Notes: a model not told the origin generated them from the letters alone. Shown: positions 1 through 64,000, counted from the stretch's first letter. The stretch: DNA of 64,000 nt from Scenedesmus sp. PABB004 (GCA_014905635.1 JABVCE010000005.1:62001-126000); one strand, 5' to 3'. Program-made: numbers and translations.

Positions 1-103
1 TGGCGCGCGGCACGCGCTGCGGCGCCAGCTGCTGGCCGCAGCTGGCCAGTCCGGCGCGCCCGCAGGCGTCGAGGCCGCCGCCGCCCTCCGTGAGCATGTG
101 CAT
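1..103 (-). CDS. Possible 5' end of a minus-strand gene running off the window (MHMLTEGGGGLDACGRAGLASCGQQLAPQRV...)
   Basis: ATG followed by an open frame with coding-like codon usage to the window edge. No recognisable motif. Confidence 0.2.
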   Translation of the reverse strand, partial: MHMLTEGGGGLDACGRAGLASCGQQLAPQRVPRA

Positions 104-1584
104 CGGTATGTACACCCCCGTGCCTCCAGGCAGGGGGGCGCTGCGGGCCTTGGCGCCTGCGCGGGCGCCGGGCGGCGGCGGCGGCAGCTGTGAGCGAGCG
201 GCGCGGCGCAGGGACCGCAGTGCTCCGCTGAGCTGCTGGGCAGCACGGCGCTGGGACGGCGCGATGCGATTGCGCGCGTGCGGGGTGTGCTGGCGCCTGG
301 GCTGCGGCGCCGAGGCCGAGAGCGGGCTGCTGGCATCTCGCGCCCGCTGCGGCCGAGCCCGCGCCCGCCACTGCGCAGCGCGGCGCCGACGCGATGGAAC
401 TGTTGCTGAAGAAGGCAAGGCGTGCGCGCCGCGGCCCCAGAGGCCGCACCTGCCATGTCGGAGCCCGTTCGCGGGCGCGGGCGGCACGGAGGCGGAGCTG
501 CTAGGGTGTTGGGCTTGCTATTCACGGTCGTGGACGCCAGTATGCGCTTCGGACGTGCGCTACCGGGCAATCGCGGCGCAGGCACGGCGGCAGAAGGGGC
601 GGCGTTGTTCGCGCGCGGCCGGAGTTCACGCCTCCGCTCCCCGCGCTGCCGCCGCCGCATGCACGAACTGCTGCCGCGCGCCGCACCCAGCACGCCAGTT
701 GCGCGTCCAACGGCGCTCGCTCCGCCGCGTGCTGGGCGTGCGGGCAGCTGTGCATCACGATCAAGATGGGCGGTCAACGCGGCTGACGCGCAGCTCCCAC
801 AACCCACCGCGCCGGTGGCGAGGGCCTCGTCGAACTCCATGATGCTCGCCGGGATGAACACGCCCGTGCCGGAGCTCCTGCGCCGCCGGGGGTCGCGCAT
901 GTGCGCGCCGAGGCCGGGCAGGGGGCCTGCGGTCGCCGGCGGGCGAGCGGGCATCCTGGTCAGCAATCCGGCGACTCACGCGCCGCGCTGGGGCGCGGTG
1001 GGCTCGACGCCTGCCACCTATCTCGCAGAAGCGCCATACCCAAACTTTTCACGCCGGCCCGCTGCCCGTCTGCGGCCGCATCGCCCCGGGACCAGGCGCC
1101 CCTGACCCTGCGTGCATGCTAGGGCCGCCCCACGGCTCGCGCGGGGCCCGCGCTGCCCCGCGCCCCCAGCCAGGCGCTGTCCCAGCGGGTCCTGCGCCTG
1201 ACGCGGCGCACCTGACTGCGTGGAGGGGCACATCGCGGCCAGGGTGGGTCGTGTCTTGGGTGCTGCGCGGCTAATTGGGGTGTTGGATCCTTATGACGGT
1301 GCGCGTGGTGTCGACAAACTGAGCGGCGGCCGGGCGGGCGAGCAGCGAGGCTGGGGCGGGCGGTCGATGGGCAATCGTGAAGCGCGCCGAGAAGTCTGTC
1401 ACTTCGCAGCCGTGGTGGGCGCGCCAGGGCGGCAAAGAGGTGGGCACGCCGGCGGCGCCGCCGACGCTCGCTCGACCGCGTGCTGGGCGCGGCGGCAGCC
1501 GAGCACGCCGTGCGTGCTTCGGCGACCAGCATCGGCGGTCAACACGCGCAGCTCTCCGCCGCCCGTGCCCGCCGCGCCGGCCGC

Positions 1585-4500
1585 CTAGGCCGGCGCGTAC
1601 GCCAGCAGCGGCGGCGGCCGCCGCGCGTCGGGCGCGGCGCCGGCGGCGGCGCGCCGCCGCCGGGGGGGCTGCCCGGCTCCTGCACGAGCCTGAAGAGCCC
1701 CGTGCCGGTGGGCATGGGGATGCCCATGATGATGCTCTCGCTCACGCCGACCACGTCGTCGGCGCGGCCGTGGATGGCCGCGTCAAAGAGGTGGTCCGCC
1801 GTCTTCTCAAAGCTCGCGCTGTGCAGCACGCTGTCTTTCATCTTGGCGATGCCAAAGCGCGTGATGCCCAGCACCTCGCCCTGGCGCGACGCAATGGAGG
1901 GCGGGGGGTGAGCGTCGAGCGTGCGCGCGGCGGCGCGGGCGGGGGGGGGGGGGGGGCGAGCGCCGCGCGCGCGCGCGCGCCACCCACCCACCCACCCACC
2001 CACCCACCCACCCACCCACGCCCACCCGCCCACCCACACCCACACCACACCACACCCGCCCGCCCGCCCACCTTGTAGGTCATGCAGTCTGCAAGCAGCA
2101 TGGTGTGGCGGTCGTCGATGGCCATGCCGTGGCTGCCCATGGTGTACTTGATCTCAGCCATCACGCTGCGCCGCGCCGCCTCAATGCCCAGCACGCGCTC
2201 CACCTCGGCCACGTGGTTGGTGCTCGTCGCCTCGCCGCGCACGCCCAGCGTGCCCATCACCGCCTGCGGTCACGCGCGCCGCGGCCGCGGCGGCGCCGCG
2301 TCAGCGCCCGGCTCGCGCGCGCGCGCGCGCAGCGCCCGCCCGCCCGCCAGCGAGCGCCCAGGAGGCCGCGGGCCCTGGGGCCGGGCCGGTCCCTGGTCCG
2401 GGGGCGCGCCTGCAGGCCGGTCCCCTCCACGAGGAGGGTGTAGGTCTCGTCCTTGTTGCGGCTGATGACGGCGCGCTCAACGCTGGGGATGCCCTGCACG
2501 ATCACCTGGCGGACGCACGGCGCGGCGCGGCGGCAGAGGTCGGGCCGGGCCGGGCAGGGCTGGGCCGGCGCGCCGCAGCGGTGCCCTGCCCTGCGCGCGC
2601 GCGCCGGCGCCCCGCCCTGTGCGCGCGCGCCTTTGGCAGCGCGGCCATGAGCTGCTCCAGCGCGAAGAGCAGCCCCTGCGACGCGCCGCCGTCGGGCGGC
2701 ACCACGAGCAGCGTGTCGCGCCCCAGCACGCGCAGCGCGTCGGGGCGCAGCTTGAGCTTGGGCGCGTCCAGCACCGCCTGCTTCACGCTCGCCGCGTCCA
2801 CGTCCAGCGCCAGCGCCGCGATGGCGGCCATGTCCAGCACCACAGCGATGTGCGCCTCGCCCAGCGCGGCCGACCCGGAGCCTGCGCGGCGGGGCGCAGG
2901 TGGGGCCGCGCGGGACCGCTCAGCGCGGTGGCGGCGGCGGCGGCCGCGCCGCGGCGCGCCGCGCGCGAGCGAGGGCGCGCCGCGCCGCGCGCGTGCTTGC
3001 TGCGCACCCGGGCGCAGCACGATGGAGATGCTCTGCGCGACCTGGCCGAGGCTGGTGCGCTCGAGGCGGCCCTTGACGAGCCGCGCGGCGACGAGGTCGG
3101 TCGGCGACGACAGCGCGACGCGCAGGATGGGCGTGCTGATCGCGCGCGCGCCGTTGATGATCTCCTTGATCCGCGGCACGCCGAGCGTCACGTTCATGCT
3201 GGCCACGCCCGCAAAGTGAAACGTCTTCAGCGTCATCTGCGTCCCAGGCTCGCCGATGCTCTGCGCGCCGACAGCGCCCACGGTCGAGCCTGCGGCGGCA
3301 GCGCGGGGGCGGGGGGCGTGTGAAGGGTGCGTCTGGTGTGTGTGTGGGGGGCGGGGGGGCGCCCGCGCGCGACACCGGGCGGCGGCGGCGCGGCGCACGC
3401 CCCAGGGCGCGCGCGGGCCCCGCCGCGGCGACGCACGCCCTCCCGCCCCCTCCCGCCTCTCCAGCACCCCTGCCCGCACGCGCGCGCGCCGGCGCGCACC
3501 CGGGTCGACGCGCTTGGCGCCGTACTTGGCGACCGCGCGCCCCACAAACGCGGCCAGCTCTGACCGCGTGAGGCCGTCGCAGCCGGCCACGTACTCCAGC
3601 ACGGCCGCGCCGGGGCCGGTCCCGCGCGCGTCCGCGGGCATACCCAGCCGCGCGCGCGTCGACGCGTAGCGGTCCACCTGGAGAAGGGGGGGGGGGGGGT
3701 TAGGGTTTTGGTTTAGGGTTTAGGGTTTAAGGGGGGGGGCAGCAGCCCGGCGGCGGCCGCGCGCGGCGCGTGAGCGGCCGCGGCAGGCGGGGGCGGCAGG
3801 CGTGCGCGCCGGCCGCCGCGCCCGCCGCCGCGCCGCCGCCGCCGCGCCCGCACCAGGCCGTGCAGGAAGGCGGCCAGGCCCTGCCGGAACGCCTTGCTCG
3901 CCCAGGGCCGCCCGCCGGCGAGCCCCGCGCGGAAGACGGCGCCGTCCCACGCACCGCGCACGTCGCCGCGCGGCGCGCGCCCCGGCGCGCCGGCCGCCGC
4001 CGCCGCGGCCGCGCTGCTGCTGCCCGCGCCGCCGCCGCCGCCGCCGCCGGGCGGCGCCTGGCCCAGCACGTCGGGCTTGCCCCCCAGGTCGTCGTCCACG
4101 GGCGCCGCGAGCTCGGGCACCGCCAGCGCTGCGTCCACCGCCGCGCGCAGCTCGCCCGGCAGCGGCACCTCCTCGCGCGGCGGGGCGCCGCTGGCGTCGC
4201 CGCCGCCGCCGCCCGCGCGCGCGCGCCGCGCGACCGCCGCCGCGTGGGCGCCGCTGAGGTTGGACCGCACCTGCGCGCCGCCGCCGCCGCCGGCGGGCCC
4301 CGTGTCGGCGCCGCGCCCGCGGGCCCCGCCGCCCCTCTCTCCCTCCCTCCCTCCCTCCCTCCCTCCCCCGCCCGCGCCGGCGCGCGCAGGCAAGGGCAGG
4401 CAGGCACACGCACCTTTGCGAGGAGGCGGGGGAAGTCGAGCGGCGCGCCGGCGGGCCCCTCCATGAGCAGCGGGTCGAGGCCGTCGTCGCCGTACGACAG

Positions 4501-7265
4501 CGACACGACGCCGCCGGCCGCGTTGCGCACGGTGGCGTCGTAGTGGACGTACAGGTCCTCCAGCGCCTGCAGGGGGGGGGAGGGGTTGAGGTGGGGTGGG
4601 GGCGTGGGTGGGGGTGTGGGTGGGTGGATGTGGAAGGTGTGTGGGTGGGTGGGCTTGGGGCGAGAGGGGGGGGGGGACGCCCCGCCGCCGCGCGCACCCC
4701 TCCCGCGCGCAGCCCCCCCCCCACACACACACACAGCCCCCCCCCCCCCCACACACACACACATAACGCACGCGCCTTCATGAGCCGGCGCGACATGTAG
4801 CCCGTCTCTGCCGTCTTGACCGCCGTGTCGACGAGGCCCTCGCGCCCCGCCATGGTGTGGAAGAAAAACTCGCTGGGGGAGAGGCCGCTGAAGAAGCTGC
4901 TCGCCACAAACCCACGCCCTGGGTGTGGGGGGAGGGGGGGGGGGGGGGGGGGGGAGGGGAGGGCGGGTGGGTGTGAGGGTGGGTGGGGCGTGTGGGGGCG
5001 TGTCTCGACACAGGTGGGTTGTGTGAAGGGCGGCGCGGCGTGACGCGCGACGCTCTTCGCGTGCGGGGGTTGATGCAGGCGGCGCCGTCCTCTGCATCAG
5101 CTGTACCAACCCCCGCACGCAAAAGAGCACGCGTGCCGCTTTGACCGCGCGGCGCCAAATCCCCCCCCCCCCCACACACACACACGTCACGCGCCGGCCC
5201 CCGCGCCCCGCGCGCACCCTCGGGCGTCTTGTCGCCGCGCGGGAAGTGGGGCAGGGTTCTGTCCTTGAAGCCGTTGAAGCAGCGCCGCCCGCCGACGCTC
5301 TGCTGGCCCACGCACGCGACCATCTGGGCGATGTTGATCGCGCTGCCCTTGCTCCCGCACTGGCTCATCACCAGCGGGCTGTTGTGCCGGTCCAGGCTCT
5401 CCATGCACACCTGGGTTAGGGTTGAGAGGAGGGGGGCGGGATGGGGTGGGGCGGGGAGCGCGGCGGCGCGCGCCGGCCGGCAGCCGCCCGCCGGCAGCCG
5501 CGCGCCGCGCCCGCGCGCCCGCGCGTGTGTCGGCCACCTTTCCGGCCGCCTCGCGAATGCCGTTGAGCACGCCCGTGACGTTTGCCTCGAGGCTCTGCTC
5601 CAGGTCGCACCCCGGCTCGAGCGCGAGCGTGCGGCGGCCGTACGCGGCGATGTAGTCCTGGCGGGGTTTAGGGGGGAGGGGGAGGGGGGCAGGGTTTAGG
5701 CGAGCGGGGGACGGGGGCGGGCCAGGAAGGGCGCGGGCGCGTGGGTGGGGCGGCAGACGGCAGGCAGCGGAGAGAGGGAGGGGCAGAGGGAGAGGGCGGC
5801 ACCTGCAGGGGGCGGGCACGTCGCGGCGGCGCGCGGCGGTGCATGTGTGGTCGTGCGGTGTGGTGCCGCACCTGGACCTCCGCGTAGCCGCTGGCCAGCG
5901 TGGCGGCCTTGTCGCGCAGCAGCGTGTCGTGGGGCGTGACGTCGTCGATGCCGATGCTAAACCCCAGCTCGCCTGGGGTTCACGGGGGGGAGGAGGGGCC
6001 ACAGGGCTCAGCAGGGGCGCAGGGCCCTGACCGCGCCGCGGGAGGGGCGCGGCGCGCGCGCCCCCCCCCCCCCCCCCCCCCCCCCCTTCTCCCCCCACAC
6101 ACGCGCCCGCACCCCCGCGCCCGCGGCGGCGCGGCCACGCAGCGCCCGCGCGCACCCATCGCGCGCGCGCTCATCTTGGCCAGCCGGCCCATGACCGCCG
6201 CCGCGGTGGCGGGGCTGAAGTCGGCTGCGAGCGCGCCAAAGAGCCCGCCCTTGGCGCCGCCGAGCGTGGCCTTGCCGAGGCGGCCGGCGAGCAGGGCGCT
6301 GCCCCTGAAGAGCACCCAGCCGTCCTTGGGGCACATGCTCTCCCCGCGCTTGCTGTACTCGCGCTCAGGCAGCTCGAGGTCGACAAACACCCTGGCGCCA
6401 GCAGGGCCGCAGGGAGGGATGGGGGGGGGGGGGGGCAGGGTCACGAGGGACTGCCGGGGGGCGCTGCGCGGCGGCGCCCAGGGTCCCCCCCCCCCTCGGG
6501 GCGCGGCGGCGGCGGCAGCGGCGGCGGCGGCGCACCGCGTCTCGGCGTTTGGGCGGACCATGACGCCAAACAGCTGCTTGCCCGTCCACAGCTCCACGGG
6601 CTTGAGCACCGCCGGCGGCGGCAGGTCGACCTGGCGCGGCGCGGCGCGCGCTGCGTCGGCGCGGCGCCAGCCCGGCGCGCGCGCGCCCGCCCCCTTCGCG
6701 CCCGCCCGCAGCCGAACTCCCGCCGCGGCGCCCCGGCGCCCCGCCGCCGCCGCGCGCGCCGGCGCAGCCCGCACGTGGTCGCGCGCGTCGCCCATGGCCG
6801 CCGCGAGCTGGCCAAAGGCTGGGCGGGTGAGGAAGACATCCTTCCCGCTCAGCAGGAAGGCGCAGGTCAGAAAGTCCTGCGTCGCCGCGATGAGCACGTC
6901 GCCGTTCTTGGGCGTCGCGAGGTTGGCCACGCTGCCCATGAGGCACAGCGCCTCCGCGCGCGCCTCCTCCGTCTGCGGCGCGCCGCGGCGCGGCGCGGGG
7001 GGGGGGGGGGGGGGACGCGGCGCGCAGGCGTGGGCCGTGAGGCGCGCGGCGGCGGCGGCGGGCAGGGGCGCGGACCGGCGCGGCGCGGCGGCGCGCGCGC
7101 GCGCGGCGGCGCGGCGCGGCGGCCCGGCCGTGCGCCCCTGGCAGGTCGACCTGGACGGCCTGCGCATCGCGCCCGTCGAGGCCGACCTGCCAGGGGGCGC
7201 ACAGCCCAAGCAGGCGCCCACGCCGCAGCCCCCGTCTAACCCTCAACCCTGCTGGAGGTGGACGT

Positions 7266-7297
<32 letters not shown>

Positions 7298-7652
7298 GCG
7301 GAGCCGGAGCCCGGCGCCTGCCGCCCTGAACCCACAACCCCGCCCTGGCCCCGCCGTGAGCCCTAAACCCCCCTCCCTGCACCCCGGCCGCGCCTGCGGG
7401 AGGTGCAGGTTCATCTCGTCGCCGTCAAAGTCGGCGTTGAACGGCGCGCACACGCACTCGTTGAACCGCAGCGTGCGACCGGGGCGCACCACCGCGCGGA
7501 ACGCCTGGCGGCGGGCGGCGCGGCGGCGCGCGCGGCGGGCGGCGGCGGGCCGGAGCGTGCGTCGGCGGGCGGTGCGCCGCGGCGCTGCGCGGCTGCGGCG
7601 GCGCGGCGCGGCGGCTGTGGGGTTTGCTGAGTGTGCCCCTGCGCGCCGCGCC

Positions 7653-7739
<87 letters not shown>

Positions 7740-7740
7740 C

Positions 7741-7818
<78 letters not shown>

Positions 7819-10800
7819 CGCGCGCCTGTATGGACACGCGGTGCAGGCTGGGCTGGCGGTTGAAGAGCACCACGTCGCCGTCCTCGAGGTGCCGCTCCAC
7901 GATATCGCCCACCTGACCGCGGCGCAAAGGGGGGGCGGGGGGTGTCGCGCGGCGCGGTGGGGCCGACAGCACGCAGCGCCGCGCAGCACGCACAGCACGC
8001 ACGGCACACGCGCCGCGCCGTGCACGGCGCCCTGCACCACACCACGGGTGGTCAGCGCCCCGCCGCGGGGTGCGTCACCTTGAGGTCTGTCGCGGCCTTG
8101 CGTCTGATCTTCTCGTCGCGCAGCCAGATGCGCGCGCCGCTGCCGTCGCCGAGGCCCACAAAGTTGGCGCCCGGCCAGGTGCCCGCGCCGTTGGCCACGC
8201 GGCCGCGCAGCTTTGCCAAGTTGTACTCGGCGACGCGCTCGGGGTACGTCAGCACGGTCGCCATGTGCACCGGCACCGCGACCTGGGGGGCGAAGGGCGG
8301 GCGGTGCGGGGCCGGGGCGCGCGGTGCGGGGAGGGAGGTGGGGCGTGAGGCGGCGGGGCGGCGAGGTGGTGCGGGCGTGGCGCGGGTGTGGCGCGGGCGC
8401 ACAGCATCGGCGCGCCTGGTGGATGGCGAGGTCTGGGTCCGGGCTGATGACGGTGCGGCCGCTGAAGTCGACGCGCTTGCCGCTGAGGTTGCCCCGGAAG
8501 CGGCCCTGCTTGCCCTTCAGGCGCTGCACAAAGCCCCTGCGCGGCACGAGATGCAGCGGGCGGGGCGTCGGCGTCGGCGCCCGAGGCAGGGCGGGCGCGC
8601 AGGCAGCCCGGCACGCGGCGCAGCGCGGCGCCGCGCGCGCCGCGCCTGAGCGGGCGCCCGGGTGCCTGGTTCTGCAGCGCCACGCCCGGAAGGTCGCTGT
8701 TGATCAGCATCGCCGCCTGCACCTGCGCGCGCGGGACGGGGAGGGGACGGAGACGGCGGGAGCCGCTCGCGGGTGAGACGCCGCCGCCGGCGCGGCGGCA
8801 GCTGCGCGCAGGCGTGCGGGCGCCGCCCGCCTCGGCCTCGTTGCGCACACTCCTTCGACACGCGCGCGCGCGGTCAGTCAGTCGCTCAGTCAGTCTCTCT
8901 CACCTGCAGGAAGTCCCAGTTCTCCATGAGCGTGTTGATGGGCAGCCCCTTCTCCAGGCCCTGGCGCAGCACGTTGTTGACCTCAATGATTTGCTGGGGG
9001 GTTGGCGGTGGTGGGGCAGGGGGGGGTGTCGGGCGGCCAAGGGAGGGAGGGCGGGGGAGCAGGGGCAGGCGCGGCGGCCGACCACCTACATGCACTCAAC
9101 AGCCCCCCCCCCACACACACACGCACACACACACAGCTCCCCCCCCCACCCGCACCCACAGCAGGCCCCCCCCCCACCCCCACCCACCCACCCACCACCC
9201 ACCATGAGCTTCATCGTCACGTCGTCCTCGTTGCTCGCGCCGTCCATCTCCACGCTCGGCCGGATCGCCACCGGCGGCACCGGCAGCACACTCAGCAGCA
9301 GGTCCTCCGGCCGGCCTGGCGCGCACGCACACACACACCGCGGCGCGCGGGGCGACGGCGTCAGCGGCGGCGCGGCGGCGGCTCCCCGCCCCGCGCCCCT
9401 TTCGACCCCCCCCCCCCTCACACACCCACCCACCCACCCGCGATGTCCAGCACCGCCAGGTCCTCCTCCGCGACCGCGCGGAACAGCCCCAGCGCGCGCA
9501 GCGGGTGCAGGTCGTCGGCTACGCGCGGCAGGCAGCCCGCGAGCGCCTCGTTGTGCCCCGCCGCCTCGGCCAGGCTCGACCGCAGCGCCTCCGCCGCGTC
9601 GGCGTTCTTGGCGTACGCCTCGTGCAGGATCTTCAGGCTCCCGCTCGCCTTCCTGCAAGCCGGCAGACGCGGCGGCGGGCGCGGGCGCGCGTGGGCGCGC
9701 GCGCGGCGGTGCGGTGGCGCCCCGCGCAGCGTCGCCGCGCGTCGCGTCTCCGCACTTGACTGTGCCGTTGTAGGCGCCGCAGTGGTGGCACACGCGCGCG
9801 CGCTTGCACGTCTCGATCACGCGCCGGAACAGCAGCTCGCGCGGCACGCGCTCGAGCTTGGGGCTGCGGAACCGCCTGCGACCGCGGCAGAGGCGGCAGC
9901 GGCGGCGGCGGCGGAGCGGTGGGCTGCGGGTGTCGCGCGCCAGGCGCTGCGCGCGCGCCCGGCGCGCTCATGGGGCGCGCCGGGCGCGCCCCGCCCCGCG
10001 CGCGCCGCCCGCCGCCCCGGCTCCCGCCCGCCGCCCGCCGCCCGCAAGCCGCCGGCGTGCCCTGCGCGCCTGATCATGCGCCGCCGCTCCTCCTCCGGCA
10101 GCAGGACGCGTGAGCAGGTCTTGCAGATGCACTGGAGCAGCTGGACGGTGTTTTTGAAGTAGCCGATGTGGAAGACGGGCAGCTCGAGCTTCAGAAACCC
10201 AAAGTGCCCCGCGCAGTCGGCGAGCTTCTGCCCGCACGTGCGGCACACCGCGGCCTTGCTGCTCACGCCCTGCGGACCCGCGACGCAGCGTGCGGCGCGG
10301 CGGTGCGCGGCCGTCAGCGGCGGCGCGCGGGGCGTGGCCGGCTGCCGCTGCACGGGCGGCGCGGCGGCGCCGCTGCCCCCCCCCGCGCCGCCGCACCAGG
10401 CGGGGGTCCAGCACGCCGTTGGGGTGCGGCACGCGCTCGGGCATCTGCGGCGCGGCACGGCGGCTGTGGGGGTGCGCGGGCGGCGGGGCGCGCGCCGCGC
10501 GGGCCCCGGGCGCCCCGCGCTGCGGCTGCGTCACGGCCCTGCCCCTCCCCACACATACACACACGCACACGCCCACCTTGTACAGTGCGCGCTCGTGGAC
10601 GTGGAAGACGCCGCAGTTGATGATGGCTTGCGGCGTCTGCAGCCCGAACCGAATCTGCTGGCTGCGGACGCGGCGGCGGCACGCTCAGCCCGGGGCGCGC
10701 GGCGGCGCGGTGGCGGCGTCGCCGCACGCGATTGCGCGCCGCGGTCGCTCACATCTTGCGGGGCACCTCGGGCGGCTTGAACGGCTCCTTGGTGAACACC

Positions 10801-10927
10801 AGCGCGCCCGCGCCCCCGCCGCCGCCCGCGCCGGGCGGGCCGCCGGCCGCGCCGGGCGGGCCGCCGCCCGCCGCGGGCGCGGCGCGGGCGGCGGCCCCAG
10901 CGGGTGCTGCAGCAGCTGCTGCTGCAT
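1585..10927 (-). CDS. RPC1: DNA-directed RNA polymerase III largest subunit (RPC1/POLR3A/NRPC1), 28 exons
   Basis: Spliced translation gives [46 protein letters not shown], catalytic [53 protein letters not shown] and the RPC1-type [31 protein letters not shown]. 27 introns traced, 8 of them GC-AG. The ATG at 10927 and the TAG at 1585-1587 each need a +1 base correction (uncorrected stop at 1539). Confidence 0.95.
3699..3730. repeat. Interstitial telomere-like (TTTAGGG)n remnant in an RPC1 intron
   Basis: GTTAGGGTTTTGGTTTAGGGTTTAGGGTTTAA. Single units also at about 5413-5424, 5664-5700, 7236-7250 and 7361-7370. Confidence 0.75.
7126..7206 (-). ncRNA. Candidate structured RNA / pre-miRNA-like hairpin in RPC1 intron 6973-7393
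   Basis: About 33-bp stem, 7126-7158 pairing with 7173-7206. Two plus-strand mismatches become G-U pairs on the RPC1 sense strand. Confidence 0.4.
7655..7817. repeat. Compound microsatellite (GT)~40 followed by (GCGT)~20, intronic
   Basis: Seen directly, inside RPC1 intron 7505-7825. Confidence 0.95.
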
Positions 10928-11716
10928 GGCGCGCCTCTGCTAGGGCGCGCTGCTGCTGTCCCGCGCCGGGCGCGAGGGCGCACCGCCGAGGGCGCCGCTG
11001 CTCAGCCGCCGCCGGCGCGGCCGCTTTGCGCCGGCGCGCGCGGCGCGCGCATGGGTCGTGCGCGAGGGCACTACTGCACCGCTACGAGGCGCGCGGGCCC
11101 GCCTGAGAGCCGCCTGGGCGCCGCCTGGGGCCGCTGCCGCCGGCGCCGCTGCTGCTCCTGCGCCGGGCGCTCTCGCGCGTCACGCGCCGGTCGCCGCCGC
11201 AGCAGGGCGCTCGTCAGTGCGGTGTGGGAGAGCAGCAGAGACTGCTGCCGGCGCGGCTGGCGCGCTGCGTGCCGCGGGTCGGCGGTGCTCGCAGCAGTGG
11301 CGTCGCCTGGGGGCCTGGCGCGTGCTCGTGGGAAAGCTGAGGAGGTAGGGCGACGCGTTGCAGCATCCACCGACGCGCCACGGGCTCTGAAGCCTTTCGC
11401 GCTTCTGCCGCCGCTCGACGAGCGCGGTCGTGTGCTGCTTCCCCGCCGCCAGCCGCTGCTGGAGCCAGACCAGGGAGCCTGCTGCCACGCCTCAGACAGC
11501 AGCGCCGCCGGGCGCCGCTGGCCGCGCCGCGCCGCGCCCGCCGCTGCTGCCCTCGGTGAGCACGCCGCGGCGCCCCGGCGCGGTCGCAGCGCACCGCCGC
11601 CGCCGCCCAGAGCCGCCGGTGCTGCACACCTGACGCTCGACCTCGCCGCCGCCGGGCAGCGCCTCCGGCCGGCGATCAGCAGCGGGCTGCGCCGCTTCCA
11701 ACCGACCGCTCGCGCG

Positions 11717-14594
11717 ATGCCGCCGCCGCCCGTCGGCGCCGGCGGCGGGCGCAGCCTGACGGCGGCGCTGGAGGCGGTGGCGCGGCGCGCGGCGCCGCTG
11801 TCGGCGCTGCTCGTGGCGATTGGGCTGGCCGGCCTGCTCGCGCTGCCGCTGCTGGCGCGGCCGATCACGTTTGACGAGAACGCGCTGCTCGCCGGCTCGG
11901 CGCGCCCCACGCTGCGGTGCGCCCCGCGCGGCCGCCCGGCGGCAGCGGCCGGCCGCCGCGCGGCCAGCCCCAGGGGCTGACCGCCCGCCCGCCCGCCCCG
12001 CCGCCCGCGCAGCGCCAAGTCGCCGGCCGCGTACGCCGCGGGCAAGGCCTTTGCCGCGGGCCTCGCGCCGGACCTGTTCGGCCCGCGCTTCACCGCGTCG
12101 CTGCAGGCGGCGCTCGCGGCGCAGCTCGGCCTGCCGGTGCACAACCACACGTTTGCGGCGGCGCGCCCCGCCGCCGGCGGCGCGCCGCGCGCGTGCACCA
12201 ACGTGCACGCCGTTCTCAGCTCGCCGCGCGGCGACGGCAAGGAGGCGCTGCTGCTCGTCACGCCGATCAACCACCAGGCCTTTGCCACGGGTGCGGCCTG
12301 CGCGACGGCGGCGCGACGGCGGCACGGCGCGGCCGGCGCGCGGCGCGCCGCTCACGCCGCCCCCGCTGCGCCGCCGCCGCCAGACTTTGAGCAGGACGCG
12401 TCGGGCGCGGGCCTGGCGCTGGCGCTGGGCTTTGCGCTGCTCGCCCACCTCGACAGCGCCGCGCCGTGGCTGGCCAAGGAGGTCGTGTGGGTGCTGCCGG
12501 ACGCGAGCTGCGGCCTCGTGGCCGCGATGGCCGCCTGGGCGGAGGCGTACCAAAACCCGGTGCGGGCGCCCGCCCGCGGCGCGCGCTGGGCGCCGACGCG
12601 TGCCCGGCGCGGGCGGCGGCGCGCGCGCCCGCCGACTCGGCGCCGCCGCCGTGTGCCGCAGGCGCTGGGCGCGCCCGGGCTCGAGGCGTTTGGCCGCGGC
12701 GGCGTGCTGCAGCAGGGCCTCGTGCTGGAGCTGCCCACGGGCACGCCCAACACGCTGCAGGCCAGCCTGGAGGGCTGGGACGGCCTGCTGCCAAAGCTGG
12801 ACACCTACTGGCTGCTGCGGTGCGCCACCCACGGCCGCGGCGCGCGCAGCACGCGCCCGTGCACGCGCGGCACGGGCGCCCGCGCAGCGCCCGCGCCGGA
12901 CTGCCGCCCGCCCGCCCGCCCGGGCGCCGCCGTGCCGCAGCTGGTACTGCTCGCACTATGTTGCCGCGCCCCTGGAGCTGGCGCAGGACGCGGGGCTGCA
13001 GCGCGCGCTGGGCGCGGGCGCCGACGCGGCGTCAGCCGCGCTCGCGCGCGCCGGCGCGACGGGCGCCGCGTCGGCGGCGGCCGCCGCGGGCGTGCTGACG
13101 CGCTTCATGGTCCGCCAGGCGCGCGGCCTGCCCACGGGCGGCCACGCGGCGCTGAAGGCGCTCGGCGTCGACGCCGCCACGCTGCGCGCGCTCGCCAAGG
13201 ACGGCGCCGGGCGCGTGCTCGGCCCGGCCGGCTTTGCGGGCGCCGACAACGCCGCGCCGCGCCCCGGCGCGCCGCACCCGCGCGGCGGCGGCCCCCCGGC
13301 GCGGCGCCGCCTGAGCGCTGACGAGGCGCTCGCGCAGCTTGGGGACGTCGCGGAGCTGGTGCTGCGCAGCTGCTCGTGCCTGATCGAGCGCTTCCACCAC
13401 TCGCTCTTCCTCTACGCCCTCACAGGCCTGGAGGCGTACGTGAGCGTGGAGCGCTACGTGGCGCCGCTGGCGGCGCTCATCCTGGTGCTGCCGCTGCAGG
13501 CGCGCCCCGGGAGGCAGGGAGGAGAGGGGGACGGGGGCAGGGCGGGCGGGCGTGCGCTGCGTGCGCGCGAGTGCCGACCCGCCCGACTCGCGCCCGGCTG
13601 CGCCGCGCAGGCGGCAGCGCTGCGCAGCACGCCGGCCCCGCCACGCGCGAGCGGCTCGGCCGGCGCAGGCGGCGCGGGCGGCGTCGGCGGCGCCAGGCGG
13701 CGCCTGGCAGCCAAGCTGGCGGGCCTGGCCGCGCGGCTGGGGCACCGGCCGGCGCCCGGCGGGGGTGGCGACGGCGCCGCGGCAGCGAGCGGTGCGCCGC
13801 CTGCGCCGCCCGCGCCGCTGGCGCCCGTGGACCTGCTGCAGCTGGCGCCTGCGGGCGAGACCGCCGCTGCGCTCGTGCAGTGGGGCGGCGCTCTCAAGCT
13901 CGTGATGGCGGTGCACGCGCTCGCGGTGGCGGCGGGCTGCGCGCTGCGGCGCGCGCCGGAGCTGCTGCCCGTGCTGCGGCTGCCGGGGCTCGCCGCCTGG
14001 CTCGCGCGCGCGGCGGCGGCGCCGGCGGACCACGCCGCGGAGCTGGGCGCGGGGTGCGGGCTCGTGCTGGCGCTGTGGGCGGTGCTGGACGGCCTGGCGT
14101 CGGCCTGCGCGGCGGGGGCGTGCGGCGGCGCCGGCGCAGCCGACGGCTGCAGCAGCAGCACCAGCAGCCGCAGCAGCCGCAGCGGCAGCCGCGCGGCGTT
14201 TGTGCGGCGCGTGCTGGTGGCGGAGCTCAGCGCCGCCGCGGCCGCGCTAGCCGCGCTGGCCTGCCTCAACTGGGCGCTCGCGTACGCCGCCTGCCTGGTG
14301 GTCGTGCCGCTGGCGCTGGGCTGCACGCCGCCGCCGGCCGAGCCGAGCGGCGCAGGCGGCGCCGCCGGGGCGCGCCGCCGCGGCCGGCGGCGCGCCGCGG
14401 CGGTGCTGGCGTGCTGCTCGCCGCCGGCGGTCGCCGCGGCGCTGGGCGTGGCGAGCGGGAGCGGCGTGGGCCCGGCCTGGCTGGCGTGGCTGGCGCTGCG
14501 CAGCAGCTGGGGCGCGTGGCTGGTGGCGTGGGGCGTGGTGCTGCCGTTCTGGGGCGTCGCCGCGTGGGCCGTGGCCGACGGCAGCGCCTGGTGA
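11717..14594 (+). CDS. GAA1: GPI transamidase subunit GAA1/GPAA1, 6 exons
   Basis: N-terminal TM helix followed by ITFDENALLAG, then NVHAVLSSPRGDGKEALLLVTP, APWLAKEVVWV, LEGWDGLLPKLD, LIERFHHSLFLY and multiple C-terminal TM helices. Confidence 0.88.
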
Positions 14595-15008
14595 GCTCAG
14601 CAGCCGCTGCGCTGGGCGCCCGTCTCGCTCCAAGGCGGCCGCCGCCGAGGCGGCCGCGCGCGGCGGCGGCGCGTGACTCGCCGGCGGCGCGTGCCGGCGG
14701 CGGCGGCGGCGCTTCCCGCCGGCGCGCCGTGCTGGGGAGTGGCCCCCCGCGCTGCGCGGGCCGCGGCGCTCTCGTGCGCGCGGGCTGGTGTAACACTGCG
14801 CACGTGGCCCCGGGCCCCGTGGCTTCTGCTCGTCCCGCCCGGCGGCTCGGCGGCCGAGGCCGCCACATGCGCGCCCGCACGCGAGTGCCGCCTGCTCTGC
14901 AGTGCAGCCGCGCGCCGCAAAGCCCTCGCGCGGCCCCTCGCCCACATTGCCTGCCCGCGCCGTCGGGCCCGGCTGTCTCCGTCGCCGCGCGGCCATGGCC
15001 GCGCCCTG
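14594..15008 (+). repeat. Inverted duplication IR1 copy A (decayed copy of the TFIP11 last codons plus downstream region)
   Basis: Aligns by eye to the reverse complement of 20639-21055 with scattered substitutions and small indels. Confidence 0.9.
14789..14793 (+). terminator. TGTAA poly(A) signal of GAA1
   Basis: Chlorophyte consensus about 195 nt after the stop codon, located inside IR1 copy A. Confidence 0.55.
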
Positions 15009-15054
15009 ACCACGGCGGCCGCACCCCGGCGCCGCGGGAGCAGTCGCGGTAGCG

Positions 15055-18000
15055 ATGGAGGTCGTGGCGCCTCGCTCGGGCGCGGAGACGGCGCTGAAGG
15101 CGCGCCTCTCGCGCGCCCTGTTTGAGCTGAACCTCAAGCTCGCGAGCTGCAAGTCAGGGGCGCTCGTGCAGGTGCGGGCCGAGGCGGCGAGGGCTGCTGC
15201 CCCCGCCCCCGCGCGCGCAGCGGCCCACCCCGCGCCCCCGCGCGCAGGTGTGGATGCCCGACGTCACCGCCGACGGCAGCGTCGTGCTGAGCGCCCAGGT
15301 GGGGCGGCGGCGGCGGCGAGGGTTGTTCGGAGCGGGCGCCGGCACGCTGCTGCTCGGGGGCGCCGCCCCGGCAGCCAGCTTCTCCGCACCCGAGGCCGCA
15401 TGGGCGCGCGGTGCTGCGCTCTGAGAGGCGCGCCGCCGCCGCCGCGCGACCAGGGCCTGCCGTTTGCCATCGCGGGCGTGGGCGACCTGCTCGCCCTCTT
15501 CCGCTGCGTGTCCTGCCGCTACCGCTTCTCCACCGACGTCACGCGCCCGGGGCTCATGGGCGCCATCGGGCGCGTCTACTCGAGCTGCGAGGTGAGCCGC
15601 GCGCGCGCGGCGCGTGCCGCAGCCGCCGCGCGCTCCGCCGCGCGCCCCCGCCGCGGCCAAGGCCGCTGCGCGCGCGCCCGCTGAGCCTGCGTCAACCCCG
15701 CCGCTGCGGCACCGCGCCTGCCGCGCCAGCCTGAGATGAGCCACAACGTGCAGAAGTACGACAAGCAGGTCTACCTGCGCGTCAGCGAGGCGCAGCGCTG
15801 CCGCGTGCACAGCACGCTCGTGATGCCCGTCTTTGACGGCGGACCGGCCGCGGGCGCGCTGCCACCCGACGGCGGCGGCGGGCGGCCGGTCGCGGTGTTT
15901 GAGCTGGTGCAGGCGGACCGGGACGTGCCCTTCCCCGCGGTCATCGCGGAGCTGCGCAAGTGCCTCACGGTGCGCGCCGCGCCCGCGCGCGCCCCCCGCG
16001 CGCGCCGCCCGCGCCGCCCGCGCCGCCCGCGCCGCCCGCACGCCGCCCGCACGCCGCGCGCCCGCTCACCGCCTCCCCCCCCGGCGGCTCGCGCACGTGT
16101 GTGGTCAGGACGTGAGCATGGCGACGAGCGACCCCGAGTCCATCACCAGCAGTGTGGGCCTGCGCAAGTGGCCGATGCACGTCGACGCGGCGGCGCTGCT
16201 GCGCGAGCTGGGCGAGGAGCTCGGCGGGCCCGCGCACAGCGGCAGCAACAGCGCGGGGCGGCTGCTGCTCGAGAACGACCTGCCCGAGGACGAGGGGCCC
16301 ACGGGGCCGGCGGGCCTGCCCCCCGCGCCGCACCACCCCCGGCCCGCGCCCGCGTCGAGCTTCATCTCCGCCTGGCAGGCGGCGGTGCCCAGCACGGCGC
16401 CCACGCCCGCGCCGCGCGGCGGCGGCGGCGGCGGCGCGGGCACGAGCGCTGCGGCGGGCGGCGCGGCGGTCAAGGCCGAGGACGCGGGCGGCAGTGGCAG
16501 CGGCGCGGCGGCGCACAGCAGCGGGCAGGGCAGCGCGCGCATGGAGGAGGACGCGGGCGGCGTGCCCGTCGCGCCCGGCGCAGCTGCTGCCGGCAGCGGC
16601 GGGGACGGCATGGCCGTCGACGCGCCCGCGGCGCCCGCGGCGCCCGCGGGCGCGGCGCGGCGCGACGACAAGGACGAGGCGCAGTCCAAGCAGTCGCAGC
16701 CGGCGGCCGGCGGCGGCGGCGGCGCGCCGCAGGCCGACGCCGCGGCGGGGCCCGTGCTGACGGCGCAGATGCTGAGCGCGCTCGCGACGGCGGCGACCAA
16801 CGTGCAGCACAGCGCGCAGCAGCAGCCGCCGGGCCCGCCCGGCGCGGCGCAGCAGCAGCAGCTCACGCTCGACCTGAGCAGCCTGCTGGTGAACAGCATG
16901 CAGGCGGTGCTCAACCAGCACAGCCAGACGGTGCAGGGCTTGCAGCAGCAAGCGGCGGCGAGCCAGCCGGCGGGCGGCCCGGCCGGCGCGGGCGCGCCCG
17001 GCGGCGCGTCTGACCCCGCCGCGCTGTCGTCTGCCATCTCCACGCTCATCGCTGCCGCCAACGCGCAGGCCGCCGCGGCGGGCGGCGCGCCCGGCGGCGG
17101 CGCGGGCAGCCAGCCGCTGCTGGCGGCGGTGGAGCAGCTGCAGGCGCTGCAGCAGCAGCTCGCGGCGGGCAGCGACGGCGGGCCGCCGCCGCCGGCAGCG
17201 GCGGCCGCGCAGAGCGCGGAGGCGGTCGCGGCGATGCAGGCGCAGCTGGCGGCCGCGGGGCTGCCGCCGGCGGGCCCCGCGCCCGGCGGCGGCCTGAAGC
17301 GCAGCGGCTCCAGCGTCGCCGCGTTTGCCAAGCCCGGCGCCGACGAGGGCGCCGAGGAGGAGGAGGAGGAGCTCGGCTCCGACGACGACGACGACGACGG
17401 CCGCGCCGGCGCCCGCGGCGGCGCGGGCGGCGGCTACGCCTCCAACGGGCGCCCCATGGGCGCGGGGCGCAAGCTCACGTTTGAGGACCTGCAGGCCCAG
17501 TTTGGGCGGGGGCTCAAGGAGGCGGCGGCCAACCTGGGCATCTGCGCGACGACGCTCAAGCGCGCGTGCCGGCGCAACGGCATCACGCGCTGGCCGCGGC
17601 GCCAGATCCAGAAGCTCAACCGCACGCTGCACCAGATGGGCGGCCCCGGCGCGCCCGGCGGGCCGCCGCTCGAGGCGCTCGTGACGAGCGCGATCGCCAA
17701 AAACCTCAAGCCCAGCGCGCTCACGCCCGCGCTGACGGCGAGCCTGCAGCAGAGCCTGCTCGCGCAGGCCGCCGGCAGCGACGCGTACGGGTACGGCTCG
17801 CGCAGCAGCAGCATGGCCATCCCGCGCGTCGGCTCGTCGAGCGGGCGCGGCGGCGGCAGCGGCGGCGGCAGCTTCACCGGCCTGGCCGGCCTCGGCGGCA
17901 GCCTCGGCCAGGCGGGGCTGGGCCTCGGCGGCGGCCCCGGCTCGGGCAGCGGGGGCGGGCTGCTCGCGGGCGGCCTGGGCGGGTTTTCGTTCCCCGGCGC

Positions 18001-18796
18001 CGACGGCCAGCTCGCCGGCAGCCTCGGCTGCGACGGCCAGCTCGCCAACCTGCAATACCTGCAGGCGCTGCAGGCGCAGCAGCACGCCGCCGCGATGCAC
18101 GCGCAGCTGGGCGGCGACTACACCGCGCAGCACCACATGGCGCTGATGCAGGGCGGCATGCTCCCGGGCGGCCTCATGCACGGCGGCATGGACGGCGGCG
18201 GCGGCATGCTGCCCCCCGACCGCGTCGCGGTGCTCGCGCAGCTGGAGCAGCAGCAGGCGCTGCTGAGCCAGCAGATCCACCTTATGGGCGGCGGTGGCGG
18301 CAGCGCGGGCGGCCGCCTGCCGCCGGGCACGCCCGGCATGCAGCGCACGGCCAGCGGCTACCTGCACAGCAGCGCGCCGGCGATGGGCCAGCTGGCGCAG
18401 CACCAGGCGGCCATGCTCGGCGCGGTGGGCCTCGGCCCCGGCGCCGGCGGCCAGCAGCAGCAGCAGCAGCACGTGCCCGGCATGCGCCCCGCGTTCCCGC
18501 AGCACGCCGACACGAGCAGCCCGTCGCAGCAGACCAGCTGCGGCGCGCCGTCCGCCAGCGCGAGCGCGCCGTCCGGCGGCGGCGCCGCCGCCGGCGGCGC
18601 GCTGCTGGGCGGCGTGGAGGTCCCTGGCGGCGACGGCTTCTTTGACCTCCTGGGTGTCGACATGCTGCTGGAGGAGGGGGGGCTGGACCTCAGCCTCGCG
18701 GGCATCGAGCCCCCCGCCGCGGGGCACAAGGCCGACCCCGGCGGCGACGCGGGGCCGCCCGTCGTGGCGGGCGCCGACTTCAAGGGCCTGTTCTGA
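15055..18796 (+). CDS. NIT2: NIT2-like (NIN-like) nitrate regulator, GAF-like domain plus RWP-RK domain, 5 exons
   Basis: LVQ|VWMP, GLPFAIAGVGDLLALFRCVSCRYRFS, GRVYSSCE|PEMSHNVQKY (NLP-type GAF region). LTFEDLQAQFGRGLKEAAANLGICATTLKRACRRNGITRWPRRQI (RWP-RK). Gln/Gly-rich linkers, no PB1 domain seen. Confidence 0.88.
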
Positions 18797-19330
18797 GCGC
18801 CCCGCGGCCGCGCCGCCCGCCCGCCTGCCCATGGGAGGGTGGGATGGGGGCCACGGGGCAGGGCGGCGGCGCGTGGCGCGCGACTGGGGCGTGCGTGCGC
18901 GCGCGCAGTGTGCGTCCCCCGTGCTGCGGGGGCTGTACAATGGCTTGGGGCGGGGCTCGCAGCGGCGGCAGCGCGGCTATTGCCGCGCGCGCCGCCAGGG
19001 GCCCCCATGAGCGCACCCGGGTTGGCGCCCCCAGCCGTTGGCCCGGCAGCACTGACGTGCTGGGCGGCGCAGCCTGCATTCGCTGGGCTGCACCTGCCAG
19101 GAGCGTGTGCGGAGCAGCCACGGGGCGGGGCAATCAGTGCTGCAGCCGCGCCTGCGGCCACCGTGGGAGGGTTCCAATTGATTGCGGCTGTGCTGCCACG
19201 GTAATTGCTCGCAGCAGCTCCCTGCAGACCGCGCGGGGCCGCCGAAGCAGCAGCTGCGCTGAGCGCAGCAAGGCCGCGACAGTCTGCGCACAGTCGACGG
19301 GAGCTGAACTCTTCTTCCGTGCTTAGCACG

Positions 19331-19335
19331 TTACA
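19331..19335 (-). terminator. TGTAA poly(A) signal of the small secreted-protein gene
   Basis: TTACA on the plus strand, about 235 nt past the TAA at 19570. Confidence 0.55.
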
Positions 19336-19569
19336 TCCTGCGCAGCTGCGCGCCAACCATGTGCAGTGTGCGGTGGCGGCCGCTGACAATCGCTCCCGCG
19401 TTCACCGACGCGTCAATGCACACACACCCGCGTTCACGCCTTCACCCGAGAGCGCCTGCCCAGGTGAGGGGGAGGTTCGAGCGGGGAGAGGGCGTCCGTC
19501 CGTGCGCAGCCGTTCGTTTGGGGGGTGCGTCGCCCGACAGGCGTCGGGCGGGCGCCGGCGTCGGTGCGC

Positions 19570-20335
19570 TTAGCACTCGCCGGACTCCTTGTACTTCTCG
19601 CACGCGGCGCCCGCGGCCTTGAGGGGCGTGTAGTAGCGGGCGTTGTTGATGCCGCTCTTGCTCTTCTCGCAGTCGGAGTACGCCTTCCAGGCGTCCTCGG
19701 ACGCGACCTTCTGGGTGAGCTACGGGCGCAGGCGGGCGGCGCGCACGCCGGCGGCGTGTGAGCGCGTGGCGGCGGCGCGGGCGGGGCGCGCGGCCGCGGC
19801 GCGGGCACCGCACCAGCACGCAGCCGTCGGGCATCGTCACGGTCTTGACGATCAGGGGCGCTGGCGGGCAGAGCGGGAGGCGGCGGTGCGGCGGTCGGTC
19901 AGCGTCACCGGCACTGCTGCAGCCCGTTCGGCAGGCCGGCGCGTGCGAGCGCGCGGCGCGCGTTATATGTATGCCGAGCGAGCCCCGGCTCGCCAACGAG
20001 CCCCCCGGCGCACCGGCGGCAATGATCTTGTTCTTGAGGCACAGCGCGTACATGGTCTTCTTGTTGGTGGCGGCGAGGTTCGCGTTGACCTTGTAGCTGG
20101 ACACGTGGCACCAGGCGGCTGCGGCGGGGCGTCGGGGGCGGTCGGCGGCGCGATTATTCCCGGCACCTCAGGGATCGCGCCGGGTGACACCGCCGTGCCG
20201 CGCGCGGAGACCGTGCGCGCTGGGCTCCATCGGCGCGATCGCGCCTAAATCTCTCCCGCACTCACCGTCGGCGGTCTGCGCGACGAACGCGACCGCGAAC
20301 AGGGCGAGCAGGAAGGTGGCGGTGGACTTGGCCAT
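19570..20335 (-). CDS. Small secreted Lys-rich protein with 6 Cys, 123 aa, unknown function
   Basis: Exons 20335-20266, 20118-20014, 19860-19814 and 19719-19570 join in frame through GT-AG introns. Signal peptide MAKSTATFLLALFAVAFVAQTADA. Strong C/G-ending codon bias. Confidence 0.85.
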
Positions 20336-20638
20336 GGTGACGGCTTGCGGGGGCTGGGAGGCGGAGGGGGGTGGGTGTACAGTGAGGAGGGAGGGTTACT
20401 GTTGCCTGAGCGCCGGCCGCCGGCCGCTTTTGCCGCCGCCAGGGTTGTCATTTCGCGATTGTCATTCTCGTACGCATATGCCGTCTCGCCTGAATCATCC
20501 CGTCCCCCGTGACCGGGGAAGCACGCAGCGGTACCGCGATGCGGGCGCGAGGCTATGGCGCGCGCGCCGGCGGGAGCAGGGCCGGCGGCGGCGGCAGCGG
20601 GGCTCCGCGGGTGACGTCGCGCGGCCGCGCGGCGAGCG

Positions 20639-21055
20639 CAGGGCGCGGCCGCGCGGCTACGGACACAACCGGGCCCGACGGCGCGGGCAGGCAATTGTGG
20701 GCGAGGGACCGCGCGAGGGCTTTGCGGGCGGCGCGCGGCTGCACTGCAGAGCAGGCGGCACTCGTGTGCGGGCGCGCATGTGGCAGCCTCGGCCGCCGAG
20801 CCGTCGGGCGGGACGAGCAGAAGCCACGGGGCCACGTGCCATGCCAGTGTGTTACACCAGCCCGCGCGCAGGAGAGCGCCGCACGCGCGCCCGCGCAGCG
20901 TGGGGGACACTCCCCAGCACGGCGCGCCGGCGGAAAGCACCGCCGCCGCAGCCGGCACGCGCCGCCGGCGAGTCACGCGCCGCCGCCGCCGCGCGCGGCC
21001 GCCTCGGCGGCGAGCGCCTCGAGCGAGACGGGCACCCAGCCGCGGCCCTTGAGCT
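20639..21055 (-). repeat. Inverted duplication IR1 copy B (native TFIP11 3' end and UTR, TGTAA at 20852-20856)
   Basis: Reverse complement of 14594-15008. Confidence 0.9.
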
Positions 21056-24000
21056 GCGCGCGCACGAGGCCCGCCGCCGCGTCGACGACGCAGCTCACGC
21101 CGCCAAACGCGTACAGGGGCAGGCCGTCGTGCAGGCGCCCCGCGCGCGGGACAAACGCGAGCCCCGCCTCCTCCGCGTAGCGCGCGACGAGCTCGCGCAG
21201 CCCGGCTCCGGCCCCACGCCGCCCAGGCCCGCCGCGCCGCCCGGCCGCGCCGCCGGCGGCGGCGCGGCGCCGGCGCCGGCCTCGCCCGCGAGCTCCGCGC
21301 GCCACGACGGCTGCCCCGCGCCGCCGCCGCCCGCCGGCGCGGGCGCGGGCGGCGCCGGCGCCGCGACGGGCTGCCCGTCCGCGGCGGTGTGCATCATCGA
21401 CAGCGCGGCGCCGAGCGCGGCGCGCACGCGCGGGTGGTCTGCGAGGTCGGGCGGCAGCCGCGCCTTCCACGCGCTGTACCAGGCCGCGACCTCGTCGTAG
21501 TCTGGGCGCGCGCTGAGCCAGTGCGCGAGCAGGGCGTGCCAGGCGGGGAAGAAGCTGCGCTCCAGCAGCGCCGGCAGCGCGCCGCGCGGCAGCAGGCCGT
21601 CCCAGTCGAGCGCCCACTGGAACGGCTCCAGCGCCGGCGACAGCGGGTTGAGGTCCAGCTCCTGTGGGTGTTTGTGGTTTGGGGTTTGGGGGGGGGAGGC
21701 ACGTGGGTGGGTGGGGGTGGGGACGTGCTGCGGCGGCCCGTGCCCCCGCGGCGCGGCGCGGCGGCCGGGGCGCGCACGCACCGTCTCCAGCGCGTGCGCC
21801 AGCTTGGGCAGGATGCTGCGGTTCAGCAGCGCCTCCCAGTCGGCCGGCTCAAACACGGTCGCCCACGGCGCGAGCAGCAGCCGCGCGCTCGCGTCGCTCG
21901 CGTGCCACGCCGCCAGCGCGCGGCTGAGGCGGTGCCTGCGGCGGCGGTGCAGCGGGCGGCAGCGGGCGGCGGCGGTGCGGCGCGTGGTCGGTGGCTGGCG
22001 GCGGCGGCGGCGGCGCTGCCCGTCGCTGCAGCGGCTGGCAGTGGCGTGCACGGGCGCGCGCGGCTGCGCGCGCCCCCGCGGCGCCCCCGCTGCTGCGCGC
22101 ACCGTATCGTGGGGTAGACGCTGTCGAGCTGCGGCGCGAGGTGGGGCAGCCAGGGGTGCAGCCAGGCGTGGATGGGCGCCGCCTCGCGCGTCGGGTCCCA
22201 CGCCTCCACCGCGGCGGCGATGCGCGGCAGCACGAGCCCCGTGAGCAGCGCCGCCGCCGCGCCGCGCGGCAGCAATGGGCGCCAGACGTCAAACCACGCC
22301 AGCAGCGGCTCCGGCTGGCGCGGCTCCCAGTGCGTGATCGCCGACCTGGCGCCCGACGCGCGCGCGCAGAGGGGCGGGCGACGGGCGGGTGGGCGCGCGC
22401 GCGTGTGGGCGCGCTCGCGGGCGGCGCCGCGCCGCGCCGCGCGGCGGCGTCGCGCCGCGTCCGCGGTCGGCCGCTGTCGGGCGCACCGTATCGGCGGCAT
22501 GACCACCTCTGCCACCGCGACGGCGTACGCGTCCTCGCTGTCCTCCCAGCTCCCCAGCACCGCCTGCGCCGCGCCCGCGCCCTCGAGCAGGCCGCGCCAC
22601 GCGCCAAACTCGGCCGCGCCGCGGCCGGGCTCGTCGAGCGGCGCCCAGCCCGCGAGCGCGGCGCGCAGCAGCGGCAGCGCCGCGCTCAGCGCCGCCGCGG
22701 GCAGGCCATAGAGGGCATACTCCTCCGGGTAGGACGCCGCCAGGCCGGCGTAGCCCGCGTGCAGGCGCGCGAGCGCGTCGGGCCCGCGAGGCGGCGCCGC
22801 CTGCAGCGCCGCGAGGCGGGACGCGAGGCCCTCGAGCCGCTCCGACGCGCCCGCCGCGGCGGACACCTCCGCCTCGAGCCGCGCCTTCTCGGCCGCCAGC
22901 AGCGTCGCGGTGTCGGTCTGGTGCTGCAGCGCCGCGTCGAGGCGGCGCAGCTGCGCCTCGGTCAGGCTGACCAGCAGCGCCATGTTGTGCGCGAGCTCAG
23001 GCATCGGCGGCCCCGCGCCCGTGTCGGGCGCGCTGCCGTCGCCTGCGCGCCGCGGCGGCCGCGGCGGGCGGGCGCGGCACGGCGGGCGGCGCGGCGCGGC
23101 GGGTGGGCGCGGCGCGGCGGGTGGGGGCGGCGCGGCGCGGCGTGTGCGGCGTGGCGGCCGCACCCGCGCCCGCGTTGAGCTGCTCCAGGTCGGTGACCAG
23201 CCGCGCCGTGGGGCCTCGCATGTCAAGGATGGGCGCCGCCGCCAGCCCCGTCCGCGCGCCGCCGCCGCCGCCGCCGGCCGCCTCCTCCAGCACCTCCTCC
23301 GCGGTCTTGTAGGTGCGGCGCTGCCGCGCGGGGGCCGCCTTCTTCTTCCACAGCGGCGCCTGGAGGAGGCGCGGCGGCGCGGCAGCGCAGCGGAGCGGTG
23401 CGGCGCGGCGCTCGGCGGGGCGCGGCGCTCGGCGGCGTGCGCCCAGCGCGGCGAACGCCCGCGGTGGCGGCGCGCGCGCCAGCGCGCCTGGGTCTTGGCG
23501 GTCGCCTCGGCGAGCTCGGCCGCGAGCTCCGCCGCGTCGGCGTCGGGCGGCGCGTCGGGGGTCGTGTCGGGCGGCGGCGGCGGCGCGAGCTTGGCCTCCT
23601 TGAAGTCTCCAAAGCCCATGCCCATGCCCTTGGGGCGCAGCTTGGGCTCGAGCGGCTTGGCGATGCCCTGCTTGCCGCGGCCGAGGCCCTTGCCCGCCTC
23701 GTAGCCCATCTTGGAGAGCAGCTTCAGGCCGATGCCCTTGGTGTGCGCCTCAAACGCGGCAAAGCGCGGGTCGGCCGACCGCGCGGCGGCGCGCTCCGAC
23801 GCCGCGGTGACCTTGGCGGCCGCGGCCTTCTGCTTCTGCTGCGCCGCGGCCTTGATCCTGACGCGCGGCGCGCGGCCGCGCAGTGTCACCGCGGCGGCCG
23901 GGCGGCGCGGGCGGCGCGGGCGCAGAACCCGCCCCTGCCGCCCGCCGCCCCGCAGCAGCGGCGCGCGTGCGCGCGCGTGCCGCACCTGCGGCCAAACGCG

Positions 24001-24089
24001 GTGGGCAGCACCGCGTGCTCGTCGTCCTCGTCGTCGCTGCCGCGCGGCTGGTGCCGCGCGGTCGCCTGCCAGCTGCTGCTGCCGAGGCC

Positions 24090-24138
<49 letters not shown>

Positions 24139-24675
24139 TGCCGCCGCCGCCCGGCTCCTGGGCGCCTGCAGGCTTGAAGCCCAGCCCGCCGCCGCCGCCG
24201 CCGCCGGTGCTGCCGCCGGACACAAAGCCCAGGCCGCCGCCGCCGCCGCCGCCGCCCGCGCCCAGGCCTGCTTTGCTGCCGCCGGTGAAGCCCAGGCCGC
24301 CGCCGCCGCCGCCACTGGCGCCGCCGGCGCCCAGGCCTGCTTTGCTGCCGCCGGTGAAGCCCAGGCCGCCGCCGGGGGCGACGCCCGACGGCTGCTGCGC
24401 CGCCTGCTTGGCCGGCTGCGCCTGCGGCCGCGGCCCCGCGGCGCCGTCCTCGGGCGGCTGCTGCACGAACGTGCCGCTCGACACAAAGCCCACCGGCTTG
24501 GTGTAGTCGGCCTTGGCCCGCTTGCCACCGCCGCCACCGCCGCGCCGGCCACCGCCGCCGCGGTCGTCGTCGTCGTCGCTGCTGGCGTAGCCGTACAGCG
24601 CCTCCTCCTTGGTCTGCTGCCGCCGCTTCTTCTGCTTGGCGTAAAAGAACTCGCCGCCCACCTCCACCAGGCCCT

Positions 24676-24707
<32 letters not shown>

Positions 24708-24865
24708 ACGGCGCGTCGGCCGCGAGCGCGGTGCGGCTGTGTGCTGCCGCGGCTGCGGCAGCGCGCCAGCGCAGCAGCGGCGCGGCGCGCGCGCGCCTCG
24801 TAGTCGTTGTCCATGTCGAAGCGGTCCAGGTGCTGCTCCTCATCGTCGTCGACGGGCGCCGGCAT
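20973..24865 (-). CDS. TFIP11: TFIP11/STIPL/Ntr1 spliceosome disassembly factor (TIP_N, G-patch, GCFC), 8 exons
   Basis: DNDYE|GLVEVGGEFFY..RQQTKEEALYG, DYTKPVGFVS, G-patch FEAHTKGIGLKLLSKMGYEAGKGLG, PIHAWLHPWLP, VAAWYSAWK. One 1-nt frameshift near 24090. Confidence 0.92.
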
Positions 24866-25490
24866 CGCGCCGCGCGCCGCCCCGGCGGGCGCTGCGGGCT
24901 CTCGCCGCTGCCGCCGCCGCTGCCCGCTGCCGCCGCGCGCGGCCGCGCGCTCACTGACGCCGACGGGTCGGAGCCGCCATGCGCGCCGCCGCGGGGCCCG
25001 GCGGGCCGCTCTCGAGCGCGGGCGCCGCGCCGCGCGGCGGCCCGCCGCTGCTGCCGCGCCGGCGCCGGCGGTGGAGGCAGCCGCCGCCGCTGCGGCTGTT
25101 GCCTGGAGGCTTCGCGGGCGCAAGAGCCGCGCGGGCGAGCTGCCGGGGACCCGCGGGGCGCGGCGCTGGCGCCTGGCCTGGAGCAGCAGGCCGAGATGGC
25201 CGCGCCTGGCGGGCTGGCGGGCTGGGGGGACGCAGGCCCGCTGCCGAGCTGGGTTTGGGGACCGGGGAAGCCCACCGGAGCGCAGGCAGGCGCCCGGGGC
25301 TTGAAAAAACCCGGGCGTGGGGCCTTGCTGCGCGTGCCCGCGCCCTGCTCGCTCGTGCTCGCAGCCCGCCGTTGAGAGCCGTCTCCGCACCGTGCAGACG
25401 CACCTGGCAGCCGCACGGCGCGCCATGGCGCCCCCCGGGCGCGTGTAGGCCGCCCAAAGTCATCTGCTGCTGTCCGGGCCCGCCCGCGCC

Positions 25491-27907
25491 ATGGCGCCGC
25501 CGCCGGGCAAGGAGGTCATAGGTGAGGCACCGCGCGCGGCGAGGGCAGCCCACCGCCGGGCGCCGCGGCGGCTGCGGCGCGGCCGGGGCTGCGCGGCGCC
25601 GGCGCAGCAGCAGCGTCGCGCGCATGCGGCAGCGCCCCCCGTCTTCCCTCTCCTCCCCCCCCTCTTCCCCCGCCTGCGCTGGCGTCGCCGGCAGCACCTG
25701 CTGCGGAGGGGCATCGCGGCGGCGCTCAGCAGCCCGCCGCTGTCGCCCGCCCCCGCCGCGCCCGCGCTGCGCGCACGCGCCCCACCCGTGCGCGCAGACA
25801 CGGTGTCCAAGGCCTGCGCGTACGGCGACTTTGACGCGCTCAAGGCCTTTGTGGAGGCCGACCCCGGCTGCGTGGCGGCGCCGGACGCGGCGGGGTACAC
25901 GCCGCTGCAGTGGGCCGCGCTCAACAACCGCGTCGCGGAGACGCACTACCTGCTCGCCGCGGGCGCGCCGGTCGACGCAGCCGACGGCACCGGCCAGACC
26001 GCGCTGCACTGGGCGGCCGTGCGCGGCGCGCTGCCGTGCATGGAGACGCTGCTGCGCGCGGGCGCCGACCCGGCCGCGCCCGACAAGCGCGGCTACACGC
26101 CGTGCCACGTCGCGGCGCAGTACGGCCAGGCGGGCGTGATCTACCACCTCGCGCTGCGCTGGGGCGTCGACGCGGACACGCCCGACGCCGACGGCCGCAC
26201 GCCGCTGCACTGGGCGGCGTACAAGGGCTACGCCGACGCGGTGCGCCTGCTGCTCGTGCTCGACGCGCGCCACGGCCTGCCCGACCGCGAGGGCTGCACG
26301 CCGCTGCACTGGGCCGCGATCAAGGGCAACGGCGAGGCCTGCACCGTGCTGGTGCAGGGCGGCGCGCTGCCGAGCCTCTCCGCGCGCGACGTCACGGGCA
26401 GCACGCCGCCGCAGCTCGCGGTGGAGAAGGGCCACCGCTACCTGGGCCTGCACCTCGCGGAGCTGCGCGCGCGGAGCGAGGACGCGTGGTTTGGCCGCGG
26501 CGGCCGCCTCGCGTGTCTCAGCGCCGCGCAGCTCTGCCCCGTCATATGGGGCCTCATCCTCGGCCTGCTGCTCATCTTTGTCACACAGGTGCTCGGCCCC
26601 ACGCCGCCGCCGCGCCCCGCGCCTGCCGCGCACGCCGGCGCCGGCGCCGGCGCGGCGGCGGCGGCGGTGCTGCGCGGTGCGGCCGGCGGCAACAGCAGCA
26701 GCGCCGCCGCCGCCGGCGGCAGCGGCGCGGCCGAGGCCGCGGCCGCGGCGGCGGCGGCTGCAGCGGCAGCGGCAGCGGCGGCAGCGGCGCCGGGCGGCCC
26801 CGGCAGCGGCGACGGCGGCGTGAGCCGCGTCATCACCGCCGCGGGCGGCGCGGGGCACGCCGGCGGCGGCGGCGGCGCGCGCGCGCTGCTGTTCAACCTG
26901 GCCGCCTGGTCGGTGGTGGTGTGTTCGGGCGTGGGGCTCATCTTCCTGCATCGCACCACCACCAGCGACCCGGGCTTTGTGCCGACCGGCCGCGACGGCG
27001 GGCGGCGGGGCGAGAAGGCGGCCAAGGCCGCGCACGCGGCTGCAGCGGCAGCCGGCGGCGGCGGCGGCGGCAGCGGCGGCAGCGGCGGCGCGGCGGCGGC
27101 GGCGGCGGCGGCGGCGGCCCGCCCGGCGGCGCCAAGGCGGCCGCGCTGCAGCGCGGCGGCAGCGGCGCCGGCGGCGGCGCGCCCGGCGGCGCGGGGCTGC
27201 TCGACTCGCCCGCGCTGTGGGCGGGCAACTGGTCGCAGCTGTGCGTGACGTGCAAGATCGTGCGCCCGCTGCGCGCAAAGCACTGCGGCGTGAGCGAGCG
27301 CTGCGTGGAGGTGTTTGACCACTACTGCCCCTGGGTCGGCAACGCCATCGGCAAGGGCAACCGCCACACCTTCCTGGTCTTCCTCTGGCTCCAGCTCTAC
27401 GCCCTGATCGCCTCGCTGGCCGTCGCCGTCGCGCAGCTGCGCGCGGGCGTGGCGGCGGGCGCGTGGAGCGAGCGCCTGGTGTGGCAGGCCGTGTTTGTCG
27501 TGCTCGCGGGCTTTGTCAGCCTCAGCGTCGGCGTGCTCGCGGTCGCGCAGGCGAGCCAGGTCGCGCGCAACGTGACGACCAATGAGCTCGCCAACTGGCA
27601 CCGCTACAAGTACCTCCAGGACGGCGGCGGTGGGTTTGCAAACCCGTTCAACCGCGGCCTCCGCGCCAACTGCTGGGAGGCGTTCCACCCCGCCGACGCG
27701 CCCACGGCGCCGCTCATGCTGCCGCGCGACCCCGAGGCCGCGCAGGGCCGCCTGCTCGGCCTGCCAGGCGGCGGCGGCGGCGGCGGCGGCGGCGGGCTGG
27801 AGGAGTGCCAGGCGCTGCTGCCGGGGGGCGGCGGCGGCGGCCAGCACGGCGGCAGCGCGGCGCAGCAGCACCGCCACGGCCGGGAGTGCAGGCACTGCGA
27901 CGCGTGA
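25491..27907 (+). CDS. Ankyrin-repeat DHHC protein S-acyltransferase (TIP1/Akr1/ZDHHC17-like)
   Basis: Intron 25522-25797. Several TPLHWAA ankyrin repeats, TM helices, CVTCKIVRPLRAKHC..CVEVFDHYCPWVGNAIG, NVTTNE, NPFNRG. One 1-nt frameshift near 27090. Confidence 0.92.
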
Positions 27908-28622
27908 CGCGCCTGCGCTGTGTGTGCGCGCTGCGGCGGTGCAACCGCCCGACACGACCTGGCTGACCGGCGACGCGGGCGGCTCCGTTTCAACGCGCGC
28001 GGCGCAGGCGGCAGCAAACCTTCCTGGCACACGCTGGGCCTGGCACACGCTGCGCCAGGCCCGCTCGCTCCAGCTCGCTCAGGCCAGCTCAGCTCCAGCT
28101 CCAGCGGCGGCGCACCCGCGCCGCCAGGGCACGCGCTCATCATCCCCACCACCCTGCCCCGCGCGGGGCCAAACCTCAGCAAAACTCGGCCGGCCGCGCA
28201 GGCCGCCGGCCGTCGCTAGGGGCGCTCGCACCCGGAAACAAGGGTGCCTCGCTACGCGCCGCTCGCACAGGGAGCGCGCCTCCAACAACAGACACGTCTC
28301 CTCGCCCGGCGCGCGTCCCTTCCCTGCCCTTCCCTTCCCCTGTGCAGGCCTGCCCACCATCACGTGTGCTGCGCGTCGCGGCGCAGTCACACACAGTCCA
28401 GCCAGTTCAGCAGTGTCGCGTGCACACGGCGCGGTGCGGGAGGCAGGGCGTAGGTGTGCACAGCCAGCACTGCTGGGGCTGGCGGGGTGCAGGACGGGCG
28501 GGCCGCAAGGGGCAAGTCCTGCTAGCCCTAAACCAACGAATGCGCTCGTTCGCCACGCCTAGGAGCGCCGGCTGCAGCGCGCTGAAGCAATGGATCAAAT
28601 GCTATCGCCCGCGCTCGCGTGC

Positions 28623-29977
28623 TCAAGGCGAAAAATCAGAGGGGCGCGCGCTCTCCACGCCGGCCAGCCGCGCAAACGCGGCGCCCTGGGCCGCCGCGCC
28701 GCTGGCGCGCCCGCCGGTCGACACGGCCGCGGCGATGGACGCCGCGGCGGCCTGGGCGGCCATGGTCGCGCGGTCGGAGCGGCTGGTCGTGCCGGAGTGC
28801 AGGCGGCGCCCGCCCTTGGCCGCGGTGTCAAAAAGCTTCATGCCCGCGCTGCGCTCGGTCGCGGCCTGCGCGGTCTTGGCGCCGGCGGCGCTGGCGAAGA
28901 AGGCCTTGCCGCTGGAGACGGCCTTGGCGATGATGTCGGAGGTGGTGGAAGACGTCAGCACGTTGCGGTCACCTGCACGCGGGGGCGGCGCGGCGGGCAG
29001 GGTCAGGGCCGGGCAGGGAAGCTGCAGAGCGCAGGGCGCGCGACCTGCAGGCGCGCAGGCTGCACGTCAAGCATCCCGCCACGCGCTGCGCGCGATCACC
29101 CTCGATCTGGTACGTCGTGCCCGCGGCGGCAGCCGAGTTGGAGCCCATCTGGCCCGACGCACGGCCGCCGGCGAGGAGGCGGCGGGCGCCAAAGTCGGAC
29201 GGGCGCGCGCTCTCCACGCCGGCCAGCCGCGCAAACGCGGCGCCCTGGGCCGCCGCGCCGCTGGCGCGCCCGCCGGTCGACACGGCCGCGGCGATGGACG
29301 CCGCGGCGGCCTGGGCGGCCATGGTCGCGCGGTCGGAGCGGCTGGTCGTGCCGGAGTGCAGGCGGCGCCCGCCCTTGGCCGCGGTGTCAAAAAGCTTCAT
29401 GCCCGCGCTGCGCTCGGTCGCGGCCTGCGCGGTCTTGGCGCCGGCGGCGCTGGCGAAGAAGGCCTTGCCGCTGGAGACGGCCTTGGCGATGATGTCGGAG
29501 GTGGTGGAAGACGTCAGCACGTTGCGGTCACCTGCACACGGGGGCGGCGCGGCGGGCAGGGTCAGGGTAGGGAGGCTGCGGACCGCAGGCGCGCGAGGCA
29601 GGCGCCCGCGCGCCAAGCGGTTGCGTTGCTGCGCGCGCTCACCCTCGATCTGGTACGTCGTGCCCGCGGCGGCAGCCGAGTTGGAGCCCATCTGGCCCGA
29701 CGCACGGCCGCCGGCGAGGAGGCGGCGGGCGCCAAAGTCGGACGGGCGCGCGTCTGCGCGGCAGTCGGCGGTGGGCGTGGCGGTGTCAGGGGTAAAGTTT
29801 TGGGCGTTAGGGTACGCTAATGCGCGCCCGAGTGGCCGCGCTCGTGTGTTGGCAGCCAGCTGGCGCCGCGGCATCATCGTTCAGCGCGCGGCCGCCGCCG
29901 CCCCGCCGCTCACCAGCACTGGCGGCCAGCGCGACCAGAAGAGCGAGCGCAATCACGCCGGTGCGAGTGGTGGCCAT
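28623..29977 (-). CDS. Secreted Ala/Ser/Gly-rich precursor, 318 aa, two tandem 144-aa units with RRLL/RRLH motifs
   Basis: Exons 29977-29914, 29753-29643, 29531-29100 and 28972-28623 total 957 nt in frame, all GT-AG. Signal peptide MATTRTGVIALALLVALAASADA. Confidence 0.85.
28642..29751. repeat. Intragenic tandem duplication (units about 28642-29200 and 29201-29751)
   Basis: Exonic parts read identical base for base. The central parts of the two intron copies differ. Confidence 0.95.
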
Positions 29978-30571
29978 CTCGGTATCTGGGCGGTCTCTGG
30001 CTCGCGATGAGGGGGGCGGGGGCGCGCGTTGACTCGAGTGCACAGGGCCGCTGGTGGGCGTGGAGGGGGGCAACGGCGCGGAGGGAAGGGAGGGCGAGAT
30101 GCGCTGGTGCGGGGGCGGTGGCGTATATGACGCGCGCGATTGTGTTGTTGCAGCGGGCAGCCCGCTGTCGGCTACGTGCAGTGCACGCGACCTCAATCGC
30201 CCGTCACCACAGCGCCCGCGCGGCCTGCGCTGTGGTGCCGAAGCGCTAGGATCGGAGCGCACGCGTCTGGGAAGCGCGCGCGCGGGAGCACGGCGCGCCT
30301 GCAGCGGCCGGGGCCGGGCCATGACGAGACCATCCATTGCCAGGGCGCACGCACGCAGGCCCGCCGCGTTCGTCGGCAGTCGGCACCGTGAAAAGTTTGG
30401 CAGGTGCAGCGCGGGTTTCCTCGGCTCCCCCGTGCGCTGCGCAGGCCGCCGCCGCCCGCCGCGCGCTGCCGTTCGTGGTGACGCCGGTGACACTCGAGGG
30501 CTGGCCCCCCAGGGCCGTCAGGGCGCGCCTTTTGCACTTGTTGCAGTCCGCGCCCACCGCTCAACCACCGC

Positions 30572-31132
30572 TCACCCGCAACCCGCCGCCTCGCCGCGCG
30601 GCCGCTGTCGCCGACGCTCGGCCGCCCACGCCGCGCGCCGCGCGGCCGCGCCCGACGGCGGCAGCAGCAGCACCTCCGGCGGGAAGGCGCCCTCCGCGCA
30701 GCGGAACACGGACAGGCGCAGCCCCGTCTGGCGGCCGCGGAACGCGCCGCTGTTGTCGCCCCACGTCACGCAGACCGCGAGGTCCTGCCCCCACCGCGCG
30801 CGCATGAGCGGCCGCGCAAGCGCGACCGCCAGCACCGCCGTCTCCACCGCGGCGGCCCCCGCGGCGCGCAGCACGGTCTGGCCGCGCGCGGGCATGTTGT
30901 CCACCAGGCTGCGCGCGGCGGCGGCCTCGTTGCTGGCGCTGGTGATGTGCACGACCTTGGCGCGCGCGGGCGCGGGCCCCGCGCCCGCGCCGGGCGCGGG
31001 CAGCTGCGGCGCCTCCACGCCCGGCGCCATGGGCAGCGGCCCCACCGCCGCGACGTCCAGGGCGTAGGGCTGCGCCGTCAGCGGCCGCCGCCCGCCGCGC
31101 AGCGTCGGCTGCATGAGCAGCTCGCGCGCGGG

Positions 31133-31163
<31 letters not shown>

Positions 31164-32044
31164 TGCGCGCCGCCGCCGGGGCCGCCGCCGGCGGCGAGCA
31201 TGGCGCGCGCGGTCGCGAGCGCCTTGACGGCGGTCGCCAGCGGCGCGGGCCCGACGGCAAAGAGCAGCTGGTGGGCGTGCACCTCAAACGCGGCCGCGAT
31301 GCTGCCCGCGAGGCGGCGCGTGGCCGTGCTGCCCGACACGAGGCACACGGGCGAGGTGAGGAAGGCCCGCCCGTCCACCCACGACGCCTCCAGCGGCGGC
31401 GGCCGCGCGGGCTGCTGCTGCGCCTGCTGCGCCTGCTGCTGCTGCTGCTGCTCCGCCTGCGCCTGCTGCGGCTGCGCCTGCTGCGCCTGCTGCGCCTGCT
31501 GCTCCGCCTGCGCCTGCTGCGGCGGCACCTGCTGCGCCTGCTGCTCTGGCGGCCGCCGCCGCGAGCGCCACGCCAGCAGCCGGTCCTGCCTCGCGGGCGG
31601 CGCCTGCTGCTGCAGGAGCTGCGCGGCCGCGCGGTCGTGCTGCGGCCGCACGGGCTTCAGCAGCTGCGCGCCGCCGCTGCCGCCGCCCTCGCCGCCCTGC
31701 GACAGCCGCTGCAGCCTGCCCAGCGCGGCAGCAGCGGCGTCCACCTGCTGCTGCGGCGGCGGCGGCGGCGGCGGCGGCGACGGCTGCTGCGACGGCGGCG
31801 GCGGCGGCGACGGCTGCTGCTGCTGCGGCGGCAGGGGGCTGCCCCCGCTGGCGTCGCCGCCAGCGGCCGCGCAGCCGAGCCGCCGCCGCCGCTGCGGCGC
31901 GGCCAGCAGCGGCGCGAGCTGCGCCTGCGCTGGCTGCTGCAGTGGCTGCTCCAGAGCTGGGCGCAGGGCCGGCAGCGCTCTGGGGCGGTGGCCGCAGCCC
32001 GCGGCGGGCCGGGCGCGCCGCGGCGGCGGCGCCCAGGCCCGCAT
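30572..32044 (-). CDS. Protein with two tandem SpoVS-like (Alba-fold) domains and a Gln/Pro-rich, transit-peptide-like N-terminus
   Basis: Intronless 490-aa ORF. LVSGSTATRRLAGSIA..FAVGPAPLATAVKALATAR and HITSASNEAAAARSL..LRAAGAAAVETAVLAVALAR resemble the SpoVS A(I/V)GAxAxxxAVKAxAxAR signature. Confidence 0.7.
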
Positions 32045-32573
32045 CGCCGCCGCCCGCCGCCGCCGCCGCAGCTGCTGCGGGCGCCTGCCGCTGGACCCGC
32101 CGCTTCCGCGCCCGCGTGCTGCCGGCCAGTCGAGCTCGCCTGCGGCGGAGCGACAGGCCGGGGGCCTGCGCTGCCCGCCAGCCCGGAAGCCGGGCCTGCA
32201 GCGGCGGAGCGTGCGGCGGATGCGCGATTAGCTGCCGGGAGTGGCCGCGGCGATGAGTCGAGCACGAGTGAGCTGGGGTGAGATGGGCTTTGCTGCGCGC
32301 CGCCGCCGCGCACCGCCGCTCCGCCATGCCGCTCTCGCGGCCCTCGCCACTCCCGCACGAGTTCTGCCAGCTCCCGAGCAGCGCAGCGCCAGCCCTAGCT
32401 CCCACGAACCTGGCGCTGCTGCCACGCAACCGACGCCGCCGCGCCGCCGCCGCCGTGCTTCAGCGCGTGGCCGCAGCGAGGCCGGCAGTGCGAGAGGCCC
32501 CCCGTGGCCCACGCCCGGCGCCGGCCGGCGCGTCGGCGCAGCCCGCGCCGCCGGTGCCGCGGCAGCAGCGGCA

Positions 32574-35288
32574 ATGTCCAAGCCCGCCGAGCCGGCGGCC
32601 ACGACCGCACCGCCAGCGCATCCGCATCGCGGCCACCCGCATGGCTTCGGCGCGGACCTCACGCGCCGGCAGTTCGTCGGGTGCGTTTGCCGCAGCTCCG
32701 CCGAGCGCCGCGGCCGAGCGCGCTGCAGCGCGTGCGGTGGCGACCGCCGCACGCGCTCGCACACACGCGCAGGCTCGTCATCGCGCTGTGCATGGGCACG
32801 TCGCTGGAGTGGTGCGGGCACGGCCGGACAGCGCGGGCGTCACCGCGGTCGCGGTCGCCCCGCCGCCGCCGCCGCCGGCGCCCGCGCGCGCCTCGACCGA
32901 CGCCGGCGGCCGCCCCGCCGCGACCGCCCCCTTCCCCCCCCCCCCCAGGTATGACTTTTCGGTCTATTCCCAGCTCTCCGCCACCATCACCGCCGTCTTC
33001 TTCCCGCCGACCAACCCCGAGGCCGCGGCGATCGGGTACTGGCTGGTCTTTGCGGCGGGCTTCGTCGCGCGCCCCGTCGGCGCGCTGGTCTTCGGTGCGC
33101 CCCCGCGCCGCGGCGCCGCGCACGCACGCCGCCCCGCGCGCCGCGCACCGAGCGGCCGGCGGCGCCGCAGGCCATGTCGGTGACGCGTTCGGGCGTCGCA
33201 TCTCGCTGCTGCTGTCCATCCTGTGCGTGAGCGTGCCCACGGTGCTGATCGGATGTCTCCCGGGCTACGCGACCATAGGCATGGCGGCGCCGGCGCTGAT
33301 GGGGCTCTTTCGCTTCGTGCAGGGCCTAGCTGTCGGCGGAGAGTTTGGCAGGTGGGCGCGGCGGGTGGGCGGCCGCGAGAGCCGGCTGGTTGGGTCGGCG
33401 TGCGCGTCCCCCGCCGCGGCGGCGGCGCGCGGCGCCGCGCGCCGTTGCCCGCGGCCCCCCCCCCCACACCCACCCACACCACACCCGCTCGCCCACCCGC
33501 CCGCACCCGCCCACCCACACCCCGCCCGCGCAGCGCGATCGCGTACCTGTTTGAGCTCGCGCCCCCGCGCCGCAAGGGCCTCTACGCCGCGCTCGGCCAG
33601 GCCGCGATCGCGCCCGGCATCGTGCTCGGCCTGCTCGCCTGCATCGCCGTCACGCTCGGCTGCTCCCCCGACGCGCTGCTGGTGTGGGGCTGGCGCGTGC
33701 CGTTCCTCGCGACGGTGTTCTTCGGGCCCATCGCGCTGTGCGTGCCGCGCCGCGACGCAGCGCGCGCGGGCGCGGGCACGCGCGGCGGCTGCGAGCACAC
33801 GCACAGCGCGCGCGCGAGCGCGCCCCCGCCGAGCTCGCGCCGAGCCTCCTCCGCACGCCCTCACGCCCGCCCGCGCGCGCGCCGTGCAGCGTGCTGCGGA
33901 TGCACATGCCCGAGCCGGTCGAGTTTCTGGCCAGCAAGGAGGTGATGACGCTGCAGCGCGTCGCGTCGATCGCCGCCGCGCACACGGTCGCCGCGGAGAA
34001 CGCGCGGCGGCGCAGCTTCGGCGGCCGGCCGGCGCGCAGCAGCAGCGGCGGCGGCGGGCCCGGCAGCCCGGGCAGCGCCGCGGGCGTGCGGCCGTCGCTC
34101 AGCCGCGCGGCGAGCCGCCAGCTGTCGCGCCGCCTCGAGGCGCTCGCTGAGGTGGTGCCGGCGGACGGCGCCGCCGACGCGGGCGGCGCGCTCTCGCCGC
34201 GCGCGCCCGGCGGCGGCGGCGCGGGCAAGGCGGCCAGCTTTGTGGCGCTGCGCATCCACTCGGTCGGCGGCGCCGAGCGCGGGCCGGCGGCGGACGGCGA
34301 CGCGGTGGTGTCGGACGCGCTGGCGGCGGCCGCGGGGGACTTTTCGGCCGAGGTCGCGGCGGTCGAGGCGCGCGTGAAGCACCACGTCCCGATCGCGGTG
34401 CTCATGCGCCACCACTGGCGCAGCGTCGCGCTGCTCGCGCTGATGGAGGTCTCCTATGGGACGTTGTTCTACACCTTCTTCTCGTGGTGCGCACGCGCCA
34501 CACAGCACGCACAGCACACGTACAGCGCACGCACAGCACACACAGCACATGCGCAGCACGCGCAGCACAGCACGCGCAGCACACGCGCCGGGGCGGCGGC
34601 CCGGCCCGCGGCGAGGTCCCCCCGCGCCGGCCGCCCGCGCAGGGTCCCGTCGACGATGCGGGCGCAGCACCTCGGCGACGCGGGCATCACGCTGTGGCCG
34701 GTGCTCGTCGCGATGGTGCTCTTTGCCTCCGGCGTGGTCGCGTCGGCGCACTGGATCTGTGACGGCCCCGCGCCCAAGCTCTGGGCCTTCATGGCCCTCA
34801 TCACCCTCCTCGCCGGCGTCGCGACGCCGGTGCTGCTCTGGATCGGCACCGGCGCGCCGCTCGCGGTGTGGCTGTGCCTGCCGCTCATGCTCGGAGGCGC
34901 AGGCGTGCTCGGCGCGCTCATGACAAGCATAGGCCCCTTGTCCTTCCCGCCAGGCGTGCGGCTCACGGGCTGGAACCTCGTGCACAACCTCGCGGTGCGC
35001 GCCCGCGGCGCCGCGGGCGGCGCCGCGCCGCCGCGCCCGCGCCGCTGCGCGCGCGCGCGGGCGCCCGCGCGCGCACGACCCGACCGCCCGCCGCCGCCGC
35101 CGCAGATGAGCGCGGCGGGCATCATGCCGCTGGTGACGGCGGCGCTGGCGCGCCACGTGCCGCCGCCCGAGCTCGCCGCGGGCGTCGTGCTGCTGCTCAC
35201 GCTGGGCGTGTCCTGGCTGACGGTGCTGCCCCTGGCGCGCCTGCTGCCGCAGCTCACCCTGCGTGCGCCCGCGGGCGTGCGGCCCTGA
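32574..35288 (+). CDS. MFS transporter, metabolite:H+ symporter (ProP/ShiA-like) family, 8 exons
   Basis: GTSLEW|YDFSVY, GFVARPVGALVF|GHVGDAFGRR, IGCLPGYATIG, RFVQGLAVGGEFG, WGWRVPFL. Large central cytosolic loop. Confidence 0.9.
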
Positions 35289-35655
35289 CCGCCGCGCGCG
35301 CGGCGCTCTGCGCGCGAATTGGCCGTGCGGCGGGGGCGGGGCGGGCTTGGGGGGGGGGGGGTGCTGGCGGCGCGAATTGGTGGCGGCAACGGCAACGGCA
35401 ACGACTGTGTGGATTGTACAGCGCGCTGGGCGCGCGAACTGTGCAAAACCTCACCCGACACATTGCGAGCGCGGGCTGTGGCTGCTGTGAGCCTGCGCTG
35501 GGGCTGTTAGCCTGCACGCTGGGGCTGTGGCCTGTGCTGCTGGGCGTTGAGCTCGGTGCTAGCGAGTGATCTTGCAACGCGACGCGACGCGACGCGACGC
35601 CCCGCCGCACCGCGTCCCGCACTCGCGCACTCCCGCGCCCTCCCGACGTGCCGGC

Positions 35656-38464
35656 CTAGCAGTCAAAGGTGTCCAGCAGGTGCAGCAGGACGCCGTTGCT
35701 CCACGCAAACCCGACCTGCGGCGCGTACTCGCCGCCGCCGCCGGCGCCGCCGTGGGGCGCCGACAGGTCATACTTTTCGTGCATGTGCCCCGTTGACCGC
35801 CACACAGCGAGGTTCATCCTGCGGGCCAGGGCGGGCGCGTGGGCGCTCGTGCGTGCGTGCGCGCGCGCTCTGCGGCGCGGCGGGCTCTGCCGCGTGCAAT
35901 CGCGCAGCGAGCGCGCCGTGGAGCGCACCTGACCCACGCTCGCGCCAGGCGCGCGGCAAACGCGGCGCCCGCCGCGCCGCCGTGCGCCGCGGCACCCTCG
36001 ATGAGCATGTGCTGCAGCGGCGGCCAGCCGTTGGGCGCGTCCCACTGCTGCCCCGTGGCGGCCAGGCTGGCAGCGACGCCCGCGCCGCGCACGAGCCCCG
36101 ACGCATCCAGCGCGCGCACCACCGCCGCGCCCTGCGCCTCGTCGCCCTCGGTCAGGCCCGCCCAGAGGCCAACAAAGTTGGACGCAAACACGCCACATCT
36201 GTTGAGCCGCAGCCGGCGCTCACGCTGCCAGTCCTCCTGCTGCTGCGCCTGCTGCTGCTGCTCCTGCTGCTCCTGCTGCTCGCCGCCCGGGCCGCCCGGG
36301 TCGCCGGGGCACGGCTCCAGGATGCCGTCCCGCCACATGCCTGCGGCGAGCGCGCAGCGCGGGCGGCGGCGCTGAGCGCTGCCGCGCCGCGCGCCCGCGG
36401 CGGCGCGGGCCGCGCCGCACCCGCGGCCGCGTCCCACAGCAGCGCCTGGATCGCGCCGCGCCGCGCGTCCGCGGCCGCGTCAAAGCGCTGCGCGGTCGCC
36501 GCGTCCCCCGCGCGGCGCGCCGCCCAGGCGATGTTGCGCTCCGCCAGGAACAGCCAGGCGTTGAGGTCAGCCGGCACGATCTGCGGCGCGGGCAGCCGGC
36601 GGCGCGCGGGCCGTCGGCGCGGCGCCGGCCGGGGCGAGGCCGGCACGCGGCGTCGGCGGCGCGGCCGCGGGCGCCAGGGCGCGCGCCGCGCCTGCGTGGT
36701 GCGGATGGTCGCGAGGCTGGCGCCGTCGGCGAGCCAGCGCGAGGAGTAGTCCCAGCCCGACTCGGCGCCGCTCGCGAGCTCGCGGTACAGCTGCGGCGCC
36801 CGGCGGCCATGAGGGGGAGGGGGTGAGGGCGCCGCGCCGCGCGGCTCGGCGCCGGCGAGGGCGGCGCGTCGCGCGCGCCGGCGGGGCCGCGCCGCCCTCC
36901 CCTCGCACGCACCTGCGCCGCGGGCGGGTGCGACGGCGACGCGCTCCCCGTGGCCTGCGCCGCGAGCGCCTCGTCCTCGCGCTGCGACTCGGGCCGCGGC
37001 GCGGCCCAGTCGGCCCAGTACCTGCGGCGGCGGCGCGCGGCGCGCAACCTCACCGCGGGCGGCGCGCGCTCGGGCGGCGGCGGGGCGCCTCGCCGTGCCG
37101 CCCTCACTTGGCCGCGTCACTTCTGCCCGCCGCGAGCCCCGCGAGCCCCGCGCGCCGCGCGCCTGCTGAGCGCGTGCACCGTGCCGTCTGGCGCCGCGAC
37201 GCGCAGCGCCTTGGGGCCGCGCGTCCAGTGCGCGTGCTCCGCCAGCAGCGCCGGCAGCGCGCGCGCCGGCAGCGCGTCGTCGGCGCCTGCCTCGGCCACG
37301 AGCCGCACCATCGCGCCCAGCAGCGGCGGCTGGCTGCGCGCGCCGCGCGCGGGTGCGGCGGTGGGCGCGCGTCGGCGGCCCCGGGTGCTGCGCCCCCCGC
37401 CTGCGCCCGCGCTGCCCGCTGCCGCCCGCCTGGCCACCTTCGGTTCAGGTAGTAGACCCGCCCGCCGTTGGGCACGCGGCCGTCGCCGGTGGCCGCCGCG
37501 AGCGCGAGCAGGTTGCCCACCAGGCCCGCCGCGGTGCGCGTCAGCCCGCTCGCCAGCAGGCCCAGCAGCGCCCAGTAGCTGTCCCAGTAATACGTCTCAC
37601 GGAAGCGGTCGCCTGCGGCACCGGCGGGGCGGGGTGTGTGTTTTGGGGGTGGGCGCGAGGGGCGGGGGCGGCGCGGCCGGCCCGGCGGCACTGGGCGTGC
37701 GGCGCGGCGCGTTGGCGCCGGGCCGGCGCGCCGCCCCTGCCTGGCGCCGCCGCACCCGGCACGACTGTGGGGTTGGGCAGCGCCAGCAGCGAGTGGCGCT
37801 CGGGGTGGTCCCGCACGCTGGGCGACACCTGGCGCCCGCGGCGGCGGCGCAGGCCGGCGCTCGCCGCCGCGCTCGCCGCTCGGCGCACGGCCCCCCCCCC
37901 TCTCAGCCCCGTTGCCGCCGGCGGCGGCGCGCGCACCTCGCGGCACAGCTCGCGCCAGAGGCCGTGCACGGCGCGCCCCAGCTCCAGCAGCGCGGCGCCG
38001 TCGGGGTCGCTGCGCGCGGCGAGGCGCGCCAGGAAGCCCGGCGGCGCCGGCGTCCAGTCGGGCGGCACGCACGGCACCAGGTCGCTGCCCGGCGGCGCGA
38101 GGCGCGCGTCCACAAACGCGCGCAGCGCGTCGGCGCCCACGCGCCCGCCCGCAGCGGCGCGCAGCTCGTCAAACGCGGCGGCGACCTCGGCCACGGGCGC
38201 GCGCAGCGCCAGGTCCCTGCGGCCGGCGGGAGCGGCGCGTGAGGCGGCGCGTGCAGCGGGGCCCGGCGCGGCGCGCGCCGCCGCGGCCGGCCCCCGCCGC
38301 GGCCGCCCCCCGCCGTACACGGCGTGCTTAGAGTCGGCAAAGAGCCGGGCCTCCTGGATCGCGGCCAGCAGCGGCGCCAGCGCCGGCGCCAGCAGCCCGC
38401 CGGCGACGACGTCGGGAGCGGCGGCGCGCGCGGCCGGCGGCTGCGGCGGCGGCGGCGCCGCCAT
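35656..38464 (-). CDS. TRE1: Trehalase, glycoside hydrolase family 37, 10 exons
   Basis: LFADSKHAV|D, VPG|DRFRETYYWDSYW, VPNGGRVYYLNR|SQPP, PRPES, SGAESGWDYSSRW, GQQWDAPNGWPPLQ, MHEKYD..GGGGEYAPQVGFAWSNG. An in-frame ATG at 38587 is an alternative start. Confidence 0.95.
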
Positions 38465-38827
38465 CGCCGCCGCCCGCGGCGGCGCGCGAGCAGCGGCGCG
38501 GCAGCGGTTGCTGCCGCGGGCGGCGGCGGCGGCGGCGGCGGCCGTGCGGTGAGAGGGAGCACGCCAGGCGATAGCGGCTGGAGCCATAGTGGACCCTGCG
38601 ACGCGCGCATCGCGCAGCGGAGCGCGCCGCGCCGGTTGCGCCGCAGCGGCGGTCCAGCAGAAATGCCAGAAACGTGGACGCGGCGACGCGAGAGTGCTGC
38701 GCCGATCGCCTGCACTCTCACCACGCCGCGTCCACGCACAATCCGCCGCCGCCGGCCCCGCGTGCTGCGAGGAACGGCGAGCCCCGCCGCGCCCAGCAGC
38801 CGCCCCGGCAAAGCCGCCGCGTGCGTC

Positions 38828-40961
38828 ATGCGGACAGCTTGGGTGCTGGCGCTAGCGCCGGCGCTGCTGCATGGTGCGCAGCGGTGCCGGCGGCGACGCG
38901 GCGCCCGACGCTGCCACTCTTCTCGTGCTGCTGCTGCCGCCCGCCGGCCGCCGCTGCCGGCCGCCGCAGCCGCCGCGGCCAACGACCTCCCACCCGCCGC
39001 CGCCGCCCGCCCGCGCGCCGCAGCCGCCGCGGCGCTGGCGCCGGGGGCGCAGCAGCAGCGGCCGCTCGCGCCGGCCGCCGGCGCGCCGCCGGCTGACGAC
39101 GAGGTGCTGTCCCTGCCCGGCCACGCCGGCGCGCTGCCGTCGCGGCACTACGCCGGCTACGTCGGCGTCGGCCCCGCGCAGCGCCGGCAGCTCTTCTATT
39201 ACCTGGTCAGTGCCGAGGCGCCGCGCGGGTCGGACGCGGACGGCCGCGTGATCGTCTGGCTCACGGGCGGCCCCGGCTGCTCCTCCATGGACGCGTTTGC
39301 CTACGAGCACGGGCCCTTCAAAATGAGCCTGGCCCCGGGTGCGCGACGCAGCGCTGCGCCGACCGCCGCCGCGGCCGACCGCCGCGCCGCGCGGGCCCGG
39401 CAACCGCTGCGCCGCGCCGCGGGCCGACGACCGCCGCGCCGCGCCGACGGCTGCGCCGCGCCGCCGCAGGCGCGGGCGCGGGCGGGCGCGCGCTGGGCGT
39501 CGACGATGTCGTGCTGTCGCGCAACCCGCACGCCTGGTCGCGCGCGGCGCACGTGGTGTATGTCGACTCGCCCGCCGGCACGGGGCTGAGCTGGAGCGCC
39601 GACCGCGCCGACTATGCGACCGGCGACGGCCGCACGCTCGACGACCTCGCTGAGTTTGTCGACCGCTTCTTCGCCGCCCACCCGGACCTCGCGGAGCGCC
39701 GGGAGCTCTACATCGCGGGTGGGTGGGCACGCGCGGCGGCGGCGGCGGCGGCGGCGCACCGCGCGGCCGCCCGCCCGCGGCCGCGCCCCGCCTGACGCCC
39801 CCTGACGCCCCGCCGCGCCCGCACCCGCCCCCGCGCCCGCCGCGCAGGCGAGTCGTACGGCGGCGTGTACGTTCCGCTGCTCGCGGCGCGCCTGCTGCGC
39901 GACGGCGGCGCCCGCGCCGGCGCCGGCGGCGCGCACCGCCCGGCGCTCGCTGGTGTGATTGTTGGCAACGGCGTGACGGACGACGCGTTTGACGCACGCG
40001 GGCAGCTCAGCTACGCGTGGGCTGCTGGGCTCGTGGATGAGCCGGGCCTCGCGTCCGCGCGGCGGCGCTGCGAGGACGGCGGGTGGAACCCTGTGGAGGG
40101 CGACTGCGGCGCCGCGATCGACGACCTGCAGGCGTCCCTCGAGGCCGCGGGCATCAACCCTTACGACACGCTCAGCCCCTGCGCGCGCGGCGGCGACGCC
40201 CTGGCCGCCGCCGGCGCGCGGGCGCCGCTGCTGCGCCAGCGCCTGCGCGCCACGGCGCGGCGCGGCGGCGCCGCGGCCGGCCTGGGCCACAGCATCGCGT
40301 GCGCGGACCGCCGCGCGTCGCTCGCCTACTTCAACGCCCCGCGGGTGCGCGACGCCATCCACGCGGACAGCGTCGACCAGGCCGGGCGGTGAGGGCGGCC
40401 GCCGCCGCGCGCGCCCGCGCCAGGCCGCACCCGCGCCGGGCGCCCGCACGACGCCGCACGGCCGCCGCCGCCGCCGCCGCCGCGCGGCGCGCGTCGCAGG
40501 TGGGAGCCGTGCAGCGACGTGCTGGACTACACGCACGACGCGGGCAGCATGCTGCCGGTGTATGTGGAGCTGCTTGCGGGGCGCGTGCGCGCGCTCGTGT
40601 ACAGCGGCGACGCCGACTTTATCGTGCCCTTCACCTCGACGCGCGCGTGGGTGCGCCACGGCCTCACGCCGCCGTTGCGCGAGGCGCGGCCCTGGCACGC
40701 GTGGGGCCTGCCCGGCAGCGAGCAGGTGCGCGGCGTGGCGCGGCTTGCGGCGCGGCCTCGTGGGAGCTGCGCCGCGGGCGCCGCCCGCTGCCGCGCTCAC
40801 CCCGGCCCGCCGCCCCCGCCGCGCAGACGGCGGGCTGGGCGGTGGAGTTTGAGGAGGGGCTGACGATGGCGACCGTGCGCGGCGCGGGGCACATGGTGCC
40901 GCAGAGCCGGCCGGCGGAGTCTCTCGAGCTGCTGCGGCTCTGGCTGGCGCGCGAGCTGTGA
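38828..40961 (+). CDS. Secreted serine carboxypeptidase, family S10
   Basis: Signal peptide, HYAGYV, WLTGGPGCSS, VDSPAGTGLS, IAG|ESYGGVYVP, YSGDADFIVP, TVRGAGHMVP (Ser-Asp-His triad). Confidence 0.93.
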
Positions 40962-41235
40962 GCGCAGAGCGCCAGGCAGCGCCGCGGCGCCCAGAGGCCG
41001 CCCTCCGTGGCCGTGTGGGCGGGGCGACGGCAGAAGGGAGGGCTGAATGCGGCCCCCGCTGACCACTGGCGCCTGGCGGGCGGGGCGAGCGTGTGCGTCT
41101 TGAGGCGGGGCGAGCGCCAGGGAGCGCCGCGCGTGCACATTGCACTGCGCTGCCGGTGCTGAAGCAAGCACCGCGCCGTGCGGGAGCGGAGCTGGGTAAC
41201 AGGCAGTGGCGCCCCGCCCCAGCTCGAGCGCCCCG

Positions 41236-41240
41236 TTACA
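41236..41240 (-). terminator. TGTAA poly(A) signal of syntaxin-5
   Basis: TTACA on the plus strand, about 150 nt past the stop codon. Confidence 0.5.
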
Positions 41241-41390
41241 CCGGGGCGCGGCGCCCCGCGCGCCGCCGGCTTGCCCGCGCGCGGCCCTTCGCGCGCGCGG
41301 GCCGCGCCGTCGCCGCGCGCTGCGCGTGCTGTGCTCACAGCATGCCGAGGGGTGTGCAGGACGCGCAGGTGTGCGCGCGTGTCGCGCGCC

Positions 41391-42832
41391 TCACGCGATG
41401 AAGCCGACGAAGAGCGTGAGGAAGATCATGAGCACGGCAAAGACCTTGGCCATGAGCCAGCGGTTGCTGGAGATGGTGGTGAGGTACTTCATGAGCTGCC
41501 CCCGCGCGCTGTCGACGTTGGCGAGCGTCTCGTCGACGTTCTCGTCGATGCGCGCCGTCATCTCGCCCTGCGCCGCGACCATCTCCGCGAGCTGCGTGAA
41601 GATGCTGCCCAGCTCCACGATCGTGCTCTCCACGTTGTGCAGCGCCTCCGCGCGCGCAGAGCTGTACCCGCTCTCCTGCGGCGCGTACGCCTGCTGCTGC
41701 AGCAGGCCGCCGCCGCCCCTGCGGCGCGGCGCGGCGCATGCGTGGGCGGCGGCCGCAGGCGCGGGCCGCTGCGGGTGGGCGCGCAGGCGGGCGCGCGCGC
41801 GGGCTGCCGCCCCCAGCCGCCGCCAGCCAGCCGCCGGCTCGCCCCGGCGCCCAGCTCACCCTCCGCCAGGCCCCTGTCGCGCGCGGGTCGAGGCGGCGGG
41901 CGGCGAGGCAGCGCGCGGGGCAGCGGGCGGGGGGCGGGGGCGGCGTCAGCATCGCGCCCCGGCGCTGCGGCCGCGCGCGCAGGCCCCCCGCCAGCCACAG
42001 CGAGCGCGGAGCTGCAGCTGCTCCTCGCGCGCGCCGCGCGGCGCGCTGCTGCCGGTCCCGCCGCCGCTGCCGGTCCCGCCGCCGCTGGCGCTGGCGCCGG
42101 CGCCGCCGCTGGCGCGTCTGGCGCTGCTGCGTGGCCGCTCACGTGGGGTTGCCCCTCGTCGGGCCGCCGCCGGCGCACCTGGCCAAACATGTTCGCGGCG
42201 GAGGGCCGGCTGCTGCTGCTCCCCGCGCCGCCCGGCTCGCCGCCCGGCGGGCCCAGCAGCGGCGCGCGCTCCAGCAGGCCGAGCGCGCCCGCGTCGGGCT
42301 GGCTGCTGAACAGCTGGCGGCGCTCCGAGTGGAGCTTGAGGTTGTCGGTGCGCAGCGTGAGGACCTCCTTGAACTCGGCCGTCGCGTCCTTGAGCCGGCT
42401 GCGCAGGTTGTTCACGACCGTGTGCGAGTGGTCGGCCGACTGCCGGTTTTCGTCCGGCGCGCGCCCGCCGACGCGCTGCAGGTCGGCGATGGCGGCGTTG
42501 AGGCCCTGGATGTCCTGCTTGATCACGCCCGTGAGCTCGTCGATCTCCCGCCCCGGGTCGTCAAACATGGACGTGCGCTTGGCCAGCGCCGCGAGCTTCT
42601 GCAGGCGCGCCGACGTCGTGTGGATGCTCAGCCCGATCGCGCTCGCCTTGCGCGCAAACTCGGACTGCTGCTGCACCGCCGCCTTGGCCGCCGCCGCCGC
42701 GGACGCGCCCGGCCCGCCGCCCGGGTCTGCGCCGCCGCTCTGCTTCTGTAGCCGCGCCGCCATGGCCTGAAAGTCGGCCGTCCGGTCCCGCAGCGAGGCG
42801 GGCCCGCCAACGGCGAGCCGCGAGTGCGCCAT
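41391..42832 (-). CDS. SYP32: Golgi Qa-SNARE syntaxin-5 (SYP31/32, Sed5)
   Basis: RDRTADF N-peptide, LQKLAALAKRTSMFDDP, HSHTVVNNLRSRL, SNARE motif RAEALHNVESTIVELGSIFTQLA..RIDENV, C-terminal TM. Exon structure between about 41720 and 42180 is unresolved. Confidence 0.93.
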
Positions 42833-43156
42833 GGCGCCCCCCCAGCCCGCCCCGCGACCCCCCGGGCTACTGCAGGCCGCGACGGTCGCGGCGCGGGGCC
42901 CGGCGGGGCGAGGGCGCGCGGGGGTGGCTCGGCAGCAGCAGCAGATGCCGCGGGGCTGCGCGGGCGCCAACACCGGCTGGCTGGCTGGCCGTGTGCGTCG
43001 GCGAGAACAGATGGACCAGTCAGTCGTCCCTCCTGCAGGTGCATGCAGAGCGCTCAGGTGTGGCGGCAGCGCGCAGCGGCGCACGGAGGGCGCGCGCAGG
43101 GTTGAGGGCTCCCGGCGCGGCGGCGCGGGGCGCAGGGCCCAGGGCGGCTGCCGGCA

Positions 43157-43818
43157 CGACACGCCCGCGCGCCCTGTCCGCCGGCCGCGCGGTGCCGCCG
43201 TGCCGCGCCCCGGCCGGCCGCGCCGCCGGGCCAGCTCGGGGGCGCGGCGCAGGGCGGCCCGGGCGCGCGTGCGCGGCGCGGCGGCTGCCGGAAGGACGGC
43301 GCGCTGCCACCTGGCGGACAGCTGGCGCGCCCGGGACCGCGCGCGGCGCGCCGCACGCTCGCGCGCCGCCGGCCGGGCGCGCGCCGCACCTCGGGCAGTC
43401 GCTGGTGGGGCGTGCCGCCGGGCGAGGGGGGCTCAAACGAACGCCGGGGCAGCGGCGTTGGCGGGCTGGTGTTTGCTGGTGTGTCGCTGGCTGGGGGTCG
43501 TTGTGTGTGTGAGTCTTTGGGCGCGGGGCCGGGCGCGGCGCGCTTTGTGGGCGGCGCGGGGCGGCTTCCGGGCGCACGCAGCCATAACGAAGACCGCCGG
43601 GCGCTCCGCGCTGGGGGCCCAAAACTCGCGGCGCGCCCAGATCGGTGCGCCGACACGCGCGTCGCCCCCTCCGCAGCGCGCGCGGCACCATGCAGGGCCC
43701 GGGCGGCACGCGGCGCGGTGCCGGAACGCGGCCGCACGTGCGACCGCCGCGCTCGCCCGCGCGGCGCCCCCGCCGCGCGCGACCACACGCTCAGCGGCGG
43801 CGCCGGTGGCAGGTTGAC
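43157..43818 (-). repeat. Inverted duplication IR2 copy A (upstream of syntaxin-5)
   Basis: 43157-43784 matches the reverse complement of 52002-52630 with about 3 differences seen. Degenerate extension of about 30 nt. Confidence 0.95.
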
Positions 43819-44026
43819 CGCGTTTTTCCTGCCGCACGCTCGAGTCTGCCGCCGCGAGCGCGACTCGTACTTGCGACTGTCTCGCAGCTGACGGCTTGTG
43901 AGACTGAGACTGAGGGACGGCTCTCTGCAGCCAGCGCCGGCAGCGCGCCGGCGCGTGCGGGCACGCCAGCAGCGGCTTCCACGCGGTGCTTGACGCTCTC
44001 AGCGTGGCGCGCGGGCCGTGCCCGCG

Positions 44027-51734
<7,708 letters not shown>

Positions 51735-51971
51735 GGCGGGCGCGGCCGAGTGCCAGGTCCTGCCCGGCGGCGCGGCGCGTTGCTCGAGAGCGCGTGTTTC
51801 GGCCGCGAACTCACACCAGCCACACGTGCGCGCCTACTCCGTTCATGAGCGCGCCGCGCCGGTGATCGGTGATCTGCGCCTGGCGGGGGAGGCGTCGAGA
51901 CCCGCGGTACGCGGGCGGCGGTGCGCGGCGAGCGGCGCGCTGCGGCGCGCCCGGCGGCGGCTGCGCGGCAC

Positions 51972-52630
51972 GTCAACGGCCACGGCGCCGCCTCTGAGCA
52001 CGGTCGCGCGCGGCGGGGGCGCCGCGCGGGCGAGCGCGGCGGTCGCACGTGCGGCCGCGTTCCGGCACCGCGCCGCGTGCCGCCCGGGCCCTGCATGGTG
52101 CCGCGCGCGCTGCGGAGGGGGCGACGCGCGTGTCGGCGCACCGATCTGGGCGCGCCGCGAGTTTTGGGGCCCCCAGCGCGGAGCGCCCGGCGGTCTTCGT
52201 TATGGCTGCGTGCGCCCGGAAGCCGCCCCGCGCCGCCCACAAAGCGCGCCGCGCCCGGCCCCGCACCCAAAGACTCACACACACAACGACCCCCAGCCAG
52301 CGACACACCAGCAAACACCAGCCCGCCAACGCCGCTGCCCCGGCGTTCGTTTGAGCCCCCCTCGCCCGGCGGCACGCCCCGCCAGCGACTGCCCGAGGTG
52401 CGGCGCGCGCCCGGCCGGCGGCGCGCGAGCGTGCGGCGCGCCGCGCGCGGTCCCGGGCGCGCCAGCTGTCCGCCAGGTGGCAGCGCGCCGTCCTTCCGGC
52501 AGCCGCCGCGCCGCGCACGCGCGCCCGGGCCGCCCTGCGCCGCGCCCCCGAGCTGGCCCGGCGGCGCGGCCGGCCGGGGCGCGGCACGGCGGCACCGCGC
52601 GGCCGGCGGACAGGGCGCGCGGGCGTGTCG
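51972..52630 (+). repeat. Inverted duplication IR2 copy B (upstream of PPDK)
   Basis: Reverse complement of 43157-43818. Ends 184 nt before the PPDK ATG. Confidence 0.95.
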
Positions 52631-52813
52631 GCATGGCCGGCCATCCCCCGTCCCGCTGCCTCGCGGCCCGCGGCGCTCGGGAGCCCCGCCCCGCGCCTGC
52701 GCACCGACGCCGCCGACCTCACGCGCCCGCGCCCGCCGTCTGCCACCGCTGCCCGCGGCCGGCGCGACGCAGATCACCCCCCCTCATCACCCCCCCTCCG
52801 CGCTCCGGCCACC

Positions 52814-55800
52814 ATGGCGCTCACTCAGCCGCGCATCTTCACCTTCATCAAGGGCCAGTCCAAGGGCGACAAGTCCATGAAGGAGCTGGTGAGCCGTCGC
52901 GCGCTGCGGGCGTGTCGCAATGCCGACCGGCAGTTGGCCGCCATGTGCGCGCGCGGCCACCATGCGCGCTGGCCGGCCGGCAGGAGTTTGCTGACCAGCT
53001 CCCGCGCGTGATGCGGCGCTCGCGCGGGCGTGCCCGGCCGCGTGCGCGGCGCACGTCGACGCCGGCACGTTTTTTGCTGTCGGGTCTGGGGGTGGGGCCG
53101 CCCCTCGCCGCCGCGCGCCATTGGCTGGCCGGCCTCACGCGCCGCATGCCGCGCTCACGCACGCCCGCCCGCCCCCGCCGCCCGCCCCGCCGCCGCGCCC
53201 GCAGCTCGGCGGCAAGGGCGCCAACCTGTGCGAGATGGCCCGCATCGGCGTCAACGTGCCCCCCGGCCTCACCGTGACCACCGAGGTCTGCCAGGAGTTC
53301 TACCGCGTCGGTGCGGCGCCCCCCGCGCGATTGCTCGCCGCCGCGCGCCTGCCGCGCCGCGCACCCCCGCGGGGCGCTCACCGCTCGCCGCCCGCCGCCC
53401 GCGCGCGCGCGCAGGCGGCGACCTGCCGCCGGGGCTCATGGACGAGGTCCGCGCCGCGGTCGCCCAGGTCGAGGCGGCGATGGGCAAGAAGTTTGGCGAC
53501 GCGGGCAACACGCTGCTCTTCAGCGTGCGCTCCGGCGCGGCGATGAGCATGCCGGGCATGATGGACACCGTGCTCAACGTCGGCCTCAACGACGCCGTCG
53601 TCGAGGGCCTCGCGGCCCAGGTCAACGAGCGCTTCGCGTGGGACTGCTACCGCCGCCTGCTCCAGGCACGCGCGCCGCCGCGCGCGCGCGGGGGGATCGG
53701 GGCGCGCAGCTCGCGCGTGCGCCGCCACCTGCGCTGCGCCGCCGCTGACGCCGCGCTGCCCGCCGCGCTCCCCGCCGCGCTGCGCGCGCGCAGATGTTTG
53801 GCGACGTCGTGCTGGGCATCGACCACGAGCTGTTTGAGCACGAGCTGGGCGCGATCAAGGCGGCCGCGGGCGCCAAGTTTGACATCGAGCTCACCGCGGC
53901 CCACCTCAAGGAGCTGGTCGCCAAGTACAAGGCCGTGTACAAGACCGCCGGCAAGGTCCTGCCCGACGACCCCTGGGAGCAGCTGCGCATGGGCATCGAC
54001 GCCGTGTTCAGGCGCGCGCGCTCGCTCGCCGCGCGCTCGCCCGCCCGCTGGCTCGCCGCCCGCGTCGCGCCGCGCGCCCGCGCCCACGCCGCGCGCGGCC
54101 GCCTCCTCCCACGCCGCCGCGGCCAGGTCGTGGAACATCCCGCGCGCGGTCAAGTACCGGGAGATCAACAAGATCACGGGGCTCAAGGGCACCGCGGTCA
54201 ACGTGCAGACCATGGTCTACGGCAACGTCAACGACGCGAGCGGCACGGGCGTGCTCTTCACGCGCAACCCCGCCAACGGCACCAACGAGCTCTACGGCGA
54301 GTTCCTCATCAACGCGCAGGGCGAGGACGTGGTGCGTGGGCGAGCCGCGGGGAGCGGGGAGGGGGGTGGTGGGAGCGGCTGCTTGCCGCGCGGCACGCGG
54401 CGGGGAGCGCGCGCGTTGTGCGCGCCGCGCGCGCGCGCCGCGCTGAGCCGCCGCGCTGAGCCGCCGCGCCCCGCGCTCCGCGCCGCAGGTGGCGGGCATC
54501 CGCACGCCGATGCCGATCGCGCTGATGAGGGAGAAGATGCCGCCCATCTACAAGGAGCTGCACGACACGGTCAAGATGCTCGAGCGCCACATGCACGACA
54601 TGCAGGCGCGCGCCGCGCACTGGGGCCGGGCCGCGGGGCGTGCGGCGGCGAGGCGGCAGGGCGCGCAGGCGCGGGCGCCGACCCGCCACGCCGCGCCCCG
54701 ATGGCCGCGCAGGACACCGAGTTCACGGTGCAGGACGGCACGCTGTTCATGCTGCAGACGCGCAACGGCAAGCGCACCGGCCCCGCGGCGCTCAAGATCG
54801 CGATCGACCTGGAGGCCGAGGTGCGGCGCGCAGGGCGCGCGGGCAGGGGCCGCGCCGCCTGCAGGGCCCGCGCGCCGCTGCGCGCTGCGCACGCCAGCTC
54901 CGCCCGCGCGCGCGCCGCACTCACGCGCCCCCTGCTCTCGCACCCGCCCGCGCCTGCCGCGCCCGCGTCAGGGCCTGGTCGACAGCGACGCGGCGGTGAT
55001 GCTGGTGGAGCCGCGCCACCTGGACCAGCTGCTGCACCCGATGTTTGAGAATGAGAAGGCCTACCAGCGCGACGTCATCACCAAGGGCCTCGGCGCCTCG
55101 CCCGGCGCGGCGGTGGGCAAGCTCGTGTTCACCGCCGAGGACGCGGAGGCGTGGAAGGCCAAGGGCGAGGCCGTCATCCTCTGCCGCCAGGAGACGAGCC
55201 CCGAGGACGTCGGCGGCATGCACGCGGCGGAGGGCATCCTCACCAGCCGCGGCGGCATGACCAGCCACGCCGCCGTCGTCGCGCGCGGGTGGGGCAAGCC
55301 CTGCTGCTGCGGGTGCGAGGAGCTCATCGTCGACGCGTTTGCCAAGACGCTCAAGGCACCGGTGAGGGGGGAGGACGCGGGGGCGCTGCGCGCGCGGCGG
55401 CCAGGGCGCGCGGAGGCGCTGCGTGCAGTGCAGCGTGCCCGCTGCGCCCGCTGCGCCCGCGCGGCGGCTCACGCCCGCGCCGCGCGTCGCGCGTCGCGCC
55501 GCCGCGCAGAACGGCGCGGTGCTGAAGGAGGGCGACTGGGTGAGCCTGAACGGCGTGACGGGCGAGGTCATCAAGGGCGCGCAGCCGGTGAAGAAGCCTG
55601 CGCTCACGGGCGACCTCGGGACGTTCATGAAGTGGGTCGACGCCAAGCGCCGCCTGCGCGTGCTCACCAACGCCGACACGCCCGAGGACGCCAAGGCGGC
55701 CATCGCCAACGGCGCGCAGGGCATCGGGCTCACGCGCACGGAGCACATGTTCTTCGCGACGCACCAGCGCATCGCCGCCGTGCGCCGCATGATCGCCGCG

Positions 55801-57389
55801 GTCGAGCTCGGCTCCCCCGCCGCCGCCGAGGCGCTGCGCGAGCTCCAGGGCTACCAGACCCAGGCGCGTGACGCCGCCGCCCGCGCGCCGGGAGCGCAGC
55901 GCGCGCGCCGGGAGCGCAGCGCGCGCACAGCGAGCGCAGCGCGCGCGCCGCCTGCGCGCGACCCGGGCGCGCAGCGCGCGCGCCGCCTGCCGCGCCCGCC
56001 GCCGCCGGCTCACCCCCGCGCCCCGCCTCGCCCCGCGCCGCCGCCCCGCTCTCTCTGTGCCCGCAGGACTTTGAGGGCATCTTCACCGCGATGGACGGCT
56101 TCCCCGTGACCATCCGCCTGCTCGACCCGCCGCTGCACGAGTTCCTGCCCCAGGAGGGCCCCGCGCTGAAGAAGCTCTGCGAGCAGCTCGCGCAGGAGCT
56201 GGGCAGCGACACCGAGACCATCACGCGCCGCCTCGAGGGCCTGCACGAGGCCAACCCCATGATGGGCCTGCGCGGCTGCCGCCTCGGCACGGTGCACCCC
56301 GAGATCACAGACATGCAGGTGCGGGTGCCCTCATCAGCGCCCCGCGCCCCGCCCTGCGCGCCCGCCTCGCTCCTGCTCCCGCGCCCGCGCTCGCCCGCGG
56401 CGGCAGGAGCGGAAGCTGCAGCAGCCCCGCGCTCACGCGCTCGCGCCGCTCCCGCCGCCGCTCCCGCCAGGTGCGCGCGATCATCACGGCCGCGATCAAC
56501 GTGTCCAAGGCGGGCGTCGCGGTGCACCCGCACATCATGATCCCCCTGGTCGGCATCGAGGACGAGCTCATCGGCCAGGCCAAGATCGTGAACGACGTCG
56601 CGGCGCAGGTCTTTGCCGCGACCGGGGCCAAGGTCGACTACAAGGTGCGGCGGCGGGCGACCCGGCCGCGCGCGCGAGCGCCGCGCCGCGGCGGGGCGGG
56701 GGGGGCCGGCCGGGGAACCAGCGGGCTAGCAGCTGTGGCCGCAGCCGCCGCGGCTGGCGCGGGCTCAGGGCGCGGGCTCACGCGCGCCGCACCCCGCCGC
56801 CGCGCAGGTCGGCACGATGATCGAGGTGCCGCGCGGCGCGCTGCGCGCGGGCGACCTCGCGCGCACCGCCGAGTTCTTCTCCTTTGGCACCAACGACCTC
56901 ACCCAGATGACCTTTGGCATCAGCCGCGACGACGCCCAGGCACGCGCGCGCGCGGCGGGGCGGCAGGGAGGAGGGCCCTAGGCGCGGCGCGCGCGCGGCG
57001 GCGGCGCCGCGCGCCGGGTCGGCCCGACGCGCCCCCGCGCCCCGACCTCACCCCGTCCCCGGCCCCTCTGCCCCCGCGCTCCCTCCGCCGCGCAGGCCAA
57101 GTTCCTGCAGTTTTACACCAAGCACGGCCTGCTCGCGCTGGACCCCTTTGAGACGGTCGACGCGGTCGGCGTGGGCGAGCTCATCCGCCTCGCGGCCGCG
57201 CGCGGCCGCGCGACGCGCCCGGGCATCGAGCTCGGCGTGTGCGGCGAGCACGGCGGCGACCCCAAGTCGATCGAGCTGTTTGAGGATGTGGGCCTCGACT
57301 ACGTGTCGTGCAGCCCCCTGCGCGTCCCCATCGCGCGCCTCGCCGCCGCGCAGGCCTTCCTCAAGGCCAAGAAGGCCGGCAAGGCCTGA
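52814..57389 (+). CDS. PPDK: Pyruvate,phosphate dikinase, 13 exons, no transit peptide in this model
   Basis: [68 protein letters not shown] (regulatory Thr, catalytic His), [34 protein letters not shown]. 5 of 12 introns are GC-AG. Confidence 0.97.
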
Positions 57390-58287
57390 GCCGCGCCCGC
57401 GCCGCACAGCGCGGCCGCGTGTGTGTTGTGCGCGCGTGTGATCGCCGCGCCGTGTGCTGGGCCCGGGGTGGCTCCCAGAACGCTGCGCCCTCTGTCCCGC
57501 GGCGGGGGGCGCTGAACCGCCCCGCCGCCGCGGCGGTTGTGTGAGTAGCACGCGTGGCGTGCGCGTTGTTTGCGTCGCGTCCCGTCGTCGCATCGTCGGA
57601 CCCCGGACTTGGACTCGGCGTTGGACGCCACCACCACCGCGTTGCTGGCTGGGCTGCATGGCTATGGTGTCGGCGCGCCCGCGGGCGCCGCTCGCCGGGG
57701 TGGGCACGGACGACTGTGTTGTGGGCAGGGCCGCCTCTGGCCGACGATGGCGGCGGCGCGGAGCGGGCGGGCCGCAGCTGTTCGCCGCGCGCATGCCGCG
57801 CATGGCACCCGCCTGGCCGCACTCCACGCCTCACCGCCACCTGGCCGCCTCCCGGGGCGCGCCGTCTCACGCGCGTCGACCGCATGCATGACTTGTGGCT
57901 GGTAGCACCGCTTGTTGCTGTGAGGCCGCGCGCGTTTTGGGGGGTGGGAGCGCCCCTCCGACTAGCTTTGACCGAGGCAACATCGACGTCGCGCGCGCTC
58001 GCAGCAGCTGGCGCAGCTGCCGCCGCCTCATCCACTGACTGACTGGCAGGGAGGGGTGGGGGGCACGGTAATCGCAACGCCGTGCAAAGCTCCACACGCC
58101 GCGCGGCGCTCGACGTCGGGGCGGCGGCGCAGGGCCCAGGCTTCAAATCCCGCGCCGCTCGCTGCCGGCCTGCCCGCCGCCCCGCCGCCGCCGCACGCCG
58201 CACGCTGGGCGGCCAGCAGCATCGCCGTCGTCGCCGACGCCCTTGCAGCAGCATCGCCGTCGTCGCCGCCGCAGCGCTGCCGCGAGC

Positions 58288-59361
58288 ATGAGGGCTGCGC
58301 CAACGGAGCGGCTGGCAGGGCTCGCGTTCTTCCTGTTCACGGCCCTCCAGGTGCCCTTCTTCGTCGTGGAGACGCCCGTGACGCCGTCGGGCCTGATGGT
58401 GCTCAGCCCGCTGCAGATCACGGCCGGCAACGCGGCGCGGCAGTGGCCCGGCGCCGCCGGCGCGCTCGAGGCGGTCCTGCTCCCGGGCGCCTGGGTGCGC
58501 GAGTCCCTGTCGCCTTACGTGCGATGCCTGGTGCGCGCCCTCGAACGCCCGGGCCAACGGCGCCTGGGCGGCTGCCCAGGGCGCGCGCCGCCGCCGGGCT
58601 TCGCGCCGCTGCTGCCGCCGCGCCAACCGCCAACGCCGCCGCCTAACCCGCCGCGCTGCCCCGCCGCCGCCGCCGCCGCCGCCGGCACGCAGTTCAAGAG
58701 CAGCGGGCGCGGGCCCTGCGCGCCTGAGCGGGCGGCGCTGTTTGACGCGGCGCACGCGCGGCGCGCGGCGGGCCTGCCCGGCGTCGTCGCGCTGCTGTCG
58801 GACGGCTCGCTCGCGCAGGCGGCGCCGATCGTGTACGGCTGCACCATGATCAGCGTCTCGGCGCTCTTCAGCTTGTACTACACCGTGAAAACGGCGGTGC
58901 TGGGCTTTGCGCTGCTCGCGTACGGCGTCGCGCAGGTGCGGCGGCGCCGCGCGGCGCCTTCACCCGCGGCGGGAGCGGCGGTGGCGGCGGTGGCAGCGGC
59001 GGCAGCGGCGGCGGCGGCAGCAGCGGCGGCGGCGGGAGCTGGCGGCCGCCCAGCGGCGCGGCGCGCGGGTCGCGGCGCGCGACCCGGCCGCGCCGCGCCG
59101 CGCCGCGCTGCCGCCGCGCAGGGCGACCACGCGCCGCTGCCGCCGGGCGTGCTGACCGCGTTCCTCTGCGTCTACGCGGGCTTCAACCTCGGCGAGCTGC
59201 GCGGCAACGTGCGCGCGGCGCAGGCGCGGCGCGGCGCGGCGCCGGCCGGCGGCGGCGCGGGCGCCGGCGGCGGCGGCGGCGCGGCGCCGGTGGAGCGCCC
59301 GAGCCCGGCGGCGGCGGCCGCTGGCGGCTCCAAGAAGAAGCAGGCGCGGAAGCAGGCCTGA
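58288..59361 (+). CDS. Small multi-pass membrane protein of unknown function with a basic C-terminus, 3 exons
   Basis: ATG at 58288, GT-AG introns 58519-58692 and 58936-59121, several hydrophobic segments, ends KKKQARKQA. Confidence 0.7.
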   Translation: MRAAPTERLAGLAFFLFTALQVPFFVVETPVTPSGLMVLSPLQITAGNAARQWPGAAGALEAVLLPGAWVRESLSPYVRCLVRALERPGQRRLGGCPGRAPPPGFAPLLPPRQPPTPPPNPPRCPAAAAAAAGTQFKSSGRGPCAPERAALFDAAHARRAAGLPGVVALLSDGSLAQAAPIVYGCTMISVSALFSLYYTVKTAVLGFALLAYGVAQVRRRRAAPSPAAGAAVAAVAAAAAAAAAAAAAAGAGGRPAARRAGRGARPGRAAPRRAAAAQGDHAPLPPGVLTAFLCVYAGFNLGELRGNVRAAQARRGAAPAGGGAGAGGGGGAAPVERPSPAAAAAGGSKKKQARKQA

Positions 59362-61170
59362 CTGGGCTGGCATGAGGGGTCTGTTATGTTAACCTCGAGA
59401 GAGCGACGCGCGCGCGTGCGTTGCTGCTGTTGGTGCAGGCAGTGCAGTCGCAGTCGCAGTTCCGCTCAGCCCACGCCGGGGAGGCGGCGGGCCAGCTCGC
59501 AAACAAACAACAAAAAACGCTCTTGTGTGTGCCCCGCCGCAGCACGGCACGGCCCCGCCAGAACGGCCACACATCGCAGACCGATCAGAGCACCAGGGCT
59601 GCCGCACGTTTGATATATGTTTATGTTTAGACACACCGACCGATCATGTACAGGGGCGGTGTGGGCCGGCAGGGCGGCCTGTCAGAGCACACGAGACGGG
59701 CGACCGCTGTCGCGGTGTTGTGTGCACCCAAAAACGTGTGTGCTGCGCGTGAGCAAGTGCTGTAGAGCCCATACCTATACGCGCTCCGATAGTGAGGCGC
59801 CGAGGACAGAGGTGAGGAACAGGAGGATGAGTGGCAGGATCAGGCGGGCGCGGGCTCGCGCACGTTCGGCTTGCAACAACAAAACGAGTTGGGCAGCGCG
59901 CCCAGCCCGCCCGCCCAGAGCGCCGGCTGCGCATGGGGTGCGCCGCCGAAAGGATGGCCGCCCGGTGCGCGCGTTGAGAGGACCGTGTTGAGGGGGGAGG
60001 AACAAGGAGGTCAAGCGGAGCGTAAAAGCCACGACGCAAGCATGAGTCGGTTGTTTTGCCGGGGCAGCTCGCCCCGGCAAAAGGGTCATCTTTATTCACC
60101 GGCCGCGCACAGCACAGGGGCCAAAGCAGGCAGGCCACGCCCGGCCACACACACGTTAGATCCCAAACCGCCAAACCGCCCGCCCCGAGCAAAACCTAAG
60201 TGGCGGGCGCGGCCGCCCTTTGAGTGGCCGTTCAAAGAGCAGCGGCCGCTCAAAGAGCGGCGGCGCGCACGTGGCCCCGCCACGGCTCTCCCGTGACGCA
60301 CGCTCATCGGGCCACCTCGCACAGTCACGCGGCCGGCCGGCAGGTGCAGCGTGAGCGGCATGCGTCGCTCACACAGCCCCCCCCCCGGCGCACACAGACG
60401 CCGCGCGGGCATCACCAACACCGGCTGTCGTGTGCTGACACACACACACACACCACACACAACAAAGTCCCAGCCCTGCGGGCTGTCGCTACCGGCCGGC
60501 GCAAGTTGGGCCGCCCAGCGCCCCTTGGCACGCCCGGCGGGGTAAGAAAACGGAGAGCGCGGTCTGCGGGTGCCTGCGCCGCGGCGGAGACGCCGCAGCG
60601 GCAATGCGATGAAGCGGCACGATGCGTGGCTCGTGCCGTGCGGCACGCGGGGGCGCTGCAGCAGGCGCGCGAGTGCTCAGCGCGCGGGGGTGCAATGGCC
60701 AACAACAGTTGTGCAGCAGCTTGGGGGTGATCGGGGTAATGATGCGTGGCAGACGAGACGAGTGGCGGGTGATGATGAGATGCAGGTGCGCAGGTGCGCA
60801 GGTGCGCAGACCCAGGTGCGCAGACCCCCGTCCAAGGCCAGCCCGCAGCACCCAGGCGGTTTCGCCACCCAGGCCATGCAGTGCAGGGCGCGCAAGCGCG
60901 CCCGACTGGCATTCCTTTATCTTCGCGTGCAGCGAGCCTCCGCCGCGACCCCCTCGCGCACAGGCGGCGCGGGCTGCTCCCACTGCTGGGGAGATGGGGC
61001 CGATCGATCTCCCCGGCGCAGCGCAGACGCCCCCCGTCCCGCCCCGCCCCGGGCCAACTGATCCCTCCCACCAGGGTTTGACCCGCCCCCTCCCCCTTCC
61101 CCACGCACAGGGGGGACTTCAGTTGGGCCGCCGCCGCGTCACTGGCGCAGCTGGTGCGGCCGCCGCCGCG

Positions 61171-62684
61171 TCACTGGCGCAGCTGCTGCAGCTGCGCCAC
61201 CATCGCCTGCAGCTGCTCCAGGCGCGCCGTCAGCGCCGCCATGCGCGCGACCGACACGGGCGAGCCGCCCTCCTGCGCCGCGTCGCCGCCGCTCGGCGCG
61301 GCGGCGGCGAGGGGCGCCACGGGCGCCACGGGCGCTGCCGGCGGCGGCGGCGGGGGGCTGCGCCCCGTCAGCGCCGCCGCGAGCTCGGCGTGCAGCTCCT
61401 CCTGCAGCACCGCCGCGACCTCGTCCTCGGTGGGGCCGGCCAGGCCCAGGCGCGCGCACCAGTTGTGCGCCGCGCGCGCCGCGGCGGCGGACGCCGCGCC
61501 GTACTGGCGCTCCGCCAGCAGCTCCATGCCGAGCGCGGCGGCGGCGCTCCAGCCGGGGCCGGCCGCCTCGCGCGCGAGGTTGGCCGACGCGCCGCGCGCC
61601 AGGCCGGGCAGCACGACCGCCGAGTCGGAGCACGCGTCGGAGAGGTGCCGCACGATGCCTGGCAGCCGGGCCGCCTCGGCCCACTCGCCGCAGGGCGCCG
61701 ACTGCGCCGCGGGCGCGCCGGCCCCCGCGCGCGCCGGCTCGCACTCCATGTGCGCGCCCGACACCCACGCCTCGGCCAGCATCGCCGCGGCGTCCGCGAC
61801 CGTCAGGCTGCCGCTGCTCACCGGCGGCGCGGCGACCGCGCTCGCCACGGGCGCCGCCGGCAGGCTCCGCGTGCGGCACAGCGGGAGCGGGAGCGGCAGC
61901 TCCGCCCACGCCGCGGGCGGCCCGGCCACGTCGCAGCGGCTGCCCGCCGCCGCGCTGCAGGCGGGGCCCTCTGAGGCCGCCTCGCTGGCCGCGGCGGCCG
62001 GCGGGGCGGCCGCCTCGGGCGACGCCGCGCCGCCGCGCCGCAGGCGGCCGCCCGCCCTCCTCGCGCCGCGCCTGGTCGCGAGCGCGTCGGGGTCGGCCGC
62101 CGTGTCGGCGCAGCGCCGCTTCTCGAGGCTGGACCGGCAGCTCCTGCGGGCGGGCGGGGGCGACGGCTCGGTCGGTCGGCGCGCGGCGCCGCGGCCGCCC
62201 TGCCCGTAGGCGCGGCCGCCGCCCGCGACGCCCCGCGCGGCTGCCGCCGCCGGCGCCGCCGCCGCGCACCGCTTGGTGCCCTGGAAGCTCTGCAGCGTCT
62301 CCAGCTTGCCGCACTGCTGGCAGAAGCGGTACAGCTGCGCGCCGCGCCCCTCGCACATCACCGCGTCGGCCTGCGCAGCGAGGCGGGGCGGGGCGCGGGG
62401 CGCGGGGCGTGAGCGGGCGGCGATGGCGGCCAGGCGCCCCTGGCCGGCGCCGGCGCGCGGCGCGCGGTCGCCGCGCGCGCCTTGAGGTGCGCCGGGCAGA
62501 CGCGCTTCTTGAGGCAGTACGCTCGTCCCACGGCCGTCAGGTCGACGGAGCAGCCCACGATCTTGCAGCGCTTGCTCGCGCACGGCGCTGGCGGCGCGGC
62601 CCGGAGCGCCGCCGCCGCCGGCGAGGACGGCGGCGCCGCCGACCGCGCCCCCGCGCCGCTGCCGCTGGGCTCCGGGCTCGACAT
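61171..62684 (-). CDS. SBP (SQUAMOSA promoter-binding) domain transcription factor, 3 exons
   Basis: CKIVGCSVDL..YCLKKRVCPAHLK|ADAV..RFCQQCGKLETLQSFQGTKR|SCRSSLEKRR. First intron (62371-62480) is GC-AG. Confidence 0.88.
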
Positions 62685-63665
62685 CTTCAGCGTGGCGCCT
62701 GGGCGCGCGGCGGAGAGGGCGGCGTGGGCGCCAGGGGCGGGCCAGCTGTCGCATGCAGGGGCCAGCGTTGTGCGCCGCCGTGGCGAGCCGCCACCCCCAG
62801 CTGCGAGGCCAGCGATGGCGCGTGCGTGCCAACTGGCGGCGGCGCACCTGGGTCAGTGCGCGCCGCTCGCGAAACTGGTTCTGGCTAGCCCCCCCGCCGT
62901 GCGCCGCGCCGCAGGCCGCCGCCGCTGGCAGGGCTGCGTCAAGCCCGTGCGCTGCTGGGGCGAGCGCCTGGCCAGCCCGGCGCCGCGCGGCCCGCTCGAG
63001 CTGTGCAGCCTCGGCCGCGACCGCGTGCGCGGGGCTGCGCAATCCGCGACCGCCAGGCGGCGCCTCGCAGGGGGGGACACTGGGAGCGGCGCCGGGGGGC
63101 GGGCTCGCTTGAGGAGGCCGCGCGGCGGGTCGAGCGCGAACTTGGGGGCGAACGAAAACTTCTGCCCAGCGCCAGCGCTCGAAAAGCCGCTCGCCCTGCA
63201 CAAAAGATTGGAAAGGTTCAAGTAGAGCTCAGTGCGACCGCACGATTGCGCTTCGGGGCTTTCTCAGCGCCATTCCCACTCTAGCCGCTCAACGCGCGCC
63301 ACGGCCCGCCAGAGCGGCTGTTTCAATGTGCCCAGCCTTTTGTGCGCTGTTGCGCGCCCGCGCAGGCCGCGCGCGCGCGCCCGCAGCTGACGCACAACCC
63401 CAAGGCGCTGCTCTGTACCCGGTTCCCTCATTTTTTGGGGTCGCCCTGGTCCGCACGCGCCAGGGAGACGTCAGGTCCCGCAGGCTACGCCCGGCGAACG
63501 TTTCAGCCGGCGAGGGGCCGTGCCCGGCGCACGGCGGCGTCGCTGCTGCACGCACCTTGCCGCCGCAAGCCCTGCGCGCCGCGCGCGGGGCGTACCGCGG
63601 CGCTGTGGCACGTACTGATCGCGCCACGCACGATGGGCGCCGGCGCGCACCCGCCCGACGGCCGC

Positions 63666-64000
63666 ATGGGCCGGGGGAGCGGCGCCGCGGCGCTCCTGCT
63701 GCTGCCCCTGCTGCTCGGGCTGGCCTCCGGCGCCACCACCGAGGCCTGGCGCTCGCGCACGGTGTACCAGGTCCTCACGGGTGCGCGCGGCGCCCGCGCC
63801 GACCGGCGCGGCCCGCCCCTGGGCAGCGGGCCCTGGCGCGGCGCGCGCGCGCGCGTGCGGCGCGTTCCGCGCGGGCCCGCCGCCGCCTGCGCGCGCCGCC
63901 GACGCCGCCGGGGCCGCCCGGGGCCCGCGCGCCCGCGCAGACCGCTTTGCCACCGACGTGTGCTGGGGCGCGAGCGGCGGCAACCCCAACCGCTACATGG
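63666..64000 (+). CDS. 5' part of a secreted alpha-amylase, GH13 (fungal Taka-amylase-like N-terminus), truncated by the window end
   Basis: Signal peptide, then ATTEAWRSRTVYQVLT|DRFATD across intron 63781-63940. In-frame alternative ATG at 63633. Confidence 0.8.
   Translation, partial: MGRGSGAAALLLLPLLLGLASGATTEAWRSRTVYQVLTGARGARADRRGPPLGSGPWRGARARVRRVPRGPAAACARRRRRRGRPGPARPRRPLCHRRVLGRERRQPQPLH

Follow-up and report, generated by a model that had tools for sequence, protein, structure and literature searches.

Homology-supported GC-AG introns are frequent, and follow exonic AG, in a 64-kb window from an extremely GC-rich chlorophyte

Introns with GC-AG termini make up about 1% of the introns of animals and plants (PMC7072748), a baseline that an earlier, sequence-only reading of this DNA had rightly used; that reading did not mention the published algae rich in GC donors (PMC4028052, PMC4815162, bioRxiv 10.1101/2024.10.30.620910), which provide the closest described systems. 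In Emiliania huxleyi, with 65% genomic GC, about 60% of donors are GC (56–65% of checked junctions), as verified with RNA; the shift was attributed to genomic GC, and the GC introns were reported to be missed by gene predictors (Feldmesser et al. 2014, PMC4028052). Micromonas pusilla CCMP1545 has 25.6% GC donors, which are found in 43.5% of its introner-element introns as against 9.7% of its regular introns, and selection against GC donors was raised as a possibility (van Baren et al. 2016, PMC4815162). For Aureococcus anophagefferens and Pelagomonas calceolata the predicted GC-AG share is about 14–17%, again attributed to high genomic GC (bioRxiv 10.1101/2024.10.30.620910). With respect to the rest of the donor, the consensus in Ostreococcus lucimarinus is GTGCGTG (Irimia and Roy 2008, PMC2483917), and human GC donors are accompanied by stronger flanking signals (PMC3167603).

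Here we describe a single window, by which we mean the whole 64-kb stretch of DNA that was analyzed. It is chlorophyte nuclear DNA with a GC content of 75.4–81.5% in 4-kb bins, and its nearest named homologs come from Scenedesmus and Tetradesmus. Among the 55 robust introns of four genes in the window 17 are GC-AG (31%, as against 22% of 88 introns in 14 genes in the sequence-only reading); judged by homology, from which the boundaries are drawn, the high share in this chlorophyte window is real, and it may extend genome-wide.

The GC donors of this chlorophyte are of a kind known from a small number of other algae with high GC, from each of which it nonetheless differs. E. huxleyi is likewise a high-GC alga with many GC donors and AG acceptors, but it is a haptophyte in which GC is the majority donor, whereas the GC donors of the window are a minority (17/55) in DNA of about 78% GC, are confined to AG contexts and are known from homology (PMC4028052). 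The GC-donor share is thus not a matter of GC content alone, given that E. huxleyi reaches about 60% at 65% GC and the window 31% at about 78%. The green alga M. pusilla comes close to the window in its overall share, but it is a prasinophyte with its GC donors mostly in introner elements; in the window we instead see no repeated intron family, conserved intron positions and a higher share among regular introns. Aureococcus and Pelagomonas, in contrast, are stramenopiles with prediction-based numbers, and the accessible text of that preprint states no context rule. With the U2-type GC-AG introns of animals and plants, the introns of the window share a stronger consensus match at the other donor positions, their AG requirement being the same compensation, but they are about 30 times more frequent and have GCG rather than RAG as the core at +3 to +5. 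The GC-rich GCG core at these positions is shared with another green alga, O. lucimarinus, whose consensus, however, starts with GT and for which the accessible part of the report makes no mention of GC-AG introns (PMC2483917).

In the main texts of open-access papers and preprints we found no account of GC donors being numerous in the Sphaeropleales or other core chlorophytes. With the window, the few lineages rich in GC donors come to include a core chlorophyte, and comparisons among them can be used to ask whether splice sites drift in step with base composition or only once the machinery changes. At a practical level, gene finders restricted to GT would mis-model about one-third of the introns in genomes like this one, and such errors stay hidden because the introns are often open in frame; in 15 of the 55 robust introns the length is a multiple of 3, and ORFs that read through introns are frequent.

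The four fully modelled genes, all conserved and all from this one window, are those for RPC1 (the RNA polymerase III largest subunit), PPDK (pyruvate, phosphate dikinase), TFIP11 and trehalase. They were modelled by protein-to-genome spliced alignment, with GC donors penalised by 2 in the RPC1 run, and an intron was retained as robust if it recurred across homologs or lay within a well-aligned region, which is a judgement call. In this way 17 of the 19 GC-AG introns of the sequence-only reading were recovered at identical coordinates, distributed as 8/27 in RPC1, 5/12 in PPDK, 2/7 in TFIP11 and 2/9 in trehalase. In the lists below a slash marks the splice junction, both in donors and in peptides, and the fractions are those of homologs in which the junction is contiguous. 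For RPC1 the models come from the mapping of P0002 and from spliced alignment:

1602..10955, minus strand: RPC1 gene with 27 introns, 8 of them GC-AG; exact mapping of P0002 and spliced alignment of four homologs
2264..2409, minus strand: GC-AG intron, cag/GCGCGC, phase 0; 36/119
2506..2630, minus strand: GC-AG intron, aag/GCGCGC, phase 0; 13/119
4567..4775, minus strand: GC-AG intron, aag/GCGCGT, phase 0, RLMK/ALED; 74/119
6973..7393, minus strand: GC-AG intron, cag/GCGCGG, phase 0, HLPQ/TEEA; 65/119
7505..7825, minus strand: GC-AG intron, cag/GCGCGC, phase 0; 65/119
8283..8415, minus strand: GC-AG intron, cag/GCGCGC, phase 0; 38/119
8537..8645, minus strand: GC-AG intron, cag/GCGCGG, phase 2; 34/119
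9876..10069, minus strand: GC-AG intron, cag/GCGCGC, phase 2; 23/119

The protein P0002, a public model of the same DNA (100% identical), maps exactly onto the minus strand and permits a single G[TC]-AG placement for each of the 27 introns; all four homologs give the same eight GC-AG introns, at exactly the coordinates that had been claimed, and a GT-only model costs 343–401 score units. The claim that about half of the AG-ending donors of this gene are GC is borne out by a count of 8 GC against 7 GT. Short, variable “introns” in the low-complexity insert at 3851–4270, together with other one-off calls, were dropped as artefacts. The annotated partial model P0014 has an Ala after the 2264–2409 junction, and a (GT)n/(GTGC)n microsatellite lies inside the intron at 7505..7825.

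The PPDK gene was modelled by spliced alignment, gapless against P0121, P0122, P0124 and P0178:

52814..57386, plus strand: PPDK gene with 12 introns, 5 of them GC-AG
53666..53793, plus strand: GC-AG intron, cag/GCACGC, phase 0; 102/120
54012..54126, plus strand: GC-AG intron, cag/GCGCGC, phase 2; 91/120
54606..54712, plus strand: GC-AG intron, cag/GCGCGC, phase 0, DMQ/DTEF; 64/120
55864..56066, plus strand: GC-AG intron, cag/GCGCGT, phase 0; spliced alignment
56940..57095, plus strand: GC-AG intron, cag/GCACGC, phase 0; 91/120

All 12 introns were obtained with four of five homologs, and the GC-AG introns begin where they had been placed before. The GT-only model is 227 score units worse; it inserts 17 residues at 53666..53793, loses 12 conserved residues at 54606..54712 and adds 26 residues, including a stop codon, at 56940..57095. 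At 54012..54126 the split Arg is followed in the relative P0190 by a Cys codon, from which a T at +2 in P0190 can be deduced, and at 55864..56066 the genomic ORF P0125 of a close relative has Val (GT). A spurious GC intron at 55392–55527, given by P0133 only in place of a GT intron, was dropped. The metagenome relatives of PPDK (the best 80 loci), which are at most 69% identical and apparently prokaryotic, were left out of the comparison of orthologous introns.

The remaining four of the 17 GC-AG introns belong to TFIP11 and trehalase:

23360..23487, minus strand: TFIP11 GC-AG intron, cag/GCGCGC, phase 0; P0241 alignment, region garbled under the GT-only model
24674..24796, minus strand: TFIP11 GC-AG intron, gag/GCGCGC, phase 0; P0241 alignment, 41 extra residues under the GT-only model
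36581..36691, minus strand: trehalase GC-AG intron, cag/GCGCGG, phase 0; recovered with 7/7 homologs
37022..37162, minus strand: trehalase GC-AG intron, cag/GCGCGC, phase 2; recovered with 7/7 homologs

Both pairs agree with the sequence-only reading, among seven robust introns in TFIP11, where a single homolog (P0241) was available, and among nine in trehalase; the GT-only models cost 226 and 55–75 score units, respectively. Calls at 24076–24155 and 21192–21235 in TFIP11 were dropped from the robust set as artefacts, as were many one-homolog calls in trehalase, including one at 36199–362xx in a poly-Q stretch.

When the 55 robust introns are considered together, a strict context rule becomes apparent: donors are GC in 17 of the 32 cases where the exon ends in AG, and in 0 of the 23 where it does not. 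That all GC donors follow exonic AG, as had been noticed from the sequence, thus holds for 17/17, compared with 15/38 of the GT donors (Fisher p = 1.2e-5). Each claimed GC site reads AG/GC(G/A)CG on its strand and has AG at the intron end; the bases at +4 and +5 are C and G in 17/17 GC donors, and that at −3 is C in 14/17, as against 6/15 of the GT donors in AG contexts (p = 0.027). The other donor positions (A at −2, G at −1 and C at −3) are, in general, closer to consensus in GC than in GT introns. The textbook core at +3 to +5 is RAG, and U12-type donors are marked by an extended ATCC-like box; the 17 donors, all of which read GC(G/A)CG, bear no resemblance to the latter. Boxes resembling CTGAC and CTCAC were seen by eye in GC and GT introns alike. 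Of the 21 occurrences of AG/GCGCG over the gene spans 15 are donors, and of the 16 of AG/GTGVG 12 are, making the former as donor-specific as the latter.

The base composition against which this rule operates is extreme. Introns are 85% GC and the GC3 of PPDK is 0.98 (both figures being for the window only); at interior intron bases C/(C+T) is 0.861, which together with the GC3 value points to a very strong mutational push toward C. Measured against that 0.861, the complete lack of C at +2 in the 23 non-AG contexts is highly improbable (binomial p = 2e-20), and the 17/32 in AG contexts also falls short (p = 7e-6), so that T is favoured at +2 even after AG. The restriction of GC to donors after AG offers a measure of how strongly selection retains T at +2 when GC pressure is extreme. 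With pairs counted against the canonical U1 5′ end, at least six would remain in 8 of the 23 non-AG GT donors after the loss of that at +2; hence, U1 pair counting explains the AG rule only in part.

We consider it probable, at about 80%, that these are ordinary U2-type introns and that C has often taken the place of T at +2 in this extremely GC-rich chlorophyte. Under this proposal, a very strong GC-biased substitution would push T to C everywhere, and a C at +2 would survive only in a full-strength donor, namely one in which the exon ends in (C)AG and the intron has G at +1, a purine at +3 and CG at +4 and +5; in such a context the donor would effectively be AG/GYGCG, with C in about half, and selection would remove C at +2 from weaker contexts. 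The normal spliceosome would presumably remove the GC-AG introns, and we infer both the direction and the cause of the change at +2. The sequence-only reading had likewise held that GC pressure drives T to C at +2 where exonic AG compensates, and this accords with the split of the donors by context, the intronic C/(C+T) and the GT of relatives. The comparison of orthologous introns found T at +2 in relatives at three places: at the two PPDK introns noted above, in one relative each, and at the trehalase intron 36581–36691, where, in the read-through ORFs of relatives, the first intron codon is Val (GT) in 11/12 and Ala in 1/12. The Val codons support a T-to-C change at +2 in this lineage, and, by majority among the relatives, GT is the likely ancestral state. 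The same explanation by GC content was given for E. huxleyi and the pelagophytes (PMC4028052; bioRxiv 10.1101/2024.10.30.620910).

A more far-reaching reading, which we regard as unlikely, is that +2 has become a nearly free pyrimidine in a re-weighted AG/GYGCG code, with U1, U5, U6 or a 5′-splice-site-binding protein changed and with a record genome-wide share for regular introns among green plants and algae; in such a code the rare A and T bases would carry information at −2 and not at +2. It is more doubtful still that the spliceosome as such has adapted to G(U/C)GCG (via the U1 5′ end, the U6 ACAGA box, the U5 loop or an associated protein), so that a C at +2 is read like U. The high GC share, an AG/GCGCG that predicts a donor as well as AG/GTGVG does, and a GCG core unlike the textbook RAG all speak for such an adaptation. 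However, a general acceptance of C at +2 would put C in non-AG contexts too, where it is never found despite the composition, and T is still preferred after AG; moreover, Ostreococcus has the GTGCG core in common and its donors are GT (PMC2483917). That GC donors depend so strictly on AG is what ordinary compensation would give and speaks against a spliceosome that has been re-tuned, and the suggestion in the sequence-only reading that the spliceosome may be adapted is accordingly not supported. A search with Rfam found no U1, U5 or U6 gene in the 64-kb window (0 matches at the gathering score).

We think it very improbable that the GC donors are artefacts, in the sense that the C at +2 is an assembly or polishing error or that the true junctions lie elsewhere, at GT donors or other non-canonical sites. 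There are grounds for raising the issue: GC is the commonest dinucleotide (19–23% of positions), so that one is found near almost any point, and the aligner does produce spurious GC introns, as one-off calls with divergent homologs in all four genes. Moreover, in a decoy control unrelated dinucleotides admitted as donors (CG) recover 46–96% of the score gain from GC, although the largest gain comes from GC in 5/5 runs. Homology therefore proves that there is an intron and that no GT donor can serve it, but not the exact GC boundary, which follows once an AG acceptor and a G at +1 are also required. The acceptor is AG in 55/55 robust introns and CAG at all 17 GC-AG introns, and when all mRNA-equivalent shifts are enumerated, 0/17 have an alternative G[TC]-AG placement with the same mRNA; in particular, no GT-AG placement exists for any of them. 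The spliced alignments are contiguous across the GC-AG junctions and worse by 55–401 score units under GT-only models, which break the conserved protein in every case; in 12/17 the intron length is not divisible by 3, so removal of those introns is required. Likewise, a context of 7–8 bases plus a CAG acceptor common to all 17 sites is not expected of random errors, the public annotation independently picked the same eight RPC1 sites, and an independent relative, P0246, also has Ala (GC) at the trehalase intron 36581–36691.

Least probable of all is that the GC donors mark a recently spread family of repetitive introns (introner elements), for which there is a precedent in M. pusilla CCMP1545, with 79% of GC donors in D-IE1 introns (PMC4815162), and a hint in the GCGCG start common to the GC introns here: an all-versus-all comparison of the 55 introns found no conserved repeated element in those with GC donors but low-complexity GC-rich matches only (the best of 83% identity over 89 bases), which link GC and GT introns alike, and at least three GC introns lie at positions common to relatives, which makes them old.

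Beyond the fully modelled genes, putative GC-AG introns are also seen in genes for an SBP-domain protein, an LRR protein and GAA1:

62371..62480, minus strand: SBP-domain gene GC-AG intron, aag/GCGCGC; flanking exons equivalent to Pfam SBP positions 1–28 and 31–59
47224..47328, plus strand: LRR gene GC-AG intron, aag/GCGCGG; sole acceptor preserving the 28-residue LRR period
47618..47867, plus strand: LRR gene GC-AG intron, aag/GCGCGG; sole acceptor preserving the 28-residue LRR period
13500..13610, plus strand: GAA1 candidate GC-AG intron, cag/GCGCGC; motif present

The SBP intron proposed from sequence receives indirect support from the Pfam profile coordinates and from the predicted zinc ligands, a C-x2-H set of which is lost in all six in-frame GT-AG alternatives. 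The GAA1 candidate is 111 nt long, in frame and open, with an upstream exon equivalent to Pfam Gaa1 positions 206–264 and a downstream exon without a Pfam match. In the LRR gene the sequence-only reading had counted at least four more GC introns, and the fit to the 28-residue repeat upholds the two listed above. Further candidate GC donors lie in the same gene at 46323, 46731, 46893 and 48648, and another is seen at 44715.

Our spliced alignments uncovered a high share of GC-AG introns in four genes of the window. The introns were traced with our own protein-to-genome aligner, which allows three intron phases, makes AG acceptors obligatory and charges GC donors a penalty of 2; those recurring across homologs or lying in well-aligned regions were kept as a robust set. 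This set comprises 55 introns from the genes for the RNA polymerase III largest subunit (RPC1, minus strand), pyruvate, phosphate dikinase (PPDK, plus strand), TFIP11 and trehalase: 38 have GT and 17 GC donors, and all have an AG acceptor with C at -3. A sequence-only reading had listed 19 GC-AG introns among 88 in 14 genes, and we can support 18 of these, 17 by spliced alignment and the one in the SBP gene by its Pfam domain and zinc ligands. A high fraction, as it proposed, is likewise seen in the four modelled genes, at 31% as against its ~22%.

The window's own public RPC1 model (P0002) maps back exactly (100% identity) with 30 junctions, each having a single G[TC]-AG placement. RPC1 proper accounts for 27 of these, eight of which are GC-AG at exactly the coordinates read from the sequence; thus, the public annotation already uses these introns. 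The same eight emerged from each of the four homologs P0006, P0007, P0010 and P0017, with score losses of 401, 398, 352 and 343, respectively, when GC was forbidden. PPDK aligns without gaps over 12 introns, five of them GC and starting at the positions read earlier, to the homolog P0121, which we infer to be transcript-derived because its 891 residues come from a 2784-base contig. Identical introns were obtained with the homologs P0122, P0124 and P0178, and P0133 gave 11 of the 12 plus one spurious GC intron. When PPDK is restricted to GT, its score of 4072 drops to 3845. In place of the GC introns, the five sites then show 17-29-residue insertions, the loss of 2 and of 12 conserved residues and, in one case, a read-through with a stop. 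Both claimed GC introns were also recovered in TFIP11, among seven robust introns (one homolog; score 2936 versus 2710 with GT only), and in trehalase, with 7/7 homologs (loss of 55-75 under GT only).

Calls dropped as artefacts include short variable ones in the RPC1 low-complexity insert (3851-4270), one in PPDK from a single homolog, two in glycine-rich or badly aligned stretches of TFIP11 and many in trehalase from one homolog each; hence, an aligner permitted GC donors invents some where GC makes up 19-23% of all dinucleotides, as in this DNA. Separately, P0002 has 1888 residues versus ~1500 in its homologs; the extra C-terminal part (~residues 1541-1888) maps past the normal RPC1 end on the minus strand (1210-1260, 808-927 and 2-187, within 2-1600), suggesting that the model is over-extended or fused to a neighbouring gene.

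The placement of the boundaries was controlled by replacing GC with other dinucleotides as the second allowed donor:

Score gain with a second allowed donor
RPC1: 401 with GC, 297 with the best decoy, CG
PPDK: 227 with GC, 167 with the best decoy, CG
TFIP11: 226 with GC, 217 with the best decoy, CG
Trehalase: 57 with GC, 26 with the best decoy, CG

The gain was largest with GC in 5/5 runs, yet decoys recovered 46-96% of it. Thus, homology proves that each site holds an intron for which GT offers no usable donor, and the exact GC boundary follows once an AG acceptor and G at +1 are required as well. None of the 17 GC introns has a second G[TC]-AG placement, or any GT-AG placement, yielding the same mRNA. 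In 12 of them the length is not divisible by 3, and these therefore cannot be retained coding sequence; in the robust set as a whole 15/55 lengths are divisible by 3.

The two kinds of donors differ in their context, counted from the last exon bases (-3 to -1) into the intron:

Donor context in the robust set
Exonic AG (-2 A, -1 G): GC donors 17/17, GT donors 15/38 (Fisher p = 1.2e-5)
+4 C and +5 G: GC donors 17/17; GT donors +4 C 27/38, +5 G 35/38
+3 to +5 core: GC donors GCG 15, ACG 2; GT donors GCG 26/38
-3 C, AG-ending exons only: GC donors 14/17, GT donors 6/15 (p = 0.027)

Hence, the earlier claim that GC donors always follow exonic AG stands throughout this set: their share is 17/32 after AG-ending exons and 0/23 after others. 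Of the 21 AG|GCGCG occurrences on the coding strand within the spans of the four genes, 15 are donors, as are 12 of the 16 AG|GTGVG occurrences; much of the donor signal is carried by the exonic AG where A and T are rare. A GTGCG donor core has already been described in Ostreococcus (PMC2483917). At the other end of the robust introns, the CAG acceptors are followed by an exonic G in 45/55 cases and lack a T-rich tract; CTGAC-, CTCAC- or CTGAG-like boxes lie ~25-50 bases upstream in many GC and GT introns.

The base composition is extreme, with GC at 75.4-81.5% in each 4-kb bin, 84.9% in introns and 73.8% in exons, and a PPDK GC3 of 0.98. The best named matches to the exons are from chlorophycean green algae (RPC1: Tetradesmus obliquus 84%, Chlamydomonas 83%; PPDK: Scenedesmus sp. 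95%; TFIP11: Tetradesmus obliquus), and genomes above 70% GC are known among Sphaeropleales (PMC12571836). A scan of the window against Rfam gave 0 hits at gathering score. Frames run open through introns, with 565 stop-free stretches of at least 60 codons in six frames window-wide, so that ORFs would stay unbroken even where an intron is retained or a splice site missed. One 701-codon open frame (16064-18166, plus strand) has an RWP-RK domain (Pfam E = 3.9e-21) amid long Ala/Gly/Gln-rich low-complexity sequence.

At interior intron bases of the coding strand C/(C+T) is 0.861, and C would thus be expected at ~86% of donors were +2 free. The observed counts fall below this both after AG (p = 7e-6) and elsewhere (p = 2e-20), and T is therefore still favoured at +2. 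On a simple mutation-selection reading this preference would be mild after AG (log odds ratio ~-1.7), and it is strong outside that context. These counts support the earlier proposal of GC pressure compensated by exonic AG. The adapted spliceosome suggested alongside it would not be needed, and the absolute AG dependence speaks against it. Possible pairs to the canonical U1 5' end number 5-7 in GC donors and 5-9 in GT donors. A pairing threshold would fit these counts but leaves the AG rule partly unexplained, because 8/23 non-AG GT donors would keep at least six pairs without +2.

Orthologous introns hint at the direction of change. Trehalase relatives in a representative-protein search are many short ORFs on long contigs, which share the residue that finishes the exon and run on into the intron; where the phase is 0, positions +1 to +3 make up the codon read through first, with Val denoting GT and Ala GC. 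At the intron orthologous to 36581-36691, Val is seen in 11/12 relatives and Ala in the GC-rich P0246, as in the window, the C at +2 being either a shared or a recurrent change. P0125, a genomic ORF of a close relative, carries Val at the counterpart of the PPDK intron starting at 55864, and P0190 implies T at +2 at PPDK 54012. Thus, these introns are old with GT as the majority state, by which C at +2 would most simply be derived in the window's lineage. P0014, a partial RPC1 model in the annotation of a named Chlamydomonas species, diverges from other homologs exactly at the 2264-2409 junction, its next residue being Ala, which could be GC-donor intron read-through or plain divergence.

Plants, animals and fungi have GT-AG ends in 97.9-98.7% of their introns, with a weak correlation between genomic and splice-site GC content (PMC7072748). 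High GC-donor shares are reported for Emiliania huxleyi (56-65% in checked sets, ascribed to its 65% GC genome; PMC4028052), Micromonas pusilla CCMP1545 (25.6% of all introns, with 43.5% among introner and 9.7% among regular ones, versus 1.5% in its sister species; PMC4815162) and, as predictions, Aureococcus and Pelagomonas (~14-17%; bioRxiv 10.1101/2024.10.30.620910). In Micromonas they are tied to introner elements, whereas the introns here do not make up a repeat family: the most similar two share 83% identity over 89 low-complexity bases, and matches link GC and GT introns alike. Telomere-like TTTAGGG/CCCTAAA heptamers of plant type, some in tandem, occur at 3692-3730, 5667, 7361 and 28526, within RPC1 introns and elsewhere, and the GC-AG intron 7505-7825 contains a long microsatellite at 7660-7820, (GT)n followed by (GTGC)n. 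We found no report of many GC donors in Sphaeropleales or other core chlorophytes in the main texts of open-access papers. What we describe is a known phenomenon in another lineage, without a new mechanism, of use for annotation and the comparative study of splice-site drift.

Beyond the four genes, a GC-AG intron is supported at 62371-62480 in the SBP gene: its flanking exons match the Pfam SBP profile contiguously (positions 1-28 and 31-59), and six in-frame GT-AG alternatives all delete the C-x2-H zinc ligands. The LRR gene, for which GC introns had also been claimed, has two (47224-47328 and 47618-47867) that are the sole choices preserving the 28-residue repeat period. At the GAA1 candidate (13500-13610) the motif is present, the downstream exon lacks a Pfam match and the 111-base segment keeps the reading frame open. 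AGGC(G/A)CG sites number 85 over both strands, with 17 in the verified set; the rest include 13119, 15100, 15428, 29051, 29589, 39470, 40684, 41389, 48648, 59224 and 62071, and several on the coding strand of the GAA1, S10 carboxypeptidase, syntaxin, LRR and SBP genes may be further GC donors.
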